IMG/VR virus record: IMGVR_UViG_3300002225_000002
Length of the DNA stretch: 64,000 nt
Source: a virus
Strand: one strand, 5' to 3'
Shown here: one piece after another, positions 1 to 64,000 of the stretch
Numbering within the stretch: position 1 is the stretch's first letter
Layout of the letters: every line of letters starts with the position of its first letter
Program-made: the position numbers and the translations under genes
Notes under the pieces: model-generated
The model's input: only the letters and a program-made list of their open reading frames with translations
The model's database searches: none
Told to the model about the DNA's origin: nothing

Positions 1-2378
1 ACAGTTTTAATATTTAACTCACCGTCATGAGTAGTACTAGTGCCAATTTGCAATCTAGAACCAGATGTTCTATTAAAGTCTAAAGTGAATAATCCAGTAG
101 CATTTATGCTATTAGTTCCTGTGAAATTAACAGCTCCATTTAGATTAGTCGTATCACTAAATGTGTTAGTGTTAGTGAATGTGTTGGCATCTGCTAATAT
201 AGCTACACCAGTAGGCACATTATTAGAAATTTCAGTATCGACATACAGTTTAGTTGCTGGACTAGCGTTAACAGAAGGAACCGCAACCGTCATGGGAACA
301 GATGTAAAATCTTGTGCCCCAGCAGTATAAGTATTTGCCGCATTAGTGAATGCAACATCCGAAGGCACATTACCAGCAATCTCATCATCAACATATTTTT
401 TAGTCGCGGCATGACCATCTACTGTCGGCGCTGGAACTAAAATATCTGCTGTGAAAGTATTCGTATTAGTAAATGTATTAATACCTGGTTGTGTAGCTAC
501 TATAACACCGCCATCAATAATAATGTTATTGATTATTGTAGTTTCACCTTTACTAATTAACGCCCACCCAACAGTACCGCCGACGAAAAAGAATTCCACT
601 GAAAGACCAAGTTGGTTTAAAAGAATATCATCAGTTGCTCCGTTAATAAGTTCTCCGTTCCTTAACACTGTGACAGGGTTAGTGTCATATGTTGGGTGGA
701 GAGGTGCAATAGACACTTTATCATTTATTTGCGGCGTAGCAGGTAATGTGATGTCGAAACTACCAAGCGTACTATCTGCCAATAATCTTTCTTTAGCTTC
801 GGCTGTATAGTTAGCAGTAATAACTTCCCATGGCTCATCATCGATGACACCGTTAAGAATTATACTTCCGTGATTGTCCACACCGTTAGCAGAAATATCA
901 GTTACGACAATGATGCCGTTTTGGTAAGCAACAGTTACGTTATGGCTATGTCCAGCATTAGTACTAGAAGGAACCACTACACTGCCTATTGTCCCTTCAA
1001 TTAAATCTGAAATTTGTTCAAATGTAACTGTGGCACTATGAGTATGTCCAATTCCTGTATCCGTTAGTTCTATATAAATACTAACGCCGCTATCATCGAT
1101 GTTATTAATAATACCAACATCGCCTTGATTTATTACAGCCCAACCAACAGTCGGATTAACATAAAATAATTCTATAGATGCGCCTAATTGATTTACCAAT
1201 AGATCAGTTCCAGAACCCATGATATTCTCACCAGAACCTAATACGGTTAAAGGATTAACATCATACGTAGGATATAGAGGAACAATGGTAACTCTATCAT
1301 TAACAGATGGACCTGATGGTAATGCAATATCGAAACTTCCAGACGTCGTGTTGGCTAAATATCTTGCGCCATCAAATGCAGTAGCATTAGCACTAACAAC
1401 AACCCAAGGAAGTAATGGGTCACCGCCGCCGCCGCTTCCGCCACCTAAAGGCCAAGGTTCATACCAAGTTTGAGGCACAGGATTATCATCACCTTTATAA
1501 AGGATGTAATTAGTATACGTCTTACCGTCATACTCACCTTCTAGGGAAACTTCTTTTATCATACCAGCTTGCGTTAAACCAGTAGGAGGAAAACCTAAAT
1601 TAGGGTCCCACTCTCCAGAAACTTGATGTATAGGAAAGGAGTCATTAGGGCCTGTTGGACCGGCGTGAGGTAGACCTAGATCTTTAATCCACGTATCGGC
1701 TGCAACGTCCATTTTTTGATATCTACTTCTGTAACCTTCACTAATAACATCAGTGTCTATGTAGTAATCACCTAGGTCAGCGCCATTAACTTCTGCGTCA
1801 ATAGATAAGTTAGGATCTCCGTCACCAGAAAACATTTTCTGTCCGTTTAACACCGAAGTAACGTCAACACCTTTTGGTCCTACGTAACGGTAAGCTTTAA
1901 CCCATATCTCAGATAACCCAGCAGGGACATTATTAGGGAAATAAAGAACACCAGCTACGTAATCGAAATTCCATTCTTCATCAGGTGTGCTCTGATTTAA
2001 TTGATCACCCGTTCCACTAGGATTACCATCGTACACTTCAACAAGATATTCAGGACTGAAAGTCGTGTCTATCCAGTCGCCTATTAGCGTAGTTGGGTTG
2101 CCCACAGAAGAAGCAGTTAGCCATGTTTTGTTTCCAGTAACAGATGAATCAACTGTACACTGTAAAGTAATATATTCAGACGTGCCGCCAAGACCAGCAC
2201 CTAAAGTAGGAGGAACCGGAATCAATTCAGATTCCTTCCACACATCTTTAGAGTAGGTAGCGACTGGACTAGCAATTACTTCGTTATAACCTTCTTTGCC
2301 TTCGATATCAGTTTCGGTCTTTCCGAAATTAATCTTTTTCCAAAGAATGTCTACTTTTTGAGAATCATTTATTGCCAT
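1..2378 (-). CDS. Tail fibre / fibre-like virion protein, C-terminus runs off the left edge (not in ORF track)
   Basis: Hand translation from ATG 2378 (MAINDSQKVDILWKK...) is open to position 1 (>790 aa). Two 96-aa repeats (PW.V..AN.TA....L.....GSFDI.LP..P...D.V.I.PL.PTYD.NP.TV...GW), HxH motifs and fibre-shaft motifs HAATKKYVD / PATKLYVD. Confidence 0.7.
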   Translation of the reverse strand, partial: MAINDSQKVDILWKKINFGKTETDIEGKEGYNEVIASPVATYSKDVWKESELIPVPPTLGAGLGGTSEYITLQCTVDSSVTGNKTWLTASSVGNPTTLIGDWIDTTFSPEYLVEVYDGNPSGTGDQLNQSTPDEEWNFDYVAGVLYFPNNVPAGLSEIWVKAYRYVGPKGVDVTSVLNGQKMFSGDGDPNLSIDAEVNGADLGDYYIDTDVISEGYRSRYQKMDVAADTWIKDLGLPHAGPTGPNDSFPIHQVSGEWDPNLGFPPTGLTQAGMIKEVSLEGEYDGKTYTNYILYKGDDNPVPQTWYEPWPLGGGSGGGGDPLLPWVVVSANATAFDGARYLANTTSGSFDIALPSGPSVNDRVTIVPLYPTYDVNPLTVLGSGENIMGSGTDLLVNQLGASIELFYVNPTVGWAVINQGDVGIINNIDDSGVSIYIELTDTGIGHTHSATVTFEQISDLIEGTIGSVVVPSSTNAGHSHNVTVAYQNGIIVVTDISANGVDNHGSIILNGVIDDEPWEVITANYTAEAKERLLADSTLGSFDITLPATPQINDKVSIAPLHPTYDTNPVTVLRNGELINGATDDILLNQLGLSVEFFFVGGTVGWALISKGETTIINNIIIDGGVIVATQPGINTFTNTNTFTADILVPAPTVDGHAATKKYVDDEIAGNVPSDVAFTNAANTYTAGAQDFTSVPMTVAVPSVNASPATKLYVDTEISNNVPTGVAILADANTFTNTNTFSDTTNLNGAVNFTGTNSINATGLFTLDFNRTSGSRLQIGTSTTHDGELNIKT

Positions 2379-2387
2379 TACTTATCC

Positions 2388-4118
2388 TTAGCCGAATGAA
2401 AGACTTGTGATTGACTGTCCAGCAGACAGTTTCAATCTAACATATATATTTTTAGGTGTTACCGAGTCAGTACCGTTTGAATTCTTAGAGGTGTTTGCTG
2501 TACCGAACGTCATCACGTATGATCCACTCGTTCCAGTAGGTACTAAACCCTCAGCACAACCAGCTGACGCTCCTGCTCTAGCAGGCAAACCAGATCCGTT
2601 GTATGCTACAAAACCATCCCACCACGTTCCGTTAATGGAATTTGGACAAATAGCTATATCTTCTGAATAGTCCTCTAAACCTATCCATAGACCAGAATAC
2701 GTACCTTGAATATTTATCGTAATATTACTCAAAGACTCTTCGCTTAATACAATATCTATATATTGCGAGTCAGCCTTCTTATTTGTATAATCTGGTCCTG
2801 CTGGCATGAAACCAGCCGTGTAATCTCTAACATCGTGCTTTAGTGTTCCACCTACTACTGCAGCTTCAGACGTATAAGATACATCGTTTAATAATTGAGT
2901 AGAATTAAACACTGTAGGCGTAGCAGGTAAGTTTACTGCTGGAGCATCAACTAACGTGGCACCTAAACCTAAATCAACACGGTACGCATTGCTAGTTGGT
3001 GCTACGATTGCAGATTCATCCACATTAGAAGTAACGCCGTCCATGTATAAAACATTAATGGCCGTAACATCTACGTAGTTTCCGTATCCGTTCGTATTTC
3101 TAACTCTAAATCTCAAATTATCTTCTGCGTGAGAATTAACTTCGTCTAATGTAATATCATACGACACTAATTGTCCGGTAGTACCAACACTCAGCGGAGT
3201 TGCAATTCCTAGAGACGTATAATCAACAGTAGGTTCTCCGTTCGTAAGAGTTCCGCCAATGGAAGAAATCTCTAAAGGATCACTACTAGTATACGTGTAA
3301 CCGGATAGGTCATTTATAGTTGCACCGGCCATTAACAAAACAGCTCCAGTTTGGTAATGATTAATACCTGAACTAAGTGCTAACGTTCCAGCTATACTTT
3401 CACTTAATGCACCACTAGTGAAGGAAGCAGTGTTTGTTAAGTTGTCCTTAATTACGTAAAATTCATCAGATATGTGAGGTAATACGTCGGCGTCTACATA
3501 AGTCAAAGAATACCTATTCCAACCGTCAAGTGCCGGTGCGTCGTTTACCTTCGCATCAAATGATTGATGGAAATTAGGCTGAGAAATAGGGAACCAGTTA
3601 TTATTAGTAACTTCTATGCTTCCGCTATTAATTGAATCACCAGTGTTAGTGGTAAAGAACAATTCTCCACCCTTTATGTTATTGTAAGACACGTATATGC
3701 TTCCTGTGTCTCCGTAGCCGCTCTCTACTAACGTATTTGAGTCAACTATGGCCGATGTACCTCTATAAGGAGAAGCATCGCCTCCGGCCACTACAGAAGG
3801 CAGAGTGCCACCGCTTGTATTATCTGGAATAGCTCCAGAACACAATAACGGCGTTAAACCGACTGTGTACCCACTTTCCACTAGTGTTCCGTTAGGGAAT
3901 AATGTAGGGGCCGCTGGAACTAGCTTCAACATAAACTCATTGATTTTGTCGATAGCATTAGATACCGACATATTCTCATCTAACGGAATCGCACCGTCAT
4001 CTAAGCTTCCATCACCGTCACCAGTGTTGGGGTCGCCTATTGGAAGCAAGAAGCCCGTTACCGGATCTGGTGCTCCCGATGTACTAATTATTACACCGTT
4101 ACCTAATTTAAGTCCCAT
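2388..4118 (-). CDS. Virion structural protein (tail/baseplate-associated), 576 aa
   Basis: G/S/T/D-rich beta-type composition; directly upstream of the fibre gene. Confidence 0.5.
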   Translation of the reverse strand: MGLKLGNGVIISTSGAPDPVTGFLLPIGDPNTGDGDGSLDDGAIPLDENMSVSNAIDKINEFMLKLVPAAPTLFPNGTLVESGYTVGLTPLLCSGAIPDNTSGGTLPSVVAGGDASPYRGTSAIVDSNTLVESGYGDTGSIYVSYNNIKGGELFFTTNTGDSINSGSIEVTNNNWFPISQPNFHQSFDAKVNDAPALDGWNRYSLTYVDADVLPHISDEFYVIKDNLTNTASFTSGALSESIAGTLALSSGINHYQTGAVLLMAGATINDLSGYTYTSSDPLEISSIGGTLTNGEPTVDYTSLGIATPLSVGTTGQLVSYDITLDEVNSHAEDNLRFRVRNTNGYGNYVDVTAINVLYMDGVTSNVDESAIVAPTSNAYRVDLGLGATLVDAPAVNLPATPTVFNSTQLLNDVSYTSEAAVVGGTLKHDVRDYTAGFMPAGPDYTNKKADSQYIDIVLSEESLSNITINIQGTYSGLWIGLEDYSEDIAICPNSINGTWWDGFVAYNGSGLPARAGASAGCAEGLVPTGTSGSYVMTFGTANTSKNSNGTDSVTPKNIYVRLKLSAGQSITSLSFG

Positions 4119-4119
4119 C

Positions 4120-4893
4120 TTATACCCTCACTATAACCACGTTGCCACTAACGTTATGTTTCAGGGCAACACACTCTCTTAAATTTATTATTTCCCAATC
4201 AAGGCCTAGTGCCTTTTTCAGTATTTTACATTCATATGATTCTGTAAAGTCCATAGGGATGTGATCGTAAGCTTCAGATATAACCGTCTCAGTATCACAA
4301 TCCATGACATCCATATAAATACCACTTAATTTTATCTTTCCATCAACAGCTTCTGCTATCATACTGTTAGTGTTGAATAGGGACATAGCCTCTTCAACTT
4401 CGTCGTAATCCATATCTTCCATGTCTTCACCTTCGGAATCTTGCTCTTCTGCCATATCTGGGCTATTGTCTTCGTCATCGTCAGTCATGACCGGAGTCAT
4501 ATCTGCGACATACACACTAGTCTCAAGCTGCTCATCACCTAAAGGGATTTCATTCTCTGCCGACCTAGTCGTAACCATCCAATCCATCTTACCGGCAAGG
4601 TTTTCTACCTCTTCAGTGATACCATATAGTTTCTGGAAGAAATCAGGTGCACGTTTAAGTTCAACGAAAACCATATAGTGTCCGTCTTCAGTAGGATTAG
4701 GGCTTACATCGACATCTAAGATATCTATTGAGCTTTTCTCAATAAAGTCATCCAAGTCTTTAGCTGCGTCCTCTTCGATGGCATAATAGGCAACGACAAT
4801 CACTTCTTCGTTACCGCCAGTCTTAGATTCATACTCATCGACTGAAATCATTGGCATTATGCATCTTTTCAAATCACCATGTTTTAAACTCAC
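4120..4893 (-). CDS. Hypothetical acidic protein, 257 aa
   Basis: Long ORF, ATGA overlap with upstream gene, D/E-rich linker. Confidence 0.6.
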   Translation of the reverse strand: MSLKHGDLKRCIMPMISVDEYESKTGGNEEVIVVAYYAIEEDAAKDLDDFIEKSSIDILDVDVSPNPTEDGHYMVFVELKRAPDFFQKLYGITEEVENLAGKMDWMVTTRSAENEIPLGDEQLETSVYVADMTPVMTDDDEDNSPDMAEEQDSEGEDMEDMDYDEVEEAMSLFNTNSMIAEAVDGKIKLSGIYMDVMDCDTETVISEAYDHIPMDFTESYECKILKKALGLDWEIINLRECVALKHNVSGNVVIVRV

Positions 4894-5462
4894 ATTTCTT
4901 CTCCCATATCTTCACCTTCCATACCGTCCATTCCTTCCATGCCGCCTTCACCCATATCTTCTACGGATTCAACGTTTGCATCATATGCATCGGATATATC
5001 GGTGGTATCGACATCAAGGCTATTTTCGTCGCCATTAGAATTGATTATGTCAAGAAGGCGCTCATCTAAGAATCTCTTAGGCATGCAGATACTAACGATC
5101 CACACTTTATGAGTCTTAATCTTGGCTTTCTTTTGTTCGAAGTTGCTGTAGCTGTGTCTACCAGTTATTTTCACTGGGACTTTAAAGTTATCTTTACGAT
5201 ATGTGACTTTACAACCCAATTTGGTCAATCTCATGCCGCCCATAGGGTCTGGCATCATGTTGTATGGGAACATAAAATCAACAGTCACCCAGAATCTCTC
5301 GATATCGGGTCCTTGAACTATCTCACCGTCCATCCAGTTTTTATATGCGTATACATTTGCATTATCCATGGTTCTTTCGAATTCCATGAGCAAATCAAGC
5401 ACATTAACATTGGAGTTTAGATATGATAATTTGTTTTTTACGTCGTTTAAGTGTCTGGACAT
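4890..5462 (-). CDS. Hypothetical protein, 190 aa, probably late
   Basis: Preceded by GATAAATA; acidic M/G/E-rich tail. Confidence 0.6.
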   Translation of the reverse strand: MSRHLNDVKNKLSYLNSNVNVLDLLMEFERTMDNANVYAYKNWMDGEIVQGPDIERFWVTVDFMFPYNMMPDPMGGMRLTKLGCKVTYRKDNFKVPVKITGRHSYSNFEQKKAKIKTHKVWIVSICMPKRFLDERLLDIINSNGDENSLDVDTTDISDAYDANVESVEDMGEGGMEGMDGMEGEDMGEEM

Positions 5463-5488
5463 CTAAAATATACCTGCTTATTTCTATC

Positions 5489-5496
5489 TATTTATC
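5489..5496 (-). promoter_or_regulatory. T4-late-like promoter GATAAATA
   Basis: Plus-strand TATTTATC, 26 nt upstream of the ATG at 5462; motif recurs upstream of many structural genes. Confidence 0.55.
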
Positions 5497-5560
5497 AAAA
5501 AATTGTGAGGAATAAGTCATTCTTTATCTGACACGTATTAAGGGATTTATGTCAAAATCT

Positions 5561-5568
5561 TATAAATA
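5561..5568 (+). promoter_or_regulatory. T4-late consensus promoter TATAAATA upstream of phoH
   Basis: Exact TATAAATA in the intergenic gap, oriented toward the plus-strand phoH. Confidence 0.5.
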
Positions 5569-5673
5569 ATTACATATGATATGTAAAACACTACGTACAC
5601 AGTCCCCACCCACCACTGTCGCCTTGAGCGGCATAGAAGCTTTCGCTTCAAATAAAATACAAAAGGAAATACC

Positions 5674-6423
5674 ATGAGCAAACATAAACCTCGCTCCAAG
5701 AGAAGTAACTCGCGTAACGAAAATGTTGTCGAAATCGATAAACAGCGTGAACGTGAATTCACACCCAAGAAAGCTAGGAAGAAGGATGTCCAGATCATCC
5801 CTAGGAATACAGCCCAAGAAGACTATGTGTTAAATCTAGAAGATGAGTCTAAAAAGATAATTTTTGCAGTTGGACCAGCAGGTACAGGCAAAACTTACAT
5901 GGGTGCCCTATTAGCCGTTAGAGAACTATTAGCAGGCAATATTGAGAGAGTAGTAATAACTAGACCAGCAGTTGGTACAGACGGAGAGAAGCACGGTTTC
6001 TTACCTGGAGATATCAACTCTAAGATGGAACCTTGGCTTATGCCTATCTTGGATGTGTTTAATGATTACTTTACACCGGACCAAGTTAAGGCTATGATGG
6101 CAGATAGAGTAATTGAAATTATCCCTATCGCATTTATGAGGGGTAGATCTTTATCCAATTGTTTAATTCTTGCAGATGAATTTCAGAATACTACTGAGAG
6201 TCAAGCTAAATGTGTATTGACACGTATTGGCGAAGGAAGTAGACTGATTGTCACAGGTGACCTTAACCAGTCTGACTTCACTAAGAAGAATGGTCTATTA
6301 GACTTTACCCAACGATTGACTGACACAGGCAGCGACATGGTCGCAGTATGTAAGTTTGATAAGTCGCACGTTGAGAGATCTGAAATAGTTTCAGAAGTTC
6401 TAAGAGTTTACGGCGAAGACTAA
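5674..6423 (+). CDS. phoH: PhoH-like ATPase
   Basis: Walker A GPAGTGKT, ITRPAV, GFLPGD, AFMRGRSL, ADEFQN, TGDLNQSD; SD AAGGA. Confidence 0.95.
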   Translation: MSKHKPRSKRSNSRNENVVEIDKQREREFTPKKARKKDVQIIPRNTAQEDYVLNLEDESKKIIFAVGPAGTGKTYMGALLAVRELLAGNIERVVITRPAVGTDGEKHGFLPGDINSKMEPWLMPILDVFNDYFTPDQVKAMMADRVIEIIPIAFMRGRSLSNCLILADEFQNTTESQAKCVLTRIGEGSRLIVTGDLNQSDFTKKNGLLDFTQRLTDTGSDMVAVCKFDKSHVERSEIVSEVLRVYGED

Positions 6424-7028
6424 TAGTAGTATTGAGCCATATCATATATCTCTTTCCAAGGGTTCTCATTTGAGACCCTTGGTACTTCCAATTTACTATG
6501 AGCATTTTCAGGATGCATTATCAAGATAGGGAATAATCCCAAATTCAGTCCGACTTCAGCATTCTTAGGACAATCTTCAATCCACATATACTTTTCATCT
6601 TTCCAACGCTTCAATATTTGACTCTTATCGCCAAACACTGGTATGCAATTAACCGAAGAGAAAGTATCTTCGCCAAATAACATCTCAAGGTTGTGGATTC
6701 TATTAGCCACAGTGGTCTTATGAGTGCCTATGCTTGTAACCGCATGAAACTCAAAGCCTTCGTCCTTCAAGCGCCCCACGTACTCCTGAGAGTCCTTAAA
6801 AGGGGATAATGTCTTGATACTGTCCGTAAGGTTAAATTCCGCAACTAACTCTTCTGCGTGATCGAAGTCGATGTTATACTTATCATTCACAAAAAAGTGT
6901 TGGTGGTGATCATCGACTCTAGCATGTCCAAGTTCATCCATGTAGCCATGAAATGAATGTATCCATGAGGTTAGACAATGATCAACGTCAGTTAGGATTA
7001 TCTTACTTTCAGGAGGCTGATTCATCAT
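6420..7028 (-). CDS. HAD-superfamily 5'(3')-deoxyribonucleotidase-like phosphatase
   Basis: Motif I LTDVDHCL, FHAVTS, WIEDCPKN. Confidence 0.75.
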   Translation of the reverse strand: MMNQPPESKIILTDVDHCLTSWIHSFHGYMDELGHARVDDHHQHFFVNDKYNIDFDHAEELVAEFNLTDSIKTLSPFKDSQEYVGRLKDEGFEFHAVTSIGTHKTTVANRIHNLEMLFGEDTFSSVNCIPVFGDKSQILKRWKDEKYMWIEDCPKNAEVGLNLGLFPILIMHPENAHSKLEVPRVSNENPWKEIYDMAQYYY

Positions 7029-7263
7029 CAGTACCTCGGTTGAATTTACCCATCATCATATTCACGCTATCTTCACACGCTGATAAATACGCTAATGGTA
7101 TCGCTGACGCTAACAAGCAAGAACCAAGAATGGTTAGGCCCGTTAAACGACATGCAGTCTTACTACATGCCACGGTATCGTCGTATAATTCTTTATATCC
7201 ATTTTTATCTTTCATAAATTCCTCTATAATATAAACAGTTTCGCTATTGTACCACTCAAACAT
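7009..7263 (-). CDS. Hypothetical small membrane protein (start may be downstream MKDKNG)
   Basis: One hydrophobic segment; fills the gap in the operon. Confidence 0.45.
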   Translation of the reverse strand: MFEWYNSETVYIIEEFMKDKNGYKELYDDTVACSKTACRLTGLTILGSCLLASAIPLAYLSACEDSVNMMMGKFNRGTDDESAS

Positions 7264-8153
7264 ATTTCTGGATCACCAGAACCTGCGTGGTCAACTAAGC
7301 CTTCTTTGATTGCATATAAACATTCACATTCATGCGTAACATCTCTCGCAATCATGGACACGTTCTCATATAAGAACCTATATGCACTTACGTACTGGTC
7401 TGGGCTTATGCCTTTGCATACTAATGTTCTAGCATCACTGATTTGGCCTTTCTTGAACAAAGATATCATTTCTAAGAAAATTTCTTTCTCACTTCCGCTC
7501 TCATCGTCCGAGAATGGCAGTATTTTACCACCAACACAACTTAATTGCAACTTATTAATGCATTTACGTAAATCGGGGTATGTGTGCTTAACGTATTCGT
7601 TCAGGTTTTCTAAGTCTTCTTCACCAAAATGTATACCTTCCGTCAAAAGTACAGAAGCAGCTCTGGCTGTAAACTCAGTGACATCTAGCGCATCAATAGT
7701 GATAGGTGGGCACCTACTCACAATCGGCTCCATAAGCTTCCCTACGAAGTTACACGTTAATATGAACCTAGTTGTATCCGCGAAGTCTTGCATGACCCCA
7801 CGAAGTGCTGCTTGGCCATTATGGGTCACATAGTCTGCTTCGTCTAGAAGCACATACTTATAATCACCAAAAGGCATAGTTTCAGCAAACCCAACAACTT
7901 GATTCCTGATGTGATCGACACCATTATCAATCGACGCATTGATATATAAAATATCACACTCGTCAACTTCTAACTCTTTAAGGATAAGGAAAGCTAAAGT
8001 AGTTTTCCCTGTCCCTGCCGGTCCACAAAACGTTACGTGAGGAAGAACACCGTCTTCAATCCATTGTTTGACTCTAAGCTTGAGACCTTCATCCTTGAAG
8101 ACATAACCTTCTATGTCATCTGGTCTGTAATGTTCGCTCCAAATTTCTTTCAC
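7224..8153 (-). CDS. Clamp loader ATPase subunit (T4 gp44 / RFC small subunit-like)
   Basis: WSEHYRP, Walker A GPAGTGKTT, NASIDNG, Walker B LLDEAD, TRFILTCN, SRC motif. Confidence 0.92.
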   Translation of the reverse strand: MKEIWSEHYRPDDIEGYVFKDEGLKLRVKQWIEDGVLPHVTFCGPAGTGKTTLAFLILKELEVDECDILYINASIDNGVDHIRNQVVGFAETMPFGDYKYVLLDEADYVTHNGQAALRGVMQDFADTTRFILTCNFVGKLMEPIVSRCPPITIDALDVTEFTARAASVLLTEGIHFGEEDLENLNEYVKHTYPDLRKCINKLQLSCVGGKILPFSDDESGSEKEIFLEMISLFKKGQISDARTLVCKGISPDQYVSAYRFLYENVSMIARDVTHECECLYAIKEGLVDHAGSGDPEICLSGTIAKLFIL

Positions 8154-8155
8154 TT

Positions 8156-8506
8156 TTAAAACCTACGTAATTTTCCGTGTTCAGTCGAATTCATAACCAT
8201 GTCGTCTTCTGGCTCATCTTCACTCACCAATAGCACACTCTCTGGGTACTCAATCGCTCTAAGTTCATCGCCTTCTAAACCTCTGGCTTTGATCTCCCTT
8301 GTCCATCTACCGTGATCTACCAAAACCCAATCGCCTTCTTTAAGCAACTCGACTTCTGGACCAATATATTTCACTTTGGCCCATCTTGGTCTAACACCGT
8401 GTTCTTTACCGTCGTCGTTGGCAATTATAATTCTACCAACTTTCCTTTCTCCGCTCTTCATAGATTCTACTAGGACAGTAGAGCCTAATGGCTTAAATTC
8501 ACTCAT
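8156..8506 (-). CDS. Divergent GroES/Cpn10-like co-chaperonin
   Basis: KPLGSTVLV...GRIII...WAKVKYIGPEV...GDWVLV, a Cpn10 pattern; start moved to MSEFK. Confidence 0.7.
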   Translation of the reverse strand: MSEFKPLGSTVLVESMKSGERKVGRIIIANDDGKEHGVRPRWAKVKYIGPEVELLKEGDWVLVDHGRWTREIKARGLEGDELRAIEYPESVLLVSEDEPEDDMVMNSTEHGKLRRF

Positions 8507-8768
8507 CCTTGGCCTCTTGTAATAATTGTTCGGCATTTTCTACCATGTATTCAGTTATACCAATGAAACCTTTCTCTTCAGACTCATTGCCAAACCCACG
8601 GAATCTAACTCTTGCTGGGTAGGCACCTGTTACGGCACCATCTGCATCAACATCGACAACTATAGCCCAACCAAAGACATGTAGAAGTCTATTGGCGAAC
8701 CATAGCATTTTAGAATTTCTAAACTCGTCCCACGTGCTTCGAGTTACCATTTCTTTATCGTCACTCAT
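8499..8768 (-). CDS. Hypothetical protein, 89 aa
   Basis: SD-preceded ORF between the two GroES genes. Confidence 0.6.
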   Translation of the reverse strand: MSDDKEMVTRSTWDEFRNSKMLWFANRLLHVFGWAIVVDVDADGAVTGAYPARVRFRGFGNESEEKGFIGITEYMVENAEQLLQEAKDE

Positions 8769-8770
8769 GA

Positions 8771-9064
8771 CTATTCTTTATCGATGATGCATTGAACTTC
8801 TTCTTCTTTCATCAAGAGAAGCTTCTCACCATCAACGTTCATTAGATACCCAGCGTCTTTTTCAAACATCACAGTGTCACCTATTTGAACAGTTAGGGGT
8901 TTAATACCACCATCTTTCAATTTGATTCCTGCGCCTACTTGAACGACTTCGCCGAGTTTAGATTTTTCATTATTCTTAGGCAAAAAGATACCAGCAGACG
9001 TTTTTTCAAGTGTCGCTTCTGCTTTTACTAGAATCTTATCGTATAGGGGTCTTTTACTACTCAT
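8771..9064 (-). CDS. groES: Co-chaperonin GroES (canonical type)
   Basis: RPLYDKILV, mobile loop KTSAGIFLP, GEVVQVGAG, PLTVQIGDTVMF, DGEKLLLMKEEEV. Confidence 0.92.
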   Translation of the reverse strand: MSSKRPLYDKILVKAEATLEKTSAGIFLPKNNEKSKLGEVVQVGAGIKLKDGGIKPLTVQIGDTVMFEKDAGYLMNVDGEKLLLMKEEEVQCIIDKE

Positions 9065-9105
9065 CTTTGTCTACGCTCTGTATGTGTGTTGGGTCAACCT
9101 CTGTA

Positions 9106-9498
9106 CTAGAGGTCGTTCCCTTCGTCGTTTTCTGGGTCGAGGACTTCAATCGAGCCATCTGGCAGTTCCTTCTCGATAACCGCTTTTTTCCCTTGGTTGG
9201 ACTTCTTCTCATTCTTCTTAGCCTTGGCTTTCACGGTTGTTTTAGCATCTTCTTCAAGATTTACGTCTACTTCATCAGTACCTTTAACACTCACTGTTTT
9301 TCTTGTGGTATTAGGGTTTGAAGTGTAGTAATCTTTGACGCGTTCACTGGAAGTCTTAACAACTTCACCGCCCTTACCAAGTTTATCACCACCGGCATTA
9401 ACACCCATATTACCCAAAGCTACTTTATCTTTGTGTTTGGCTGCTAACGCTTCCATATCAATAGGCCTTCCGTTGGCCGTTTTTCTTATGTTGCTCAT
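9106..9498 (-). CDS. Hypothetical protein, 130 aa
   Basis: SD AAGGAG; RKTANGRPIDM...ALGNMGVNAGGD N-terminal domain plus charged tail. Confidence 0.65.
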   Translation of the reverse strand: MSNIRKTANGRPIDMEALAAKHKDKVALGNMGVNAGGDKLGKGGEVVKTSSERVKDYYTSNPNTTRKTVSVKGTDEVDVNLEEDAKTTVKAKAKKNEKKSNQGKKAVIEKELPDGSIEVLDPENDEGNDL

Positions 9499-9524
9499 AA
9501 AAACTCCTTTGTTTTAGTGTGTTG

Positions 9525-10052
9525 CTATTCCTTAAAAAATTCTTTACAGTCTAAGTTGTACTTGATACTGTCAACCCTATGCACGCCCATTAAATACAAA
9601 GTATAAACGGATACACTAGAGCCACGTCCGACGCCCCACACTGTTCTTTCTTTTCTCATGGTATCTACGAAGTATTTCATGAACCTAAGCATATTAAGTA
9701 AATTAAATTTCTCAAATAGCTCCATCTCATGAGTAACTCTGTCAATTTCTTCTTGACCATCACATAAATTCATTATATGATGTTTGATATCAAGTATTTG
9801 GTACTCCCAAGGGATATTCCACTTATTGACTTGCTCAGCATGAAAGTCCTCAAAGGATGTTTCATTCTTCTCGTAGATATTAAGTCCAGTTTCACCTAAA
9901 ACCTGACTACAGTTCGTATTATACATTAATACGTCCTGTTCGTCAAGGAAAAAACAACCTGAAACATCTTTACCGTGTAGCATCAACTCAACCGCGTCGT
10001 TACTACTCAGTAAGTACCTTCCATATTCATCTAAGTTTTCGTTGGTTTCCAT
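9525..10052 (-). CDS. DNA polymerase III alpha (DnaE)-like fragment A, GRGS half of the palm
   Basis: RVTHEMELF...WGVGRGSSVSVYTLYLMGVHRVDSIKYNLDCKEFF parallels DnaE RL..EL.VI...VGPGRGSGAGSLVAYAL.IT.LDP...LLFERFL. Confidence 0.75.
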   Translation of the reverse strand: METNENLDEYGRYLLSSNDAVELMLHGKDVSGCFFLDEQDVLMYNTNCSQVLGETGLNIYEKNETSFEDFHAEQVNKWNIPWEYQILDIKHHIMNLCDGQEEIDRVTHEMELFEKFNLLNMLRFMKYFVDTMRKERTVWGVGRGSSVSVYTLYLMGVHRVDSIKYNLDCKEFFKE

Positions 10053-10762
10053 TTCAAGTCCGCCATAGCAATAGTAGATGTTAGTTTGTCAGGGACCTCT
10101 ATCTCACCTTCCTCGGCAGCACCGTAGGTAGTGTCATGGATTAATTTGGTGATTTGGTTTAGATCCGAAGCAGTCTCTAAGCTCTCAAGCAAGTCATCAT
10201 TAGACATACCTTCTACGTGCATTGGTTCCCACGTATCACAGTCATATCTTGCCCACCAAGGCTCTGTATATAGAGACTTACCTTCAAACACGCTATTGTC
10301 CATGTTAATCTGATAGCCAGCTTTATCACTGAAGTAAAAGGTAGATTCAAAATCTGTTGATTTAAGGGATACTTGAAGCACCTCTATGTTATCACCAGAC
10401 AATACCGATACTTTCTTGAATAAGGCTTCACTAAGTATGCTGTCAGTTGGTTCTTGGGGAGTAGACACAAATACATTGTCGAAGTCACCAGTAAAAAATG
10501 CTTCGAGTGTAGGTACGTCTGTAGATCCACATGCAAAGATATCCATCATGAAGTTTTGCAACCACCACTTTACGCGTTGATAGGATACTGTTATATCCCT
10601 CATTTGGGCTTCTTTGTCTTCTTCGGAGATGCCTTCTTGTGCCTTACCGGCGAGTTTTATGACTAGTTCCCAATTAACTGGGTACATGTGTCTGTCGAAC
10701 GACCTGATGCCGCTGAAATTGTGTTCAATCGTGTTATACACGTGAATATTTTCGTCTATCAT
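10031..10762 (-). CDS. Hypothetical protein (start moved to MIDEN after GAGGA)
   Basis: Long ORF overlapping the start of fragment A. Confidence 0.6.
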   Translation of the reverse strand: MIDENIHVYNTIEHNFSGIRSFDRHMYPVNWELVIKLAGKAQEGISEEDKEAQMRDITVSYQRVKWWLQNFMMDIFACGSTDVPTLEAFFTGDFDNVFVSTPQEPTDSILSEALFKKVSVLSGDNIEVLQVSLKSTDFESTFYFSDKAGYQINMDNSVFEGKSLYTEPWWARYDCDTWEPMHVEGMSNDDLLESLETASDLNQITKLIHDTTYGAAEEGEIEVPDKLTSTIAMADLKWKPTKT

Positions 10763-10769
10763 AGATTCC

Positions 10770-11084
10770 TCAATCATCAACGCCTTTGATATGACCAAGA
10801 GTAGCCACAACGTTGGGATTTGGTTTTTTCTTCTTGGATTTTTTCTTTCTGCCATAGCGACCAGCACTCTGCTTTTCGCGTTCTTTATTGGCTTCTTCTT
10901 GTTTCATTTGTTGACGATATTCAGCTTCTTCGCCTAGTACGCCAATCAATGATTCAAGACTATCCACCATTCCTTGGAATTGCGTGCCTCGGTAATTCAT
11001 TAGCATCTGGTTACTCTTCAGTAACTTCGCCATGAGTTCCTCATCACTTAAATCTTTAGGATCTATTAGATCATACATATACAT
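10770..11084 (-). CDS. Hypothetical protein, 104 aa, coiled-coil with basic tail
   Basis: SD AAGGA; KKKSKKKK tail. Confidence 0.55.
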   Translation of the reverse strand: MYMYDLIDPKDLSDEELMAKLLKSNQMLMNYRGTQFQGMVDSLESLIGVLGEEAEYRQQMKQEEANKEREKQSAGRYGRKKKSKKKKPNPNVVATLGHIKGVDD

Positions 11085-11088
11085 TTCC

Positions 11089-11226
11089 TTATGTATAAGT
11101 CAATAACATGAATGCTCCCATAGCAATGCAGATGAGAGACATATCAATAGCCGCCCATCTTAGCAAATTCTCACGTTTCACAGACTTCTCTGCGCTTATT
11201 ACTATATTTATGAAAGTTATGATCAC
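11089..11226 (-). CDS. Small hydrophobic protein, 45 aa (not in ORF track)
   Basis: GTG start after GGAGG; MIITFINIVISAEKSVKRENLLRWAAIDMSLICIAMGAFMLLTYT fills the gap exactly. Confidence 0.4.
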   Translation of the reverse strand: MIITFINIVISAEKSVKRENLLRWAAIDMSLICIAMGAFMLLTYT

Positions 11227-11227
11227 A

Positions 11228-11560
11228 CTACCCCTCCTGTGTCTCCAGAATCTTTTCGTAGTCGTCACCGTACATCATACGAAGGAATTCATCACTCTTC
11301 TCTTCATCATCCATTTTTAGCACACGTGCACGTTGACGTGACTCTTCAGATTTATCTTTATCATCAATATTCATAGTTCTGAGAATAGCACGTTCTCTTG
11401 CTAGTTCCTGAGAAGGACCAGTCGTCAAACAACGCTTGAACATCGTGAATGATATAAGACCCAAAAGACCCTGAACCAACATATACAGGTTCAGTTTCAT
11501 AGTTACGCCGAATACACGACGCTTTTGGACACTAAGGCTATAAGGTTCGTCAGTATTCAT
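11228..11560 (-). CDS. Hypothetical protein with one TM segment
   Basis: ORF in operon with ATGA overlap. Confidence 0.5.
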   Translation of the reverse strand: MNTDEPYSLSVQKRRVFGVTMKLNLYMLVQGLLGLISFTMFKRCLTTGPSQELARERAILRTMNIDDKDKSEESRQRARVLKMDDEEKSDEFLRMMYGDDYEKILETQEG

Positions 11561-11874
11561 AGGTAATCATTCCTAGTAATGGTATATAGTATTTCATTAA
11601 TGCCAATATCTCTATCAGCGGTGAGTTCGATACCAGTGGAGTCTATGGTATACTTGAGAACGTCTTCATAAGTCCAATCGGTAAATCCCATAGCCTTGAA
11701 AGTTCTACCGTGAGCACCTTCAGAGTAAGCTTCGGCATCATCATTACCGTAAACACTTCGTATAGCGCCAGACACCTTACCTATAAGGAAGAAAACGTTA
11801 CCGTCTGGACCACCTATGTCGATTTTTTTACCGCATAATGGCCATTCTAATTCAGAGTAAGGTTGATCAATCAT
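11557..11874 (-). CDS. Hypothetical phage protein
   Basis: GPDGNVFFLIGKV motif; operon context. Confidence 0.55.
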   Translation of the reverse strand: MIDQPYSELEWPLCGKKIDIGGPDGNVFFLIGKVSGAIRSVYGNDDAEAYSEGAHGRTFKAMGFTDWTYEDVLKYTIDSTGIELTADRDIGINEILYTITRNDYL

Positions 11875-12202
11875 CTGACATCACATACACACTAAATCGT
11901 GTGGTGGATGGCCACATAGGAACTTCTTTGGCCATATCAAAAGATAGCTGCATTGCCATAGAATCATCGTCATTGGTAAAACCAACATATGCATAAAATT
12001 CAGATTTAGCTCCGCTCATACGAGAGTGAAATGTCTGTTTTTCAGAAAGAATTTGAGATGTACAGAATGTTCCTATGCAACCCTTACGAGACCAACGCAC
12101 AACTTTCTTTACTTCAGCAATATCATCACACTTAACTATGAACATACGATAGTCTTTGCCTGATATGTACTGATCCATCATTAATTTTTTCTTCTTAGCC
12201 AT
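11867..12202 (-). CDS. Hypothetical protein (start moved to MAKKKK)
   Basis: SD GGAG upstream of ATG 12202. Confidence 0.5.
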   Translation of the reverse strand: MAKKKKLMMDQYISGKDYRMFIVKCDDIAEVKKVVRWSRKGCIGTFCTSQILSEKQTFHSRMSGAKSEFYAYVGFTNDDDSMAMQLSFDMAKEVPMWPSTTRFSVYVMSDD

Positions 12203-12256
12203 AACATCATTCTCCACTTTTTTAAATAATACCAACAATTACATTCACGGTCAATA

Positions 12257-13249
12257 TTATTTTTTCACGTAGCCTTTATCTTCGTGGTGAGCAGCTAATA
12301 TTTCAACCATCGCATCAATATCATCACTATCATGATCTTGATATTCAATCACTGCGGATTCACCTTCAGATTCCATACCGTAGTTAGGATCTTCCTTCTC
12401 TTCCAATATTTCTAGAAGCTCATCGAGATTCTTCTGCATAGGCTTAGACACTTTAGACTTCCCACTCAACGTTTCCATGAATATCTCTTGCTCTAACCAT
12501 TCATAAAGATCACGAGTTATCACATCTTTTCTATCTGCACGTTTCAAGTCACGGTTAATGAACGAGCATAGCTCCTTGGCAGTTAAAGGACTACGTTGGT
12601 AGTCAGACGTATCAAGGACAGACATTAATAAAGGCGTATTGAATAACATAGCCCTAACATCTGACTTATTCCTAAAGGTATGGAATACAGATTTAAACTC
12701 AGCGAGTCTTTCATCAGTAGATTTTCTACCTTTAGACACATATTCGCCCCAATCATAACAATGAAGCTTAAGAGTGTCTGAAAGTCCATACTTCTTAAGT
12801 TTGAATCCAGCTTTCCCTCTAACAAGGACACCATATTCATCCTTACTAGGAATACGATCTGATATCAACTTATATGTTTCGTTATTTGGCTTAGCTGCAA
12901 ACAGGCCTATCCTTACATGCCTAGACATGTAACCTTTACGGTTAGACAGAACAGTGTAATCTATGATACCGGCATCAATAAGACCAATAAGGTCTTGGTC
13001 ATTCATAGAGTCCACATTACACACGTCAAATAACGTGCCTTTTTTGATGGCAGCCTCTACTATATTGATACGTTCTTTTTGCTTTGTTCTTTGCGCCAAG
13101 TCACGTATCAATTCAGCTCTAGTTTTATTTTTACTTCCATACTGACCGCCATTGTTTTCGGCCCACCACGAATAGTTACCCATTTGCATTATTTCCGTTA
13201 CTAAGTTTTTACCAAGTACGCTTGGCATATCCATCACTACCGATTTCAT
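12257..13249 (-). CDS. Hypothetical protein, ~310-330 aa (true start uncertain)
   Basis: Long ORF, no recognised motif. Confidence 0.6.
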   Translation of the reverse strand: MKSVVMDMPSVLGKNLVTEIMQMGNYSWWAENNGGQYGSKNKTRAELIRDLAQRTKQKERINIVEAAIKKGTLFDVCNVDSMNDQDLIGLIDAGIIDYTVLSNRKGYMSRHVRIGLFAAKPNNETYKLISDRIPSKDEYGVLVRGKAGFKLKKYGLSDTLKLHCYDWGEYVSKGRKSTDERLAEFKSVFHTFRNKSDVRAMLFNTPLLMSVLDTSDYQRSPLTAKELCSFINRDLKRADRKDVITRDLYEWLEQEIFMETLSGKSKVSKPMQKNLDELLEILEEKEDPNYGMESEGESAVIEYQDHDSDDIDAMVEILAAHHEDKGYVKK

Positions 13250-13448
13250 AACCGTCAGGTGGTTTTACTCCGTCGTTTTCCACGACAATTTCATCAGTCG
13301 AAGATAACTTCAAGAACATGAAGTCTTCTGGCGTCATGATATTGGCACCTTTATTACCAAGTTCACGATAACAAAAGTCATCAATGAATTCGTTCCATTT
13401 TTTTTCGAAACGTCTTGTAACTGGTTCGCCGCCTAATGAATTACTCAT
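13209..13448 (-). CDS. Hypothetical protein (start MSNSLGG)
   Basis: SD GGAG upstream of ATG 13448. Confidence 0.5.
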   Translation of the reverse strand: MSNSLGGEPVTRRFEKKWNEFIDDFCYRELGNKGANIMTPEDFMFLKLSSTDEIVVENDGVKPPDGYEIGSDGYAKRTW

Positions 13449-13459
13449 GGTATTCTCCG

Positions 13460-13795
13460 TCAGTCTTTGGTTGGTTTGGTATGTATAATACCTTGTTCTA
13501 TGAGTGTTGCCCACATACAATACAGATTATTCTTTAGAGTTCCGTCATACATGTACTCAGAACCTATCAGCCCAAGAGGGGATAGAACTCTACTGTTATG
13601 CATGTCTCTAACATCTATCTGTGCGTATTCACCGTGGATAGTTTTAACTGTTAAGTAATTATCGCCTTCCATAAAAAGACTACATGACAATTTAAACTCT
13701 AAAAAACTTTCTGTTTCTTGGTCACGCTCGTAGATATTCGATACACATACCAAGGGCAAAGCTTCGCCCGTGGTTGTTATTAATACTACGCTCAC
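13460..13795 (-). CDS. Hypothetical protein, 111 aa
   Basis: Overlaps the MazG stop; operon context. Confidence 0.5.
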   Translation of the reverse strand: MSVVLITTTGEALPLVCVSNIYERDQETESFLEFKLSCSLFMEGDNYLTVKTIHGEYAQIDVRDMHNSRVLSPLGLIGSEYMYDGTLKNNLYCMWATLIEQGIIHTKPTKD

Positions 13796-14202
13796 ACGTC
13801 ACCGTCCTTCCTGTTCTCACTGAAATGTACGTCGAATGATCCACTTGGGTATCTGCTTTCCAGCTTTTCGACATTCATCTCTATAACTTTGATCGGATCG
13901 ATATCTAACGCCATACACGCGTTGATCCAATAGAAAATGATATCACCCAACTCGCGTTGCATGTGGAAAATATTATCTTCGTTGTATTCTTTACCCTGAT
14001 ACTTGATTTTCTTAACAACTTCTTCAAATTCGCCTGCTTCCGCCGACATACCTTGAGATGCTGTGTCCAATCTAGCAATATCACAGCCTTGCTCATTCAA
14101 TTGAGTCAAACGTGCGATATAGGATTCAAATTTAGTGCTTTCATCACTAGTAAGTGTGTCAACAAAATGTGTGTAGTTCTTTAAAATATTCTGGTCTTTC
14201 AT
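13792..14202 (-). CDS. mazG: MazG-like NTP pyrophosphohydrolase
   Basis: EAGEFEEVVKK...QRELGDIIFY, the ExxE...ExxD metal-binding pattern; NVEKLESRYP. Confidence 0.85.
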   Translation of the reverse strand: MKDQNILKNYTHFVDTLTSDESTKFESYIARLTQLNEQGCDIARLDTASQGMSAEAGEFEEVVKKIKYQGKEYNEDNIFHMQRELGDIIFYWINACMALDIDPIKVIEMNVEKLESRYPSGSFDVHFSENRKDGDV

Positions 14203-14224
14203 TTTTCTTCCTTGATATAAATTA

Positions 14225-14250
14225 TAAAGGGCAGCACTCCTGTGCCACCC
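14225..14250 (-). terminator. Rho-independent terminator after clpP
   Basis: Minus strand GGGUGGCAC-AGGA-GUGCUGCCC followed by UUUAU. Confidence 0.6.
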
Positions 14251-14262
14251 CTATGCACAGAC

Positions 14263-14907
14263 TTAGGTTAAGTCGGCACGTGATCTGATTACACGGTCAG
14301 CGAATCCGCCTTTAACAGCATCTTCTGCTGATAAGAACGTGTCGTAACGCATGGTTTCGAACAATTCTTCGTAAGTTTTACCCACAGAGTTATGCTGAAC
14401 ATACAGTTGAGTCAAACGTTCGTTCAAACGCTCACCTTCTTCAACCGAACGTTTGATATCTTCCAACTCTTCACGCATAACGTGGATAGAACCTTGTGTG
14501 TTGGCTGTACCGGCACTAACACGATGGATCATAGTACGTGATTCGCCCATTACAAAACGCTTACCGGCAGTACCTGATTGAGCTAAGAAGCTACCCATTG
14601 ATGCTGCTTGACCAGTAACGATAGTTTTCACGTCACATTCGATAAATTGAGCGGTGTTATAGATGGCTAAGCCAGCAGTAACAGAACCACCAGGAGAATT
14701 GATGTACATATTGATATCGCTTTCAGGATTTTCCGCTTCAAGGAACATCATTTGCGCAGTAACAATATCAGCCATACCGTCATGGACTTCACCACTTACG
14801 TAGATGATACGTTCTTTAAGTAAACGTGAGAAGATATCGTAAGAGCGTTCGCCGTTAGGGGTTTGTTCAACGACCATAGGTACTAAGCTAGATAATGGAG
14901 TATTCAT
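14263..14907 (-). CDS. clpP: ATP-dependent Clp protease proteolytic subunit
   Basis: [37 protein letters not shown], catalytic Ser AASMG, His MIHR, Asp YDTF. Confidence 0.95.
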
Positions 14908-14944
14908 GTTTTTTCTCTTTTGTCAGTGAAAGTATTGAGTTGTA

Positions 14945-14973
14945 ATTCTATTCGATTTTTATATTGGTGTCAA
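14945..14973 (-). promoter_or_regulatory. Sigma70-like promoter for clpP
   Basis: TTGACA-N17-TAGAAT on the minus strand. Confidence 0.7.
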
Positions 14974-14978
14974 CATAA

Positions 14979-15281
14979 TCATCTAATATTTTTTGCTACT
15001 TCTAAAAATTCAAGTTTACCGATTAACAAGTTGGCAATGCGATCATAAGACTCACATTCAAAATCATCAGGCCCATAACGTGTAACGCCTGTACCTTTAA
15101 TAACTACAACTTCGTCTGTTTTCATATCCAGACCGACACTATCTGCACCATCGAACTTTTCAGTGTCGATTACTACTAAAGCTTTAATAGTTAGGAGCAC
15201 AAATACTTCCAAAGGGTCTATAGCGATAGCGTCTGTGTTGGTTACAATGCCGTTTACGTTAATCATTGAATGGATTCTCAT
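14979..15281 (-). CDS. Hypothetical protein, 100 aa
   Basis: ORF in operon. Confidence 0.5.
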   Translation of the reverse strand: MRIHSMINVNGIVTNTDAIAIDPLEVFVLLTIKALVVIDTEKFDGADSVGLDMKTDEVVVIKGTGVTRYGPDDFECESYDRIANLLIGKLEFLEVAKNIR

Positions 15282-15465
15282 CTACGTTAACTTTTTCGAA
15301 GGTTAACTCGCCATACACATAGAACTGCTTTTGTTCTGCAACATACACGGCACTAGAGTACTGACCTTCTTTGAATTTCTTGTAATCTTCTTGCAAGAGC
15401 ATCTCAGTGAACCCATTATATCGGGTTATTTGGCTGATGTCACTGATTTTATAATCTTTCTTCAT
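15259..15465 (-). CDS. Hypothetical protein, 68 aa
   Basis: Directly downstream of a sigma70-like promoter; SD GGAG. Confidence 0.5.
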   Translation of the reverse strand: MKKDYKISDISQITRYNGFTEMLLQEDYKKFKEGQYSSAVYVAEQKQFYVYGELTFEKVNVDENPFND

Positions 15466-15488
15466 TGTGGCTCTCCTTTAATGCGTGT

Positions 15489-15517
15489 ATTATACTACAA
15501 AGACCACATAAGGTCAA
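15489..15517 (-). promoter_or_regulatory. Sigma70-like promoter
   Basis: TTGACC-N17-TATAAT. Confidence 0.7.
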
Positions 15518-15524
15518 TGTTTTT

Positions 15525-15532
15525 GATAAATA
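15525..15532 (+). promoter_or_regulatory. Late-like promoter GATAAATA
   Basis: 5 nt before ATG 15538 of a plus-strand gene. Confidence 0.55.
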
Positions 15533-15537
15533 ATAGC

Positions 15538-15882
15538 ATGAGACTTATAGAACTTTTCGAGACAAACGACAAATACTTTTCAGCCACCAATGAATTGGAT
15601 GCTGAGTTGAACCCTGAATCATCTTCTTATAAAGAAGAAGAGGAATCTAAGGCTAAAAAGAAAGCCAAAGATAATAAAGGGGGCACGCCCGTAGTCACGG
15701 ATGATGTTGATAACGAAGAAGAGGATTGGACCTCTACTCCAGTCGTAGGTGATATGCAATCTGCTGGATATCGAGGAAGAGAAGAGGCTAAAGCTAATGC
15801 TGGTATGCCACATGACAAATACCAACGATTCGACCCTGACTATTTCGTCCAAGATACCCCAGATGTTCCTACTCCGCTATAG
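15538..15882 (+). CDS. Putative head internal protein, 114 aa (start MRLIELFE)
   Basis: CTS-like N-terminus, acidic, own late-like promoter; the upstream part of the ORF-track call overlaps minus-strand genes. Confidence 0.55.
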   Translation: MRLIELFETNDKYFSATNELDAELNPESSSYKEEEESKAKKKAKDNKGGTPVVTDDVDNEEEDWTSTPVVGDMQSAGYRGREEAKANAGMPHDKYQRFDPDYFVQDTPDVPTPL

Positions 15883-16623
15883 AATCTTATCTAAAGCGGC
15901 AGCCACAGAGGCAGCTAAGTCAGAATCGTACTTATCGCCATCTTCCTGCAATGAATCCATGTTGCTTAAGGCCCACGTCCAGTAAGTAATAGGTATTTCT
16001 ACCATAGGCTTACCGACATGTTTACCAAACGTCATATTTTCATATATAATAGGCGCTTCTAACCACTCATAGATCTCTTCAAGATTATATTCATGAATCT
16101 GCCCTAAAGCCTTCATCATTTCTACTTGCTTCTCGAACACTTTACCTATGATGGCGTTATGCATAGCAGTGTCGGTTTCATAATCATTTCTTTTTATGTT
16201 CGCCCCGAAGAAATGATTCAAGTATGGCAATTTATAATTAGTCATGCCCAAACCTAACGCATCAAGCTTCTTACTTATTCTACTAACGCATATCAATTTT
16301 TTACCGGATAACATTTTACTGCCATTACCGTTAATCATGCCTGCATGAAAAGTTGAATTACACATTACAACGTATTCATTCACGTCAGGTATAACGCCAT
16401 CTAACTCATGAAGTCTCTTATCGCCTAACATACTTTCAGTAATGTCATGTAGGTATGAAATTTCTGGCGTAATAGGAACATCAGCTTTACAATAAGATGT
16501 CATATTATCCCACTTACCAGTGGATGACTTATATCCTACGCATAATGCTATGACTTGGTCTTGTTTGAAGTCAAGTCCAGTTGTTTCGGTATTAACTATT
16601 GTTACATTATCAAAGTTTATCAT
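15877..16623 (-). CDS. Exodeoxyribonuclease X-like DEDDh protein with degenerate active site
   Basis: IVNTETTGL, PITPEISYLHDITESMLGDK, VMCNSTFH, and C-terminal TFGKHVGK...YWTWAL align with ExoX-type proteins. Confidence 0.7.
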   Translation of the reverse strand: MINFDNVTIVNTETTGLDFKQDQVIALCVGYKSSTGKWDNMTSYCKADVPITPEISYLHDITESMLGDKRLHELDGVIPDVNEYVVMCNSTFHAGMINGNGSKMLSGKKLICVSRISKKLDALGLGMTNYKLPYLNHFFGANIKRNDYETDTAMHNAIIGKVFEKQVEMMKALGQIHEYNLEEIYEWLEAPIIYENMTFGKHVGKPMVEIPITYWTWALSNMDSLQEDGDKYDSDLAASVAAALDKIL

Positions 16624-16774
16624 TTTTTAGTCTTTCAATTAAGTTTTCTGTGCTCTCAGTAAGCTCTTCGCACTGAGTAGCTATACCGAAGTATCCTTCG
16701 GCAGATAATATTTCATACATTCCAGCTATGAACTTTTTATGTCGTTCTAACTCTGCAATAACGTCTTCTTCCAT
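16610..16774 (-). CDS. Small hypothetical protein, 54 aa (not in ORF track)
   Basis: MEEDVIAELERHKKFIAGMYEIL...; stop overlaps the start of the next gene; weak RBS. Confidence 0.3.
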   Translation of the reverse strand: MEEDVIAELERHKKFIAGMYEILSAEGYFGIATQCEELTESTENLIERLKNDKL

Positions 16775-16840
16775 AATAAATAAGCTCTAGGTATGTTTTA
16801 TGGTGCGTATTTTACCACACCACGACTTTTTTGTAAAGAC

Positions 16841-17335
16841 TTATCCAAATATAAAGGATTTAAGCTTGCACCACCAACAAGGAACATAACTTTTAGATGT
16901 CTGGTGAATACGTTCCGGTTTTTTGGTTATAGTTTCATTGGTTTCTATTTCAACCCAGCATCCGCTATCGTATTCCTCATTTATTAACCAATACGACGTC
17001 TGATTTTCAGCATCTCTATCGTCTTTGGCATACACTTCCTTACAAATGAAATCTTCTTTCTCATATGACCTGAATGAATGCAAGACCATGGCGTATTTTT
17101 TCAGGCCTCGTAATGTATTCTCGAAGTCGTCTATGTTCTCACCATCTACCTCTTCGATATTTCTCACCTTCAGTACGAAAGTTTTCCCATGTCTCATTTT
17201 TCCATCATTTTCAACATCAATCTGTAATCCTGCGGCTACGTAATCCGCATCAATACCAACCATATCTACCGATTTACATTTCATTTCTATTTTTTTACCG
17301 CCCCACCATGTGGACAGTACGATTATAGATCTCAT
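16841..17335 (-). CDS. Hypothetical protein, 164 aa
   Basis: SD GGAG; long ORF. Confidence 0.55.
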   Translation of the reverse strand: MRSIIVLSTWWGGKKIEMKCKSVDMVGIDADYVAAGLQIDVENDGKMRHGKTFVLKVRNIEEVDGENIDDFENTLRGLKKYAMVLHSFRSYEKEDFICKEVYAKDDRDAENQTSYWLINEEYDSGCWVEIETNETITKKPERIHQTSKSYVPCWWCKLKSFIFG

Positions 17336-17351
17336 TCTTTGTTCTCCACGT

Positions 17352-17375
17352 AAAAAACCGCACTAGGCGGTTTTT
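17352..17375 (-). terminator. Rho-independent terminator (bidirectional shape)
   Basis: AAAAACCGC-ACTAG-GCGGTTTTT. Confidence 0.7.
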
Positions 17376-17391
17376 GTTCATAAAGTAAGTG

Positions 17392-17970
17392 CTATAGGTT
17401 CTTAAGATCTAAACCTTTGTCAATCTTCGTCTCGAAAGCTTCACGAGCATGAGATGAACTTACAATTTCACAGTACGTTGCCAAGTCAATTTCGGGGAAC
17501 TTAGCCAGTGATAAGAAGAAACCACTAACTGTCTGTCTTAATGTCGTCTTATACGCTCGACACATGTCAATTCTGTTATTCTGCATCTGCTCGAAGTTAG
17601 TACGTCCGCCTTTAATGGCACGCATTACTTCTTTCTTCAGAGAAGGATCAATAGTCTGCGTAGATTCATTCGACCATAACATCTTAGCCGTTGCTCCGTC
17701 ATCACCATACTTACCTTTCATAGCTGCGGAAATTAACTTCACCATATCATCGGTATGTGAGTTAGCTACCTGCATCATTTCCACTACTTTCAATGACATC
17801 TGGGCCAATGTGTTCTCGTCCGCCTTGTATTGACCTACAATACCTTCTTCAGTTGCCACTGCAGTATCTTTATGCCCGATATACGCTACGCCAAATGCAA
17901 TGATAGGACCTAATACTAAGACCAATACTGTTACTACGATAGCTAGCGTTGTTTTTGTTGATTGCTTCAT
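17392..17970 (-). CDS. Membrane-anchored helical protein, LemA-like
   Basis: N-terminal TM anchor followed by a long amphipathic helical domain; size typical of LemA. Confidence 0.45.
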   Translation of the reverse strand: MKQSTKTTLAIVVTVLVLVLGPIIAFGVAYIGHKDTAVATEEGIVGQYKADENTLAQMSLKVVEMMQVANSHTDDMVKLISAAMKGKYGDDGATAKMLWSNESTQTIDPSLKKEVMRAIKGGRTNFEQMQNNRIDMCRAYKTTLRQTVSGFFLSLAKFPEIDLATYCEIVSSSHAREAFETKIDKGLDLKNL

Positions 17971-18005
17971 GTGTTTCTCCGTTGGGATATGTATTTGATG
18001 AGTTC

Positions 18006-18034
18006 ACTATATAATCTTTTACACTTACCGTCAA
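18006..18034 (-). promoter_or_regulatory. Sigma70-like promoter
   Basis: TTGACG-N17-TATAGT. Confidence 0.6.
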
Positions 18035-18062
18035 CACTTTTATCTAAAAGCCCATCTTTTCT

Positions 18063-18455
18063 TTACTTTGGAAATAATGATGCACTCTTCGAATGTTTGA
18101 TTTCTTTAGAAGTAATGGTGTACTCTTCAATGTTTGATTTCTTTATGCATCGATACGTCCAACACGTATCGTCTCTATATTTAAAAGTGTATACCTCAGA
18201 TGACTCTCTACAGTGATACCATTTGATGAAATCCAACCATGCCTCTCTAACACCAAACTTACCATCAGGTTTCGCAACTTTTAACTCCAAGTTTAGAGTT
18301 CTATTATTCTTCAGTTGTATATGTATAGCTGAATAATACTCCGGTTCCTGCACCGGCTCCGGCTTCTCTTCACCTTTCGCATACTTTGCAGGTGTAGTTT
18401 CGGTTTTATTCTTACGGCCTTTAATCCATTCACTTAGTCTTAATATTTTTGACAT
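18063..18455 (-). CDS. Hypothetical protein, 130 aa
   Basis: ORF in operon. Confidence 0.5.
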   Translation of the reverse strand: MSKILRLSEWIKGRKNKTETTPAKYAKGEEKPEPVQEPEYYSAIHIQLKNNRTLNLELKVAKPDGKFGVREAWLDFIKWYHCRESSEVYTFKYRDDTCWTYRCIKKSNIEEYTITSKEIKHSKSASLFPK

Positions 18456-18456
18456 C

Positions 18457-18624
18457 CTATTTTCCTTCTATTTTGCATTTTGCAGAAAGTACGAAGTTAT
18501 CTTTGCGTAATCGCTCCACTAACTCTTCCTTGTGACTCTCACACTCGGCGAGACTAGACATATCATACTCAATAGTTTTTGAGAATGCTCCGTTTAATAC
18601 GATTATCGCTAAAATAATTTCCAT
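18457..18624 (-). CDS. Small hypothetical protein, 55 aa (not in ORF track)
   Basis: SD GGAGAAGGG; MEIILAIIVLNGAFSKTIEY...C...C hydrophobic N-terminus. Confidence 0.45.
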   Translation of the reverse strand: MEIILAIIVLNGAFSKTIEYDMSSLAECESHKEELVERLRKDNFVLSAKCKIEGK

Positions 18625-18637
18625 TTCCCTTCTCCGT

Positions 18638-19873
18638 TTATCTTCTAAATCTTCTACGTCTATTAAATTTCCACTTAATGTGTCTGTATGAGTTGCCTAT
18701 CGGATCAAAGTCGTACTTATTGAATGCCCATAACAACCCTACGCAAATAAGAATGTCTAATATGAATGCAAATATAAGCGCTCCGGTAGAAGGTTGTATA
18801 TGCTTCACTAAATAAAAGTATTCTTTCATTGCAGGTCGATCATAATGCTTGGCAGTTAAGTTCTCTATAGTGCCTACCAGCTCACCTTGATTATCTTTAG
18901 TAATATTTTCCATATCACTGATTGCGCCAGTTAAATTAGCAGTATATATACCATTAAACTTATTTTTTCCGAATGTCATTAGGTCTGTCCACAATATATC
19001 ACCGTTAGTGTCTAAACTAATGAAGATAATAGCGTCGTTTTTCTTACCACCAAGCCATTTGTTCTCTACGGCATGTCGGAATGACATATCACCTATACTA
19101 GTTAGGATAACGATGACATTTACCTGTTTTGCAGGGTTTAATCGCCCTAATGCCTTACCAAGCTCATAATTTAGCTTATTTTTGTCGATATTACCTTTAT
19201 ATCCCACCGATAGTACACGATTCACTTTATATCTGCCGTGAACTGTTGGGTATGCCGGAACACTAGCGCTATGTGCGTTCTTTACTTCCTTATTATTGAA
19301 TAAGCTCTCTGGTACGGCTCTGACGTAGTTGTCATATGGCCTAGTGACACTCACAGGGTCGTTAATCTTGACAATAGTCCAGCTCTTAGGCTCTTTTAGA
19401 CCTTGCTTATAACGTCCGCCTACGCGTGGTTCTTCCCAGCTAACCAGATTGGAGTTTACATACCAACGCTGTTCGTATCTAAAGTAATAACGGTAGTACG
19501 TTTCATAGATTGGCTCTTCATGTGAGCTTGTGCAGCTGCCGCTATCATTATAAGAGTCACATACTGTCTCATACCCAACAATACGCTCTTCATCATCATG
19601 GGCACTACAGAAGGATGAGTACTCATCTGTCCAGCCATCGTAGTCTGGTACGGGACAATTGCGTTTCTCTGGTTGTTTGGAGGTAACTTTGCCGTTCCAG
19701 ATCTCTCTGTCAGCCATTTTGCCATTTTTAGATACTTCAAGAACGGCTATCGCAGAAGCAGCACATATGATGATACCGATCACGACCTCTTGGAAGTTAA
19801 ATTTGTGGTTAAAACATAATTTCGCAATCAAGAATGCTGCGAATGGGATAAGTATTAATAAAAAAGCTAACAT
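18638..19873 (-). CDS. Membrane protein with Cys-rich insert and TPM-like alpha/beta domain, 411 aa
   Basis: Two N-terminal TMs, VNVIVIL...WLGGKKNDAIIFI domain, C-terminal TM and Arg-rich tail. Confidence 0.5.
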   Translation of the reverse strand: MLAFLLILIPFAAFLIAKLCFNHKFNFQEVVIGIIICAASAIAVLEVSKNGKMADREIWNGKVTSKQPEKRNCPVPDYDGWTDEYSSFCSAHDDEERIVGYETVCDSYNDSGSCTSSHEEPIYETYYRYYFRYEQRWYVNSNLVSWEEPRVGGRYKQGLKEPKSWTIVKINDPVSVTRPYDNYVRAVPESLFNNKEVKNAHSASVPAYPTVHGRYKVNRVLSVGYKGNIDKNKLNYELGKALGRLNPAKQVNVIVILTSIGDMSFRHAVENKWLGGKKNDAIIFISLDTNGDILWTDLMTFGKNKFNGIYTANLTGAISDMENITKDNQGELVGTIENLTAKHYDRPAMKEYFYLVKHIQPSTGALIFAFILDILICVGLLWAFNKYDFDPIGNSYRHIKWKFNRRRRFRR

Positions 19874-19896
19874 AGTATTCTCCGTTAAGAAGCATA

Positions 19897-19925
19897 ATAC
19901 TATTCTATTTTAAAGTTGTTGTCAA
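19897..19925 (-). promoter_or_regulatory. Sigma70-like promoter
   Basis: TTGACA-N17-TAGTAT. Confidence 0.6.
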
Positions 19926-19928
19926 ATA

Positions 19929-20273
19929 TTATTGTGTGTATATCACAGTGACATGAAGCCCAAGACGTTCTGCTATGTTTATCATGTTAGCCGTGCCGGT
20001 GCTTACTCCGTCCCACAACGCGATGAGAGCTTCTGCTTCTAACGCCATCTCTTCATTACGAATAGATCCAGCTTTCTTTCCGTGTAGATCCCAGTCCGCA
20101 GGCATTTCTAAGCATGGTATGCCTTCTAGGTCGGCCCATGCCTTACCTATTGTGTCTGCACCTCTGGCGCATCCGCATATCACTTGAGTAATTTCATAAT
20201 CTATTATGTCAAATGCCTCAAATAAATGTTCTGGTCCTACGTTGTCTCTACTACCGGCTATTATTGTCTTCAT
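19929..20273 (-). CDS. SLOG-superfamily (YspA/DUF2493-like) protein
   Basis: KTIIAGSR, VICGCARGAD, PADWDLHGKKAGSIRNEEM, ALWDGVSTGT; start moved to MKTIIAG. Confidence 0.8.
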   Translation of the reverse strand: MKTIIAGSRDNVGPEHLFEAFDIIDYEITQVICGCARGADTIGKAWADLEGIPCLEMPADWDLHGKKAGSIRNEEMALEAEALIALWDGVSTGTANMINIAERLGLHVTVIYTQ

Positions 20274-20281
20274 ATGTCCAT

Positions 20282-20303
20282 AAAAAAGGGCACCGTAGTG
20301 CCC
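20282..20303 (-). terminator. Rho-independent terminator
   Basis: Minus strand GGGCAC-UACG-GUGCCC-UUUUUU. Confidence 0.7.
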
Positions 20304-20399
20304 AAAAAGGTATTTTATTATCAGTCTAATGTGGTGTTGATTAACTGGCTCACCAATTGCCTTATCATGTGTGTATTTTACCATCATTCATGAGTCAAG

Positions 20400-21224
20400 T
20401 CAAGATAAAAAATCCTTCAGATCAATTATCTGAAAATTATTATCTATCTGCCCATATACCCACGTGTCTATATAGTGAATATTACCTATAGTAAACGGCG
20501 CAGTATCTGTATACTCAATGATGGGTGTGTGTCCGCAGAACACAGCGTCTATATTAAGCATAGTTTCACAAGAGTGATCCTTACCATACATAACTGAGGT
20601 TCCACATCTCTCTATGCGTGATCTGCTCCAAGCAGCGTCTCGCATGAGTCTACTAGCATCAGTACATTCGACTTCTAAACCATTCGACACCGACACTACG
20701 TCGTTCCAGTCATAGGTATCGTTGATTTCAGCATGTACCATTGCAACTTTCTTCATAGTGCCATCGACTTGTACCGGAATTTCCATGAAATACGGTAATG
20801 CGTCTAATGCGACCATGTATTCTTTAAGCTCTTTAACTCCAAGGTCTTCACCGTGCACGGTTTTTAAGTCTTCGAACCATCTTCCGCCGTTACCCATCCA
20901 TGTATTATATGATATGATACCAGTCATATCATCAGCAGGGCAGCCGCGTAACATAAAGTCTACTCCTCTAACTAGAAACTCTTCATGGTTTCCTTTTATG
21001 GAATAGAACCAGTCTTTTTTAAGATAATCTAAGCACTCATGAGAGTACGGACCTCTATCGATCAAGTCACCCACTACGAATAGCCTATCTTGTTCGAAAT
21101 TAAAACCTATTTCTTCCAACTTATTATCAAGTTTTCTGAAATGACCATGGATGTCCCCAACAACGAAGTCTTTCCCTTCTACATTAGGCTCCATGATCTG
21201 TAAAAAGTGTATATTATCGCTCAT
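20400..21224 (-). CDS. Calcineurin-like Ser/Thr protein phosphatase (NinI/PrpA-like)
   Basis: GDIHG, GDLIDRGP, GNHE, CGHTP motifs; start moved to MSDNIHF. Confidence 0.88.
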   Translation of the reverse strand: MSDNIHFLQIMEPNVEGKDFVVGDIHGHFRKLDNKLEEIGFNFEQDRLFVVGDLIDRGPYSHECLDYLKKDWFYSIKGNHEEFLVRGVDFMLRGCPADDMTGIISYNTWMGNGGRWFEDLKTVHGEDLGVKELKEYMVALDALPYFMEIPVQVDGTMKKVAMVHAEINDTYDWNDVVSVSNGLEVECTDASRLMRDAAWSRSRIERCGTSVMYGKDHSCETMLNIDAVFCGHTPIIEYTDTAPFTIGNIHYIDTWVYGQIDNNFQIIDLKDFLS

Positions 21225-21486
21225 CTTCCTTGGTGTACTCCATTTGCTCAAACTCGGCGTAAGGGCCAAAGCCAACTTTACATCCGATACCTTCCTTGTG
21301 CGCTTCCACGCATAGTTCTCTAACCTCAGAGTATTCCTTATTGCCATATCCCATATCATCTAACATATAGCGCTGATACCCACATACTGCGAGCAATAAA
21401 ATAAGTAATACGCCCATGTAGTATATACCTAGTGTGCTGTTTGCTGTATCTTTTTTGTCTTCATCGTTAATGTACATTATGTCCAT
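21214..21486 (-). CDS. Small membrane protein, 90 aa
   Basis: Single TM segment. Confidence 0.5.
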   Translation of the reverse strand: MDIMYINDEDKKDTANSTLGIYYMGVLLILLLAVCGYQRYMLDDMGYGNKEYSEVRELCVEAHKEGIGCKVGFGPYAEFEQMEYTKEDER

Positions 21487-22133
21487 AACCTCAAGTAATA
21501 TTTGGAGAATAAATCAAGACCTTCTTGGACTACCCTTTCAATATTGTTCGGGTCCACTTCCATGAACTCATAGTAGTCTTCCATCTTAATCTTGCCGTGT
21601 GTTTCTTCAAGAGACTTTAATGTGTCCATCTCTTCATGAATCAACTCAGTGTGTATCTTAAGAACATCAGGTATTCTAATGTCTCCTAGACCTTCCTCGC
21701 AGGATGTTACGGCTAACTCATTAGACACGTACTTGAATGATATAATCATCCTAGTCATGACATATTCCCACTTAAAGCTACGAGACACGTCTATACCATG
21801 GAACTTAACGCCTATATCCATAATAGCATCCGGTACGTCCATGTCATCAACTGGAGGCACACCTTGCTTCTCAACATTTAACCTTTCCAATAATGGCACT
21901 ATAATTTTAGCCATTGTTATATCGGCATTCTTCACGTCGTTTGACTCTATGACTATTTTATCACTAAACTTAAATTTATGCAAGCAATATCTAATGAAAT
22001 GACTAATGGCAATAGGGACAGTTAACATAAAAGCCAGCGCCCTTATATTAGTGTCGTCCAAGTAACCATAGTAACGTCTTTTTATACTTTGGAGATCATC
22101 AAACTTTGAACTTTCCTTCAATCTCACCTTCAT
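21477..22133 (-). CDS. Hypothetical protein, 218 aa
   Basis: Long ORF; ends GLDLFSKYYLRLWT. Confidence 0.6.
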   Translation of the reverse strand: MKVRLKESSKFDDLQSIKRRYYGYLDDTNIRALAFMLTVPIAISHFIRYCLHKFKFSDKIVIESNDVKNADITMAKIIVPLLERLNVEKQGVPPVDDMDVPDAIMDIGVKFHGIDVSRSFKWEYVMTRMIISFKYVSNELAVTSCEEGLGDIRIPDVLKIHTELIHEEMDTLKSLEETHGKIKMEDYYEFMEVDPNNIERVVQEGLDLFSKYYLRLWT

Positions 22134-22365
22134 TACGCGTTGACTCCTTTAGTTCCAACTCAGCATTCTTTCTTTCGCTAACCCACACTAACAACTCCAA
22201 TATATTCGGACTAGCTAGGTTATTTGACGATTTTTTTAGAGAGCTAGATGCAAATGTATGCATGCCTGCGCAATCTTCATGTACAGTTACTGTACATGTA
22301 GGCTTACCAACGATGTTATATATGTGAGTGTAAGTATTCATTGTTAAGTTCTCGGTGTTCTCCAT
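22099..22365 (-). CDS. Hypothetical protein, <=88 aa
   Basis: Fills the gap between neighbours. Confidence 0.4.
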   Translation of the reverse strand: MENTENLTMNTYTHIYNIVGKPTCTVTVHEDCAGMHTFASSSLKKSSNNLASPNILELLVWVSERKNAELELKESTRNEGEIEGKFKV

Positions 22366-22850
22366 TTTCTAATAACGCAAGTGTCATGGGAACGGAGTAC
22401 ACCTTGCAAAAAGAATGACTCCGATAACGATGGCAAGAACGTATCTATTTCCATATCTTTATATACGCACGAATCTTTGATCGTAGTTATATATGCCTTA
22501 CTGATGTGTTTCATAAAAGCAGCGTATGTTTTTTCTCCACCTATCACGATAAATTCTTTATCGCTGTGGAGTTTAACTAATTCAAGGATGCTATCAAAGT
22601 TCATAAACCTCAAACTACCATGCGTGCTATTAGCATGACGTGTGACAACATAGTTGTCTCTGTTAGGTAGCGCTCTGCTACCAATGGACTCAAACGTGTT
22701 ATGTCCCATAATAACTGATTTACCAGTGGTGAATTCTTTAAAGAATTTCATGTCTTCTGGACATTTCCATGGTAATCTATTTTCTGACCCTATACCGCCA
22801 TCTTGCGTAGTCGCCGCGATAAGGGATAAATTCTCAAGTATCTGTGTCAT
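22344..22850 (-). CDS. folA: Dihydrofolate reductase
   Basis: GIGSENRLPWKCPEDMKFFK, VIMGHNTFESIGSRALPNR, VIGG. Confidence 0.93.
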   Translation of the reverse strand: MTQILENLSLIAATTQDGGIGSENRLPWKCPEDMKFFKEFTTGKSVIMGHNTFESIGSRALPNRDNYVVTRHANSTHGSLRFMNFDSILELVKLHSDKEFIVIGGEKTYAAFMKHISKAYITTIKDSCVYKDMEIDTFLPSLSESFFLQGVLRSHDTCVIRKWRTPRT

Positions 22851-23124
22851 TTTTATCTGCCTTGTTAAATGCTCTAACCATTATAGGATGCAATTTCATA
22901 GATGCCCCAATAGCTATACCACCGGCAATTATAAAAGCAAACCATGTAGGTGAGTATGCCTCTGTCTGTGATATGGCGTTGACGTTATAAAAGCTACACA
23001 CACTGATGAGCAGTGATGTCGTCATTGCCATATAAATATGGTTGTGAACCACATTTAATTGATTGAGGCCCACTAATAAAATCATAAAAAACTGTGATAT
23101 AAATACGTAGGCCACATCAATCAT
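22834..23124 (-). CDS. Small multi-pass membrane protein, 96 aa
   Basis: About three hydrophobic segments. Confidence 0.55.
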   Translation of the reverse strand: MIDVAYVFISQFFMILLVGLNQLNVVHNHIYMAMTTSLLISVCSFYNVNAISQTEAYSPTWFAFIIAGGIAIGASMKLHPIMVRAFNKADKNDTDT

Positions 23125-23402
23125 TTGCTATACACCAAAACCTTATCGTCAATACTATCTGCTCCACTATCATCAATCTCTTGAAGTCGCACAGATAGTT
23201 CCATGCGCCGTAGACCAGGATTTATATTGGCGTTCTTACCAAATAGTTCCACCGAATACACTTTTTTTGTGTCCTTTGATACCAAACGATCTAATACTTC
23301 ACTAATAAACCACTTCTCGTTTGGATCTGTAAACAATGAAACGCCATCATCGGAGAAAAATAACGTCGGCTCCGACACCAACCCAGTTACATGATACGTC
23401 AT
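23121..23402 (-). CDS. Hypothetical protein, 93 aa
   Basis: Operon context. Confidence 0.5.
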   Translation of the reverse strand: MTYHVTGLVSEPTLFFSDDGVSLFTDPNEKWFISEVLDRLVSKDTKKVYSVELFGKNANINPGLRRMELSVRLQEIDDSGADSIDDKVLVYSK

Positions 23403-23636
23403 CTATTCTCTCAGTGGATCGATCTCAACAGTGTTTGTGTCAACTTCTGCTAAGTCGATATCATCTTGGTTAGATGGAGAGTAATAGGCTTCTGAATGGT
23501 GTTCAGCGCAGTAACTTGATCCAGATTTAATTTGCTTGCTATGGCAGAAAACTATGCCACGCTCGTCTATCGACACCGGCCACTCACATTCTGTGGCTGG
23601 TGGGATAGGACCTGTGTTATGTTGGGGAGTCGTCAT
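23403..23636 (-). CDS. Stand-alone GcrA C-terminal-like Cys3His zinc domain protein
   Basis: CEWP...FC...YCAEHHSEAY matches the GcrA C.WP...FC...YC..H...AY signature. Confidence 0.6.
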   Translation of the reverse strand: MTTPQHNTGPIPPATECEWPVSIDERGIVFCHSKQIKSGSSYCAEHHSEAYYSPSNQDDIDLAEVDTNTVEIDPLRE

Positions 23637-23667
23637 ATATACCTCTGTTAATGGATAATCTGAATCA

Positions 23668-23691
23668 ATTATAACATGTTTTCAACATGTT
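23668..23691 (-). promoter_or_regulatory. Extended -10 promoter TGTTATAAT with tandem AACATGTT palindromes
   Basis: TATAAT at 23668-23673; AACATGTT at 23673-23680 and 23684-23691. Confidence 0.5.
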
Positions 23692-23694
23692 TTC

Positions 23695-24000
23695 TCAATC
23701 TATATCTGTGTATTCTATGACTATGGTATGGTTGCCTGTAGTTATTGCCTCCTTTACGGCATCAACTAGGTTACTTTCGTAGCTTGGCACTGAATACCAC
23801 GTAATATCATACGGGCTATCTACGAATCCCTTCACTGCATCGTACACGTTCTTTCGGTAATCATCAAGATCGTATACGTTACAATCGTTCAAACCTACCA
23901 TCTCAATTAAACTGTCGTAATAAATGATCTGGAAGGTTATTTTCTTTCCTTTCTTATCTGTGGCGACGTATTTAACGCCGACCTCTTTTAAATCAATCAT
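23695..24000 (-). CDS. Hypothetical protein, 101 aa
   Basis: Operon context. Confidence 0.55.
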   Translation of the reverse strand: MIDLKEVGVKYVATDKKGKKITFQIIYYDSLIEMVGLNDCNVYDLDDYRKNVYDAVKGFVDSPYDITWYSVPSYESNLVDAVKEAITTGNHTIVIEYTDID

Positions 24001-24301
24001 AAAATATTAGCATGGAACCTTCATACACATCACAAAACTCGAAGGGCAAATCACAGAAATCAGTCCAACCAATGGGACCTTCATTCCACGTTATGAATGC
24101 ACCAACGCGTCCGATGTTACGCCTCATAGCTTCTTCTTTACTATGGACCTTAACTCCTCTAGGATCATATCCTGAGTTTTTAGCAATGTCTTTTAACTCT
24201 AGAACTACTGTCTGGGCCATAATATACGGCTCATCACTTAAGCATTCTTTCCAATGTTCTCTGGTTCTCATGGTACACTCCTTGTACATAATTACCACCA
24301 T
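23993..24301 (-). CDS. Hypothetical protein, ~100 aa
   Basis: Operon context. Confidence 0.5.
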   Translation of the reverse strand: MVVIMYKECTMRTREHWKECLSDEPYIMAQTVVLELKDIAKNSGYDPRGVKVHSKEEAMRRNIGRVGAFITWNEGPIGWTDFCDLPFEFCDVYEGSMLIFYD

Positions 24302-24337
24302 CGTACGTCACGTATAATGACGGTATATTTTACGGTA

Positions 24338-24610
24338 CTATTCGTCTATCAAAGAAATTTCCGTACCGTCTCTGCATATTACAGTGACTGTTCCGAAATC
24401 ACCCGTAAGTGTATTGACGTCAAAATTGAATTCATTAACGTATTGGCTTCCGCCACATGCATAATGCATCTTCACTATTGTCAGTTTAGAAACACTTACC
24501 ACAGCATCAGCATCTATTCGTGATTCTTTATGGCCTATTTCCCTACCCATAAGTAAGGAGGCCAATCCAAAACACAAACATAATGTTGAAATCATGAAAA
24601 AGTTATTCAT
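24338..24610 (-). CDS. Small secreted/membrane protein, 90 aa
   Basis: Hydrophobic N-terminus; start overlaps the clpS stop. Confidence 0.5.
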   Translation of the reverse strand: MNNFFMISTLCLCFGLASLLMGREIGHKESRIDADAVVSVSKLTIVKMHYACGGSQYVNEFNFDVNTLTGDFGTVTVICRDGTEISLIDE

Positions 24611-24915
24611 TACACTTCCTCAACCACAACTTGAAGAGGGAATCCATTGGCGCGAGCCAATTTCGTAGTCTCTTCTTGCTTAGTCTCGGCAATTTCCTCA
24701 CTGTATACACCGGCAATGCCACGCCCAGTATGATGAATCTGTAAGGTAACCATTTCCGCATCCACTAATGTTTTGTGAAATACTGAAGCTAATACATCCA
24801 CCACAAATTCAATGTGGGTTTTATCGTCGTTCAAGAAAACTACTTGATACGTGGAAGGTTCCTTAATCTGAACTTCTTCCAAAACCATAGTGTCTTCGCA
24901 TGTTTGTGTGCTCAT
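24610..24915 (-). CDS. clpS: ATP-dependent Clp protease adaptor
   Basis: YQVVFLNDDKTHIEFVVDVL, QIHHTGRGIAGVY, EIAETK, ARANGFPL. Confidence 0.9.
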   Translation of the reverse strand: MSTQTCEDTMVLEEVQIKEPSTYQVVFLNDDKTHIEFVVDVLASVFHKTLVDAEMVTLQIHHTGRGIAGVYSEEIAETKQEETTKLARANGFPLQVVVEEV

Positions 24916-25024
24916 TGTCGGTATCTCCTACCATCAGTATATTAATTTTGCGCTATTGTAACAAACTTTCCCCGTTAAGGGAAGCTTTATTTACAAATAA
25001 GATCAAAAAAACAACTGATAATAG

Positions 25025-25032
25025 TATTTATC
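25025..25032 (-). promoter_or_regulatory. Late-like promoter GATAAATA(CTATT) overlapping the rpsU stop, pointing at clpS
   Basis: Followed by CTATT, as in the extended T4 late consensus TATAAATACTATT. Confidence 0.45.
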
Positions 25033-25264
25033 TTTTTCTGTGTTGTGCTTCAGGGCTATTATCTCTGACGCGCTTTTGCTCTCTACGACTTGCAGCTGCC
25101 TTATCTTTCTTTCGCTTAGACGTCTTCTTCTCGTAGTGCTCTCTTTCTCTCAACTCACGAATGAGTCCTGAGCTTTGTACTTTTTTACTGAACATCCTTA
25201 ATGCGCGTTCGAAGTTACCTTTAACTTCTACCGCAAGACCTTCTATCCTTACTGGACCTTTCAT
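25028..25264 (-). CDS. rpsU: 30S ribosomal protein bS21
   Basis: NFERALRMFSKKVQSSGLIRELREREHYEK..SKRK. Confidence 0.9.
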   Translation of the reverse strand: MKGPVRIEGLAVEVKGNFERALRMFSKKVQSSGLIRELREREHYEKKTSKRKKDKAAASRREQKRVRDNSPEAQHRKR

Positions 25265-26475
25265 GTATCTTCCTTTTCTAATGTAATGATACCTTTGTCT
25301 CCAACGACTACACGTATGACATTATCATTTTTATGTTTTTTAAGATCGAACTGTACGCCACTAAGATCTTCTTCAAGACTTCTTCTAAGGCCTCTGGCCC
25401 CAGTCTTGTGCTCTATGGCTTTTGAAGCCAAGTACTCTAGGTATTCTTCTGTGAATACCAATTCTATTTCTTCAACCGCAAACAAGTCTTTAAATTGAGA
25501 GAATATGCTATTCTTAGGTTCCACGATAATTCTTTTCAGCATATCCACGCTTAGTGGTTGCAGAGTTACCATGATAGGGAATCTACCAATGAATTCCCGT
25601 ATAAGACCATACTTACTCAAATCTTCAGATGATATCTTAGGCACTGTGGCCTCATCACTATTAGTAAGAGTTGCAGATAGACCCATGGTCGTGCCAGCAT
25701 CTCTTTTCTTAGCTATATCATCCAACCCAACGAATGCACCACCAGCTATGAACAAAATGTCCTTAGTGTTGAATGGAACCAACGTTAATGGTTGCTTATT
25801 CTTCGGATTAGGGTTGATCATAAGCTCTGTGCCCTCAACTAGCTTCAATAAAGCTTGCTGTACGCCTTCGCCTGAGATATCCCTACCACTACCGCCTGTT
25901 TTTGCCTTAGCTTTCTTATCAATCTCATCTAAGAACACAATACCTTGCTGTGCCTTATCTATATCGCCGTCAGCGGCCATAAGAAGGTCCTCAAAGATAC
26001 TTTCTACGTCTTGCCCTACATAACCTGCCTCAGTGAGAGAGGTGCTGTTAGCGACAATGCACGGAACGTCAGCAATCTTAGTAATAGTCTTCAATAATAA
26101 CGTCTTACCACTACCTGATGGTCCTACCATTAGAATATTTGACTTTTCCACTGTGTCCTCACCACGATTAACCATGGCAATTCTTTTCTTATGATTGAAT
26201 ATCGCCACTGATAACTTTTCTTTAGCGCTATTTTGACCAACCACGTACTCATCTAATTGATTCTTAATATCATTAGGATACAAAATGGACTTGGTACACT
26301 CAACTTTATCAAGTGCAGCCTCATCCGCTTTCATTTCTAATACGAACTCTTCAGCGACACCAGTACATTCACTACAAATGTAGGCTGATGGTACACCTTC
26401 AGAGTCTAACGGTCCTGATATAAGTAAATCAACCTCGCCTTTTCCTTTACCACAAAAAGTACATAATTCACTCAT
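25261..26475 (-). CDS. clpX: ATP-dependent Clp protease ATP-binding subunit
   Basis: N-terminal Zn domain CTFC...ICSEC, KSNILMVGPSGSGKT, GYVG, DEIDK, RDISGEGVQQALLK, TGARGL. Confidence 0.95.
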   Translation of the reverse strand: MSELCTFCGKGKGEVDLLISGPLDSEGVPSAYICSECTGVAEEFVLEMKADEAALDKVECTKSILYPNDIKNQLDEYVVGQNSAKEKLSVAIFNHKKRIAMVNRGEDTVEKSNILMVGPSGSGKTLLLKTITKIADVPCIVANSTSLTEAGYVGQDVESIFEDLLMAADGDIDKAQQGIVFLDEIDKKAKAKTGGSGRDISGEGVQQALLKLVEGTELMINPNPKNKQPLTLVPFNTKDILFIAGGAFVGLDDIAKKRDAGTTMGLSATLTNSDEATVPKISSEDLSKYGLIREFIGRFPIMVTLQPLSVDMLKRIIVEPKNSIFSQFKDLFAVEEIELVFTEEYLEYLASKAIEHKTGARGLRRSLEEDLSGVQFDLKKHKNDNVIRVVVGDKGIITLEKEDT

Positions 26476-26903
26476 TAATAAATCCTCGTCTGTATAGCAG
26501 ATTCATGTTCTGCTTTAGCGTTGTGCGTTTGTACTAAAACATTCACTTTATCTTCAAGATTACGTAATCTATTATCATGTCTAGTACGGTCTTCGCATAA
26601 CGTTTTTACTTCGGCTTCTAATACTTCATTACGTTTAACCAGAATAGTTATCTCATTAGCCATCTCAGTAAAAATACTATGCCTAGCTGGATAAACGGTA
26701 CTGTAATCTGTCAGGTCGCTATATTTATTTAGGTTCAACTGTTTACACGTAGCTGAATCATATGCCATAGGGTCATGCCCTGCCAGTTTATCTTGCATCA
26801 CACATTGCAAATGATCCGCAAGCTTATCTTCACTGAATACTCCATTGAAAAGAGCCATCTCTAAATAACTGAGTTGCTCCTCTAACGTCCTAGAAATTTC
26901 CAT
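26475..26903 (-). CDS. Hypothetical coiled-coil protein, 142 aa
   Basis: Operon context. Confidence 0.55.
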   Translation of the reverse strand: MEISRTLEEQLSYLEMALFNGVFSEDKLADHLQCVMQDKLAGHDPMAYDSATCKQLNLNKYSDLTDYSTVYPARHSIFTEMANEITILVKRNEVLEAEVKTLCEDRTRHDNRLRNLEDKVNVLVQTHNAKAEHESAIQTRIY

Positions 26904-26904
26904 A

Positions 26905-27753
26905 TTACACCGCCATCTTTGGCTTATTTTTTATATCTGGCTGTGGCGCATAGTCCTTCAGCTCAATATCATTATACTCCATAGACAGCAAATCGTCAAT
27001 CGTTTTCAGATCTTTTTTGATTATTAGAGTAGGCATGGCGTCAGGTGTGCGCTGTAACATCTCATCCACCATAGGCATCTGCTCTTCATAGATATGAACG
27101 TCATTACCGAAGTAAACCAAGTCACCAGCTTCCAATCCTAATAGCTTAGCAATCGCCATGTTAAGAAGTGCATAGCCCATCATATTAAATGGGAGACCAA
27201 ACGGAACGTCTGTGCTTCTCATCATGAATGTGGAGTGCAATTTGCCTTCTGCAATATAGTATTGATTATATACGTGACATGGAGGCAGTGGAGTGCCGTC
27301 TAACTGCTTTGGATTCCAACCCGACACAATGTGCCTTCTTGAGTTAGGATCGTTCTTAAGGCCTTCTACAAGCTCTGTGATCTGGTCTATGCCGTCATCA
27401 CCGCCTATAGCGCCACCAAAGTTTCTCCACTGATGAGAATAGCCTGTTCCTAAGCTGCCAACTGGCAAATCAGTAAGGCCTTTATCATCTAAAAACTCAC
27501 GCGTGGTGTTTCCTTCCCAAATGGGAATGTTTTTGTCTGCTAAGATGGTAGTGTCTGTGCTACCACTAAGGAAGAACCATGTTTCCTCAAAAGCGAAACG
27601 TAGGGGTACTCTTCTAGTAGTTAATGCGGGGAATCCTTCTGAAAGATCCCATCTAAGGGATCTGCCAAATACGGATGTGGTTTTACCTGATCTACTTCCT
27701 TTGACAACTCCATTGTCCTTAATATCTTGCAATAATTCAAGATAATTCTTCAT
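26905..27753 (-). CDS. thyA: Thymidylate synthase
   Basis: YGHQWR-like YSHQWR, DPNSRRHIV, LPPCH, RSTDVPFGLPFN, GNDVHIYE; start moved to MKNYLE. Confidence 0.95.
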   Translation of the reverse strand: MKNYLELLQDIKDNGVVKGSRSGKTTSVFGRSLRWDLSEGFPALTTRRVPLRFAFEETWFFLSGSTDTTILADKNIPIWEGNTTREFLDDKGLTDLPVGSLGTGYSHQWRNFGGAIGGDDGIDQITELVEGLKNDPNSRRHIVSGWNPKQLDGTPLPPCHVYNQYYIAEGKLHSTFMMRSTDVPFGLPFNMMGYALLNMAIAKLLGLEAGDLVYFGNDVHIYEEQMPMVDEMLQRTPDAMPTLIIKKDLKTIDDLLSMEYNDIELKDYAPQPDIKNKPKMAV

Positions 27754-28283
27754 AAAAGACTTCCTTTCTCTCGTCTGTGAAATGCATGATTTCCTATCCT
27801 GCATTTTAATGTGTAGTGTTTAGCCCACCGAGGTGAAGCTAAAGTAGGATTATAATAAAAGTTAGCACCTTCGCACTCGCTTTTATAGTCACCGTTTATT
27901 ACTCTCAACGCCACCATAGACGCCGTCATAAAGTTTCTGTAATCTATGATCATGAACTTGCCTTTCTTAACAAATTCAATATCATCTGGCTTGCCATCGC
28001 AAAACCAAGAAAACGAACAGCGATATAACTTTGGTCTACCCAAAGAATCACGGTTCGTTTGTAATACCACTCCGCATATAGTACTAGGGAATCTTTTATC
28101 CCTAACACGTTCCATAGTAGCGTGAGCTACTTCTATCTGACCTGCAATAGATTCGGATCTAGCTTCGTGGTAAATATTTATAGCCATGCAGTACGCTTGT
28201 TCTTGATCTATTTGTCCATCATTTAACGAGAACAACATCATCAAGTGCATCAATAGTGCTTTGGCAGTGGGTAAGCTTACCAT
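27750..28283 (-). CDS. SleB/Hydrolase_2-family cell wall hydrolase
   Basis: CMAINIYHEARSE, VAHATMERV, FPSTICGVV, FSWFCDG, ANFYYNP, IGNHAFH; N-terminal hydrophobic segment. Confidence 0.88.
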   Translation of the reverse strand: MVSLPTAKALLMHLMMLFSLNDGQIDQEQAYCMAINIYHEARSESIAGQIEVAHATMERVRDKRFPSTICGVVLQTNRDSLGRPKLYRCSFSWFCDGKPDDIEFVKKGKFMIIDYRNFMTASMVALRVINGDYKSECEGANFYYNPTLASPRWAKHYTLKCRIGNHAFHRREKGSLL

Positions 28284-28470
28284 CTTTTACATACCTTCCA
28301 ATAGTCATTTCAACGATCAAAGGACAGTATTTGTCATTCAATCCCATCCGTAGTTTTATTAGTTCGTTCTCTCTCTTACCGCAAGGGTAGGTAGAAACAT
28401 TACTGACGAAAGAATCAAGTATATCACATAATTCGCTCATAATCACCTCAAAATGAAATAAATCTATCAA
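28219..28470 (-). CDS. Hypothetical protein (likely start MSELC)
   Basis: GAGG upstream of the internal ATG. Confidence 0.4.
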   Translation of the reverse strand: MIDLFHFEVIMSELCDILDSFVSNVSTYPCGKRENELIKLRMGLNDKYCPLIVEMTIGRYVKDGKLTHCQSTIDALDDVVLVK

Positions 28471-29215
28471 AAGTTAACCCGATGTCGTATACAAACTTAA
28501 GACTAGTGACTGTTAATGTCCCGTCGTCTCTCTTTCCACATCCGGTATCTGTAAAAATGGCTAACCCGCCTAATGCACCACCGTACATTTCTGGCCTACC
28601 ATCAAAAGTCTTGCCCATAGGCGCTCTGTCGTGCCCCACAATCGCTTTGTGGCCCTTTGGGATATCATCTATCCAATCGTATAACCTCACAGGGAATCCC
28701 CTGTCATCACGCCTACCGTTGGTGCTACCGTACAATAGAGTATGAGTCTCTTTCTTAGTGAGATCTACATCTGTGTATACGTTAGGAACGATGGCAGCAT
28801 GAACAAATGCCCATTCCATGTATATCGCATGGACTGATGTGTTTTTATGCTCACATACATATTTGTACGTGTCCATGAAGTCTTGTTCTGAACCAAGAGG
28901 TATATCAAAAATTGTAGAAACCATATAGTCGGTAAAGATTACTTTGTTTCCCAAGATAGCCCTGTGCCATTTATAATCGTGGTTTCCCATGATAAAAGTT
29001 GCCATGCCGCTGTCTAAAAGAGACTTTACTTCTTTAACTGTTTCATATGGCTTATCACCACCATCAACCAAATCCCCTAAGAAGACTATATGAAGGTAGT
29101 GACTTTTTGCATATTCAACCGCCCCCATCATCTTGTCATATTCTCCATGAATATCACTGATGACTAAGAACCCTTCCATATGATCTAGGATTACTTTACT
29201 CATGTCCATGGTCAC
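28448..29215 (-). CDS. Second calcineurin-like metallophosphoesterase
   Basis: SDIHG, GDLVDGG, GNHD, VHAA, VGHD, DTGCG. Confidence 0.85.
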   Translation of the reverse strand: MTMDMSKVILDHMEGFLVISDIHGEYDKMMGAVEYAKSHYLHIVFLGDLVDGGDKPYETVKEVKSLLDSGMATFIMGNHDYKWHRAILGNKVIFTDYMVSTIFDIPLGSEQDFMDTYKYVCEHKNTSVHAIYMEWAFVHAAIVPNVYTDVDLTKKETHTLLYGSTNGRRDDRGFPVRLYDWIDDIPKGHKAIVGHDRAPMGKTFDGRPEMYGGALGGLAIFTDTGCGKRDDGTLTVTSLKFVYDIGLTFDRFISF

Positions 29216-29265
29216 GTTACCTCGTGTATAACCATATTGAGCACAGCAATCAATGTTACTGTGCG

Positions 29266-29490
29266 TTATTTGTCATTCTTTTTAGAAATGAAGTCGTTAA
29301 ACTTAGTAGCTGTTTCAATAACTTTGTCAGGATCAATTTCTTCACCCTTTCCAGTACTATTGACGTTATGTAGTTCCATTGCCAATTTCAAAACATCTGT
29401 TCTGATCTCGTATGCACTTTTACCACCACCGCCACTACGCTTTCTTTCATTGTAGTTGCTGTTATTACTTCCTGTATTACCGTACGACAT
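29266..29490 (-). CDS. Small hypothetical protein, 74 aa
   Basis: SD GAGAGG; AYEIRTDVLKLA...VIETATKFNDFIS helical pattern. Confidence 0.6.
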   Translation of the reverse strand: MSYGNTGSNNSNYNERKRSGGGGKSAYEIRTDVLKLAMELHNVNSTGKGEEIDPDKVIETATKFNDFISKKNDK

Positions 29491-29517
29491 TATAGTACCT
29501 CTCTAACTAATTGTCAA
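29489..29517 (-). promoter_or_regulatory. Consensus sigma70 promoter whose -10 overlaps the ATG of the 74-aa ORF
   Basis: TTGACA-N17-TATAAT, both hexamers perfect. Confidence 0.55.
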
Positions 29518-29523
29518 GTCGTT

Positions 29524-30345
29524 TTATAGTTCTTCCCATAAGGACGTCACATAATTATATCTTACTTTACCAACACCATCTTCTAACCTACCGATGTCAT
29601 TGTTCTCTTCTGTCAACCCTTCATAAGCGATAGTCTCAAATGGACCTGTCCTTAATGACGTAGGGTCTTCAATTTCTGTTACTGTTGAAACTCCATCCAC
29701 CGGAATATTATATTCCAATCTTTGCTTGCTAAAATACGTAGTGATACTGGACGGTTCAAATCCACCGACACCATCAATATTTCTAGTGTAGTTTTCTAGC
29801 TCATCAACATTGGGCAACCTTACAAATGAGCTGGCACTTAACGCTGTAGTAGAGGCATTCATCGCATTTACGTATGTTGTTACAGTTGTTCCAACTGTAG
29901 CGGGTAGCACAGGAGGTATAGTAACTGTCAATTCATAATGACTTCCGTATAAAGTTTCTTGGGAACCATTACTATCATCGTATGTAGTGAACTTAGCTCT
30001 TGGCTTGTTAGCGGCACCGGCTGACGTAATCTTCATATTATTATAATTAGTTGTATCAACATAAGACGTGCCATTATGATACTGCCATGTCATACTTACA
30101 TAAGGTCTCTTTCCAGTGTCTACTGATCTATAAACAAATCCAGATACTGTTTCTCTACTCTTCTGTCTTATAACATATGGGGACACGCAATCTTCTTCAC
30201 TGGGAAGAAAACAAGGCGGTTTATAAGGTTGGGTTGGATCAATGGGTAGACACCCATTTTCATCACGTAATTCTTCTTCAGGCTGAGTAGTGGATTCTAC
30301 GGCATCGCCTAAAACCCACTCGCCATTTTCATTCAAATAAGCCAT
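29524..30345 (-). CDS. Probable virion protein (start MAYLNENG)
   Basis: T/S/Y-rich; immediately downstream of PAAR. Confidence 0.45.
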   Translation of the reverse strand: MAYLNENGEWVLGDAVESTTQPEEELRDENGCLPIDPTQPYKPPCFLPSEEDCVSPYVIRQKSRETVSGFVYRSVDTGKRPYVSMTWQYHNGTSYVDTTNYNNMKITSAGAANKPRAKFTTYDDSNGSQETLYGSHYELTVTIPPVLPATVGTTVTTYVNAMNASTTALSASSFVRLPNVDELENYTRNIDGVGGFEPSSITTYFSKQRLEYNIPVDGVSTVTEIEDPTSLRTGPFETIAYEGLTEENNDIGRLEDGVGKVRYNYVTSLWEEL

Positions 30346-30347
30346 AA

Positions 30348-30641
30348 TTATCCCGCGAATACATTCCCAGAACCCACAGCTATGGTAGAACCACAACTAA
30401 TGAGATCACCTAGTCTTGAAATAGGCATACCGTTTACAAAAACTGTTGCCGATCCGACAGCGGTGGTGGCTGCATGCGGAGGTGAACCTGGGCAAGCATG
30501 TGGTGCCCAAGCATCGCCGACTCTATGTACCGGAATCCCATTAACAAATACATTACCCGAACCTTGTATACTAGCTCTTGGAGGAGCTTTACATGGGTCT
30601 GGAGTAGATAGATCTCCTAATCTGGATACCGGAATAGTCAT
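30348..30641 (-). CDS. PAAR-repeat spike-tip protein (T4 gp5.4-like)
   Basis: VSRLGD, VFVNGIPVHRVGDAWAPHAC, VFVNGMPISRLGD, GSGNVFAG. Confidence 0.92.
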   Translation of the reverse strand: MTIPVSRLGDLSTPDPCKAPPRASIQGSGNVFVNGIPVHRVGDAWAPHACPGSPPHAATTAVGSATVFVNGMPISRLGDLISCGSTIAVGSGNVFAG

Positions 30642-30976
30642 TATGAAATTATCTTCTTCTCTGGCGGCATAAAGATGCCAGCTTTTTCTTCCTCAACTTC
30701 ACCATGAAGTGGAGAGTATTGGTTTAAGAAATCTTCTCTTAACGGATAGGCAATCATAATTTTATTCTTATGAACGAAAAACGAGTCATCGCTCACCATT
30801 GAAGGCCAAGCCATAAACGCTGCTCCTTCGTGCGATGTTACCAAAGAGTGAGGTAGAATTAATTCTACTTGGTCACCTAATATTTTTCCGATCTTTGCCA
30901 TAACGTCTTCACCAGAAACAAATTTAACTCCGATGATCGCGCCTTCTTCTATAAGTGTAGTTTTTTCTTTAATCAT
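30641..30976 (-). CDS. Hypothetical protein, 111 aa
   Basis: GVKFVSGEDVMAK small beta-domain; SD AAGGA. Confidence 0.6.
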   Translation of the reverse strand: MIKEKTTLIEEGAIIGVKFVSGEDVMAKIGKILGDQVELILPHSLVTSHEGAAFMAWPSMVSDDSFFVHKNKIMIAYPLREDFLNQYSPLHGEVEEEKAGIFMPPEKKIIS

Positions 30977-31027
30977 TTGTATTTATCCTTTTTGTATGTG
31001 TATAATTATTTGTGTAGCTGGACTAGA

Positions 31028-31135
31028 TTATCTAGCCCTGCGCTTTCTCTTTAGCTTCTTCAGTAACATCTCTGCTTCGGCGGTGGCCATATCCCCTACC
31101 TCCACAAAGATCACCTTACCCCTACGAGTAATCAT
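31028..31135 (-). CDS. 35-aa peptide resembling the T4-type portal clip motif (not in ORF track)
   Basis: ATG overlaps the nrdA TGA (ATGA) after GAAGG; MITRRGKVIFVEVGDMATAEAEMLLKKLKRKRRAR. Confidence 0.45.
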   Translation of the reverse strand: MITRRGKVIFVEVGDMATAEAEMLLKKLKRKRRAR

Positions 31136-32883
31136 CCTTCACATGCTGCACAATCACTATCTTTAGCGGCATCAACACCGGCCATTGTTCTCAAGTAGTA
31201 CAAACCTTTCAGTCTGTCATCCATGAAGAACTCTCTGTGTACTTCCGCAATGTAAGATTCATCTTCATCTGCAGAGAAGAACAAGTTAAGAGATTGCCCT
31301 TGGTCAATCCATTGCTGTCTAGTTGAAGCTAAACGTAGTAATAGACGTTGATCGATTTCGAATGCAGTTTTAAATACATTCTTTTCGTTTTCAGTCAACC
31401 AATCTAAGTGCTGTACTGATCCCAATCTATCAATGATAGAACGGATAGTTGTCTTATTGTACTTACCGCGCTCTTTAGCAATCTTCAAGAACTCTGGATT
31501 GATACGTTGCATTTCACCAGCAGTCGTAGCCTGAGTGTAAACGTTAGCAATGATTGGTTCTATACCCTGAGATACTTGACCAGCCATTACAGCAGAACTC
31601 ATGTTAGGTGCTATTGCCATGCGATGTGTATTACGTACGCCGTAACCTTTACACCATTCTGGTTCGCCCCATTCACCCGCCATCCACTGTGAAGCTGCTA
31701 GAGATTCATCGTGCATGTGCTTGAACATTGTATTGTTGATCTGATGAGCTTCAAAGCTATCCATAGCAACCATATTCTTCTGTAAGTAAGAATGGAATCC
31801 TAGTAGTCCTAAACCTAAAGCGCGTGACTTTTCGGTGAAGCGTACAGATTTTTCCAAACCTTCAATACCTTTTGCTCTCTCTAAGAAAGCTTGAGCATTA
31901 CAATCAAGTAATACTGTTGATGCAAAGACAGCACCAGTATCTTTCCAACGGTCATAGTGATAACCATTCATGGAAGAAAGTACGCACGTATAAGTATGTT
32001 CATCATCGGCGTGCAATGTAATTTCAGTACATAGGTTAGAAGCTTTATTGGCCAAACCTTTGTCTTTATACATCTGCGGCTGTTGATCATTTACGTGATC
32101 TACTTTCCAAAAGTAACCTTTACCAGATTGACACTTAATCCATAAAGCTTTCTTGAAACGACGAATCATTTCTGGATCTTTATCAACCCATTTCTGGATT
32201 ACTTCTTTAGTTACAACCCAACCGATATTAATACCTTCTGGATTTTTATGTAACATGTCTGCCCATTCATCAAAATCATCATGATCGATTTCTATGTATC
32301 CTGCCCATGCGCCACGACGTACTGCGCCTTGACTAACATCTTTACTTAGTTGTACAAAGTCACGTAGTACTGGGTATGTACCTGATGCTGTGCCACCGCC
32401 AGCGAATGTAAAACCGCGAGGTCTAATATCACCTAAGTATGCACTTGTACCGAATCCTTCTTTAGTCAACAGAGCAGTCTCATGTTGAGCTTTATAGAAC
32501 CCACCGATAGAGTCAGGGATTACTCCGCCTGAACAACTAACTGTACAGCCTCTATCAGTTCCGCCATTGGCGATTAATGGAGAAGACGGTGCTAAATCAC
32601 CATCCTTGAACAATGCGATGAAAACGTCTTTCCAGTTGTCACCGTAGTTAGCTCTAAGAAGATCTCCGTGTTTGTGTCCTTTCTCTGGGAAGGAAGGTGC
32701 GTGCTTAGCTAAGTCTTCAGCAACTCTAACTACTTGAGGAATATATCCATCGCAGTCATACATTACTTTCTCTTTGAAAAGCTGCCATCCGCCTGTGGTA
32801 AACCATTCTGGTAATTTACCTTCGTCCTGTAATTTCTTTCTCTCTTCTGAAAGAATTTCGTATATGTTATCTTCCTTGGCCAT
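31132..32883 (-). CDS. nrdA: Class I ribonucleotide reductase alpha subunit, short form
   Basis: SNLCTEI, GLGLLG, IAPNMSS, SQGIEP, DQGQSLNL, GLYY, C-terminal CAAC. Confidence 0.95.
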   Translation of the reverse strand: MAKEDNIYEILSEERKKLQDEGKLPEWFTTGGWQLFKEKVMYDCDGYIPQVVRVAEDLAKHAPSFPEKGHKHGDLLRANYGDNWKDVFIALFKDGDLAPSSPLIANGGTDRGCTVSCSGGVIPDSIGGFYKAQHETALLTKEGFGTSAYLGDIRPRGFTFAGGGTASGTYPVLRDFVQLSKDVSQGAVRRGAWAGYIEIDHDDFDEWADMLHKNPEGINIGWVVTKEVIQKWVDKDPEMIRRFKKALWIKCQSGKGYFWKVDHVNDQQPQMYKDKGLANKASNLCTEITLHADDEHTYTCVLSSMNGYHYDRWKDTGAVFASTVLLDCNAQAFLERAKGIEGLEKSVRFTEKSRALGLGLLGFHSYLQKNMVAMDSFEAHQINNTMFKHMHDESLAASQWMAGEWGEPEWCKGYGVRNTHRMAIAPNMSSAVMAGQVSQGIEPIIANVYTQATTAGEMQRINPEFLKIAKERGKYNKTTIRSIIDRLGSVQHLDWLTENEKNVFKTAFEIDQRLLLRLASTRQQWIDQGQSLNLFFSADEDESYIAEVHREFFMDDRLKGLYYLRTMAGVDAAKDSDCAACEG

Positions 32884-32886
32884 GCT

Positions 32887-33879
32887 TTAATCCCATGCGT
32901 CAAATTTGTCTTGGTTCCAACTTCTGTTGTATTCTGAACCTGTAGTGTCGAAAAAATCATGCAGTTTAACCGCGTTGATATTATCGTAGAACCATTCTGC
33001 AATAGGGTTATAGGACACTTTGAATAACGCAGGGTAACCTAAGTTTTTCAAGCACATATTAATTCTACTTTCTACAAAATGCTTCAGCTGTGTGGATGTG
33101 ATACCTGGAATATTACCTTTCTCAAATAACATCTCAATGATCTTACATTCGTGCTCATATACCGTAGTGGCAAATTCATAAACTTCATCACGTAAAGATT
33201 CTTGTTCTTCTGAACTAAGTTGTCCAGCTTCTTCAAGTTCTTTTTTGTGTGTTCTAAATAACCATGCTCCGCCTTCTGAGTGAAGGTTCTCATCTCTAAC
33301 AGAAAAGTTAATTCCTGAGATAAGATTCTTAAACATATTTTTACCGCCAACTCTGTAGTGCTTTAAAAAAGCAAAGGCAGAATATAAAATCGCACCTTCT
33401 ACAATAGAGAATGCACCAACTGACAATAGGTCATTCTTAGATGAAACAACTGAATCGATATGCTTCATACGTGCGGTTAATGTTTCGTCTTCTAGGTAAC
33501 TGTTATAGAACTCTTCAGTGTCTAAGTTAAGTACCTTGTTCAATTCGTTATAGAACGGCGCGTGCATATTTAATTCTGCATTAGCAAATGAATTCGCCAT
33601 ACGTTGTATGCATACTCTAGGGTAACGTTTTGCAATTCTATTGCCCCAGTATTCGTTGCCTGCCACTAATTCATATTTGGTGAATAGCTTTAGGACTGTA
33701 GTAACAGCGTGTCGATCACTTTCCGTTGCTCCGGTTAAGAATTCCTGTATGTCACCTTCTACTGGGATCTCCAATGGAGGCCACGCGATAGAAGATTGCA
33801 TCTCAGCAAAGTTAACTGCATCTGGATAGGTGACGATATACGCTGACTGTTTTTGTTGACATCTTGTCAATTTAGTCAT
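32887..33879 (-). CDS. nrdB: Class I ribonucleotide reductase beta subunit
   Basis: ELNMHAPFY, VEGAILYSAF, RDENLH diiron ligands. Confidence 0.93.
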   Translation of the reverse strand: MTKLTRCQQKQSAYIVTYPDAVNFAEMQSSIAWPPLEIPVEGDIQEFLTGATESDRHAVTTVLKLFTKYELVAGNEYWGNRIAKRYPRVCIQRMANSFANAELNMHAPFYNELNKVLNLDTEEFYNSYLEDETLTARMKHIDSVVSSKNDLLSVGAFSIVEGAILYSAFAFLKHYRVGGKNMFKNLISGINFSVRDENLHSEGGAWLFRTHKKELEEAGQLSSEEQESLRDEVYEFATTVYEHECKIIEMLFEKGNIPGITSTQLKHFVESRINMCLKNLGYPALFKVSYNPIAEWFYDNINAVKLHDFFDTTGSEYNRSWNQDKFDAWD

Positions 33880-33902
33880 AACATCTCCTGATTAACTGTA
33901 TT

Positions 33903-34367
33903 TTATTTTTCTCTAAGATGAGGAGTGTCCTCATCGAATGTATGTATGAAGTTTATCGATGGTTGGTCGTCTTCCATGACTGGACTTCCAGTAATATAGT
34001 TCAAGGTACATGCGTCCCCTGATATATACGTTCTGTTTACTGCGACAACGAGAAACTCGTCACCCTTATCGTATGCCACTCTCATGGTCACATCGACGTC
34101 GTCATCTTCATAAGCTGCTACTAACGTATGGTAGATCATTATGGCTACCTTGTTTTCGCATAGCGAATTCTCATGTAGGATTTCCCATGGTGACATCCAA
34201 GTCTCCGGTTCGTATAATCTTACATTTTTTGATGTGTGTATGGGGACCGTTCCCCAAAATTTAGCGACTGCTTTCATCGCATCTTCGAAAGGGAGAGCAA
34301 CAATATCTACTCTATGTTGCTTCCATTCCCTTAACATTTCGATGTAGGTACAATTATTCCATTCCAT
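33903..34367 (-). CDS. Hypothetical protein (start MEWNN)
   Basis: Start overlaps the upstream stop. Confidence 0.55.
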   Translation of the reverse strand: MEWNNCTYIEMLREWKQHRVDIVALPFEDAMKAVAKFWGTVPIHTSKNVRLYEPETWMSPWEILHENSLCENKVAIMIYHTLVAAYEDDDVDVTMRVAYDKGDEFLVVAVNRTYISGDACTLNYITGSPVMEDDQPSINFIHTFDEDTPHLREK

Positions 34368-36154
34368 TAAGCTAACCATTCAGTAGATGCAAACTTTAAT
34401 TCCACGTCGTTAGGGAATGTATGCCAATACTGAAGGACTGCCTGTCCAGTAACCATAAAGGTTCTGAAATAAATGTTATTGCCGGACAACGCAGGAGCTT
34501 TAACTTCAGTACTTGACGTCGTTAAGTCAGTCACGCCATCGTACACAACGATGTTCATGAATCCGTTTCTTAAGAACGTATCACCAGAAGAATGCTTAGC
34601 GCTAAACTTCAGGAATATTGAATTAGAGTCTAATGGATCATAAGCTAATACAATCGTATTACCTGGATTATCCTTGTCGTCAATCTCTACATTAGTCCAT
34701 GTGTTAGCACCAGTTGCCACTAACTGTCCACTTTCTAAATCTTCAGTCGGTATGATAACTGATGGTGGCGCTGTTGGTAATGTAGAGTATTCTGTTAGTA
34801 CTTCTACGTTCTGGCTTGATTGAGCCAATGACGCTGAGCTACTATTAATCTCATTGATGATTGTAGTGGTAGCTGATGCCTGATTGGGCGTGTCCATTAC
34901 TAGGACAGCTTGTCCACTAGAATCTATAATTACTGCTTTGCCTTGTCCGCCTGCACCTAATAACTGCGACTGTGAATTAGCCACTGAGTCGATAAGCTTA
35001 GACAGAGGAAATGTAAGATCGTCTACGGCATTAAAAGCTGCGTTAGCATTAGTAATGTCTGTAGGTGTTGCAGTTGGCAAACCTAAGTCATATCTAAACT
35101 TATACATTACCTTAGATAAAGGATCTCTGATAGTAACTGATGGCGCTGATACGTATCCAGAACCAACACTAACGATTGTAAGGCCAGTAACAGTTCTCGT
35201 TACGTTATCCCATATAGCTTCAACTACCGCATTAACAACAGCACTACCACCATTAACATCTACAATAGGCTTAGTTCTATATTCGCCACCGCCACTGATT
35301 AAAGGAACACTAGTTAATTCCCCACCAGATATAGTAGTTGGGCCAGCAACTGCCGTCTTAGAGCTTAAATCAGGCCCTGTGACAGTGAACTTAGTATTAC
35401 CTGCGATAGCAGCGTAGCCAGTACCTCCAGACAATAAGTTAAAAGTAGTAACTTTACCTTGCCCGTCATCTAATACGGTAATAGAGAATGTAGCGTTTGT
35501 GCCAGCTCCGTTAGGAATCTCAACAATGTCACCATCAAAGTAACCAAGACCAGCGTCACTATCGACTAGTACGTCAGGTGCCGCGCTATATCCGGTGATA
35601 ACACCGCCGACTATAGAGGTTATGATGATTTTTGCTGTTCCTACCGCTGTGGATTCTGTAGTCGTCACTCTAACCATTTCTGGTTGTAGACCGGCAGGCA
35701 CAGAACTTGCAATGGCATTTTTGAATTGTGTTAGAACGAAAACATTATCTTCAACGTCTGCAATAACTGACGTGCCATTAATGAAATCTTCTGGAGACAT
35801 AGCCAAATAGTTTCTAATGAAGTCTTCTTCAGTTAAACTAGATCCGCCATTATCTACTGAGCCGGTAACAGTACCATTGAGGTATGACCATTTGCTCTGA
35901 CACTCAATCATCTCTTCATCTAAAAGTCTCTGCACTTCAACCTGATCGGTAACAGTGATAGAGGAACTAGACGTGGACGAATCCAAGCCAATGAAAAGCT
36001 CTTTAGTATCGATACACCAGCCCAGTTCTCCTGGTGCTAATGGTTGAGGAAGGTTAATCTTATAACCTCTCCTATTCTGAATTCTAGCAACTACTGTGTC
36101 GCCAGCTTGTATAACTCCGTTTGGAGTTGTCACTGAAAATGATGAACTAGTCAT
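34367..36154 (-). CDS. Virion structural protein with Mtd_N-like N-terminus and GxGY repeats, 595 aa
   Basis: RIQNRRG...LAPGELGWCIDTKELFIG; repeated GG.GY...P.V motifs; preceded by CATAAATA. Confidence 0.65.
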   Translation of the reverse strand: MTSSSFSVTTPNGVIQAGDTVVARIQNRRGYKINLPQPLAPGELGWCIDTKELFIGLDSSTSSSSITVTDQVEVQRLLDEEMIECQSKWSYLNGTVTGSVDNGGSSLTEEDFIRNYLAMSPEDFINGTSVIADVEDNVFVLTQFKNAIASSVPAGLQPEMVRVTTTESTAVGTAKIIITSIVGGVITGYSAAPDVLVDSDAGLGYFDGDIVEIPNGAGTNATFSITVLDDGQGKVTTFNLLSGGTGYAAIAGNTKFTVTGPDLSSKTAVAGPTTISGGELTSVPLISGGGEYRTKPIVDVNGGSAVVNAVVEAIWDNVTRTVTGLTIVSVGSGYVSAPSVTIRDPLSKVMYKFRYDLGLPTATPTDITNANAAFNAVDDLTFPLSKLIDSVANSQSQLLGAGGQGKAVIIDSSGQAVLVMDTPNQASATTTIINEINSSSASLAQSSQNVEVLTEYSTLPTAPPSVIIPTEDLESGQLVATGANTWTNVEIDDKDNPGNTIVLAYDPLDSNSIFLKFSAKHSSGDTFLRNGFMNIVVYDGVTDLTTSSTEVKAPALSGNNIYFRTFMVTGQAVLQYWHTFPNDVELKFASTEWLA

Positions 36155-36180
36155 GTCTAACTTCCCTGTTTCTTACCCTT

Positions 36181-36188
36181 TATTTATG
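36181..36188 (-). promoter_or_regulatory. Late-like promoter CATAAATA
   Basis: 26 nt upstream of ATG 36154, the same spacing as at 5489. Confidence 0.55.
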
Positions 36189-36191
36189 CTT

Positions 36192-36863
36192 TTAAGGTAA
36201 TAGAATTCCATATTCTACGTAATATTTTTCTAAAGTTGCAAACCACATCCTTCGATACTTATCATATTCGTTTCCCTGAATTATGAATTCCTTATATCTA
36301 CCGGATCTACACATCATCATTATTACCCCTTTACGTATACGTGTCCCATATAGCTCATCATGAGCGGCACCATACGCGCAAAGTTGCATCTTATAATCGT
36401 CTACATCTTCATCTTTCTTATCTTGCCTAGCGTTCTTATAATCCATAACTGCGGGTTCACCTTCATGGACCCCAACTAAATCTGTTGTGCCTGCATAAAG
36501 ATCTGGAAAGAATAATGGTGCTTCGACGCCCCATACTTCATCTACCTTAGATAGACCTTTCTTTATTACGGTATCTGCAAAGATTTTAGAGATGACAGGG
36601 ACCTTACCAACGTGTATGCCGGTATAGTGTGATTCTAATAAGTCATGCATTCCTTGGCCGATCATAACGGACTCGTCAACGATAGCTTTGGCTTCTGCCT
36701 CACCTACTCGTTCTTTCCATTGAGTTAGCCATTCTTTGTCACTGGTGTTTGACATTACGGTGGTTACTGAAGGGAGAGGTCTCTCTCCACCAACCGCGTA
36801 AAATCTTCCGTGATCTGAATATTGTCTGTGTAATTCTTTGTAATTATATTTTGGTGTGTGCAT
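36192..36863 (-). CDS. PD-(D/E)XK (RecB-like) exonuclease
   Basis: LPSVTT, GQGMH, GVEAPL, AGTTD, MDYK, QLCAY; start moved to MHTPKY. Confidence 0.85.
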   Translation of the reverse strand: MHTPKYNYKELHRQYSDHGRFYAVGGERPLPSVTTVMSNTSDKEWLTQWKERVGEAEAKAIVDESVMIGQGMHDLLESHYTGIHVGKVPVISKIFADTVIKKGLSKVDEVWGVEAPLFFPDLYAGTTDLVGVHEGEPAVMDYKNARQDKKDEDVDDYKMQLCAYGAAHDELYGTRIRKGVIMMMCRSGRYKEFIIQGNEYDKYRRMWFATLEKYYVEYGILLP

Positions 36864-36870
36864 GTGGCAC

Positions 36871-36899
36871 ATTATACCAGACTGGGTCTGGTATTACAA
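36871..36899 (-). promoter_or_regulatory. Sigma70-like promoter containing a 9-bp inverted repeat
   Basis: TTGTAA-N17-TATAAT with extended TG; ATACCAGAC-TGG-GTCTGGTAT at 36874-36894. Confidence 0.6.
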
Positions 36900-36942
36900 G
36901 CGATTTCTCGCTTATTACCAGCTTATATAATATTGAAGGTGA

Positions 36943-37824
36943 CTATGAGCTTAGCCGCCATCCCTTGTGGGATTTTCTAGTTCCCTTTGCCACTCTAGCT
37001 ATATGATTTTTGCTTATGTGTGGGTGTGACTCGCACAACTCATCTATCGTGCAAACTATATCCCCATTTTCAACGTGATACCATTTAATTACGTCTATTA
37101 TTTTTTTACTTCTTTTATCTGACTGTGCTTCGCCATTGTACAGGAACCAACCACTATGAGATTTTTGGCATCCTTTTTTGACCGAATTCAGACAATCAAT
37201 GTTCAGGTTGAAATCTTTCACCATTTTATGGGTTGACGTAGTGACTACACCGTATTCTTGGTTCCACCAGTCATATTCCGTAAGGTCGGTATTGTGATGA
37301 TATTCATTAATGATTGTCGTCTTTAGACGCCACCCTTTGCACGTTTTATTGAAGCCATTCTTCACATTTCTGATAGCAGATACTGTCATTCCATGGTCTG
37401 GATATTTTTCTAGGAGATCCCACATAGAACATTCCGCCGTGCCGTAAACTTCATGTGTCCACTCGTATACTGTCCTATCTTTCTTTTCTTCGCTAATAGC
37501 TGTTATGAACGTATGCTTTAGATCTTCGTAAAGCTTGGAGGTTTTTAGTTTATTGCCATATTTATCATGCATCATCATGTGTGCCGCTCTGGACATTCTT
37601 ACGAAGTTATCACCTTCTGTCATTTTAACTAAAAGTAAATGCGCTACGTAATGTTCACGTGATGTGAGAAATACAAGATTGTCTTTTTCATCGCTTCCTC
37701 CCATCGATTTGGGAATTATATGGTGGGACTCATAATAGACCTCGTCTTCACGAGACCTATTATAGGAGGAACATTTGTATATTAATCTGTGATATGTATC
37801 AGTGTATTTGTTATTGATGAACAT
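36943..37824 (-). mobile_element. Free-standing HNH homing endonuclease with three C-terminal NUMOD-like repeats
   Basis: ESHHIIPKSMGGSDEKDNLVFLTSREHYVAH; three ~50-aa repeats ending K..KGW.L / SHSGWFL / SHKGWRL. Confidence 0.85.
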
Positions 37825-37828
37825 AGCG

Positions 37829-38719
37829 CTACCAACTAATATACCACTGTAGAGTATCCATGGTAACTGGGTTAACTTGGATAATAAAATTGTATCCTAA
37901 ACTAATAAAATACTGTTGGATCGTATCGATTTGTAACTTCACAGCTTTATCATCAACAAGACCTGCCCACACTTCATAATAATGAGAAGGATCTACATTA
38001 ACATTATACATAGAAGACTGTGTAGTAGTGGTTATAATAGCATTAGAGCCACCTACACCTACGTCACCTACGATGATAGCTGTTGAGTTTGTGCTGTAGT
38101 TTCTGCCGCCGTTAAGGATGCTAATTTCAACTACGGAATTATCTGCTGGGTCTAATTCGATTGTTCCTATGAAACCTGAACCTGTTGATTCTGGATCTAA
38201 TATAGTAACGTATGGAGTGTCTAAGTAACCTGTGCCACCAACGGTGATAGTAATACCTAAAACATCGAAAGGCGCAACATCACTTACTGCACTAACAACA
38301 CCTTCGAATAAAATTCCAGTAGCGCCTAGGGCATGTGTTACGTCTACAACATCACCAACTTCATAATCAGAACCTCGGTCACTGATATTGAAACCGATAA
38401 CCGCACCAGTAGTTAAATCTACTAGAGGAATAGCTGCAAAACCTGTACCGGCTGTTGACGTGATAGCTACCGTAGGGGAACTTTCTATGTATTGAGATCC
38501 GCCGTCAAGAACCATGATAGATTCAATTCCGTTAGGAGTCGTAATAGGAGTTCCGCCATTGATAGTAATTTCTAATGGTGCCGTGCCTGTACAATTATTT
38601 ATAGTGTCTAAGATTTGTTGTTCTATAGCGCAAATTTCCGCATAGATAACTCTATCATTCCTAGCTTTTAACCTAGCATCGACAGCTGGCAAAAATCCAC
38701 TTCCAGAACAACCACTCAT
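37829..38719 (-). CDS. Virion structural protein with GxGY repeats, 296 aa
   Basis: GGSQY, RGSDY, GGTGYLDTPYVTI, GGRNY repeats resembling those of 34367-36154. Confidence 0.6.
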   Translation of the reverse strand: MSGCSGSGFLPAVDARLKARNDRVIYAEICAIEQQILDTINNCTGTAPLEITINGGTPITTPNGIESIMVLDGGSQYIESSPTVAITSTAGTGFAAIPLVDLTTGAVIGFNISDRGSDYEVGDVVDVTHALGATGILFEGVVSAVSDVAPFDVLGITITVGGTGYLDTPYVTILDPESTGSGFIGTIELDPADNSVVEISILNGGRNYSTNSTAIIVGDVGVGGSNAIITTTTQSSMYNVNVDPSHYYEVWAGLVDDKAVKLQIDTIQQYFISLGYNFIIQVNPVTMDTLQWYISW

Positions 38720-39045
38720 CCTATATCCCTCTTAGCTGTATCAGTTGCCATCTGACCGACGACGTCCTGATTCATTTCGTTATTTCCTGCGCCAAGATCT
38801 TGTTCAGCTTCATTACCAATAACCAACTCTTCTGGAGTAGCGCTAGTAATAAAGGGACTCTGAACAGCAATACTTGCAAGTGACTCAGCATCAACATTTT
38901 GTCCCATATTATTCAAATACTGTACAGCATATTGAGTAGGGATATTGTCATGTCCTTTTGATTTCAACACGGAAATCATAGACGACAAAGCCGACATAAT
39001 ATCGTCGGCTGAATCGTTTTCTTTAATGATCTGATATAAACGCAT
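38716..39045 (-). CDS. Putative head-associated protein, 109 aa
   Basis: CTS-like start MRLYQIIKE. Confidence 0.55.
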   Translation of the reverse strand: MRLYQIIKENDSADDIMSALSSMISVLKSKGHDNIPTQYAVQYLNNMGQNVDAESLASIAVQSPFITSATPEELVIGNEAEQDLGAGNNEMNQDVVGQMATDTAKRDIG

Positions 39046-39626
39046 TACTTACTCTTTGACTTGAGCTTAGCTTCCGTTTCCATGATCTTTTTGGCAACTG
39101 CATATCTACGAGATTCTAAAGCTGCTCTACCTAAAGGCTCTTCAGCACCGAACTCATCATCAAATGATTCTTCGCCATCACCAACAGGATCAATATCGAA
39201 TTCGCCTTCGACTTCGCCTTCAATGCCATCAATACCATCGTCATCAAAACCAATCTCAGCGTCGATTTCTCCGCCTAGCTCATCACCGCCAAACTCGTCC
39301 ATGTCTACTCCACCTGGAACTGTACCATTGCTAATGTCTGTTACAACATCATCTAAAGTATCTTTAGCTTGTGCTAGTGTTTGTAATACTGCATCCATTT
39401 CACCTTTAACAGTGTCTTGGAAAGAGTTAGCCATATCACTGCCATAGGTCAAACGCATTTGATCTACAACAGGACCAACCTGTTCATTGGCCAAACGACC
39501 AACTTTCTGAATCATATCTTGAAGTTCTTTACTGAAACCTCTAGCAGCCATAATTACTTCTGCTTCTTCGACTTCGCCTTCAAGAATTATTCTTAATTCT
39601 TTAACGTAACTTTTATTCTCATTCAT
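39045..39626 (-). CDS. Acidic putative prohead/scaffold-associated protein, 193 aa
   Basis: ILE/LES motifs, helical N-domain, G/D/E-rich tail. Confidence 0.5.
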   Translation of the reverse strand: MNENKSYVKELRIILEGEVEEAEVIMAARGFSKELQDMIQKVGRLANEQVGPVVDQMRLTYGSDMANSFQDTVKGEMDAVLQTLAQAKDTLDDVVTDISNGTVPGGVDMDEFGGDELGGEIDAEIGFDDDGIDGIEGEVEGEFDIDPVGDGEESFDDEFGAEEPLGRAALESRRYAVAKKIMETEAKLKSKSK

Positions 39627-40603
39627 TAGTAAATGCCCTTTGCCATTAATTCATCTAAAATGTTTTGTCCTAATGTTGCTTTCTCAGCATCATCAAGTTC
39701 AGTACCTGTTTCGCTACCATCACCATCAACGATAGTAATAATATTAACGAGACCAGCAGCGTCATCATATACGAATCTAACTCTAACTGGATAGGAAATT
39801 TCTTCGCCGCCGCTATCAAAGCCTGTCATGGCTATAGCGTTACCTTTGCTGGTATTGGGATTGAAAGCTAGTTTTGGTTCGTCAGCTAAATAAATATACT
39901 GTCCGCCATCTTCGCTCATGTTAAGTTTTGATCTTGCTGGGGTAGTTTCTCTGCCACTATCACGTGGACCGAATGCTGCTTTTTGGCCTCTCTGCGTATA
40001 TGCAGTAGGGACGTCTTGAGCTGCTGATCTTCTAGGTTTTCTATCTAAAGAACCGTGATCGGTATTTGGATGATAGAAATCACCGGCTTCATCTACTTCT
40101 ACTCCAAGACCTTTGACTAGAGTTTCATCTACGTCATTTACACCACCGATAAGCTTAGAAGCTACACTGTGACGTACGTCTTGTTCTACTTCGTGATCTG
40201 GATATCTGTATTTGCTAGAGCGGTATTCTCTCATAGCTACAGAAATGGCTGAATCTAAGTCATCGCCCTGATTCACGTACTTAGCCACTGCATCTGACAT
40301 CTTATCTACGATGCCTGAGTAAGGGCCAAATCGCTCAGAAGATTCCACAACTGCGCGTCGGTTTGCCAAAATTAGATCAATTGCCTCAAGCATTGCCAAG
40401 CTTTTGCCTAAATCGGCATCTTTAGGGGTACAACCGCGCACAACCTTTAGCTCGTGTATTTCGTTAATAACGTGTTCTCTCAACGAAAGAAGCTCTTTGC
40501 TGTCGCCATCAACATCTACTCTAATCTTAAAATTTTCACTTAGATAGTTATTAAGCTTTGATAGCTTCTTTTTATCATGTATTTCAATTTGATTAAGGTA
40601 CAT
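39626..40603 (-). CDS. Putative head-associated protein, 325 aa
   Basis: Follows GATAAATA; VVESSE, MSE motifs. Confidence 0.55.
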   Translation of the reverse strand: MYLNQIEIHDKKKLSKLNNYLSENFKIRVDVDGDSKELLSLREHVINEIHELKVVRGCTPKDADLGKSLAMLEAIDLILANRRAVVESSERFGPYSGIVDKMSDAVAKYVNQGDDLDSAISVAMREYRSSKYRYPDHEVEQDVRHSVASKLIGGVNDVDETLVKGLGVEVDEAGDFYHPNTDHGSLDRKPRRSAAQDVPTAYTQRGQKAAFGPRDSGRETTPARSKLNMSEDGGQYIYLADEPKLAFNPNTSKGNAIAMTGFDSGGEEISYPVRVRFVYDDAAGLVNIITIVDGDGSETGTELDDAEKATLGQNILDELMAKGIY

Positions 40604-40629
40604 ATCCTGTTATATCCTGTAGTTTCATA

Positions 40630-41100
40630 CTATTTATCAAAAATAGGCGCATTGATATCTATTCTTAGTTTACTAAGAATCTTCTTAGCATCCTTCATTC
40701 TATCAACTGCTTCGTTCAATCTATCTTCAGCAACCATCACTGCGCACATATTATCTGATGTGGCAATTGTATTACTGTAGACTAGAGTATCGTATTTATA
40801 CTTACCGTACTCATGGTCCGCTTTTACGATGTCGGAAATATTCTTATGTGGTGATTTTAACTTAACTTGGACGATAAGGAATGCAGTATCTAGACTATAT
40901 AGATTCTTACATACGCTATACTTACCAAGATGAATGTCGTAACCGAGACTAGTAGAGTGAATGACATATTCGCCAACGCTAACACCGTCCTTGATCTTCT
41001 CTTCCAATTGGTCTAACTGATAAGTTTTGATCTTTTGTTCCAGCAACTGAACTGTTTCCACGATAGTTTCCTTTTTAATTAATCCATTATGTGTATTCAT
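40630..41100 (-). CDS. Hypothetical protein, 156 aa
   Basis: Operon context. Confidence 0.55.
   Translation of the reverse strand: MNTHNGLIKKETIVETVQLLEQKIKTYQLDQLEEKIKDGVSVGEYVIHSTSLGYDIHLGKYSVCKNLYSLDTAFLIVQVKLKSPHKNISDIVKADHEYGKYKYDTLVYSNTIATSDNMCAVMVAEDRLNEAVDRMKDAKKILSKLRIDINAPIFDK
40631..40638 (-). promoter_or_regulatory. Late-like promoter GATAAATA
   Basis: 27 nt upstream of ATG 40603. Confidence 0.55.
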
Positions 41101-41738
41101 CGAGTCCTGCCCGTTTTTGGACCTGGTTTCTCGTTCTTTCTGTGTCGTTTGATTATCTGATTCGGAGTGGTACTTCCATCACGAGACATCGCTTTACACG
41201 TCATCGGCGTAGGTGACCCAATCTCTTCACCCATAGCTTCATCTTCTATCCCAGCTAACTGTCTAATACGATCTATCTCCGCCATGGCATCATCCCTATT
41301 GGTGATTGGCGCGTTAGGTATATCAGGCATATCTGAAATAGAAATATGCTGTCCGTCATCTGTTTGCATGGTCGTTTTATCGCCCATCATAGATACGCTT
41401 GAAATCTTGCTGTCTCCACTACCAGTAGAAACCATATCTCCACTTTGTAGTGCTGCCAAGTTAACCATTTCGTCATCTTGGTCTTGGTTCGCCATAGGAT
41501 CTTGTGTGCCTTGTCTAGCCGCAGTGTATGCGTTACCTTCCATGGCAATTTTACTATGAAGTATAGCTTTCACTTTAGGAGTATCGTTAGCATCAATAGC
41601 GTCTTTTAGATCGGTGTAGTCACTAAATGACATTTGCCTTAATAACTCTCTAGCCTTTGAAGAATCAACTCCGTAAGTCTGAGATAAAATTGATGATACA
41701 TCCTCGTTTAATATTCCCTTTACGATCCTATCGAACAT
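41097..41738 (-). CDS. Putative head-associated protein, 213 aa
   Basis: ILNE, AMEG and EIDRIRQLAGI motifs. Confidence 0.55.
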   Translation of the reverse strand: MFDRIVKGILNEDVSSILSQTYGVDSSKARELLRQMSFSDYTDLKDAIDANDTPKVKAILHSKIAMEGNAYTAARQGTQDPMANQDQDDEMVNLAALQSGDMVSTGSGDSKISSVSMMGDKTTMQTDDGQHISISDMPDIPNAPITNRDDAMAEIDRIRQLAGIEDEAMGEEIGSPTPMTCKAMSRDGSTTPNQIIKRHRKNEKPGPKTGRTR

Positions 41739-42031
41739 TACTTCTTTCTCCTATTGATAATAACCAACTTTCTAGACGCTGGATTTATACGTTTTGTCTT
41801 CTTAGCTTTTTTAACTAATCGTCTTCCGTATTTCTTCTTCGTCTTTTTAAGGCTTACGCTCTTACCAATGTCCAAGGGCAGACTACACTGCTCTGGACTG
41901 GATACTACGCGACCTTTTCTAAGGCCACTAGTACATCTGAATTTCTTTTTTAGCTTAGTGCCAGTACGACCCCATACTAAAGACTCATCGATGTCTTCAC
42001 TTTCACTCAATATCTCCGCTATCAACATCAA
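41738..42031 (-). CDS. Small basic protein, 97 aa
   Basis: MLIAEILSE start, KFRCTSGLRKGRVV, K/R-rich. Confidence 0.55.
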   Translation of the reverse strand: MMLIAEILSESEDIDESLVWGRTGTKLKKKFRCTSGLRKGRVVSSPEQCSLPLDIGKSVSLKKTKKKYGRRLVKKAKKTKRINPASRKLVIINRRKK

Positions 42032-42419
42032 AATCTCCCTTTAAGAATTCCAAATTCAAATCGTCACCAGACGTTTTCAAAACATTTCCACAAGGTAGAA
42101 CCGTATCGTTCAGTTCATCCTGTAATAATCCTACCGGATTGCCGTCATCACCAAGAAAAATATCGACTGCTTCAATAGCAAAATCCCAAACGTACCCAGT
42201 TCCTTTAAAGTTTTCAGATCCTAAATCTTTCACTGATCTAACTTTCTTTAATGCTGATACACTTTCGGGAATTGCCCTCAGTCCAATAGTTTGCTTTAAT
42301 ATTTCAAAATTCTTCCCTTCAGTACTTCTTAAGTTGCCGTCATCAGATAATACAATATCTTCCGATTTTAAGAACATCCTGAAAGTGTCGAAATCTTTAG
42401 TTACTCTTGGGTTATACAT
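42003..42419 (-). CDS. Hypothetical protein (start MYNPR)
   Basis: 11 nt downstream of GATAAATA at 42431-42438. Confidence 0.55.
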   Translation of the reverse strand: MYNPRVTKDFDTFRMFLKSEDIVLSDDGNLRSTEGKNFEILKQTIGLRAIPESVSALKKVRSVKDLGSENFKGTGYVWDFAIEAVDIFLGDDGNPVGLLQDELNDTVLPCGNVLKTSGDDLNLEFLKGDFDVDSGDIE

Positions 42420-42442
42420 CTTCCATTCCCTATTTATCAAGT

Positions 42443-43876
42443 TTAATTCAATTTCTTAATGATACTCTGTAAAGCATTGAAATCGCCAACTGCCGGAGTC
42501 TTTCCATCATCATCTGTAGTAGCAGCAGGAGCAGGAGCAGGAGATGCACCAGTACCACCAGTAACTACGCTAGGATCACTTCCCAACTTATTAATCACTC
42601 CAGTCGTATTTAACTGTATAGAGCTTACCGCGTCTGGGGCCAAGTCATGTATCCTAAGCGTTTTTACATTAAAGCCAAGATCAATCTTAGAACCAACACC
42701 GGCACTAGAACGCGTTTTCATGAATTGAAGCTGGTATCTACCATTCTCTTTCATTGTCGGCGTAGTAAAGATACCAAACACGTTATCCGCAGTGTTGATC
42801 TTACTCATACCACCAGCGATGTTAGCGTGTGTGAACTCTACGGTGTCTTCATGGGACGATCTATTTAACTGACTCGCAGTCGCTAATAGGGTATCCAATT
42901 CCACTGCCAAATCACGTAAGTTTTCCGTTACGTACTTATCCTTAACGAATAAGTTTTCTGGAGATATCTTAGCGTTGGTTGGCATGAACAGATCTAAGTA
43001 ATCCAATACTAACGCATCCACTTTGATGCCAGTTTGAATTTCATATTCCTTCACGAAAGCTTTGATGTCGTTTGCTGTACATCCGTTCTTCATCTGTTTA
43101 ATACGAAGTGATCCACCAAACTTCTTATTAAAGGTGTTTAGCTTAAGATGTACGTCGTCCCTATTCTTAAGAACGTCTCTGGTTCCATGATCAGTGATCA
43201 TAGCGTCAATACGCATGGCACATAGATTCTCACTAAGTTCCAATGTCACGTATATCACGTTCAGGCCCATCTCAACCCAGTTAACAGCTATATTCTGTAA
43301 GAATACAGATTTACCGGCACCTGATTGTCCAGCGAATATAGATAGCTCACCTCTATTCACTCCGCCGTACAGTTTCTCATCTAACGCGTCCCATCCAGTA
43401 GATATTGCACCTCTGGTATTAGCAACGTCATTAAGACGCTGCAGGGGATCAGCAAAGTAGTCCAAACCTAGGTCTTTTACTAAGCCTACGCTCACCGCTT
43501 GCTTTACCATGTCTTCTACTTCGCCATACCTGTGTTCTATCAACAGATCTGGAGCAGCAAATATGGCTGTTTCTATTTGTTTATGTCTTGCGAACTTTTC
43601 ATATTCATCTAAGAACCAATCACGTTCCGTGTCATCGCACTGTGTTAGTTTTTCTACTGTGACGCCCGTAACGGCCTTAATCTGTTCTAACGTAGGTAGT
43701 CCGTTGTAGTCTTTGGCGTAATCAGCCAAAAAGAATACAACTTTCCTATTATTAGCATCTGAATAATGCTCACTATCGATGATACCTAAGCATCTAACGA
43801 ATAGTGAAGGGTCGGTCACAAAAAATCTTATAAATATGTTCTCAATATCAGCAGTATATTCCTTTATATCACTCAT
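42443..43876 (-). CDS. Replicative DNA helicase (T4 gp41 / DnaB-like)
   Basis: Walker A GQSGAGKS, VTLEL, LDYLDL, TASQLNR, NTADNV, KTRSS. Confidence 0.92.
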   Translation of the reverse strand: MSDIKEYTADIENIFIRFFVTDPSLFVRCLGIIDSEHYSDANNRKVVFFLADYAKDYNGLPTLEQIKAVTGVTVEKLTQCDDTERDWFLDEYEKFARHKQIETAIFAAPDLLIEHRYGEVEDMVKQAVSVGLVKDLGLDYFADPLQRLNDVANTRGAISTGWDALDEKLYGGVNRGELSIFAGQSGAGKSVFLQNIAVNWVEMGLNVIYVTLELSENLCAMRIDAMITDHGTRDVLKNRDDVHLKLNTFNKKFGGSLRIKQMKNGCTANDIKAFVKEYEIQTGIKVDALVLDYLDLFMPTNAKISPENLFVKDKYVTENLRDLAVELDTLLATASQLNRSSHEDTVEFTHANIAGGMSKINTADNVFGIFTTPTMKENGRYQLQFMKTRSSAGVGSKIDLGFNVKTLRIHDLAPDAVSSIQLNTTGVINKLGSDPSVVTGGTGASPAPAPAATTDDDGKTPAVGDFNALQSIIKKLN

Positions 43877-44888
43877 TAAAGTTATCCATCTTCCTTTTTA
43901 GTGTTATTTTCATAGGGTTATGTTCGGCACTGGCAATAACCGATTTAACAGTCAGCAATCTTCCATATTCCTGAACTGCCTTACCCACATCTTTAATATC
44001 TTTTCGCCAGTTAGGGAAACTCACTTCCCATTTATTAGCCAATGCTATGTCCACTAATGATTGACCATCTTTATCTCTATCAGGGATGACAATGACTCTC
44101 TTTCCTAGACTGTTTATAATGTCTATCTGCGCTTGGTTCATTGTTCCCATACAAGACACACCATTACATAGATACGCGTCTATGACGCCCTCTGTAAGTA
44201 GTATGAATGGATAGTCCATAGATTGCTTATCCAGATTATAAATGAAATCTTCTGGAGTCAAATTTAGGTATCTGCGTATGTGTTTTGCGGGTGACGCAAC
44301 ATAGTATCTCCCGCTGTATCCTACAACTTCATCTTTATACCAGAAAGGCATAAGGATTCTTTTGTGCATTGAGTGCTCTGTGTTAGGTGTCCAGTACATA
44401 TCCGTAAGGTCAAGTTTCCTTTCCAGACAGTAGTTGGCAACCTTTACCAAATTCTTGTCGTTACAACCGGCTTCCAGCCAGAATAATACAGAGCGGGAAT
44501 CTGGTGGTAAATCCACCTTCTTCCACTTAGACCTAGAGTCCTCAGTAACCTTAACATCTTGGAAAATCTCGCCTGCTTCTTTCTCTCTGAAAGATTGGAA
44601 CTTAATTTTCTTGACATCGTCTGACGGAACCCCTATAGTCTCCATAAACCAAGCAAAATCTTTGCTGATTAATGAACCTCTGCCATACTTGGCTTTGAAG
44701 GCACAGTTGAAACAATGGACAGCGACGGACGTACCGCCTTCTATCTTCATCCCGAATCTGCTTTTTTTGTCTATACCATGTCCTCTATGAGGGCACAGTG
44801 GACAGTTACGGGTTTGCCAGCCTTTACGACTCGCTTTTAACCCGCCTAACTTCGGTACAATTGTTTCTATAATAGTGTCTAGTAGCAT
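43869..44888 (-). CDS. DNA primase (T4 gp61 / DnaG-like)
   Basis: Zn finger CPLC...HCFNC; TOPRIM LTEGVIDA and IPDRDKDG; start moved to MLLDT. Confidence 0.88.
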   Translation of the reverse strand: MLLDTIIETIVPKLGGLKASRKGWQTRNCPLCPHRGHGIDKKSRFGMKIEGGTSVAVHCFNCAFKAKYGRGSLISKDFAWFMETIGVPSDDVKKIKFQSFREKEAGEIFQDVKVTEDSRSKWKKVDLPPDSRSVLFWLEAGCNDKNLVKVANYCLERKLDLTDMYWTPNTEHSMHKRILMPFWYKDEVVGYSGRYYVASPAKHIRRYLNLTPEDFIYNLDKQSMDYPFILLTEGVIDAYLCNGVSCMGTMNQAQIDIINSLGKRVIVIPDRDKDGQSLVDIALANKWEVSFPNWRKDIKDVGKAVQEYGRLLTVKSVIASAEHNPMKITLKRKMDNFNE

Positions 44889-44894
44889 CCGGCT

Positions 44895-44923
44895 ATTATA
44901 ACATAGGAACACTAGTTTGGCAA
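44895..44923 (-). promoter_or_regulatory. Sigma70-like promoter for primase-helicase
   Basis: TTGCCA-N17-TATAAT with extended TG; ATG is 6 nt after the -10. Confidence 0.65.
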
Positions 44924-44928
44924 GATGT

Positions 44929-45351
44929 TTATGGCGTAGGTGGCCAATCCCCAGATAGAACTTTTAACATGACTTCTTCTAATGGCACGCCGGACATGTC
45001 AGAGAACTGTTCCCAACTGGTTATTCTTTTATTATCTACATACCAAGTATAGACTTTGTCGGACCCAATTTGCCTAATGAGTGCCGGTCCATCTATTCTA
45101 TGTAGTTTACCACGGTGATAATGTGTTAATTTTCCTGGTCCAATTACAGCCGGTAGACCATCACCCCTATGTGGGTTGCCTTCTTTATCGTACCATCTAG
45201 TTGATCCGTCGTTACTTATAGAGTAACTTCCGTTTTCATAGTTAGTTAGGCCGCTGCCATGTTCGCTTTTATTATAGACCCTATTCATATTTTTTATTTT
45301 TTCTAATTTGTCTCGATAGACCTGTAAATTCACGGACATGGTATTCTCCAA
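44929..45351 (-). CDS. Hypothetical protein with HR.DG.PA(V/L)I repeats
   Basis: HRGDGLPAVI and HRIDGPALI. Confidence 0.6.
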   Translation of the reverse strand: MENTMSVNLQVYRDKLEKIKNMNRVYNKSEHGSGLTNYENGSYSISNDGSTRWYDKEGNPHRGDGLPAVIGPGKLTHYHRGKLHRIDGPALIRQIGSDKVYTWYVDNKRITSWEQFSDMSGVPLEEVMLKVLSGDWPPTP

Positions 45352-45358
45352 AAATGGA

Positions 45359-45387
45359 AGTATACCACAACTTACGCGTTATAGCAA
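45359..45387 (-). promoter_or_regulatory. Sigma70-like promoter
   Basis: TTGCTA-N17-TATACT with extended TG. Confidence 0.6.
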
Positions 45388-45393
45388 ATATAC

Positions 45394-45401
45394 GATAAAT
45401 A
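45394..45401 (+). promoter_or_regulatory. Late-like promoter GATAAATA
   Basis: 23 nt upstream of ATG 45425. Confidence 0.55.
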
Positions 45402-45424
45402 CAGTAAACTAACGGACACTATCA

Positions 45425-45988
45425 ATGATCATTTCAGAAATCGTAGACAGAGAAGGTTCTAGCCTTGACTACAGAACAGGCGGAGACCATATTAATTTAC
45501 CAGATGGCTCTATAGCGCAGACTTGCCCACAGTGTAAGGGTAGCGGTAAAGAGGGAATCAGCAGACCTTTACAGAGAAATAATAACGAATTTATGCAAGG
45601 TGGAGACACCAACCCTACTAAGATATGCACCAATTGTCATGGTAAAGGTTACACCGACAAAGTAGAGGGTAAACTATCCATGGGTTATAATCCAGATGAT
45701 TATGAGAGCATTAAAGACTTCAAAGCTGGACATCCAGAAATATACCAATATATTCTAGATAATAAGAAAGGTAACCTTAACGCTAAGCAAGCAATTATCG
45801 AGTTGAAAAAGAATGGCTCATTAAGCGTAGAAAGATTCAGAAAAATAGAAGGTGCCATGAACAACAAAGCTAATGACATTAGTGATGATGCTGGCATAAG
45901 AGCAGCCAGTAAAATGAAGACTGACAAAAGGTGGAACGATAAGACCTACAGTAGAACAGCAGGCGGCCATCGCGGTAGACACAAATAA
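45425..45988 (+). CDS. DnaJ-type zinc-finger protein with CTS-like N-terminus
   Basis: CPQCKGSG and CTNCHGKG; starts MIISEIVDRE. Confidence 0.6.
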   Translation: MIISEIVDREGSSLDYRTGGDHINLPDGSIAQTCPQCKGSGKEGISRPLQRNNNEFMQGGDTNPTKICTNCHGKGYTDKVEGKLSMGYNPDDYESIKDFKAGHPEIYQYILDNKKGNLNAKQAIIELKKNGSLSVERFRKIEGAMNNKANDISDDAGIRAASKMKTDKRWNDKTYSRTAGGHRGRHK

Positions 45989-45990
45989 AT

Positions 45991-46013
45991 AAAGCGCCTA
46001 GGGCGCTTTTTTT
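45991..46013. terminator. Terminator between convergent genes
   Basis: AAAGCGCC-TAG-GGCGCTTT followed by a T-run. Confidence 0.75.
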
Positions 46014-46953
46014 ATGATCTTAATTGTACTCTATCCAGTTTATTCTCAACGACACTATTGTCATCTAAGATTAACTCAGGCGGATCAAGATGTGATGGGT
46101 GTGGGACACCGGCATCATCAGTAGCAACCCAATAGAAAATAATCCACAGCACATTAGATTGTATAGACCATGCATCTATACCATGAAACGTTTGTAGTTT
46201 TCCATTCTCGTCAACATCGCCATATCTAGCGAACTCACTATAATCAGTAAGGTTAAGAGGGAAGTACTTTTCTCTATCCGAAGCAGCTGGAGGGATATGT
46301 TCCAGTGATCCACGTGCTTGGAATAACCCACGGTAATTTTCAGCCGAGACTGTAAATGTATGAGTTCCATGTTTAAGGTTTCTTAGTCTATTAGCTGCGA
46401 TAGGGTGGCTGTAATACAATTTAGTATATACGCCTTCTATCTCAACTGACTGCGAAGACCATTCAATTATCTCTGTGGTTGGAATAGGTGCCTTCTCAAC
46501 ACTATCAGTCACTTCAGCTTCTAATCTTATATTAGAAGTAGCGTCTGTATAGAATGGGGTAGATACTATCTCACCAGCTTGGCTAGGGATAAAGTCTTCT
46601 TCGCCAGTAACAACGAAGTCATAGAAACCAGCGGCGATATCTACTAACTGCCCTTCTGGAATAGCAACTGTGAATATACCTCTAGTACATTCAAGTGTTC
46701 CCTTAACAGTTAATACGCGTTCGCGGTTCTCTTTATTAATTAATGTGCCACTTATTTTAAGGTGGTCTATTTTTGCTCTTTTTCTATCGGAATCGAAAAC
46801 TCTGAATTTCAGAAGGTTATCGACCCCTTTATGAATTTTTACTAATCTTGTGTTCATAGGCGCGTTGTCCGTCAAATTACACTCGCAAGTGAACCTACTA
46901 TTATCAAACAGCAGATCATACCAATTGTCGTATCTATATAAGTCATATAACAT
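46012..46953 (-). CDS. Probable virion protein, 313 aa
   Basis: Beta-rich; preceded by CATAAATA at 46959-46966. Confidence 0.5.
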   Translation of the reverse strand: MLYDLYRYDNWYDLLFDNSRFTCECNLTDNAPMNTRLVKIHKGVDNLLKFRVFDSDRKRAKIDHLKISGTLINKENRERVLTVKGTLECTRGIFTVAIPEGQLVDIAAGFYDFVVTGEEDFIPSQAGEIVSTPFYTDATSNIRLEAEVTDSVEKAPIPTTEIIEWSSQSVEIEGVYTKLYYSHPIAANRLRNLKHGTHTFTVSAENYRGLFQARGSLEHIPPAASDREKYFPLNLTDYSEFARYGDVDENGKLQTFHGIDAWSIQSNVLWIIFYWVATDDAGVPHPSHLDPPELILDDNSVVENKLDRVQLRS

Positions 46954-47005
46954 ACCTCTATTTATGGATTTCGGAATGATTTTTACTGCTGATAGATTTA
47001 GCTAT

Positions 47006-47018
47006 GATAAATACTATT
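47006..47018 (+). promoter_or_regulatory. Late-like promoter GATAAATACTATT abutting the ATG
   Basis: One mismatch to the extended T4 late consensus; ATG at 47019. Confidence 0.6.
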
Positions 47019-47378
47019 ATGACAAATACAGACGAATTCCCATTTTTAACACATATATCCTTACAAGGCGGCGAGAAATTGTGCCTTATACAAAACAGTG
47101 ACGAGAAAATTCTAAGTTATTATGACTTGGATAGCATCGTTATCAAGGAAGAGAAGGCCAGATTATTAGAACTTGGCGATACTTGGTGGCATGAGAGCAA
47201 TCGCTTACTACCTATTAATATCTTTCTTAGAGAAGAGATGACTAGATATAAGCCATTTCTTAGGACTGTTAACAAAAAAGACGTAGAGGTCATTTCTGGC
47301 CCATGTACTTCTTTAAACAATCTTATACGTAAGAGAGTTAAGAAGCGTCAAATCACTTTAGTAAGAAAGCCAAAGTGA
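47019..47378 (+). CDS. Hypothetical protein (start MTNTDEF)
   Basis: Plus-strand gene with its own late-like promoter. Confidence 0.6.
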   Translation: MTNTDEFPFLTHISLQGGEKLCLIQNSDEKILSYYDLDSIVIKEEKARLLELGDTWWHESNRLLPINIFLREEMTRYKPFLRTVNKKDVEVISGPCTSLNNLIRKRVKKRQITLVRKPK

Positions 47379-47575
47379 TATCTCATATTAAATATCTAGC
47401 TAATGACTCCGCTTTCATATATTATGAAGATTTGGAACACAGGTCATTAAGTGAAATTCGTGAAGGCGTACCGAAGGACATCTATGTTCTTGGTATAGTA
47501 GAAACGTACGTAACTGTCAACCCAGATACCTATGAACCAACACGGTACTACATGATCAATATATCTTCTCAGTAA
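47375..47575 (+). CDS. Hypothetical protein, 66 aa
   Basis: GTGA overlap with the upstream gene. Confidence 0.4.
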   Translation: MISHIKYLANDSAFIYYEDLEHRSLSEIREGVPKDIYVLGIVETYVTVNPDTYEPTRYYMINISSQ

Positions 47576-48140
47576 TAAGATTCATTTTTACTACTAATGA
47601 CATGGCGTAAGCGTAACTATGCGCACGTTTGAAGTGATAACCGCCATCAGCAGGCTTATCCCAAATCTCTTTATCAATATCAATTCTAGATCTACCAACT
47701 AGGTGTCTCTTTGCTGGTCGTATAATAGCCAGTGCCACAGCTAGATCATCCACATTACGTGGGCGTATACTATTAACAATATCAAAGTGACCAGTAAGGT
47801 GAGGTAATTGATCCACGAATTCTTCATGTTCCATTAGGTCCCACTGTACCATGCACTCTTCACAAAGGGCATCAAGATGAGCTTCATCTTCAACCTCTTC
47901 ATATATCGAATTATTAAGGACATCGATCTTCTGATACCCTAACTCTTCAGCTATCTTGTACTCGAACGTAGCCATCCCTGTAATAGGGTTAGCAGGTATA
48001 TCTTGAACATAGATACCCACGTTATGTACTTGTTCTTTATCATCTTTGGTACGTATCATAGCACGAACATGACGGACGCTCTTCAGCGCCTCATCACGAC
48101 TTGCCACATCAATATCGATATCACCTTTAAAAATACTCAT
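47556..48140 (-). CDS. DNA polymerase III alpha (DnaE)-like fragment B with the catalytic aspartates
   Basis: GDIDID, HNVGIYV, GYQKIDVLN, LAVALAIIRPA, YHFKRAHSYAYA parallel DnaE PDxDxD, HxxGVVI, KxDxLG, LA..ALYRPG, YGFNKSHA.AYA. Confidence 0.8.
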   Translation of the reverse strand: MSIFKGDIDIDVASRDEALKSVRHVRAMIRTKDDKEQVHNVGIYVQDIPANPITGMATFEYKIAEELGYQKIDVLNNSIYEEVEDEAHLDALCEECMVQWDLMEHEEFVDQLPHLTGHFDIVNSIRPRNVDDLAVALAIIRPAKRHLVGRSRIDIDKEIWDKPADGGYHFKRAHSYAYAMSLVVKMNLITEKIY

Positions 48141-48847
48141 AGTCCTGCCGCGCTTATAATGTCTCTTGCATATTTCACATCATCAACTTTCTTATGAAAC
48201 ACAAAGTTCCATAAATTTACGTCCATGATATTAGCTAACATCTTAACCTGTTCTTGGTTAAAGCTGCTCAGTAGCTTAGATGAGTTATCAGATATGTAGA
48301 TTATCCATGGGGATATTCTACCGCTCTTAATGAGGTACACAGCCTCTACAGGATGGACGTACTCAAAGAAGTTCGTAAATTCCGTATTGTTTTCCTGTGC
48401 CCATTTATCCATTTCGATTATGGATCTTTCTAGTGCTCTTTTCACCGGCTCTTTACGAATGTATTCACCTAAGAATTTATCGTAAATGGATGGCTTATCC
48501 CAGTCCTTCATTTTGATTCCGTTAGTAATAACGTAGTCTATGAATTGATCTGGAACTAACGGATTCAAATCTACCATATATCTGGCGAATTTAACGAATG
48601 CGTTGTAGTGGGAGCTGTCTATGAATTCATACACGCTTTTTGGTTCGCTCTTACGTGATGTAAGTTCATAGAACCTTTGAAATACCCTGTAACCTAACAT
48701 AGATCCTGGTGCATCTTTATCTGCAAATCGACGTTTCTTGACACACATATGCGCTGCTAGAGTTCTCTCAGAGCTAAATCCTTTCTTACAGAATTTACAT
48801 ATGTTATCTCGTGAACGCACTATTGACGTCTTTGGTTTCGAAGCCAT
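48137..48847 (-). CDS. Hypothetical protein with N-terminal C2H2-like Zn finger
   Basis: CKFCKKGFSSERTLAAHMC. Confidence 0.6.
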   Translation of the reverse strand: MASKPKTSIVRSRDNICKFCKKGFSSERTLAAHMCVKKRRFADKDAPGSMLGYRVFQRFYELTSRKSEPKSVYEFIDSSHYNAFVKFARYMVDLNPLVPDQFIDYVITNGIKMKDWDKPSIYDKFLGEYIRKEPVKRALERSIIEMDKWAQENNTEFTNFFEYVHPVEAVYLIKSGRISPWIIYISDNSSKLLSSFNQEQVKMLANIMDVNLWNFVFHKKVDDVKYARDIISAAGL

Positions 48848-49286
48848 AATCTATACACATTTCCTTAAGTTCACTCACGTCGTTTATCTTTATAAGTAAA
48901 TCTATATCGTCCGGTTTCTTTTCAGGGAACACAGATGTCAACATTTTTATTTTAGGGTCAATTCTTCGTGATGAAGTGGGAGGTAACAATTCGTGGTATT
49001 GTTTATTACCTACGCCACAATGAGCCATTAGTTTCCATTGAAGTTCTGGATGGTCACTGACCTTCATGAAATCTTTATTCACTAGACTATGTGTCATAAT
49101 CAAGTAATGAAGGCTATGATCGCTACGATAGTTAGGTTTTACACCGCTACAATAACGCATCATTAGCCAGATATTCTTAGATAGGTCCGCCTTCTTGTCG
49201 TCGGGCAGACCGCCCAGATAATCAGTATTCCCGAAGTCAATGGCATTGAGAACATCGCTCAACTTATTTAATCTTGCCTTTGCCAT
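48804..49286 (-). CDS. Probable clamp loader A subunit (T4 gp62-like)
   Basis: Size and pattern L.AI...WLMMRYCS...N...QWKLM...K.YH resemble gp62-type proteins; replication-cluster location. Confidence 0.45.
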   Translation of the reverse strand: MAKARLNKLSDVLNAIDFGNTDYLGGLPDDKKADLSKNIWLMMRYCSGVKPNYRSDHSLHYLIMTHSLVNKDFMKVSDHPELQWKLMAHCGVGNKQYHELLPPTSSRRIDPKIKMLTSVFPEKKPDDIDLLIKINDVSELKEMCIDYGFETKDVNSAFTR

Positions 49287-49315
49287 ATTTTCACCTTGCC
49301 TATTATACTACGTTT

Positions 49316-49822
49316 CTACTCAAAAATCAATCCAATATCTAAAGGATTAGGTATTTTAGTATGGTCTTTAACGAACAATGCACATAAAGGTGTATCTCCG
49401 TCTTCAACTGGGACAACTAAAATGTTACCTGTCTTCAGTTTAGGGAAAAACCATTTCACGTCAGAGTACACGTCCATCATAACAACTTCTTTTGATTCAG
49501 GAACGAAATGCTTCAAAGGATTAAACAATACGGTATGGAAACCTCTATCATTTAAGCTAGTCAATGGCATAATTTCCATTGCGCTATAATCTTCATCGCA
49601 TACCATCACCGACCAATCTAAAGGCATCTTAACTGTGTACTTGCCTATAGAAAGAACTACCATTGGAGAATAGAAACTCTCCAAGTAGATCAGCGGAAGA
49701 AAGAAGAAATCTATGTAGTCGGTCTCTGTACAATCTAATACACAAAATCTTAAGTCATCTACCACTTCTGGTACGTGGTCTATGTCATACATTTTATTTT
49801 CAACTGTTAGAATCTTACTCAT
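49316..49822 (-). CDS. Hypothetical all-beta protein, possibly a degenerate Hint fold
   Basis: Alternating hydrophobic beta pattern, 168 aa; coupled to UvsW. Confidence 0.5.
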   Translation of the reverse strand: MSKILTVENKMYDIDHVPEVVDDLRFCVLDCTETDYIDFFFLPLIYLESFYSPMVVLSIGKYTVKMPLDWSVMVCDEDYSAMEIMPLTSLNDRGFHTVLFNPLKHFVPESKEVVMMDVYSDVKWFFPKLKTGNILVVPVEDGDTPLCALFVKDHTKIPNPLDIGLIFE

Positions 49823-51282
49823 ATGAAATCTCCTTTTACTTTGTTAATTTTAAATGGGTATTCTTTACTCTTATAAAACTTTTTCCTTTCGGTCAAATGT
49901 TTCTTGGAGTACTTAGCACTAGAACATACGTCGTAAATATTTACGAAGTCTTTATCTTTAGCTTTACGAATTCCCCTACCAATGGACTGTATAACTTTAA
50001 TAAAACTTTTACCTGACTCAAACATGAATACGTTAAATATTCTTGGTATGTCGATACCTGTACTTGCTACCGCGAAGGTTGCAATTATAGGTTTGTTATC
50101 TGCATTTTTCACAGAGTCATATTCAGTCTTTCTGTCTACCGACTTAACGTTACCATTGATGAAAACAGAATCAGGAATTAACGCCTGTAGTTTTTTACCA
50201 GTGGCTATCCTATCAACCAGAATCAATGTGTTTCCAGTTTCTAGAGCAGGCATAATAAACGTCTCAGTAAGAAATTTTAATCTCTTATCGTCAGTCACTA
50301 AATAATTCAGTTCTTCCTGATAATCAGGAAAGTTAGAATAATAATCTTGGACTTGTAATACGTCAATGTTAAGATTACTCAGAACACCTTTGTCTTGCAA
50401 TTCCTTTGCGGACACTTGACATATAACAGGACCAATTGCAGCCTTAAGAGAAAATGCTTCAGCTGGGTCTAACGGTATAGTACCAGTCATCGCCCATCTA
50501 ATAGGACATTGACTAAATGTCTTAGTTAGGTGCTTAAACAATTTATCCGCTTTACATGAATGAGCTTCATCGACAATAACACCAACGACTCCATCAGATA
50601 TATCTGACATCGTTATCTTACCGTCCTTCTTCTTATCCAGTGCCTCTAAGCTCTGCCACGTGCATATGGTATGCATATGCCCTATCTCTTTCTTATCGCC
50701 GTAATACACGCCTACATCGAGTCCTAGTAGCTCATAGTCTCTTCTGGTTTGCGTAACCAGATCCTTATTAGGAACAATAACTATAGATCTACCGTACTGC
50801 CCAATGTGATCGGATAACACAGCGGTGATAATTGTTTTACCAGCGCCAGTACTTATCTCTCCCATACCACAAGGGTTAGCCAAAAAGTCATTAATGGCTT
50901 CAACTTGGTGTTCACGTATAACTAAAGATTCGCCTTCACATACATGACCTTCAGGCCACTTAACATGTGAGTAACTATCCGCAGTTATTGGACTAAAAGA
51001 CATGCGGTCACATGATCTCTTATCCACTACATCTATCTCGTATCCTTCGTCAAGAAGAATAGGAAGCACATCATCTATAAGATTGATATATGTTCTTCCA
51101 CCGGCATCAAAAAATCTTTTCATGCCGTCCCAGCGTCCTAATTTGTATGCTGGGGTATGTCTTGCGTACTGAAGAAAGAATTCTAATTTCTTAGACATCT
51201 TCCTTCGAGTGGACGGATCAACATTTTCGAAACGACAATTAACTTCATCTCTCAAAACTAGGTCACATACTTTATTAGTCAT
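49819..51282 (-). CDS. uvsW: SF2 DNA helicase UvsW-like
   Basis: REHQ, TGAGKT, DEAH, TGT, STGIDIP, QSIGRGIR. Confidence 0.9.
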   Translation of the reverse strand: MTNKVCDLVLRDEVNCRFENVDPSTRRKMSKKLEFFLQYARHTPAYKLGRWDGMKRFFDAGGRTYINLIDDVLPILLDEGYEIDVVDKRSCDRMSFSPITADSYSHVKWPEGHVCEGESLVIREHQVEAINDFLANPCGMGEISTGAGKTIITAVLSDHIGQYGRSIVIVPNKDLVTQTRRDYELLGLDVGVYYGDKKEIGHMHTICTWQSLEALDKKKDGKITMSDISDGVVGVIVDEAHSCKADKLFKHLTKTFSQCPIRWAMTGTIPLDPAEAFSLKAAIGPVICQVSAKELQDKGVLSNLNIDVLQVQDYYSNFPDYQEELNYLVTDDKRLKFLTETFIMPALETGNTLILVDRIATGKKLQALIPDSVFINGNVKSVDRKTEYDSVKNADNKPIIATFAVASTGIDIPRIFNVFMFESGKSFIKVIQSIGRGIRKAKDKDFVNIYDVCSSAKYSKKHLTERKKFYKSKEYPFKINKVKGDFI

Positions 51283-51747
51283 CTAACCCACCGTCGCGTC
51301 TTCAAGGCCAGCACATCTAAGTCTAACTACATTGTTTATTTGCCAATGTTTAGCTTCTAGACCTTTATGTATTGCTAGGTATTTGTTTCGCAACAGAGCG
51401 ACTTCATTAATCAATAGAGCTTGGTCGATAACTTCATCATCGCCGTCAACATACTTCTCAGCATCTCTAGACGTTAATGCTTTATCATAACCTTGGAAGT
51501 AGTGCTTAAAGCGCCTACCTCTAATTCTCTTCATTTCGATATTCAGAAACTCAAGAACAGCTTCTATTTCTTGAAGCTGACTGAATCTATGTTCTGTTAT
51601 TCCTGGCATCATAGCTGCATGCCTTTCCAATGATACACCCGACATAGAAAGTTGTTTCTTGGCGTCTTCTAATTCATTCTCGAAGAACGTTAGGAAGTTA
51701 GGAACTTCCGCAACACTACCAGTTACTTTTCTATACCATTTGCTCAT
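51283..51747 (-). CDS. uvsY: Recombination mediator UvsY-like
   Basis: ALTSRDAEKYVDGD, IHKGLEAKHWQINNVVRLRCAGLED; between uvsX and uvsW. Confidence 0.75.
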   Translation of the reverse strand: MSKWYRKVTGSVAEVPNFLTFFENELEDAKKQLSMSGVSLERHAAMMPGITEHRFSQLQEIEAVLEFLNIEMKRIRGRRFKHYFQGYDKALTSRDAEKYVDGDDEVIDQALLINEVALLRNKYLAIHKGLEAKHWQINNVVRLRCAGLEDATVG

Positions 51748-52025
51748 TATAAATACCCCACGGCATTCATCATGGCTTGCACAAACAACGACGACCTATG
51801 TACTGCGTTAGGAACTCTGTTACGCAATTGCAACAGTCTTCTATTAACGCCAAGTTCATCGCACAATCTCGCTTGTAATACAGTAAGATTCGCTGGTGTT
51901 GCTACGTGCTCTACGACTTCAACATTGCCAGTGTCTATCTCTTGTTTTATTTCAACAAGTAATCGTCGGACTTCTTCGATATCTTTTTCAGTTATCGCCA
52001 CGTCAAGGTCTTCAAAAATTTTCAT
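51747..52025 (-). CDS. Hypothetical protein (start MKIFEDL)
   Basis: SD AAGGAG. Confidence 0.5.
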   Translation of the reverse strand: MKIFEDLDVAITEKDIEEVRRLLVEIKQEIDTGNVEVVEHVATPANLTVLQARLCDELGVNRRLLQLRNRVPNAVHRSSLFVQAMMNAVGYL

Positions 52026-52236
52026 TATCTTCTCCTTCATCTGACAACTCAAAGTAAGTAGATATGGCAACAGCAAGAGGCTGATCGAAATCAACATCGG
52101 TAGAGAAACCATCCGACGTGTTATACACATCGAATAATTCAACTAATCTGTCACAGATATCTATATACTGGGAATCATCTACGTTTTCTTTAACAATCGC
52201 CCAAATTTCAGATATAAATGCAGAATCATTAGTCAT
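52012..52236 (-). CDS. Hypothetical acidic protein, 74 aa
   Basis: Operon context downstream of uvsX. Confidence 0.55.
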   Translation of the reverse strand: MTNDSAFISEIWAIVKENVDDSQYIDICDRLVELFDVYNTSDGFSTDVDFDQPLAVAISTYFELSDEGEDNENF

Positions 52237-53290
52237 CTAATTCACCAACATCAACAACTTCTAAGTCGTCAGCTGTGAATTCACCCATGACCACGTCTAG
52301 CAATTCTGGACCCCAGTTCTTTCTGAACTCAATGAATTCTTCACCTGTTTGTCTACTAACATAGCGATAGCGGTTGCCTTGCTTTTGTAACAGACCAGAT
52401 GTTTCAAACATATCGAACAGACCTGAGTATGGGTCCAATCCTCCATCCCAAGGGATGTTAATTTTTACGCTTTCAAAAGGTTTAGAGAAACGACTCTTAA
52501 CTACTTTACAGTCAGCTTTTATACCTTGCACAGAAGTAGTTTTCTTACCATCGGAATCTTCTTTCAACTTACGTTTCTTAGAAGCAACTACAATGGAAGA
52601 TGCGAAGATAGGTCCATTACCACCTGAGATTTTGTCATCTGGATCAAACATGTCCTGTGATGCGTATGTGTGGTTTGTTGCTACGAATCCAACGTTGTGC
52701 TCGGCAATAAGGTTGATAACGTTTTTAACTAACGCGTTTAACTGCTTAGCCTTACGTCCCATGTCGCCTTTCATGTCGCCTTTCTCGAACTGATTAATTT
52801 CAGTAGGAGTTAGTAGCATACCTAAGCTATCACAAACGAATAACACTTTAGGTCTATCTTCACGATCCATAGAACCATAATCAGCATTGTATGCCTTCAT
52901 AAAGTCTGATATGATGCTTGCAACATCATCGATCATGCATACGCCAAGTTTCATAAGTTTGTCTTCGCTGGTATCTACACCTAGCGCTTGCAACCAATCT
53001 TCATCGAGTGCGTTTTCTGTATCCAGAACAACACAAAAAATGCCTTGTTCTTGTGCATGCTTCACAATATTACCGGATACTATCAAAGATTTCCCACTGC
53101 CACTCTCACCAGCAAAGCAACATACTTTACTTAGAGGAATGCCTCGGTGGAAATCGCCAGAAATAAGATAGTTTAATGCATGGCTTCCAGTACTTATCCA
53201 AGTATCTGGATCGTTAAAGCCAGAACTAATACCTGGAATGGCCTTAGTTAAGCTTTTTCTATATTTTGTAAAATCAATAGGGGCTGTCAT
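52229..53290 (-). CDS. uvsX: RecA-like recombinase UvsX
   Basis: STGSHALN, AGESGSGKS, LDTENA, DSLGML, GRKAK, TNHTY; start moved to MTAPIDF. Confidence 0.93.
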   Translation of the reverse strand: MTAPIDFTKYRKSLTKAIPGISSGFNDPDTWISTGSHALNYLISGDFHRGIPLSKVCCFAGESGSGKSLIVSGNIVKHAQEQGIFCVVLDTENALDEDWLQALGVDTSEDKLMKLGVCMIDDVASIISDFMKAYNADYGSMDREDRPKVLFVCDSLGMLLTPTEINQFEKGDMKGDMGRKAKQLNALVKNVINLIAEHNVGFVATNHTYASQDMFDPDDKISGGNGPIFASSIVVASKKRKLKEDSDGKKTTSVQGIKADCKVVKSRFSKPFESVKINIPWDGGLDPYSGLFDMFETSGLLQKQGNRYRYVSRQTGEEFIEFRKNWGPELLDVVMGEFTADDLEVVDVGELDD

Positions 53291-53310
53291 TACAACATCC
53301 TTATAAGAGG

Positions 53311-53335
53311 ATGCGGGGCTATCCTTGCCCCGCAT
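53311..53335. other. Stable 9-bp hairpin between gp32 and uvsX (attenuator or processing site)
   Basis: ATGCGGGGC-TATCCTT-GCCCCGCAT; no U-tract on the minus strand. Confidence 0.5.
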
Positions 53336-53360
53336 ATTTTAGTCGCCGTTTGGCGTTAGA

Positions 53361-54341
53361 TTAAGAGTTGCCGCGAATCTTGGCTAAGATATCTTGAGCC
53401 GATTGACCGCTAGACGGTGTAGACACTGGAGTTGTATCCTGTGCTGCTGGAGTTGATTCCTGTGCAGCTGGAGTTGAATCCTGTGCAGCTGGAGTTGAAT
53501 CCTGTGCTGCTGGAGCAGAGCCAGTCGCTTTACGAGCGCTAGTGGTGTATTCGAAACCGTAAGGCTTGTAGAACTCAGCAAATTGCTCTGGATCGTACAA
53601 CTCACCTTCAACAGACGCTTCGAACATGTCGAAGATAGCAGCTAGTGCTTCTGGAGATGGTTTAGCTGGAAGATATGTTTCCAAATCAACAAGACCATAC
53701 TTTTCTACAGCTTCTGCTTCAATTTCAGTCAAAGCAGTCTCTTTTCTTGCCCATACAGAGTTACCGTAATCGGCGTATTGCCCGTTGTTACCTTTAGTAA
53801 GACGGAAGTCTGTGCCTAATAGGTAATCAGTTGGGATATTCTCCATGTCTGGGTCTAACAGTGCATTCTTAATTGGACCGAAAATCTGTGGACCAATGAT
53901 GAATTTACGGATAGGGTTCTCTGGCGCTTCGTCTTCCGAAATAGCGGAGTCACGAACAAATCCTTGGAACATATAGGTACGTTTTTTCCAGTACTTACGT
54001 GCTAAGGCTTCTTGCTCTTTGTCACCCTTGAACCAAGGACGAATTTCTTGTAAGATTGGGCAGGTTTCACCCCACATTTCCATGCATGGTACTTGGATAG
54101 TGATGACTTTATTCTCATCATGCCCTTTAATACCTGGAAATTCCAATTTTATTACTTGACGCTCTTTCCAAAAGTATGTATTATCTTGGTTACCGTCTGG
54201 TAGGAAGCGTAGTGTTGAGGTGTCGCCAGTTTTGGCGTCCCAGAATGGAAAAGTGAGACCATCGCCTCGTGATTTACCTTTACCTTGGGATTTTTCGTCT
54301 GCTTTTTGTAATTTTGCACGTAGTTCAGCTAATGTAGCCAT
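53361..54341 (-). CDS. Single-stranded DNA-binding protein (T4 gp32-like)
   Basis: LRFLPDG, QVPCMEMWGETCPI, YWKKRTY, GTDFRL, YADY; start moved to MATLAELR. Confidence 0.88.
   Translation of the reverse strand: MATLAELRAKLQKADEKSQGKGKSRGDGLTFPFWDAKTGDTSTLRFLPDGNQDNTYFWKERQVIKLEFPGIKGHDENKVITIQVPCMEMWGETCPILQEIRPWFKGDKEQEALARKYWKKRTYMFQGFVRDSAISEDEAPENPIRKFIIGPQIFGPIKNALLDPDMENIPTDYLLGTDFRLTKGNNGQYADYGNSVWARKETALTEIEAEAVEKYGLVDLETYLPAKPSPEALAAIFDMFEASVEGELYDPEQFAEFYKPYGFEYTTSARKATGSAPAAQDSTPAAQDSTPAAQESTPAAQDTTPVSTPSSGQSAQDILAKIRGNS
53426..53509 (-). repeat. Four tandem 21-bp coding repeats (TPAAQ[D/E][S/T])
   Basis: Plus strand CTGGAGTTG(T/A)(A/T)TCCTGTGC(T/A)G x4. Confidence 0.9.
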
Positions 54342-54420
54342 TATAATTATTCCTTTAATTATTCCAGTTCTTTTTCTAGATATATTCCAGATAGGTCGGT
54401 CCTTCTTGGACGTTCCCATA

Positions 54421-54463
54421 AGCTCTTTTCGTATACTGATGATTCGAGCTATCCCTCATCAGT
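54421..54463 (-). promoter_or_regulatory. Putative H-type RNA pseudoknot in the gp32 leader
   Basis: S1 ACUGAUGA/UCAUCAGU (8 bp); S2 AGCUC/GAGCU (5 bp), with the 5' arm in the S1 loop. Confidence 0.5.
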
Positions 54464-54473
54464 TTATGCGGCT

Positions 54474-54502
54474 ATTATACCACAAAAGCGTGCGTTACAC
54501 AA
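54474..54502 (-). promoter_or_regulatory. Sigma70-like promoter P1 of gp32
   Basis: TTGTGT-N17-TATAAT with extended TG. Confidence 0.7.
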
Positions 54503-54572
54503 TGGTTATTGTTGCAACTTTATAATATTTATTATATACTTACTATAATGTGTCATAACGCCGCTGAGCGCT

Positions 54573-54601
54573 ATTATAACACACCCAACGACTCAACACA
54601 A
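54573..54601 (-). promoter_or_regulatory. Sigma70-like promoter P2 of gp32
   Basis: TTGTGT-N17-TATAAT with extended TG, 99 bp upstream of P1. Confidence 0.7.
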
Positions 54602-54608
54602 CCCCTAA

Positions 54609-56285
54609 TTACTCTTGAGGTAATAGATGGTTAGGTATTTCATTTCTTCCTATACCCCAACTCTTTTCAAGTTGCTGTACGTCAGCTCTTAGCTTATTCA
54701 TGTTTATCATGATCTGCTTCTGATGCCTAGCATTAGACTGTTTATCTTTAAGCTTATGAGCAATTTTCATGGCTCTTCTAGCAGCTTCGAAGCGATCCAC
54801 TGCTTGCCTGAATTGCATAAGAGTAGAATTATGTACTTCGTCGCTACTCATGCGCTCCACGCCTTCTTCAACGCCTTCGCCTTGTTTCATTTTCTGCTGA
54901 ATAGCTTTAAGTCTAGTTCCAAGGTCCATCAATTCATCATTAGCTTCACGCTGGAATGACTTAGCCCCTTGTTTAGTTCTAGACATAGCATCACCCATAC
55001 CTTCATTAATGAAGTTATCGTATACGTTATCTTCGATATCTGTTAACTTCTCGCTTAACTTACGTACGGACTCAGAAATAAGATCTTGTGGCTCATCTTC
55101 AGATACCATAGTAATGTTCTCTAGAACGTTCTTAACTACAGACTTCTCGAAATCACTAATGTCACCTTCAGAAATCATCTTGCCACCGATAGAACCGATG
55201 TACGTGGCTAATTCTGGATTCTCATTGATAGATAGTGCCACAGCTTTCAATCTGTGTCCCATTTTAACAGTACTACTTTCAAAGGTAACAGCAGCACTCT
55301 CAGTAAACTTAAAAGATGTTGCTTTTACTCTTTCCAGAGAAGATTCTTCAATACGTCTTAATTTCATGTTTCTTTCCTGTACAATGCTGCTGACTACAGG
55401 CAATACTGCTTCGAATTTCTCATCGAATTTCTTAACAGTGAACATATCTCTATAATCAATGCCGTCGTCGTCTTCAGCTATAAAATTTTCTTGTTCAGCA
55501 ATTCTTTGAGTAGCACTAGTGTAACTCTTCTTGCCGTAAATTGATTTAAGGTCACCAGCAATAGCATTGATACTCTCTCTAAGAGCAGCAATCACTTCAG
55601 TGGTGTCTTCGGTTACTAATTTATTTCTTTTAGAGTAAACGTAGAACTCTCTAAGTTCTAACATTTTTCCAGTGAGGTTTACAATACTCTCGCCAATAAC
55701 GTCATGGCTAGATCCGCCGTTAGCGAAGTGACGCGCCATTGCTCTAGCACCGTTCAAGTTGGTGTGAGGAAACTTATATCTTTCCCCGTTGCTTTCCAAA
55801 AAGATACTTTGGATATTTCTAGATCTTGCGCCTCTAACGCTTTCATCTACTTCTTTCTTATGCTTGACTACCAAACAAACATTTTCGATCATCTGTCTGC
55901 TGGTTTTTTTGGTGCCGTACATGGCAGATTCTTGGACGCTTTCCATTTGATCCCCTTTCTTTGTCTGGTATGAAAAATCTTTAGGTGTTATATGCTTACC
56001 GTATTCTCTTATCGTGAATTTATACATGTATTCTTTCGCAACCGCTTTAACAGCCCACATTGCTTTCTCAAAATCACTAAGAGGTATGTTACCGTTCTTA
56101 TTGAAATTGACCTCTTCGTCTTCTTCATCAACATGGATGAGAAGATTAGGGTCTTCAACGTAGAATCTGGATGCTAACTCAGCATCCACAGTAGCCATAC
56201 CGCCATCATCGTACATCTTGATTTGGTAACCTTGGCTTTTTAGCGCTTTAAATACACGCTCTTTTACACGTTTCGGATCGATCAC
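54609..56285 (-). CDS. Putative head/prohead-core protein, 558 aa
   Basis: Multiple VQES/LRES/IEES/ISES/INEG motifs; preceded by GATAAATA; next to terminase. Confidence 0.55.
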   Translation of the reverse strand: MIDPKRVKERVFKALKSQGYQIKMYDDGGMATVDAELASRFYVEDPNLLIHVDEEDEEVNFNKNGNIPLSDFEKAMWAVKAVAKEYMYKFTIREYGKHITPKDFSYQTKKGDQMESVQESAMYGTKKTSRQMIENVCLVVKHKKEVDESVRGARSRNIQSIFLESNGERYKFPHTNLNGARAMARHFANGGSSHDVIGESIVNLTGKMLELREFYVYSKRNKLVTEDTTEVIAALRESINAIAGDLKSIYGKKSYTSATQRIAEQENFIAEDDDGIDYRDMFTVKKFDEKFEAVLPVVSSIVQERNMKLRRIEESSLERVKATSFKFTESAAVTFESSTVKMGHRLKAVALSINENPELATYIGSIGGKMISEGDISDFEKSVVKNVLENITMVSEDEPQDLISESVRKLSEKLTDIEDNVYDNFINEGMGDAMSRTKQGAKSFQREANDELMDLGTRLKAIQQKMKQGEGVEEGVERMSSDEVHNSTLMQFRQAVDRFEAARRAMKIAHKLKDKQSNARHQKQIMINMNKLRADVQQLEKSWGIGRNEIPNHLLPQE

Positions 56286-56309
56286 AGTATAATTCCCTTT
56301 ATCTGCTTC

Positions 56310-56317
56310 TATTTATC
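56310..56317 (-). promoter_or_regulatory. Late-like promoter GATAAATA
   Basis: 24 nt upstream of GTG 56285. Confidence 0.55.
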
Positions 56318-56322
56318 AATTT

Positions 56323-57903
56323 TTACATGATAAGTGGCAATGGGATTCTACCATCGTCTTCATCGTAATCATCATCAATGTTACTATTAATGGTGCCGTA
56401 AGTGTCTTCGTCCCACCTTGAGATGCTCTCAACCATCCTAATGAATACTAGCGCAGAAGACACCAAGTCATCCTTACAGCCCTCTTTGGCTTGATAGGAG
56501 TTACCCCTAGCGATGTAGTTCTTCAATTCGGTTATCATTGGAGACGAATGTATTGTTAACTTGCCACTCTCGAACCATTGCTTGAACCTAGAGCACGACT
56601 TCAGTTTGTTTTTACTGGTCGTAGTGAAACCTTTACGCTTACGATTACCACCATCACTCTTACGTTCAGATAAGAAAGTACCTGGAAAATTCTCCTCCCC
56701 AGTGTCCCTGATAATAACGAGTGCCGCTTCACCTAATGTGTTGGATTCTAATGACCAATAGATCTCAGGTTTGCCGTGTTCCCATATCTCAAGTAAAATA
56801 TTTCTTAACACTTTCATTTGTCCTTCAATGGACGTCTTGTTATGATACCACTCGCCCACTTGTTCCATCGATGGCATTTCCCATATGGTTATCGCAGCGT
56901 TATCGCCACCAGTACCCATACACGGATCTAATGAAACGACATATGTTTGATCTTCTCTGATTTGTTTGAACCAACGTACTTGTCCTGACTTACGGAAAGG
57001 CTCTTTAGTCTTCGCATCTGATAATTTAACAGAGTTTACTAACGTTTCTTCGAATACAATAAATTCGGCCAAATGCTCACGTCTGAATCGTTCATCGCCA
57101 ATTTTATTTCTTTCTATTCTTGCCCACTCTTCATCACGTTCTGGATGATCTTCGTATGTAGCAAAGTATGACCCGAATCCGTTCATGCCGGTATCGTTAG
57201 GATATAAGTTACCGTATTCGTCATGTTTCTCTTGGGCTTGATGCCAAATTTCAGCGAACTGATCTGTATCTGAGTTAGGCGTACTTGTTAGGATTACTTT
57301 ACCACCCGTAGACAATGTAGGTGACAGTGAAGTCCATAATTCTTTTGCCACTCTTGGTGGATCAACGAACGCAAATTCATCGAGATAGATAAGGGATATG
57401 GATTTACCACGACCCGTATTTATTGTTGTTGTGGTTGACACGATTGTTGAACCGTTATCAAACTTCATTGATTTTTTATTGTACTCTCGCACACCGGCCC
57501 TAATGTAATCCGGTAAGTTCTCGTAGGTATATCTAACCCTATCCATGATGTCTATTGCATCCGAACCTGTCTTAGACGCAACTAGTATATATGAATCCGG
57601 CATGAACATAGCATACCATAAAAGATACCCTGCCGCGCACGTAGTTTTTCCTAACTGTCTTCCCAGTAAAGATATCTGCTGTCTATGTTTTACATAGGAC
57701 GCGATAAGGTCTTTTTGATATTCATATGGATCAAAAAGTAATGAGCCTAATATTGGATGCTGTATCATCATGAAGTTCTCCATGAAGTATAAAGGCCCGT
57801 CTACCGGATCGGTACATTTTTTAAAATGTTCTAGTTGTTCTGGTGTATATTCACTAAGCTGATTTGGTTTCTTAATGAATTTAGTATCATCTATGCCTGC
57901 CAT
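56323..57903 (-). CDS. Terminase large subunit (T4 gp17-like)
   Basis: YQ motif, GRQLGKTT, RGKSISLIYLDEFAF, TSTPN, SLDPCMGTGGD, KDDLV. Confidence 0.95.
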   Translation of the reverse strand: MAGIDDTKFIKKPNQLSEYTPEQLEHFKKCTDPVDGPLYFMENFMMIQHPILGSLLFDPYEYQKDLIASYVKHRQQISLLGRQLGKTTCAAGYLLWYAMFMPDSYILVASKTGSDAIDIMDRVRYTYENLPDYIRAGVREYNKKSMKFDNGSTIVSTTTTINTGRGKSISLIYLDEFAFVDPPRVAKELWTSLSPTLSTGGKVILTSTPNSDTDQFAEIWHQAQEKHDEYGNLYPNDTGMNGFGSYFATYEDHPERDEEWARIERNKIGDERFRREHLAEFIVFEETLVNSVKLSDAKTKEPFRKSGQVRWFKQIREDQTYVVSLDPCMGTGGDNAAITIWEMPSMEQVGEWYHNKTSIEGQMKVLRNILLEIWEHGKPEIYWSLESNTLGEAALVIIRDTGEENFPGTFLSERKSDGGNRKRKGFTTTSKNKLKSCSRFKQWFESGKLTIHSSPMITELKNYIARGNSYQAKEGCKDDLVSSALVFIRMVESISRWDEDTYGTINSNIDDDYDEDDGRIPLPLIM

Positions 57904-57924
57904 AATTATCTCCGCAGTTTATTT

Positions 57925-57951
57925 TATTTATCACAAAAGCCTTGATAAATA
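57925..57951. promoter_or_regulatory. Back-to-back late-like promoters
   Basis: TATTTATC (57925-57932, minus, toward terminase) and GATAAATA (57944-57951, plus, toward the GIY-YIG gene). Confidence 0.6.
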
Positions 57952-57971
57952 GGGGTTTTAGGGATATAACT

Positions 57972-58244
57972 ATGGAAAACAACGGTTTCGTATACATAAT
58001 TTCATGCGGAGACGCATATAAAATTGGAGTTGCTAAGAACCCTGAGCATAGGCTTAGGCAGTTACAAACAGGCAATAGCGAAGAGCTTTTATTGGAATAT
58101 ACTGAAGGGAAAATAAATCCATACGCAGTTGAAAAGGAACTTCATAGGAGTCTACAAAAATACAGAACTAAAGGGGAATGGTTTAAAGGGCTGTCCTTTA
58201 ACGATATTAGAATAGCCCTTATGCTTGTCACAGAATATGACTAA
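57972..58244 (+). CDS. Small GIY-YIG nuclease (T5orf172/MUG113-like)
   Basis: GFVYII...YKIG...PEHRLRQLQTG...EKELH...KGEWF; start moved to MENNG. Confidence 0.82.
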   Translation: MENNGFVYIISCGDAYKIGVAKNPEHRLRQLQTGNSEELLLEYTEGKINPYAVEKELHRSLQKYRTKGEWFKGLSFNDIRIALMLVTEYD

Positions 58245-58274
58245 TATACTCTCGTAAGAGTAAACTGTATTTCG

Positions 58275-58514
58275 TTAAGCTTCATTTTCCATATCCTGTA
58301 ATCTACTATAATAGTCTGGCATTTCTGCCAAATGATCAAGAGCTATTTCCATTGCTATGGATTCGTCACCAGTATGTTCTTTTTCTACCTGTGTGCCAAT
58401 GGCCAGCTGACGCGTTATAACCTCTAAAGGAACGCCATGTTTACCGGCAACTTCTTCTGCGGACAATGTAGGTTTACCTAGCATATCTGGTTCTATAAAT
58501 TCATATAATCTCAT
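58275..58514 (-). CDS. DUF5661-like protein with CTS-like N-terminus
   Basis: GTQVEKEHT...AMEIALDHLAEMPDYYSRL; starts MRLYEFIE. Confidence 0.65.
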   Translation of the reverse strand: MRLYEFIEPDMLGKPTLSAEEVAGKHGVPLEVITRQLAIGTQVEKEHTGDESIAMEIALDHLAEMPDYYSRLQDMENEA

Positions 58515-58927
58515 TAGTCTTCTACCTGTATAACTGATGCTTGTATAGCCTTCTCACCATTTGCGTGGGCGGCATAAACTCTATGGTTACCGTCAAGAAC
58601 GTAATATTTACCTTCATACAAAACCAGAACTGGTAAATCTCTAGACTTAGCTCCACGAGGGTCAAGGTATTTCTCCGTACCAACAATATCTTTAATAGGC
58701 ACGGTATGTGTTGTAGCTGCCATTGAGGTAGCTTTTTTCCATTTAGTTGGATTATCTGCTATGTCTAGGGTACTTGCTATTTCTCCAACAGTATCATCGT
58801 ACAAATCAAATATATGACCGAACAGCCTATCATCACCAGTTATATGCGGTAATGGATTTTTTAATGTACGGCCTTCATCTTCGCCATATCGACTTTCGTA
58901 TTCTTTTAGTATCTCTGTGATCTTCAT
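58514..58927 (-). CDS. ParB/Sulfiredoxin-like domain protein with CTS-like N-terminus
   Basis: VPIKDI...LPVLV...YYVLDGNHRVYAA; starts MKITEILKE. Confidence 0.7.
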   Translation of the reverse strand: MKITEILKEYESRYGEDEGRTLKNPLPHITGDDRLFGHIFDLYDDTVGEIASTLDIADNPTKWKKATSMAATTHTVPIKDIVGTEKYLDPRGAKSRDLPVLVLYEGKYYVLDGNHRVYAAHANGEKAIQASVIQVED

Positions 58928-58938
58928 TCTGTCTCCAT

Positions 58939-58962
58939 AAAAAAGGGGGCCGTTAAGCCCCC
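58939..58962 (-). terminator. Rho-independent terminator
   Basis: Minus strand GGGGGC-UUAACG-GCCCCC-UUUUUU. Confidence 0.75.
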
Positions 58963-59002
58963 ACGTACAACGGGTCGGTAGCGAATCTTCCCAGTGTTCT
59001 AA

Positions 59003-60712
59003 TTAGCCTCTAGGTTTTCTAGGCGCTTCATTACGTTTAGTGAAATTGCCGCCTTCTTCCATGCCTTCGTAGTCATCATGACCAGTAGCAGCTCTGAAAT
59101 TAGCTTTAGTAGGAGACATATCACCTTTCATTTTCTGAACGCTTGCTTCACAGCCTGCTTCATCAACTTCTGGCTTATTACGTCTTTCTTTCTTAACTGG
59201 CTCTTCACTACGTCTACGTTCAACTTTACCGCCAGACTTTTTACTTCCTAGGCCATAACCACGTGACCTCATAGATGAAGGTCCACCAGCAATGCGCATT
59301 CCGCCAATTTCGTTTAACTCAGCTTCAATCATAGATTCATAATCTTCACAGAAAGAATCAAATGCTTCTGAAAGTCTATTGTGGATGTCATCAGTTGACT
59401 CTTCTACTTGAGTAACAGGATCGCTATTACCTAGAGGATTATCTTTGAAATCACCACCAGTATTACCGATGTGAGATGCTGCGTTACTTGCTTGGCCTGT
59501 AGGGAAACCTTCTCCGCCATTATAAGGTGAAGTGCCTCTTAGATGGCCTTCTGTATCATCTGGTTGAGTTTGGTATCCAGACTCTCCGCCCCAGTTATCA
59601 TCTTCTTCTTCAAGGCCTTGACCCATTACTTTATTATGCACTCTAAGCAACATATCAGGACTCATATTAACTAATGAGTCAGCATTGTATTGTGCTTTAG
59701 CAGAAGACATTCCGCTGTCTTGCATAGCCATAATCTTAGCAACCATAGATGAACTATCTTGAACGTTATGGTCCATAGTTCTAGCTGGTGCCATGTCGTT
59801 AGTTGGGTCCATAGAACCAAAGTCGGCATCCATTTCTACTTCGTCATCGCCATAACCTAAATCAGGTTCGTCTTCTTGACCAAATTCATCACCACTAAAG
59901 TCATCATCGAATTCATCGCTAAATTCATCTTCACCCATAAACTTATCTGCAACTTTACCTGCAACTGCGCCTGCTGCGGCAGCGGCTAATGGATTTTCAT
60001 CTAACTCATTTTCAACGCCTTGTGCTGGTGCCGGAACAGGAGCTGGTTCTTCTGGAGCAGGAGCTGCAACAGGAGCTGGTTCTTGTTCTGGAGCAGGAGC
60101 TTCAATAGGAGCTGGCTGTTCATTACCCATAACTTTATTATATACAGCAGTGATACTATCTAAAGCCATACCCATTAATTCTTCAATATCATGACTATCT
60201 ACGTCTGAAGACATTCCGCCTTGTTGCATAGTGTCTATTTTTTGGACCATCATAGATGGATCAACTGTATGGTCAGTAGGAACTTCACCAACATTAGGAA
60301 TACTTTGTACCATTGAAATCTCTGGCTCCTCGCCACTCTGAGTGAAATCTAGTTCTAGCTCAGTATCGTCTACGCCGCCGTCTTCGAAATCATTCTCTCC
60401 AAGATCAACAACTATAATTTCTTCTCCGCCTGACACTTGATCTGGCACAGGAACTGCTGATTCTGCAGAATCACCAACTAAACATTTATCGCCATATTGA
60501 CCATGACCATCGTCATACGGTGTTTGACATTCAGCTTCAGCCATAGTCTCATCGTATTCAATTTCTTGTGTGTGGGATTCAGCATCAGTCTCTTCTATGT
60601 CTTGAGCCTGTCCACCCATAACTCCAGCAAATCCACCAGCACAATTCTCATCAAGCTTAGTTTTTTCACTAGGAGTAACGCCAGCTAACTCTAGTAATTT
60701 ATTAATATCCAT
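59003..60712 (-). CDS. Highly acidic low-complexity scaffold/core-like protein, 569 aa
   Basis: MDINKLLELAG start, repeated LDEN/LEEE/VEES/LNEI, a 42-aa duplication and PAP linkers. Confidence 0.55.
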   Translation of the reverse strand: MDINKLLELAGVTPSEKTKLDENCAGGFAGVMGGQAQDIEETDAESHTQEIEYDETMAEAECQTPYDDGHGQYGDKCLVGDSAESAVPVPDQVSGGEEIIVVDLGENDFEDGGVDDTELELDFTQSGEEPEISMVQSIPNVGEVPTDHTVDPSMMVQKIDTMQQGGMSSDVDSHDIEELMGMALDSITAVYNKVMGNEQPAPIEAPAPEQEPAPVAAPAPEEPAPVPAPAQGVENELDENPLAAAAAGAVAGKVADKFMGEDEFSDEFDDDFSGDEFGQEDEPDLGYGDDEVEMDADFGSMDPTNDMAPARTMDHNVQDSSSMVAKIMAMQDSGMSSAKAQYNADSLVNMSPDMLLRVHNKVMGQGLEEEDDNWGGESGYQTQPDDTEGHLRGTSPYNGGEGFPTGQASNAASHIGNTGGDFKDNPLGNSDPVTQVEESTDDIHNRLSEAFDSFCEDYESMIEAELNEIGGMRIAGGPSSMRSRGYGLGSKKSGGKVERRRSEEPVKKERRNKPEVDEAGCEASVQKMKGDMSPTKANFRAATGHDDYEGMEEGGNFTKRNEAPRKPRG

Positions 60713-60733
60713 TAAAATATCCTTTATTTTATT

Positions 60734-61120
60734 TTAGCTATTGCTGCGTATGTATTTTTCCAGCATCCAAGCTTCGTTGTTAGATCTGGCACCAATATTC
60801 CATTCCGTAATAGAATTTGGATCTATGCGCCTATCTTTATCATAATCGTATCTACGATCATAAATCGTTGTAGCTGCAGTATCATATTCATGACCTTCAC
60901 CGTACTCAGTAGTGTCATCCTGATATTGCAGTTCCACTTCCCACATGACATTAACATCCGATTGAGGATCATCATAGAAGGATTGTGGCTCACCAAACAT
61001 ATTAACTAATGCTTGATATGGTACTTGAATTTTTCCTTTAAGAGATGTACCAGAGACGTCTACGTATTCCGTATCTAACCCTACCACTCTACCTTCAGTT
61101 ATAAATTCATTTAGTCTCAT
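60734..61120 (-). CDS. Putative internal head protein (start MRLNEFITE)
   Basis: CTS-like N-terminus; start overlaps the upstream stop. Confidence 0.6.
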   Translation of the reverse strand: MRLNEFITEGRVVGLDTEYVDVSGTSLKGKIQVPYQALVNMFGEPQSFYDDPQSDVNVMWEVELQYQDDTTEYGEGHEYDTAATTIYDRRYDYDKDRRIDPNSITEWNIGARSNNEAWMLEKYIRSNS

Positions 61121-61275
61121 TTTTTTTCTTCTTTCATACATTCAAGTACTAATAAAATTTCTTCTTTACGTTCCTGAGTAGTCTTGCTACTCATTAGCTC
61201 CCAGCGTAAATCGCTTTCAGCCATACTTACTTGCGTTGGTCTTTGCCAATCGCCTTTACCTTGAAAATTACTCAT
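61117..61275 (-). CDS. Small hypothetical protein, 52 aa (not in ORF track)
   Basis: SD AAGGA; MSNFQGKGDWQRP...; ATGA overlap with the downstream gene. Confidence 0.45.
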   Translation of the reverse strand: MSNFQGKGDWQRPTQVSMAESDLRWELMSSKTTQERKEEILLVLECMKEEKK

Positions 61276-61283
61276 GTGTGTCC

Positions 61284-61778
61284 TTAAATAAAATCGCTTC
61301 CGTCTACACCATGTTCCACGTAGGGGTCTGCCATACTATTCAATATGTCATTGCTGTATTCACTCACAAATTCATCAAAACTAATTAATGATGCCTTTGC
61401 AATATTATACGCTCGTTTTATGGTTTCTATACCTTCACCAGTGTCGCCGCCGTCCATCTGTGCCAATCCATCATAAACCATTTGCATAGCTTTCTCGCCG
61501 TTACTTGCCATACCGGCTTTGTCGCCTTTGCTTGCTAATTCAGATGTGAAATCGTCAATATCAGATTTAACGGCCACTAACTTAGTGTTGTCAATATTAT
61601 GTTCGCTGTTAGCATAACTATATAGCTCTTCGTAACTATCGATCATCTCATCCCTGTCTATGATATGCTCATTCCAGAAATCTTCAGCCTGTGATTCGAA
61701 ACGTTCTTTTCCTTCAGAAACAATTTCTTCAGTCATTTCGCCTTGGCCAGATAATAACAATAGTCGTTGCAGATCCAT
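61284..61778 (-). CDS. Acidic putative head-associated protein, 164 aa
   Basis: MDLQRLLLLSG...IVSE start. Confidence 0.55.
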   Translation of the reverse strand: MDLQRLLLLSGQGEMTEEIVSEGKERFESQAEDFWNEHIIDRDEMIDSYEELYSYANSEHNIDNTKLVAVKSDIDDFTSELASKGDKAGMASNGEKAMQMVYDGLAQMDGGDTGEGIETIKRAYNIAKASLISFDEFVSEYSNDILNSMADPYVEHGVDGSDFI

Positions 61779-61779
61779 A

Positions 61780-62439
61780 TTAGTCGCCCTTAGACATTAA
61801 GGTGTTCTTTCTAGGGGAGTATTCAGTAGCATTTCTCCATCTATCATTCAACACTGCGTCCGTACCTTCGCCATCAAATTCAGCAGGTTTAGCTTTTTCG
61901 CTATCTCTCTTCTCTTTAGGACTAAGTGCGTTATTAACTTCTTCAGTCTTATCGCTAACACTATTTAAGCTTTTTAGGAATTCGTTATTGTAATCTTCGC
62001 CGTAAGCAGGCTCTACTTCCCAGTTTTCTGGACTACCTAACTTAGACTTATACTTATCCTTGAATTCTTCATTACCTACTACTCTTTCCAACCATTCTTC
62101 TTCGTATTGTTTACGAGGATCATTCTCAGAGTAAATGGCAATGCTTTGCTCATTGATACCCATGGCACTAGACACTTCTCTATGTAAAGCATTAGGCGTG
62201 ATAGGATATTCAACGATGATGTCGTTAATATAAACTTCACAGTCTCTCACGTTAGGAAAATCGATAGGGTTTTGTTGGATAGGGGTTTTTCTGAATGGGC
62301 TAAATTCAAGAAGATTATATCTTTCTAGATATTGCTCCAGAGTCGAGGCATCATTTGCGCTTAAATCGTTCTGGGCAATTTTTATGGTGTATTTGTATTG
62401 CTTTTTATTAGCATTGTAGTAATCAACAAACTGTTGCAT
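61780..62439 (-). CDS. Putative structural protein, 219 aa
   Basis: Preceded by GATAAATA at 62468-62475. Confidence 0.55.
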   Translation of the reverse strand: MQQFVDYYNANKKQYKYTIKIAQNDLSANDASTLEQYLERYNLLEFSPFRKTPIQQNPIDFPNVRDCEVYINDIIVEYPITPNALHREVSSAMGINEQSIAIYSENDPRKQYEEEWLERVVGNEEFKDKYKSKLGSPENWEVEPAYGEDYNNEFLKSLNSVSDKTEEVNNALSPKEKRDSEKAKPAEFDGEGTDAVLNDRWRNATEYSPRKNTLMSKGD

Positions 62440-62494
62440 GGCAAATAAAGTCCTTTAATTTTACTACTATTTATCAGAATTAACCAAACATACG

Positions 62495-62989
62495 TTACTT
62501 TTTGTCGCTGTTGTCTTTAATCAACTTAAGAAGCTCATTCCTGTCGAACTGTGCGCCTGATGCGCTCTGCGATTTAGGATCGTCGCCGCCAATGTCCCTA
62601 TCCAACTTCATCTTCTTCATCTGCAGCTCAATAGTCTTTAATTTTCTGTTTATTTTCGAGTCTCTAGCCTTTAATGCCGTATTCAACATTCCATTAGATA
62701 CTTCATATAGCCTAGCAACGTAGTTATCTTGCATATTCATACTCAAGTCACAAAGATCTTTATATGACTGTAATGCTTTCTCTGCAATGTCATCCATCTC
62801 AACGTCGTGTTGTTGTAAACTCTCAACAGAAGCTAGAGCATTGTCTATTTTATCAGTCGTTGCTAGTTCCTCTTTGATGAGTTCCGCTTCTTCTAATACG
62901 TCGTCAACGCTTCTGATATCTTCAGGCTCGTTTCCTTCCATATCTTCAGGGTCTGCTAAATTTAAGGTTTCTGCTAATTTTTTTGTCAT
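62495..62989 (-). CDS. Probable terminase small subunit (gp16-like)
   Basis: Helical; ARLYEVSNGML resembles gp16 PRAYEV...L; C-terminal DRNELLKLIK; preceded by CATAAATA at 63010-63017. Confidence 0.45.
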   Translation of the reverse strand: MTKKLAETLNLADPEDMEGNEPEDIRSVDDVLEEAELIKEELATTDKIDNALASVESLQQHDVEMDDIAEKALQSYKDLCDLSMNMQDNYVARLYEVSNGMLNTALKARDSKINRKLKTIELQMKKMKLDRDIGGDDPKSQSASGAQFDRNELLKLIKDNSDKK

Positions 62990-63052
62990 GACTGTGTCCT
63001 CTATGTCATTATTTATGCCACGTAAAGACAATGACATAATAACGTGGGATGA

Positions 63053-63478
63053 TTATTTTGGATTTCTATAGATATCGTATTCAGTTACTATTCTGAACGT
63101 CATACCATGTGATTTTGCATACTTACTGGCTGCTTCCCATTTCGACGCATTAAGTGCTAACTGCAACTTATCATCTTTGGACTTAGCATTGCCAATATGT
63201 GCTTGTTTGGATGGTTTTACTTCAATGAGCTGTACTTTTTGGTTCTGCTGTTTATCTACAAAGACAACCAGAAAATCAGGTACGTACACTGTGCTCTTAT
63301 GAGTGAAGGGATTCATATATGGGATCTTAATCGGCTCATATGCCCAACTTACGATAGCTGGATGCTCATCACACATCCTCATGAAAGCTAACTCCCATGA
63401 AGATTTGTAATATGGCCTAGGTGTGCCAGTCTTACCAACATTCTTTGCTTCAAAAAAACCTTTTAGTGTCTTACTCAC
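63053..63478 (-). CDS. Head completion nuclease (T4 gp4 / TnsA-like)
   Basis: YKSSWE...WAYEPIKIPY...YVPDF...IEVKP...KWEAA. Confidence 0.88.
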   Translation of the reverse strand: MSKTLKGFFEAKNVGKTGTPRPYYKSSWELAFMRMCDEHPAIVSWAYEPIKIPYMNPFTHKSTVYVPDFLVVFVDKQQNQKVQLIEVKPSKQAHIGNAKSKDDKLQLALNASKWEAASKYAKSHGMTFRIVTEYDIYRNPK

Positions 63479-63924
63479 GGTAAAATGTCTCTACTACGCA
63501 AGCTATTAACATTTTCTTTTTGCAATAAGTATGTTTGCTGCGATGAGTTTGGTCTGAATAAATTAGCAGCTACGTAGGCTTCAAAATCCAGATTGGCATC
63601 AGGGTTCTTTCTCATTGGTTCCAAGAATACCATAACGCTAACTTCCATTATTTTAGCGGCATCCATAGATAGGACCGCCATGGTCGCGGCAGTGGTCTCA
63701 GTTAAACCTCTTTGCTGAAAAAAACTCTTTGCAAAAAAGTATTGCTCCGAATTTAGAGAAGAAGACACTAACGTCTTATCCATTAATGCAGTGTTAGCAG
63801 CGTTAAGTGCGTGCTCAAAACCTTTTCTGTCTTGAAACGTATTCACTAGGCGTCCTGCGTCTTCAACAGTTTTCCTCCTAGCACCTTGCTGCTTTAAGAA
63901 TTGCGTACTGAATCGTTCAGCCAT
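63475..63924 (-). CDS. Hypothetical protein, 149 aa
   Basis: SD AGGAG; operon context. Confidence 0.55.
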   Translation of the reverse strand: MAERFSTQFLKQQGARRKTVEDAGRLVNTFQDRKGFEHALNAANTALMDKTLVSSSLNSEQYFFAKSFFQQRGLTETTAATMAVLSMDAAKIMEVSVMVFLEPMRKNPDANLDFEAYVAANLFRPNSSQQTYLLQKENVNSLRSRDILP

Positions 63925-64000
63925 TACGTTCTCCTAAAATCTACAAAAGCCTTAGATGATCCTGACGCTGTAGCCTTAAGGTTTTTAGTACTTATGGTCT
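63924..64000 (-). CDS. 3' end of a gene entering from the right edge
   Basis: Frame ...ISTKNLKATASGSSKAFVDFRRT*, stop overlapping the next start. Confidence 0.35.
   Translation of the reverse strand, partial: TISTKNLKATASGSSKAFVDFRRT

Follow-up and report, generated by a model that had tools for sequence, protein, structure and literature searches.

Two separately encoded proteins of an uncultured marine jumbo phage very probably form the two subunits of a split minimal Pol III α, an enzyme of group 2.2 (RaK2/PA5oct/Atu_ph07-like) jumbo phages, beside a T4-type B-family replicase. The source record is a 347-kb genome, and the window is the whole stretch of 64,000 nucleotides that was analysed from it. 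Both genes are intact and lie on the minus strand, at the coordinates given in the first-pass annotation. ORF A (9525..10052, 175 aa), whose C-terminal part reads ...WGVGRGSSV...NLDCKEFFKE, corresponds to the N-terminal, nucleotide-binding half of a miniature Pol III α palm, and ORF B (47556..48140, 194 aa), which begins with MSIFKGDIDID, corresponds to the C-terminal, metal-binding and template-binding half. B is located upstream of A at a distance of 37,504 bp, and the two chains add up to 369 aa. None of the RNA runs searched for this DNA contains the sequence.

The split enzyme is already known. In 2021, Iyer et al. described a split minimal Pol III α from sequence as a hallmark of group 2.2 jumbo phages and published the pairing of A and B (Iyer, Anantharaman, Krishnan, Burroughs, Aravind, Viruses 13:63, PMC7824862, section 3.4.1, Fig. 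3b). The first-pass annotation had presented this pairing as the point to test; the pairing stands, but it was no longer an open point after that publication. Their system and the one studied here share two distant genes, an N-terminal NTP-binding half, a C-terminal half that binds Mg2+ and template, the lack of other Pol III domains, a family B polymerase, a T4-like (group 2) replisome and a jumbo genome. Only the host genome differs, here an uncultured 347-kb marine phage whose ORF B reaches no more than 49% identity with any phage deposited so far. Beyond Iyer et al. 2021, we report natural single-chain fusions, dN/dS estimates, a prediction of the complex with controls, and the correspondence of residues with the E. 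coli ternary complex. A full-text literature search found no biochemical or genetic data for any family member and, after 2021, no paper testing the split minimal Pol III α; the main text of the PA5oct omics paper makes no gene-level statement on the A and B genes.

With 369 residues in two chains, A and B would constitute the smallest C-family polymerase core known, and Iyer et al. (PMC7824862) put the split minimal enzyme forward as a model of the ancestral Pol III module. Its distribution is wide, with at least about 590 viral contigs for each half and 96 deposited jumbo phages, among them candidates for phage therapy like PA5oct and the RaK2-like phages. If active, the enzyme would set out the least that a Pol III active site requires and could reveal how B-family and C-family polymerases divide their work within one viral replisome.

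The assignment to Pol III α is based on profiles and folds. ORF A matches the Pfam family DNA_pol3_alpha (PF07733) with 31.6 bits (cut-off 23.9) over HMM positions 22-94 of 260, and ORF B has no match in Pfam. B is a member of phrog_11778, labelled 'DNA polymerase' (5.9e-60), and A of phrog_11127 (1.5e-44), the families that hold the RaK2, PA5oct and Atu_ph07 proteins; tblastn against deposited phages including these three gave identities of 36-49%. Family profiles were required because phmmer searches of the PDB with either protein as a single sequence yielded nothing useful. For the AlphaFold2 model of B (pLDDT 92), Thermus Pol III α takes all of the first six places among the PDB matches, with a probability of 1.00 and a TM by query of 0.50-0.52, and for that of A (pLDDT 87.7) Pol III α or PolC accounts for 14 of the 16 best matches, though the Foldseek E-values are slightly above 0.001 for both models. 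The proposed membership in this family is thus borne out for A by Pfam, PHROG and fold, and for B by PHROG, profile alignment and fold. The resemblance is not due to chance, because each family counts hundreds of homologues in which the same motifs are invariant throughout. As a separate observation, feature-based Atlas matches with scores of 0.93-0.94 point to single-chain PF07733 clusters of 355-378 aa that are labelled Bacillota.

Aligning the family profiles with solved chains places residues 104-174 of ORF A on E. coli Pol III α 322-392, so that the C-terminal end of A is the equivalent of L392, and ORF B on the DxDxD strand, which is MPDIDID 413-419 in M. tuberculosis and 399-405 in E. 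coli. The B profile also covers K553/D555, R639-P640-G641 and G753-H760 in E. coli numbering. When HMMER aligns B locally with the E. coli chain, the DxDxD repeat comes out two residues off; the register adopted here is the one given by the M. tuberculosis alignment and by the P-D motif of the relatives. From these alignments it follows that A and B abut between FERFL and PDxDxD, A stopping 8 residues short of the DxD and the Met of B standing five ahead. The earlier claim of an abutment in DnaE is hence confirmed as to the junction, where a linker of about eight residues (NPERVSMP) is absent. No intein family matches either ORF at E <= 1, in agreement with the description of the halves as intein-free.

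The C-family motifs follow in canonical order across the two chains: GS, DxD with the third Asp, K553, RPG and the steric-gate His. The GS motif is confined to A, where R143-G144-S145 corresponds to E. coli R362-G363-S364, and Glu171 of A is found opposite E. coli R390. The Asp triad and the RP and KSH motifs are confined to B, in which D7/D9/D11 correspond to D401/D403/D405, K71/D73 to K553/D555, R141-P142-A143 to R639-P640-G641, G167-Y168 and F170 to G753-Y754 and F756, and H174 to the steric gate H760. WGVGRGSSV is invariant across 30 A homologues, as are D7, D9, D11, K71, D73, R141, P142 and H174 across 31 B homologues of 38-72% identity.

Bacterial Pol III α (DnaE) and PolC (PDB 2HNH, 2HPI, 3E0D, 4IQJ, 5LEW) share with the phage pair the Pol-β-like palm, the motif order and the top fold matches, and in particular the GS motif, DxD and third Asp, K553, RPG and the GYxFxKSH steric-gate helix. 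They differ in having about 1,160 instead of 369 residues and a chain that is not cut at FERFL/PDxDxD. B covers E. coli 401-780 in just 194 residues; the thumb (433-510) and most of the fingers, including the index-finger tip (about 642-752), are without counterpart, and nothing extends past about 780. Also absent from A and B are the PHP domain, the ring and little fingers, the β-clamp-binding motif, HhH, OB and the τ-binding domain. Neither PHP, which was searched for in both ORFs as well, nor DNA_pol3_finger has a match anywhere in the 347-kb record, where ORF A is the sole match to PF07733. Lacking these parts, the enzyme would be distributive or dependent on other phage replisome proteins.

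Cyanobacteria such as Synechocystis and Nostoc encode full-length DnaE in two distant genes; the break lies immediately ahead of CFNKSH, and a split intein splices the two parts together. The phage pair is likewise a C-family polymerase from two distant genes, but it has no intein match and is cut about 360 residues earlier, and its halves must remain non-covalent. Among jumbo phages, the B-family polymerase of PhiKZ is also composed of two separately encoded chains, DNAP-N and DNAP-C, which form a stable 1:1 complex by cryo-EM and depend for good activity on a further subunit that binds DNA (bioRxiv 10.64898/2026.09.30.755723). By analogy, this two-chain polymerase may serve as a precedent for how A and B work, although it belongs to family B instead of C, comes from a nucleus-forming group 1 phage and is the main replicase.

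ORF B is embedded in a replication neighbourhood. Its start overlaps the stop (ATGA) of a minus-strand gene (48137..48847, phrog_11058) for a phage-specific 236-aa protein whose N-terminus carries a C2H2-like zinc finger; the genes upstream of B in PA5oct, RaK2 and Atu_ph07 match this one in size. B is followed by a convergent 124-aa gene (47004..47378, plus strand, phrog_11637), as it is in RaK2, PA5oct and Atu_ph07 by a convergent gene of the same size. Together with the minus-strand genes for a virion structural protein homologue (46012..46953, phrog_14467), a DNA primase (43869..44888, phrog_47) and a DnaB-like replicative helicase (42443..43876, phrog_19), B and the phrog_11637 gene form a conserved block. 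A small ORF and GroES-like genes separate ORF A from a clamp-loader homologue further downstream (7224..7877, minus strand, phrog_168), and likewise in RaK2 and Atu_ph07; at the A locus of PA5oct, annotations are available only for the small ORF and the chaperonin. The T4-like replisome noted in the first-pass annotation is present in the window, with a gp32-type SSB, UvsX, helicases, primase and clamp loader. The gp43-type polymerase that was to be looked for elsewhere in the genome exists as an intact 933-aa B-family polymerase (PolB) spanning the ends of the record, and a PolB of about 900 aa is encoded by each of the 7 complete relatives. The mini enzyme as sole polymerase is ruled out by the presence of PolB in 8/8 genomes checked. 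A scan of genome contigs returned just two B loci, both B-only and both in metagenome bins, and there is therefore no sign of a cellular home.

How the split enzyme would work can be outlined from residue roles drawn from a 2026 preprint on the E. coli ternary complex and a study of H760. A and B would assemble after translation without an intein and create a composite active site at their interface. In this arrangement B would provide the metal-binding Asp triad (D7, D9, D73), with K71 touching the primer-terminal phosphate, R141-P142 touching the templating base, Y168 stacking on the incoming nucleotide and H174 acting as the steric gate that keeps ribonucleotides out. The pair would thus carry out templated addition of dNTPs, presumably as an accessory polymerase in primer extension, gap filling or repair, with another enzyme as the main replicase.

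A narrower version of this role, possible though doubtful, is that of a Pol α-like or B. subtilis DnaE-like partner reserved for extending primers or for the lagging strand, which would follow the primase and then give way to the 933-aa PolB. Hints in this direction are the linkage of B to primase and helicase, the linkage of A to the GroES-like and clamp-loader block, and the retention of the dNTP steric gate. Both linkages are conserved across RaK2, PA5oct, Atu_ph07 and the present genome, the clamp loader being annotated in RaK2 and Atu_ph07. In Bacillus subtilis, DnaE extends RNA primers and hands off to PolC, as a second, proofreading-less C-family polymerase beside the main replicase. 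As a full-length, clamp-binding protein it offers a functional model only, for the linkage of B with primase and helicase. If the primer-extender reading is true, these phages would have a natural two-family replisome of B and C polymerases around the smallest known C-family enzyme.

The Pol-β superfamily includes many non-polymerase transferases, and A and B could accordingly form an active Pol-β-fold nucleotidyltransferase without a template, engaged in tailing, DNA or nucleotide modification, or the synthesis of signalling or anti-defence nucleotides. Such a function would agree with the loss of all the parts that hold primer and template, i.e. thumb, HhH, OB and clamp-binding elements; in E. 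coli Pol III, thumb and palm together make most DNA contacts, and the dNTP is touched by the finger residues R709/K714/K715 (E. coli ternary-complex preprint), which fall within the deleted stretch and are absent here. We nevertheless consider it improbable: the invariant R141-P142, K71, Y168 and H174 make sense only with templated use of dNTPs, and the replisome neighbourhoods are conserved, that of B by the primase and helicase and that of A by the clamp loader.

The split polymerase also presupposes that A and B act together. Their genes belong to different operons separated by 37.5 kb, and their order is permuted, which would suit a nucleotide-binding or regulatory A and a self-sufficient small enzyme B that are related by ancestry only. 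This is very unlikely, since neither half has a full active site: A lacks the Asp triad and B the GS loop. Moreover, among viral records at least 90% complete, B was accompanied by A in 4/4 and A by B in 3/3 (7/7 together), always at a spacing of 42-250 kb. Deposited GenBank phages contain B in 96 records and A in 92, with both halves in about 90/96 jumbo phages; a fused A+B query hit 186 places in 96 records, 0 of them contiguous. In RaK2, PA5oct and others, as here, the two halves are encoded by separate, distant genes. Complex prediction for A and B gave a score of 0.90, a value reached by 58/80 solved complexes and 2/110 mismatched pairs, against 0.00 for the best control, though part of the score may stem from the model having memorised the fold of single-chain Pol III α. 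The predicted interface brings residues 135-148 of A (GS loop) against 1-14 (Asp strand), 67-77 and 171-184 (steric-gate helix) of B. Co-occurrence, complex prediction, selection and a natural fusion of the two chains all support the earlier idea of one minimal C-family core.

That A and B are decaying remnants of a full-length phage DnaE, open by chance, as the coverage of 369 of about 1,160 residues and the label 'truncated' on the CBB homologue in an earlier annotation might imply, is refuted by selection and conservation: pairwise dN/dS has a median of 0.084 over 16 pairs for A and of 0.104 over 125 pairs for B, indicating strong purifying selection and no decay, relatives of the same length occur on at least 586 (A) and at least 597 (B) viral contigs, with 589 clusters at 50% identity in the B family, the catalytic residues are invariant, and synteny is kept from RaK2 to Atu_ph07.

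The natural fusion was found on 4 metagenome contigs from 4 samples. The fused proteins of 375-376 aa consist of an A part, matched by hhalign to the A profile with a probability of 99.7%, a 10-residue linker and a B part, and their genes have no stops and a dN/dS of 0.17-0.26. The fusion sits at the B locus and is followed by the phrog_11637 and phrog_14467 genes, and the fused forms are nested among the split ones. In the lineage nearest to the fused forms, the gene upstream of the stand-alone B was considered as a hidden adjacent or frameshifted A, which the hhalign probability of 0.9% rules out; by eye, this gene resembles the zinc-finger neighbour.

The two halves of the split mini Pol III α are both encoded on the minus strand of the window, ORF A (175 aa) at 9525-10052 and ORF B (194 aa) at 47556-48140, with 37,504 bp between them, in agreement with the spacing of 37.5 kb given in the first-pass annotation. 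On the coding strand ORF B comes first, upstream of ORF A, so that the gene order is a permutation of that in the protein. In Pfam, ORF A exceeds the threshold of DNA_pol3_alpha (31.6 bits against 23.9, HMM positions 22-94 of 260); ORF B found no match in the Pfam search and is identified as Pol III α by profile. The PHROGs families of the two ORFs, phrog_11127 for ORF A (1.5e-44) and phrog_11778 for ORF B (5.9e-60), are both annotated 'DNA polymerase', and weak matches to the full-length DnaE family phrog_405 fall at profile positions 362-429 and 776-809, respectively.

The junction between the halves was located by aligning 30 homologues of ORF A (alignment A1) and 31 of ORF B (A2) and running the resulting profiles against PDB sequences. 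The ORF A profile aligns with residues 322-392 of E. coli Pol III α, the ORF ending at the equivalent of FERFL392, and ORF B starts with the DxDxD strand (MPDIDID 413-419 in M. tuberculosis, 399-405 in E. coli). The first-pass annotation had proposed that two intein-free ORFs abut at exactly this FERFL/DxDxD junction; the profile alignments bear this out, and none of the intein families searched matches either ORF. A local HMMER alignment of ORF B to the E. coli chain shows a two-residue offset on the DxDxD repeat, and the register adopted here follows the M. tuberculosis chain as well as the P-D motif in close relatives. The motifs KxD (E. coli K553/D555), RP(G/A) (R639-G641) and GYxFxKSH (G753-H760) follow, and ORF B stops about 20 residues past the last of them. 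By the residue counts from motif to motif, ORF B has deletions of the thumb (433-510 in E. coli numbering) and of the index-finger tip (about 642-752), and the pair is devoid of the PHP domain and of everything past about E. coli residue 780.

AlphaFold2 models of ORF B and ORF A are of high confidence, with pLDDT values of 92.0 and 87.7. The six top PDB matches of the ORF B model are Thermus Pol III α (probability 1.00, TM by query 0.50-0.52), and 14 of the 16 top matches of the ORF A model are Pol III α or PolC. For the E. coli Pol III ternary complex, a preprint from 2026 tabulates which residues come within 4 Å of the incoming dGTP and the templating base, and H760 is the steric gate of the E. 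coli enzyme (PMC8485763). Mapped onto the pair, R362-G363-S364 corresponds to R143-G144-S145 of ORF A, while ORF B provides D7/D9/D11 (D401/D403/D405), K71/D73 (K553/D555), R141-P142-A143 (R639-P640-G641), G167-Y168 and F170 (G753-Y754, F756) and H174 (H760). In A1 and A2 these residues vary little or not at all. Not conserved are R390, replaced by Glu171 in ORF A, R709/K714/K715, located in the finger tip deleted from ORF B, and S759, replaced by Ala173 in ORF B, though the family consensus is Ser. The residues kept by the pair are the set needed for a templated, deoxyribose-selective polymerase, and the missing parts those for gripping duplex DNA, binding the clamp and carrying or recruiting proofreading. 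The main rival reading, in which the pair is a nucleotidyltransferase but not a polymerase, seems improbable; a bona fide DNA polymerase is the reading we somewhat favor.

Several lines of evidence address whether the halves form one enzyme. Relatives of ORF B occur on at least 597 IMG/VR contigs and those of ORF A on at least 586. Among viral records at least 90% complete, A is present in 4/4 with B and B in 3/3 with A, at distances of 42-250 kb, and either half is missing only in fragment records. Among GenBank phages, 96 records have B and 92 have A. Pairwise dN/dS gives no sign of decay, with medians of 0.084 over 16 pairs for A and 0.104 over 125 pairs for B. Predicted as a complex, A and B scored 0.90 in three runs versus 0.00 for the best control, a mark attained among solved complexes by 58 of 80 and among mismatched pairs by 2 of 110. 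Since A and B both derive from a fold whose structure has been solved, this confidence may partly reflect fold memory. In the predicted interface, the GS loop of A (135-148) contacts three elements of B: the strand with the Asp residues (1-14), the strand with KxD (67-77) and the helix of the steric gate (171-184).

Nature also offers a single-chain version. An exhaustive profile search with B yielded 589 clusters at 50% identity, and the best 150 of them are all stand-alone proteins of up to 233 aa, except for one of 375 aa. In this protein and two 376-aa relatives, 78-81% identical, a linker of 10 residues joins an A part to a B part, and hhalign of the A part against A1 gives a probability of 99.7%. 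The genes (proteins P0257, P0355 and P0354) are uninterrupted on four metagenome contigs from four samples (L009:1066-2193, L010:519-1649, L179:1827-2957 and L180:1292-2422), and both halves are under purifying selection (dN/dS 0.17-0.26). A convergent phrog_11637 gene and a phrog_14467 virion-protein gene come after the fused gene on the longest contig, as they do after ORF B in the window, which places the fusion at the B locus; a C5 DNA methylase (PF00145) lies upstream in L179 and L180. A maximum-likelihood tree built from 114 B parts places the fused clade (support 100/100) within the stand-alone B proteins, at a depth of four well-supported nodes. Because of this nesting, under midpoint rooting only, secondary re-fusion is the simpler reading, and the fused form looks like such an event. 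In the lineage nearest to it the gene upstream of B is not A and resembles, by eye, the zinc-finger neighbor described below. The contiguous form is found in none of the 96 deposited phages. A search of the ESM Atlas with P0257 returned feature-based matches of 0.93-0.94 to clusters of 355-378-aa PF07733 proteins, some with PF17657, labelled Bacillota, which may be single-chain mini Pol III α outside jumbo phages. Co-occurrence, selection, predicted complex and natural fusion thus support the heterodimer of two halves that the first-pass annotation had envisaged, and we consider A and B very probably a heterodimeric mini Pol III α.

The viral record to which the window belongs comes from a marine metagenome and measures 347,232 bp. 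Its ends overlap by 126 bp, the first 19 bases being an inverted-repeat assembly artefact, and a B-family polymerase (PolB), which the first-pass annotation had suggested looking for as a gp43-type enzyme, is one 933-aa ORF spanning the joined ends. It follows that either the assembly closed into a circle or the genome is circularly permuted. The genome contains neither a PHP nor a Pol III finger domain. A PolB of about 900 aa is present in all seven complete relatives, so that the mini enzyme is nowhere the sole polymerase among the genomes checked, which rules out that role in these. Most likely, A and B would form a C-family polymerase of two non-covalently joined chains that share a composite active site; working as an accessory to PolB, it would carry out templated addition of dNTPs, either distributively or with the help of partners.

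Gene order around both halves is kept from the jumbo phages RaK2 and PA5oct to Atu_ph07: B, a convergent small gene, a virion protein, primase and DnaB-like helicase at one locus, and A, a small ORF, a GroES-like gene and a clamp loader at the other, the clamp loader being annotated in RaK2 and Atu_ph07 and not in the PA5oct region viewed. In the window, the clamp-loader homologue (7224-7877, minus strand) is a 217-aa ORF that matches the phrog_168 profile (314 positions) only from 99 to 305; its N-terminal portion may be encoded by a separate ORF or begin at a non-ATG start. ORF B is translationally coupled through an ATGA overlap to the gene (48137-48847, minus strand) of a phage-specific 236-aa protein of phrog_11058, which has a C2H2-like zinc finger at its N terminus and is a candidate for an additional DNA-binding partner of the pair. 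PA5oct, RaK2 and Atu_ph07 also have genes of equal size upstream of B, compared by size and position. Outside the window, a 196-aa open frame (G000:C1:228798-229301 of the full viral record) encodes a DnaQ-like exonuclease (RNase_T, 3.5e-26), whose counterpart is named 'Pol III epsilon' in annotations of RaK2-like phages; it is a putative proofreader for the mini enzyme, but the genome offers no PHP domain for its docking.

The pair belongs to a family that has already been published. Iyer et al. reported that a split minimal Pol III α accompanies a family B polymerase and proposed a role in the synthesis of one strand or in repair (2021; PMC7824862, section 3.4.1 and Fig. 3b). A genome paper before theirs described the CBB homologue of A as a truncated Pol III α, and those after it just list the genes. 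Our literature search found no experimental test of the split enzyme. A useful precedent for two chains is the split B-family polymerase of PhiKZ, for which a 1:1 complex was shown (bioRxiv 10.64898/2026.09.30.755723). New from the present analysis are the fused lineage found in nature, with its nested place in the tree, the dN/dS values, a complex prediction run against controls and the mapping of residues onto the E. coli enzyme.

A larger, PHP-less DnaE of 563-568 aa with nearly full DNA_pol3_alpha was observed in two viral records, at L091:3590-5281 (minus strand) in G009 and at about 94.5-95.4 kb of G016:C1, the finger domain being confirmed for the G009 copy. Both records carry the mini B half, and G016 also A and PolB. 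This protein would represent a third size class among phage Pol III α enzymes, present alongside the split mini form. In G009 its gene adjoins an HhH-GPD glycosylase and lies about 4.5 kb from B, and the closest deposited relative, at 38% identity, is found in the uncultured 484-kb phage LR756508.1.

Follow-up and report, generated by a model that had tools for sequence, protein, structure and literature searches.

A PA5oct-type Clp module with its own ClpA in the genome of an uncultured jumbo phage

Judged by its sequence, the Clp locus described here belongs, as a new member, to a known kind of phage module, the one found in the cultured Pseudomonas jumbo phage vB_PaeM_PA5oct (PA5oct; MK797984; Arenbergviridae), and its ClpS is not an orphan. 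The 64,000-nucleotide stretch of DNA analyzed (the window) comes from an IMG/VR virus record of 347,232 bp, that of an uncultured jumbo phage (347 kb). A preliminary description of the window had reported no clpA in it, which is literally true but misleading, as the same record encodes a 740-aa ClpA; a search of the remaining genome, suggested in that description, placed the full-length protein 19 kb outside the window. The locus is likely to be the Clp component of a proteostasis and translation module conserved in jumbo phages.

Gene content and relatives of the locus

The order of the locus is thyA, clpX, bS21, clpS, exonuclease, clpP, and mazG, with dnaJ-clpA elsewhere in the genome. The features considered here are the following.

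25261..26475, minus strand: clpX, 404 aa (NCBIfam and Pfam profiles; alignment to E. coli ClpX, PDB 8e91)
25028..25264, minus strand: bS21 gene, 78 aa (PF01165, E=1e-15)
24610..24915, minus strand: clpS, 101 aa (PF02617, E=1.4e-27, 95.7 bits versus a cut-off of 23)
14973..14945, minus strand: sigma-70-like promoter match TTGACA-17-TAGAAT (11/12 matches; consensus match only)
14263..14907, minus strand: clpP, 214 aa (Pfam CLP_protease PF00574, E=1.5e-57, 194.9 bits)
14252..14227, minus strand: terminator-like hairpin with a T-rich tail directly after the clpP stop codon (11-pair stem, 6 GC; consensus match only)
G000:C1:337398-339620, 19 kb beyond the window: clpA, 740 aa (profiles; alignment to E. 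coli ClpA, 1ksf)

Profile matches bear out the genes first named in the window, with their positions and minus-strand orientation. The bS21 start and the clpX stop overlap by 4 nt, clpX and clpP lie 10 kb apart, and a DnaJ gene stands directly upstream of clpA. What remains of the sigma70 promoter earlier ascribed to ClpP is a promoter-like site 38 nt upstream of its ATG, recognized by consensus match only. The genome also encodes a permuted tmRNA and 37 tRNAs. No second ClpP or ClpS was found in it, and PHROGs and Pfam assigned no proteostasis function to the small ORFs between clpS and clpP.

PA5oct carries the same order of thymidylate synthase, ClpX, overlapping bS21, ClpS, epsilon-like exonuclease, ClpP, and MazG, with a distant DnaJ-ClpA pair; identities between the two phages are 57% for ClpP, 53% for S21, 51% for ClpA, 42% for ClpX, and 41% for ClpS. 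There is no similarity between them at the DNA level, and a search with the whole region at this level found no match among 50,697 phage records. Unlike PA5oct, the phage studied here has no sHSP or FtsH between its Clp genes and carries a permuted tmRNA; its genome, from an uncultured source, exceeds that of PA5oct by 60 kb. The arrangement recurs in IMG/VR: of 80 viral loci, 66 have ClpX followed by ClpS in the same orientation, 38 have ClpP on the strand of ClpX, and 19 have S21 after ClpX.

All four proteins have the domain architectures of E. coli ClpXP/ClpAPS, with which they share catalytic and ATPase motifs, among other residues detailed below. In contrast to E. coli, clpS is linked to clpX and bS21 instead of clpA, and neither SmpB, SspB, nor Leu/Phe-tRNA-protein transferase (Aat) was found in the phage genome, which thus lacks genes for the known types of ClpX adaptor and of enzymes that generate N-degrons.

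ClpX, ClpP, and their docking

Phage ClpX exceeds the curated equivalog cut-offs (NF003745, 429.2 bits versus 359; TIGR00382, 392.8 versus 370.75; residues 3-394 covered), contains the Pfam domains AAA_2 and zf-C4_ClpX (PF06689, 32.2 bits versus 27), and aligns to E. coli ClpX 8e91 with E=1.1e-94. The CxxC pairs of its zinc finger (residues 5-8 and 34-37) are separated by a stretch containing a 7-residue insert. The alignment to 8e91 shows the single AAA+ module to be intact (Walker A GPSGSGKT, Walker B FLDEID, arginine finger EFIGRFP, sensor-2 GARGLR, and pore-1 AGYVG). It also upholds the loop features first noted, i.e., a retained Zn domain and GYVG, an altered pore-2, a replaced RKH loop, and MGL in place of IGF. 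Pore-2 reads KKAK-AKTGGSGRD versus KISRKSDNPSITRD in E. coli, with T199G and V202I among the changes, and the RKH loop reads MINPNPKNKQPL (NKQ) versus AVPPQGGRKHPQ, which replaces R228 by N and H230 by Q. Six residues are critical to ssrA recognition in E. coli ClpX (PMC7652416), and three of them (T199G, R228N, H230Q) are replaced in the phage protein. It is a ClpX by homology, but one without the E. coli ssrA-recognition signature of RKH loop and pore-2 Thr199.

Ten metagenomic homologues that form a clade (P0004-P0013; 53-72% identity) share these unusual loops, which are therefore a selected state and not decay. A metagenome scan for ClpX returned, among the matches listed, mostly marine DEIDKKAK-type proteins of at most 48% identity, the 53-72% clade not being among them, and a degenerate DNA pattern for MINP[DN]PxNKQP had no match in IMG/VR. 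More broadly, 54 of 80 related viral ClpX (57 if three reading RKN are included) are RKH-less. PA5oct ClpX is likewise without RKH and starts its IGF-type tripeptide with M (MGF), and PA5oct ClpS reads NDNK, with K at the same motif position as in the phage NDDK. The earlier proposal of an orthogonal protease with new substrates is supported in part, as to the substrates, by the three replaced ssrA-critical residues and V202I, but the uniqueness that it implied was overstated, since cultured PA5oct has the same module with an RKH-less MGF ClpX and an NDNK ClpS. On present alignments, phage homologues commonly show loss of RKH, an M in first place of the IGF tripeptide, and a K in the motif of ClpS, and only MGL and three ClpP pocket changes are unique to this phage. 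Recognition of substrates by phage ClpX is probably noncanonical.

Alignment of phage ClpP to E. coli ClpP (3mt6, 1tyf) confirms the intact Ser-His-Asp triad first reported and reveals that the N-terminal axial loop and the equivalents of E51 and R192, two residues used in unfoldase docking, are kept. Both the axial loop and R192 are needed for coupling to unfoldases. The protein scores under the NCBIfam equivalog cut-offs (213.9 versus 308.6; 231.6 versus 249) and shares with PA5oct ClpP a 10-residue insert after the handle helix. At putative docking-pocket positions, it carries L48M, M92T, and L114M, changes seen in no other phage among 39 viral ClpP compared. Its N-terminal half is ~60% identical to that of E. 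coli ClpP, so mixed assemblies with host partners may occur.

The ClpP-docking loop of phage ClpX, MGLSATL versus IGFGATV in E. coli, keeps normal length and a hydrophobic-Gly-hydrophobic pattern. However, of about 200 ClpX compared, no other has MGL, and I268L, F270L, and V274A cause severe ClpP-binding defects in E. coli ClpX (PMC7112951), where the phage has M, L, and L, respectively. We dropped the view that MGL is a trivially conservative change, since I268L and F270L are so defective; MGL could instead mark a partner-specific fit to phage ClpP. In its strongest form, this idea holds that MGL and the unique ClpP pocket changes coevolved, so that phage ClpX would pair exclusively with phage ClpP, insulated from the host peptidase. 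We regard this as possible but unlikely. The coincidence of the two sets of changes is a single one, in one genome (n=1), and it involves putative pocket positions. Furthermore, the pocket also has to accommodate the canonical IGF kept by phage ClpA. In E. coli, one ClpP takes IGF from ClpX as well as IGL from ClpA, which also speaks against insulation, as does the frequent occurrence of MGF, VGF, and LGF in ClpX homologues that bear RKH, some of which lie on long bacterial contigs.

ClpS and its likely partner ClpA

The phage ClpA comprises Clp_N (48.3 bits), D1, and D2, with no ClpB-type middle domain. It scores 824.7 bits on TIGR02639, below the cut-off of 993, with positions 3-733 of 734 covered, and aligns to E. 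coli ClpA 1ksf over residues 4-726 (E=1.5e-192); its ClpP-docking loop SIGFG lies at the E. coli IGL position. Relative to E. coli, the docking tripeptides of the two unfoldases are exchanged (phage ClpX MGL and ClpA IGF; E. coli ClpX IGF and ClpA IGL).

Phage ClpS, which scores below its NCBIfam equivalog cut-off and has an N-terminal extension of ~17 residues, was aligned to Caulobacter and E. coli structures (3dnj, 3o2b, 1mbu). It keeps the equivalents of N34, D35, D36, T38, and H66, of which N34, D35, T38, and H66 bind the N-degron amino group (3o2b, 1mbu), and those of E79, E82, and K84, which form the ClpA N-domain binding surface in E. coli ClpS. Changes relative to E. coli are Y37K, P39H, M40I, and M62T. 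The first of these, i.e., the previously noted NDDK in place of NDDY, is real, but we rejected it as a meaningful specificity change because the position after NDD is hypervariable in viral ClpS, with K in six other loci and PA5oct. Met40 is the gatekeeper excluding beta-branched N-terminal residues (bioRxiv 10.1101/2024.06.12.598358); its replacement by Ile sets phage ClpS apart from E. coli ClpS, and the position is M, Q, F, I, or V among viral ClpS.

Because the phage has a full-length ClpA, ClpS has kept its ClpA-binding residues, and the two proteins co-occur, phage ClpA is the most likely partner of ClpS. Four genomes reach a completeness of 90% or more: three of them (G000, G001, and G002) encode ClpS together with ClpA, and the fourth, G003, encodes ClpX but neither of the two. 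Both are also present in the cultured jumbo phages PA5oct, Atu_ph07, and Phosso. The pairing thus draws on motif conservation and on co-occurrence in four complete genomes plus a few cultured phages. Among five ClpS-bearing relatives that are 40-52% complete, ClpA was not detected in three (for two of these, the check was repeated with the ClpA protein as query). Cellular clpS usually forms an operon with clpA. The position of the phage clpS, adjoining the clpX region and far from clpA, counts against the pairing.

This separation fits another reading, namely that phage ClpS acts on host ClpAP, redirecting it to new N-degron substrates or blocking its normal ones. Phage ClpS has been proposed to bring targets to host ClpAP (Iyer et al. 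2021; PMC7824862), and the four changes in the ClpS pocket relative to E. coli are compatible with such a role. We nonetheless judge it improbable here: the phage has its own ClpA, the two proteins co-occur in the complete relatives tested and in cultured jumbo phages, and the sequence bears no sign of selectivity for a host ClpA. For the same reasons, together with the retained ClpA-binding residues, the initial picture of an orphan ClpS that jams or redirects host ClpAP or works with ClpX is not supported. Since the partner here lies outside the window, proposals of this kind need checking against whole genomes.

Proposed function of the module

As read from genes, motifs, synteny, and co-occurrence, the pairings, substrates, and role in infection would be as follows. 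The phage would make its own ClpP peptidase, two unfoldases (ClpX and ClpA), and the N-degron adaptor ClpS. ClpS would most likely dock on the N-domain of phage ClpA and hand N-degron substrates to phage ClpAP, possibly with a residue preference shifted by its altered pocket. Phage ClpX would dock on phage ClpP via the MGL loops and pick substrates without the RKH and Thr199 contacts used by E. coli ClpX for ssrA tags, so that phage and host ClpX probably have different substrate sets. Along with bS21, DnaJ, the permuted tmRNA, and 37 tRNAs, the Clp set may allow the phage to control protein quality and degrade chosen targets during infection while depending little on host Clp components.

Host ClpX remodels Mu transposase and lambda O complexes. 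That phage ClpX is mainly a ClpP-free remodelling chaperone of replication or assembly complexes, with ClpP perhaps serving virion maturation, is very doubtful: such roles are suggested in the jumbo-phage literature (PMC6102473, PMC7824862), the docking tripeptide is noncanonical, clpX and clpP are 10 kb apart, clpP has its own promoter- and terminator-like sites, and some PA5oct-group records label ClpP "head maturation protease," but the docking loop is of normal length and pattern, the ClpP and ClpX genes are linked on one strand in 38/80 viral loci, R192 is kept, and we rejected ClpP as a prohead protease because the ATP-dependent ClpP model gives it 232 bits and the ClpP-related head-maturation model 88, and because its axial loop is conserved.

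tmRNA tag and distribution of the module

The tag of the permuted phage tmRNA is ANEELYAQAA, ending in QAA; host-type tags have Leu, Met, or Ile where this tag has Gln. Conceivably, the phage tag is handled by a phage unfoldase differently from host ClpX, with MGL and the ClpP pocket changes insulating this private tagging/degradation circuit from host partners, a speculation to which we give little chance. The candidate unfoldases are the RKH-less T199G ClpX or phage ClpA modulated by ClpS. If true, rescue products of phage-programmed ribosomes would either be sent to a specific protease or escape it. Loss of the residues defining ssrA recognition in E. coli is seen in many phage ClpX, and the genomes concerned often carry their own permuted tmRNA; this makes the specificity of tags and proteases in infected cells a matter for concrete tests.

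The ClpX-bS21-ClpS linkage is conserved in many uncultured, mostly marine, large phages plus PA5oct, and a limited literature search found no prior paper on it. Similarly, no biochemical study of the annotated Clp components of cultured jumbo phages was found in the literature searched. PA5oct infects a tractable host and might serve as an experimental model.

The jumbo phages Atu_ph07, Sinorhizobium AP-J-162, and Phosso also encode ClpX, ClpP, ClpA, ClpS, and DnaJ (PMC6102473), and AP-J-162 has a tmRNA as well (PMC11242549). Identity to the present phage is 43-44%. The clpX, clpS, and clpA matches in Atu_ph07 are at least 4 kb apart, in different parts of its 490-kb genome, and its ClpX has a near-RKH loop (GGRKNP) and the docking tripeptide FGF. 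A 411-aa protein of unknown function encoded in the window has its best matches in these phages.

A complete Clp gene set in the phage genome

The phage under study is represented by an IMG/VR virus record of 347,232 bp (G000; completeness 94% by CheckV estimate; GC 0.40). The window corresponds to G000:C1:254499-318498 of this record, read on the reverse strand. Four Clp-module genes all lie on the window minus strand:

14263-14907, minus strand, ClpP (PF00574, E=1.5e-57)
24610-24915, minus strand, ClpS (PF02617, E=1.4e-27)
25028-25264, minus strand, ribosomal protein bS21 (PF01165, E=1e-15), overlapping the clpX stop by 4 nt
25261-26475, minus strand, ClpX (NF003745, 429 bits versus a cut-off of 359; C4 zinc finger)

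Thymidylate synthase is encoded upstream of clpX and MazG downstream of clpP, and the clpS-clpP interval specifies a GcrA-like 77-aa protein, DHFR, a metallophosphoesterase, a SLOG-domain protein, a virion structural protein, a degenerate RNase T-like exonuclease, and several small ORFs without assigned function. A promoter-like site 38 nt upstream of clpP (11/12 matches) agrees with the promoter proposed for this gene in the preliminary description, and a terminator-like hairpin follows clpP; both are consensus matches only. The whole G000 record encodes a single ClpP and a single ClpS, and SmpB, SspB, and Leu/Phe-transferase were not found in this genome.

The preliminary description had also remarked on the lack of clpA in the window. 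A Clp_N search of the whole G000 record gave one match, inside a 740-aa ORF at G000:337398-339620, 19 kb past the low-coordinate end of the window, so that a full clpA does exist outside it. The ORF covers positions 3-733 of 734 in the ClpA model TIGR02639 (824.7 bits, below the equivalog cut-off of 993) and aligns with residues 4-726 of E. coli ClpA (1ksf; E=1.5e-192). It has Clp_N, two AAA+ modules, and D2-small, and the ClpB middle domain is absent. Immediately upstream of clpA, as in the jumbo phages PA5oct and Atu_ph07, lies a gene for a DnaJ homologue with J and C-terminal domains (L002:6584-7372, plus strand; G000:336583-337371). The same extracted locus also encodes a 1045-aa protein in which an M14 zinc carboxypeptidase domain is joined to Kelch beta-propeller repeats (L002:2724-5861, plus strand); the start of clpA is 1.5 kb further downstream.

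From these genes, their motifs, synteny, and co-occurrence, we infer how the Clp proteins pair, what they degrade, and what they do in infection. The phage probably encodes a self-contained Clp system, in which ClpAP with ClpS would take N-degron substrates through a somewhat altered ClpS pocket, and ClpXP would have a substrate range independent of RKH or T199 recognition. Expressed together with bS21, DnaJ, tmRNA, and 37 tRNAs, it would form a kit for the takeover of translation and proteostasis.

Relationship to known jumbo-phage modules

The locus belongs to an already known type of jumbo-phage Clp module, that of the cultured Pseudomonas phage vB_PaeM_PA5oct (MK797984), whose group provides the best cultured-phage matches for ClpA (50.7%) and ClpP (57%). 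PA5oct has the same gene order: thymidylate synthase, ClpX, an overlapping 30S S21, ClpS, a DNA polymerase III epsilon-like exonuclease, ClpP, MazG, and, further along, DnaJ-ClpA. Its ClpX is likewise RKH-less, with MGF as docking tripeptide, its ClpS has NDNK, and its ClpP shares a 10-residue insert with the phage under study. Atu_ph07 carries ClpX, ClpP, ClpA, ClpB, ClpS, and DnaJ (PMC6102473), and AP-J-162 has six Clp ORFs plus tmRNA (PMC11242549). The main points of interest are the conserved ClpX-bS21-ClpS linkage and the question of tmRNA/ClpX specificity.

The clpX-bS21 junction with its gene overlap also occurs in PA5oct, and the arrangement suggests conserved co-expression of this ribosomal protein with Clp genes. 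The exonuclease homologue at window positions 15877-16623 (minus strand) is a weak RNase T/DEDD match (23.8 bits, at the Pfam threshold) in the same place upstream of clpP as the PA5oct 'DNA polymerase III' epsilon-like gene.

ClpX loops and tag recognition

Alignment to E. coli ClpX (PDB 8e91; E=1.1e-94), which also supplies the residue numbering, confirmed every ClpX loop feature previously described. Pore-1 GYVG is retained; pore-2 reads KKAK-AKTGGSGRDI versus KISRKSDNPSITRDV in E. coli (T199G, V202I); the RKH loop is MINPNPKNKQPL versus AVPPQGGRKHPQ (R228N, H230Q; K229 kept); and the docking loop is MGLSATL versus IGFGATV. The two Walker motifs (A and B), the arginine finger, and sensor-2 are all preserved.

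In E. coli ClpX, Y153, V154, T199, V202, R228, and H230 are critical for ssrA-tag binding; KM rises strongly with T199A, T199V, V202A, or H230A, specificity is shifted by R228A, and human ClpX, with Leu at 199 and 230, does not degrade ssrA substrates (Fei et al., PMC7652416). The phage enzyme, whose corresponding residues are Y, V, G, I, N, and Q, very probably does not recognize Ala-Ala-COO- tags in the canonical manner. These substitutions favor the altered substrate choice proposed earlier, and the preliminary interpretation as a whole is partly supported.

The unusual loops are a conserved clade character rather than decay, because the members of a closer clade of ten metagenomic homologues (P0004-P0013; 53-72% identity in a protein search) share the NP[DN]PxN[KR]xP loop and a pore-2 with Gly at 199. 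More broadly, an IMG/VR scan retrieved 80 loci with a ClpX relative at 37-48% identity. All 80 carry DEIDKKAK, partly through search bias, since the scan patterns included this motif. RKH is missing from 54 of the relatives (RKN in three more), and pore-1 is GYAG in 45 of those 54. ClpS is encoded downstream of ClpX on the same strand in 66/80 loci (median gap, 1.5 kb), S21 lies between the two in 19/80, and ClpP stands ~3 kb upstream of ClpX in 38/80. A large group of viral ClpX (IMG/VR loci L028-L085) differs from the canonical form in three places: pore-1 is GYAG rather than GYVG, RKH gives way to a short VPNK-PQH loop, and T199 is replaced by Ser. ClpS is always present there, as is ClpP where the flank extends far enough, and nearly all viral ClpP of the group carry Asn where E. 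coli has Tyr60.

The genome also encodes a permuted, two-piece tmRNA outside the window (G000:C1:229770-230138, plus strand; L005:3761-4139), which scores 81.6 bits with RF04321 (cut-off 47) and 85.5 bits with RF01850 (cut-off 84). Three related jumbo phages (G001, G002, G005) have permuted tmRNAs too; none was found in PA5oct or the related record G003.

Predicted tmRNA tags and ClpX type
Genome; tag; ClpX type
G000 (phage under study); ANEELYAQAA; RKH-less
G001; ANDNYQPEMAMAA, ends MAA; RKH
G002; ANDNSVASQPVALAA, ends LAA; RKH
G005; AEDNFAIAA, ends IAA; RKH-less

Covariation of tag and ClpX loop is a testable hypothesis, four genomes being too few to claim it. ARAGORN places 37 tRNA genes in G000:C1:100979-211544, all but two between 193278 and 211544.

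ClpP and its predicted docking to ClpX

Aligned to E. coli ClpP, the phage protein keeps the Ser-His-Asp triad, as first described, together with E51, R192, and the N-terminal axial loop; its handle helix is followed by a 10-residue insert. ClpP binding by E. coli ClpX is severely impaired by I268L, F270L, or V274A, and R192 of ClpP is essential (Fei et al., PMC7112951). Phage ClpX has M, L, and L at 268, 270, and 274, and phage ClpP retains R192. Among about 200 ClpX compared, MGL occurs only in the phage under study; P0004-P0013 have IGF, MGF, IGV, VGV, or VGF, and MGF, VGF, and LGF are frequent among RKH-bearing homologues, some on long bacterial contigs. At positions 48, 60, 92, and 114, which we presume to line the ClpP pocket and did not derive from a contact calculation, Y60N is general in viral ClpP (36/39), and L48M, M92T, and L114M are confined to this phage among the 39.

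The coincidence of MGL with these pocket changes hints at co-adaptation, and an orthogonal ClpX-ClpP docking, additional to and compatible with a self-contained Clp system, is a tentative proposal. It concerns a single case with presumed pocket positions, however, and phage ClpA, with SIGFG at the place of E. coli SIGL, carries a canonical IGF that has to fit the same ClpP cleft. ClpP-independent chaperone roles of ClpX seem improbable.

The likely partner of ClpS

In alignments with E. coli and Caulobacter structures, ClpS has NDDK for NDDY, as previously noted, plus P39H, M40I, and M62T; it retains N34, D35, D36, T38, and H66, as well as E79, E82, and K84, the E. coli ClpS surface for binding the ClpA N-domain. 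NDDK is ordinary for phage ClpS, because the residue after NDD varies among related viral loci (S, T, K, V, A, G, Q, or F) and NDDK recurs in six others; the gatekeeper position of these viral proteins holds M, Q, F, I, or V.

Whole records of relatives were searched for ClpS and ClpA.

Co-occurrence of Clp proteins in whole virus records
Record; completeness; ClpS; ClpA; ClpX
G000; 94%; yes; yes; yes
G001; 100%; yes; yes; yes
G002; 100%; yes; yes (46% identity; missed by the Clp_N model); yes
G003; 100%; no; no; yes

Both proteins are also present in PA5oct, Atu_ph07, and Phosso, and fragmentary records (40-60% complete) are mixed, as expected. This co-occurrence and the conserved ClpA-binding residues make phage ClpA the most likely predicted partner of ClpS. 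The earlier proposal of a ClpS that acts by jamming host ClpAP or in concert with ClpX has thereby lost its premise. A comparative review does propose that phage ClpS feeds host ClpAP (PMC7824862), which we regard as unlikely in this phage.

Host and environment

A 77-aa protein at window positions 23403-23636 (minus strand) may hint at an alphaproteobacterial host: it resembles the cell-cycle regulator GcrA, though in the C-terminal part of GcrA only and with a score that falls just short of the Pfam cut-off (E=1.1e-05). The permuted tmRNA, its ANxx-type tag, the GcrA-like protein, and protein matches to Atu_ph07 and Phosso weakly suggest that the host is a proteobacterium, possibly an alphaproteobacterium. 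Among the matches listed in the metagenome scan, related contigs are largely marine.

Follow-up and report, generated by a model that had tools for sequence, protein, structure and literature searches.

A T4 capsid-targeting-like N-terminal leader shared by unrelated, predicted late proteins of a PA5oct-like jumbo phage

Why should unrelated proteins scattered along a phage genome begin with nearly the same few residues? This question was raised by a 64,000-nucleotide stretch of viral DNA (the window; IMG/VR record IMGVR_UViG_3300002225_000002), which derives from a 347,232-bp jumbo phage genome. The phage, akin to Pseudomonas phage PA5oct, is a jumbo myovirus of the PA5oct/RaK2 group. A preliminary description of the window had listed seven such N-termini and compared them to the capsid-targeting sequence (CTS) of phage T4. 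Translation located all seven where that description had placed them. They are given below with their neighbours and with the late-promoter-like GATAAATA boxes.

15525-15532, plus strand: GATAAATA box, 5 nt ahead of the ATG at 15538, within a longer frame
15538-15882, plus strand: acidic 114-aa protein (pI 4.4), leader MRLIELFE
38716-39045, minus strand: acidic 109-aa protein (pI 4.1), leader MRLYQIIKE
40631-40638, minus strand: GATAAATA box heading the gene string that ends with 38716-39045
41738-42028, minus strand: very basic 96-aa protein (pI 10.8), leader MLIAEILSE
42431-42438, minus strand: GATAAATA box; the 41738-42028 gene starts 403 nt downstream
45394-45401, plus strand: GATAAATA box belonging to the gene at 45425
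45425-45988, plus strand: 187-aa protein with two CxxCxGxG zinc-ribbon motifs, leader MIISEIVDRE
56323-57903, minus strand: large terminase subunit (Pfam Terminase_6N and Terminase_6C)
58275-58514, minus strand: 79-aa DUF5661 protein (Pfam), leader MRLYEFIE
58514-58927, minus strand: 137-aa ParB/Srx-like protein containing DGNHR (tblastn), leader MKITEILKE
59003-60712, minus strand: very acidic 569-aa protein (pI 4.1), largely disordered by prediction, N-terminus MDINKLLELAGV
60734-61120, minus strand: acidic 128-aa orphan (pI 4.3), leader MRLNEFITE
62468-62475, minus strand: GATAAATA box heading the same-strand string 60734-61120, 59003-60712, 58514-58927 and 58275-58514

The shared leader and its bearers

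The leader is 8-10 residues long with the consensus M[RK][LI]xE[FIL][FIL]x(0-2)E, and it ends in [LI]xE in nearly all bearers. In a genome-wide scan this pattern matched 11 of the 577 called proteins, against about 0.1 expected, an enrichment test that is partly circular because the pattern was written after the sequences had been seen. The control values were 0.13 for shuffled N-termini and 0.08 for internal positions, and none of 2283 internal Met positions matched. When all N-terminal 9-mers were clustered by BLOSUM62 score, with no pattern given and paralogues excluded, the largest cluster was the leader group (8 of its 9 members carry the leader), and similar pairs were about twice as frequent as after shuffling. 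Outside the leader, no significant similarity was found among the bearers; their Pfam or tblastn homology begins downstream of the leader.

Three of the starts (15538, 42028 and 61120) are ATG codons within longer possible frames. The ATG at 15538 is taken as the start because the GATAAATA box lies inside the longer frame and the same arrangement occurs in PA5oct, whose orthologous gene has the same box at the same 5-nt spacing; such spacing would produce a leaderless mRNA. The ATG at 42028 is preceded, a few bases away, by a GGGAG Shine-Dalgarno sequence. The entry for 60734-61120 in a public protein collection is the 128-aa form starting at 61120, and this protein matched only itself among 5.8 billion proteins.

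The 15538-15882 protein, which has no match in Pfam or PHROG, is the orthologue of PA5oct EST35_0271 (start MKIKEIILE; tblastn E 7e-10, alignment from residue 1). The 38716-39045 protein is the orthologue of EST35_0238 (start MKIKDILVE), a PA5oct virion protein identified by ESI-MS/MS; its orthologue in an uncultured relative (G001) starts with MKISSLLSE, and RaK2 ORF136, in the equivalent position, starts with MKFRDIVKITE. The 41738-42028 gene is flanked by homologues of the PA5oct virion proteins EST35_0234 and EST35_0235, and its G001 orthologue (44% identity) has the start MQVFEVLQPVEE. The zinc-ribbon protein gave a weak Pfam DnaJ_CXXCXGXG match below the cut-off (E 0.003), and a near-identical leader, MNIFEIVDRE, is found on an unrelated KTSC-domain protein outside the window, at 241461 of this genome.

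The proposal of a DUF5661-like protein was confirmed by Pfam (DUF5661, E 1.7e-18, residues 19-78). In an AlphaFold model of this protein, residues 1-10 have pLDDT below 50 and the helical domain is above 90, so that the leader is modelled as a flexible extension; most close homologues start with MRLYEF, MRLDEI or MRFSEI. As for the proposed ParB/Srx identity of the 58514-58927 protein, tblastn matched residues 33-136 to ParB-like nuclease domain proteins of Stenotrophomonas phages, leaving the leader outside the domain, and Pfam provided no basis for the assignment. A second leader-bearing ParB-like protein is encoded at 200577-200915 of this genome, and EST35_0140, to which it is related, belongs to the PA5oct virion proteins. 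The MDINKLLELAGV of the 569-aa protein is another conserved N-terminus, distinct from the leader; its positional counterpart in PA5oct is the virion protein EST35_0203, which starts with MFNINDILRLAGV.

The large terminase subunit (58% identity to PA5oct EST35_0204) marks the boundary of a variable island at 58275-61120. A closer relative (R1), with 69-87% identity in conserved genes, has a different gene set beside this terminase. Five of the six genes of the R1 island have the leader or an MDxxxLxELAG N-terminus, two of the six are orthologous to genes located 30-60 kb away in the present genome, and the gene in the position of 59003-60712 carries MDSIKRLMELAGIV. The situation is like that in T-even phages, where the internal-protein loci are variable. 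Among 76 uncultured relatives, most are without a leader-bearing gene near the terminase, and RaK2 has only two or three leader-type proteins. Orthologues in PA5oct, RaK2 and two uncultured relatives have kept the leader despite divergence elsewhere (about 30-45% identity for those in PA5oct, G001 and RaK2). In G001 the leader is also found on large enzymes, namely a 1216-aa HD/poly(A)-polymerase-type/5'-nucleotidase protein and a cytidylyltransferase-like protein. Such enzymes would be unusual head cargo, yet T4 Alt offers a precedent for packaged enzymes.

Late context, head machinery and virion proteins

In this genome, which encodes a gp55-like late sigma factor, GATAAATA boxes lie 20-35 nt ahead of the tail-sheath, baseplate and fibre genes. 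Fifteen boxes were observed in the window compared with 5.7 expected; they are late promoters as predicted from sequence. All 11 leader genes are located within 4 kb downstream of a box, compared with 141 of the 566 other genes (25%; p = 3e-7). The leader genes are thus predicted to belong to late transcription units, and the motif is not as common among non-late genes; equal frequency there is what the preliminary description had named as counting against its idea.

The genome encodes a T4-type head set comprising a portal, a gp67-like core protein, a gp21-type protease, a scaffold and a major capsid protein, and so has both the protease and the scaffold core that a T4-type CTS calls for. The prohead protease matched Pfam Peptidase_S77 (98 bits) and showed 37% identity to T4 gp21 (E 3e-27). 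The density of [LI]xE in the scaffold is 5.3 per 100 aa, 4.4-fold that of the whole proteome (1.2). CTS-like N-termini were also found on head proteins, both here and in three relatives; examples are MKKSDIINE (gp67-like core protein), MKSTFEKALTE (scaffold) and MSKLME|S (capsid protein). On gels, the RaK2 capsid protein runs slightly under its predicted mass, which hints at processing in the clade (PMC3622015).

The published PA5oct virion proteome contains 93 proteins (PMC7318152). With the leader pattern fixed beforehand, four of the six PA5oct bearers are in this list (p = 0.022), a noisy one that has ribonucleotide reductase, thymidylate synthase and further enzymes among its entries and does not distinguish head from tail. 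A broader pattern, chosen after the data had been seen, gave 8 of 10 bearers compared with 82 of 402 other proteins (p = 1.2e-4). A scoring matrix derived from the seven window N-termini alone showed modest enrichment in PA5oct, where virion proteins made up 7 of the 15 best scorers (p = 0.03), with no shift over the whole distribution. Furthermore, all genes of a three-gene late operon of PA5oct are leader bearers, and two of the three products were detected in virions. The leader-type counterparts in purified virions include proteins of 70-104 aa; EST35_0271, the orthologue of the 15538-15882 protein, was not detected.

What the leader may do

[quoted passage not shown] The N-termini of T4 (NC_000866) are MKTYQEFIAE for IPII/IPIII, MELITELFDE for Alt and MLKEQLIAE for gp22, and the window leaders MRLYEFIE, MRLNEFITE, MRLIELFE and MKITEILKE closely resemble the CTS of IPIII and Alt. 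In the CTS of T4, which has been reviewed for IPI, IPII, IPIII and Alt (PMC9026906, PMC3012670), residues 4 and 7 are important to targeting, and residues 8 and 10 to processing (PMC9026906). A T4-type CTS is marked by its length (about 10-19 aa), by its occurrence on otherwise dissimilar proteins, and by key hydrophobic residues and an [LI]-x-E processing site; in a comparison with IPI, IPII/IPIII, Alt and gp22 of T4, all seven window proteins have these properties, as do four or more proteins encoded elsewhere in the genome.

We favour, as a fairly probable reading, that the shared N-terminus is a T4-type capsid-targeting propeptide that is cleaved after Glu, with the proteins kept in the head; the leader set probably represents proteins packed there. 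Some twelve unrelated proteins would be produced late in infection, each with a flexible leader of 8-10 residues that would dock it onto the scaffolding core of the prohead. The prohead protease would cut after Glu in the [LI]-x-E context, removing the leader, and the mature proteins would remain within the DNA-filled head. The T4-like CTS claimed by the preliminary description is supported by the likeness of the leader, the protease, the scaffold sites, the N-termini of the core head proteins, the predicted late context, the retention of the leader in orthologues and the enrichment of bearers among PA5oct virion proteins, whereas core binding, cleavage after Glu and a location in the head, as opposed to another part of the virion, are what we infer.

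It is unlikely that the leader targets the prohead core but the proteins are assembly helpers, like T4 gp67, gp68 and gp22, that are degraded and expelled before DNA packaging or in its course and so are not cargo retained in the head or delivered. The same type of N-terminus does occur on the gp67-like core protein and the scaffold, and a number of bearers resemble core proteins in being very acidic or in their predicted disorder; however, several bearers contain folded non-scaffold domains (ParB/Srx-like, DUF5661, KTSC, zinc ribbon), and PA5oct counterparts are present in purified virions. In addition, the gene set differs among close relatives, which would be unusual for assembly factors.

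The N-terminus could instead reflect late-gene expression, as a 5' coding sequence aiding the translation of leaderless or weakly led late mRNA, or a generic amphipathic-helix start, without any role in sorting; we consider this improbable. In three leader genes exactly 5 nt separate the box from the ATG, as expected for leaderless mRNA, but most leader genes have an ordinary Shine-Dalgarno sequence or translational coupling. AGA is frequent as the second codon, in a region rich in A and T; on the other hand, the same residues are encoded by differing codons and are kept across genomes of 32-40% G+C. A boost in abundance alone could account for detection in a noisy virion proteome, yet the sheath, baseplate and fibres, which are abundant late proteins, are without the motif. 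Moreover, the motif ends in the presumed [LI]xE protease site.

That the leader is a recognition tag for timed degradation by phage ClpXP, ClpAP/ClpS or FtsH, or an address for another part of the virion, seems highly improbable. The phage encodes homologues of ClpX, ClpP, ClpS and ClpA, and a Met-basic-hydrophobic start bears a loose likeness to one of the classes of N-terminal signal that ClpX recognizes, but the T4 CTS and the core head proteins are much closer in sequence, and virion enrichment is not expected for proteins marked for degradation. Finally, a motif this short, drawn up in hindsight, could owe its likeness to chance or composition, but such an effect is very unlikely and hardly credible because of the enrichment counts, and the recovery of the group without a pattern, the retention of the leader by orthologues and the placement of every bearer in predicted late units also speak against it.

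Relation to known head cargo and implications

Like T4, this phage combines a short N-terminal leader on unrelated proteins, with hydrophobic residues followed by [LI]xE, and a gp21-type protease and scaffold core within one phage. The candidate cargo, known here from genes, likewise includes basic proteins, acidic proteins and enzymes, and its genes vary while the leader is conserved. In contrast to T4, the leader is one or two residues shorter (consensus MRLxEFIxE versus MKTYQEFIAE), there are at least 11 bearers rather than four or five, and their genes are spread across about 130 kb of a 347-kb genome of the PA5oct/RaK2 group, not of Straboviridae. The candidate cargo, as judged from its genes, has no homology to the T4 internal proteins.

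In the phiKZ-like giants 201phi2-1, phiKZ and SPN3US, inner-body or ejection proteins are processed by a gp21-related protease (PMC5694885, PMC9026906). These jumbo phages, too, hold numerous proteins inside the head from which a T4 gp21 relative removes propeptides by cleavage after Glu, but there the propeptides are long, differ from one another and are cleaved at S/A/G-x-E, unlike the leader described here. We know of no short shared N-terminal address in phiKZ-like phages, and no sign of the phiKZ core genes was found in this phage. The Dar anti-restriction proteins of P1 travel in the head and enter the host along with the DNA to act against its defences (PMC9024508, PMC12810830), which is the function that the preliminary description had proposed for the leader proteins. 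However, P1 loads Dar proteins through an ordered protein-protein assembly pathway, not by a shared cleavable N-terminal tag, and they show no homology to the proteins described here.

Proteins packed in the head and delivered together with the DNA act ahead of any phage gene expression; among those known are proteins that disarm restriction systems or reprogram RNA polymerase. It is possible, but doubtful, that PA5oct-like jumbo phages load and inject a large, fast-turnover tagged set as first-wave effectors; known anti-defence homology was not found among the leader proteins in Pfam or PHROGs. If so, the set in this phage would comprise the ParB/Srx-like, DUF5661, KTSC, zinc-ribbon, basic and acidic proteins, and in its relatives it would include nucleotidyltransferase, HD and 5'-nucleotidase enzymes.

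A leader of this kind was not found described in the literature for the PA5oct/RaK2 group, and to our knowledge head cargo beyond T4 and a few model phages can be discovered only by virion proteomics. If the capsid-targeting reading is true, cargo would become readable from sequence alone, including that of uncultured 300-400-kb phages, and any protein with the tag would be worth considering as an early effector. Proteins of choice might likewise be loaded into a jumbo capsid by means of the tag, a use to which the T4 CTS is already put. PA5oct is culturable and under consideration for phage therapy; the idea of an address tag is therefore directly testable. If the proteins are injected as well, the tag would list injected effectors straight from the genomes of uncultured jumbo phages.

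A short leader shared by otherwise unrelated proteins

Seven proteins of the window share an N-terminus of 8-10 residues, M[RK][LI]xE[FIL][FIL]x(0-2)E (hereafter the leader, and proteins starting with it bearers). All seven N-termini listed in the preliminary description were found at their positions:

15538-15882, MRLIELFE, acidic protein
38716-39045, MRLYQIIKE, acidic protein
41738-42028, MLIAEILSE, very basic 96-aa protein with a charge comparable to that of T4 internal proteins
45425-45988, MIISEIVDRE, double CxxCxGxG zinc-ribbon protein
58275-58514, MRLYEFIE, DUF5661 protein
58514-58927, MKITEILKE, ParB/Srx-like protein
60734-61120, MRLNEFITE, acidic protein

A pattern derived from these sequences after viewing them, M[RKLIN][LIF].[EQDH][FILV][FILV].{0,2}E, matched 11 of the 577 proteins of G000, the jumbo-phage record containing the window, compared with 0.13 in shuffled N-termini and 0.08 at internal positions; none of 2283 internal Met positions matched. 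Because the pattern was written post hoc, the N-termini were also clustered without any pattern. The leader group formed the largest cluster among all N-terminal 9-mers, and similar 9-mer pairs outnumbered those of shuffles about twofold (both by BLOSUM62 score with paralogues removed). Bearers and looser cases outside the window were as follows (G000 coordinates):

170179, MRFKDLFE, within the head/tail module
196437, MKLQHIIE
232467, MKIEQVLNE
241461, MNIFEIVDRE, KTSC-domain protein
200577 and 231499, both MRLLEFN, looser cases
118823, looser case

The first 118 kb of G000, the site of many small paralogue families, held no bearers.

Nearly every leader ends in [LI]-x-E, and many carry another [LI]-x-E at residues 3-5. 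Recognised domains begin after the leader (DUF5661 at residues 19-78, the ParB-like alignment at 33-136). In an all-against-all BLAST of the bearers, similarity stopped at the leader; common ancestry of the bearers was therefore rejected. A 92-aa protein encoded among replication genes (51747-52025, minus strand; R1 orthologue 55% identical, R1 being a closer relative) begins with MKIFEDLDVAITE, a looser version of the leader comparable to MKILEFNLTE of PA5oct. It may be another member of the leader family or a chance match.

Head module, likeness to T4 and virion proteins

The window corresponds to bases 254,499-318,498 (minus strand) of the 347,232-bp IMG/VR record, which is estimated to be 94% complete. 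The major capsid protein shares 82% identity with the one from Pseudomonas phage PA5oct; for PBECO4/121Q-type jumbo phages the figure is about 66%. The gene order of PA5oct is closely kept in the window, and 120 of the 577 called proteins of the whole genome have a PA5oct match. Megablast, run with 8 kb of window sequence against 50,697 phage records, gave no match. Exact copies of the proteins at 60734-61120 and 58275-58514 are recorded in a protein collection on a 410,284-bp contig, and the phage genome may thus exceed the 347 kb of the record.

A T4-type prohead protease (Pfam Peptidase_S77, 98 bits; 37% identity to T4 gp21) is the product of G000 160273-160860; the prohead protease of PA5oct is gp152. 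It belongs to a T4-like head module with a portal, a small and a larger core protein, the protease itself, a scaffold and a capsid protein. If this protease has T4-like specificity, a scaffold rich in [LI]xE is expected. The scaffold contains 5.3 [LI]xE sites per 100 residues compared with 1.2 in the proteome. In addition, [LI]-x-E N-termini occur on the head proteins themselves, namely the gp67-like protein (MKKSDIINE), the gp68-like protein (...LIINE), the scaffold (MKSTFEKALTE) and the capsid protein (MSKLME|S), and on their counterparts in PA5oct, RaK2 (another jumbo-phage relative) and one uncultured relative.

The N-termini of T4 proteins were read from NC_000866: MKTYQEFIAE in IPII and IPIII, MKTFKEF in IPI, MELITELFDE in Alt, MLKEQLIAE in gp22 and MNEPQLLIE in gp21. 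Apart from one or two residues that the window leaders lack, the IPIII leader corresponds to MRLYEFIE and MRLNEFITE, and the Alt leader is closely resembled by MKITEILKE and MRLIELFE. Judged by these comparisons, the likeness to the T4 capsid-targeting sequence (CTS) that had been claimed for the window is close. In T4 IPIII, the first ten residues suffice for packaging; residues 4 and 7 are important for targeting, and residues 8 and 10 for processing by gp21 (PMC9026906).

The GenBank record of PA5oct marks 93 proteins detected by virion ESI-MS/MS (PMC7318152), a list that also has obvious non-structural enzymes; the RaK2 record carries no flags for mass-spectrometry detection. EST35_0238, the PA5oct orthologue of 38716-39045 (MKIKDILVE), is a virion protein. 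EST35_0271, the orthologue of 15538-15882 (MKIKEIILE), is absent from the virion proteins detected. Further PA5oct proteins with the leader include EST35_0150, 0175, 0205, 0349, 0380 and 0381. With a simple pattern fixed beforehand, four of six PA5oct bearers were virion proteins (p=0.022). A broader pattern, picked after viewing the virion list, gave 8 of 10 bearers, compared with 82 of 402 non-bearers (p=1.2e-4), and a ninth of these bearers is a 64-aa protein from a late operon shared with two detected bearers. A scoring matrix built from the seven window sequences only placed seven virion proteins in the PA5oct top 15, a modest result (p=0.03). The link of the leader to virions is therefore graded as supported but not strong.

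These data are best read as a capsid-targeting propeptide system of the T4 type in a jumbo phage resembling PA5oct, a reading that we consider fairly probable. The tagged proteins might instead be transient components of the core and not cargo retained in the head. This alternative was judged unlikely.

Predicted late-promoter context of the leader genes

The sequence GATAAATA, which differs by one base from the T4 late promoter TATAAATA, was located 20-35 nt upstream of tail sheath, baseplate and fibre genes, and was found 15 times in the window compared with 5.7 expected. A gp55-like late sigma factor is encoded (weak match). Genes were counted as late if a predicted late box lay at most 4 kb upstream on their own strand and no gene of opposite orientation intervened. 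All 11 bearers fell into such predicted late units; for the remaining 566 genes the figure was 141 (Fisher p=3e-7). The motif is thus not equally common in predicted non-late genes. The motif could in principle arise from late-gene expression and not from sorting, an explanation that we regard as quite improbable. A role of the motif as a tag for Clp or FtsH proteases of the phage itself seems very unlikely. Chance is scarcely credible as the source of a likeness that also emerged from pattern-free clustering.

In several genes, GATAAATA precedes the ATG at exactly 5 nt:

15525-15540, plus strand, window
241448-241463, G000
200913-200928, minus strand, G000
183571-183586, minus strand, G000
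57396-57411, G001 (a complete 342.6-kb uncultured relative)
about 180250-180265, minus strand, PA5oct

If T4 late promoters are a guide, the transcript would begin at the A of the ATG at this spacing, giving a leaderless late mRNA. At gene 15538 the arrangement is common to the G000 phage and PA5oct; therefore, the start annotated for EST35_0271, five codons upstream, is probably wrong.

Candidate cargo and turnover of the terminase-adjoining island

A PHROGs search with ten proteins (the seven window bearers, the window's 569-aa protein and two encoded beyond the window) gave no functional match, and Pfam named only DUF5661 and KTSC among the candidate cargo, plus a sub-threshold zinc finger. 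When homologues of the 60734-61120 protein were sought in 5.8 billion proteins, only its own entry was returned. Close metagenomic homologues of the DUF5661 protein nearly all begin with MRLYEF, MRLDEI or MRFSEI. The DUF5661 protein of the T4-like phage Cr30 begins with MKDFKSF, much like T4 IPI, and in Vibrio phage VPs20 DUF5661 is embedded within a DUF2213 head protein. AlphaFold models the window DUF5661 protein as a confident helical bundle from which the leader extends loosely (residues 1-10, pLDDT below 50). Foldseek of this model against the PDB gave no match at E below 3 and none pointing to function.

The 569-aa protein is a large acidic protein encoded just upstream of the terminase. 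It has a second conserved N-terminus, (D/N)I(N/x)(D/K)(I/L)L(R/E)LAG(V/I), in three phages (window 59003-60712, minus strand; PA5oct 127321-128817; L139:2309-3544, from a relative). As a family, the motif xLxLAG[VI] was rejected, being limited to one orthologous group. One metagenomic DUF5661 protein (P0006) has the string INDILRLAGIL as its C-terminal tail. A protein atlas search with the 569-aa protein gave no usable match, and its stored model is of low confidence. Between this gene and the ParB-like gene lies a G+C-rich hairpin with a T run (58928-58990, minus strand; GGGGGC...GCCCCC TTTTTT), directly before the GGAG ribosome-binding site of the latter; within the island, it may serve in termination or stabilise mRNA.

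In G001, the orthologues of 38716-39045 and 41738-42028 retain the leader (MKISSLLSE and MQVFEVLQPVEE). Its late cluster at 49776-59525 (L097:9776-19525) carries the leader on large enzymes: a 372-aa cytidylyltransferase-like protein, a 1216-aa protein combining HD, poly(A)-polymerase/CCA-type head and NT5C (5'-nucleotidase) domains, and two proteins without a family (502 and 626 aa). RaK2 has two or three leader-type N-termini, on the gp67-like protein and on ORF136 in the place of the 38716-39045 gene, and little else. R1, a closer relative from public assemblies (69-87% identity in conserved genes), has a gene set directly upstream of the large terminase that is unlike that of G000. In order, it encodes MKITDILGE, a papain-like peptidase without leader, MRLVEFMHK (ParB-like), a protein with MDSIKRLMELAGIV, MRAREFITE and MRFSEITE (DUF5661); the G000 orthologues of two of these genes are located 30-60 kb away. 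This turnover with the leader kept resembles T-even internal-protein loci, where the genes vary and one leader is kept in all (PMC3012670; PMC9026906). In 76 uncultured relatives, most had no leader gene beside the terminase, so the island (58275-61120) is lineage-specific. The conserved 526-aa large terminase (56323-57903, minus strand; Terminase_6N/6C) is split in R1 (L138:2739-5932): its first 87 residues form their own ORF, followed by a gene for a 370-aa DUF559/MTES_1575 endonuclease and a 560-aa ORF with the remainder, an arrangement suggestive of the insertion of a homing endonuclease or intron-type element.

A literature search found no paper describing a CTS in the PA5oct/RaK2 phage group, but the capsid-targeting mechanism itself is textbook T4. 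If capsid targeting is the correct reading, the PA5oct-like phage would differ from T4 in that its leader is shorter and its set of cargo proteins is larger and changes faster.
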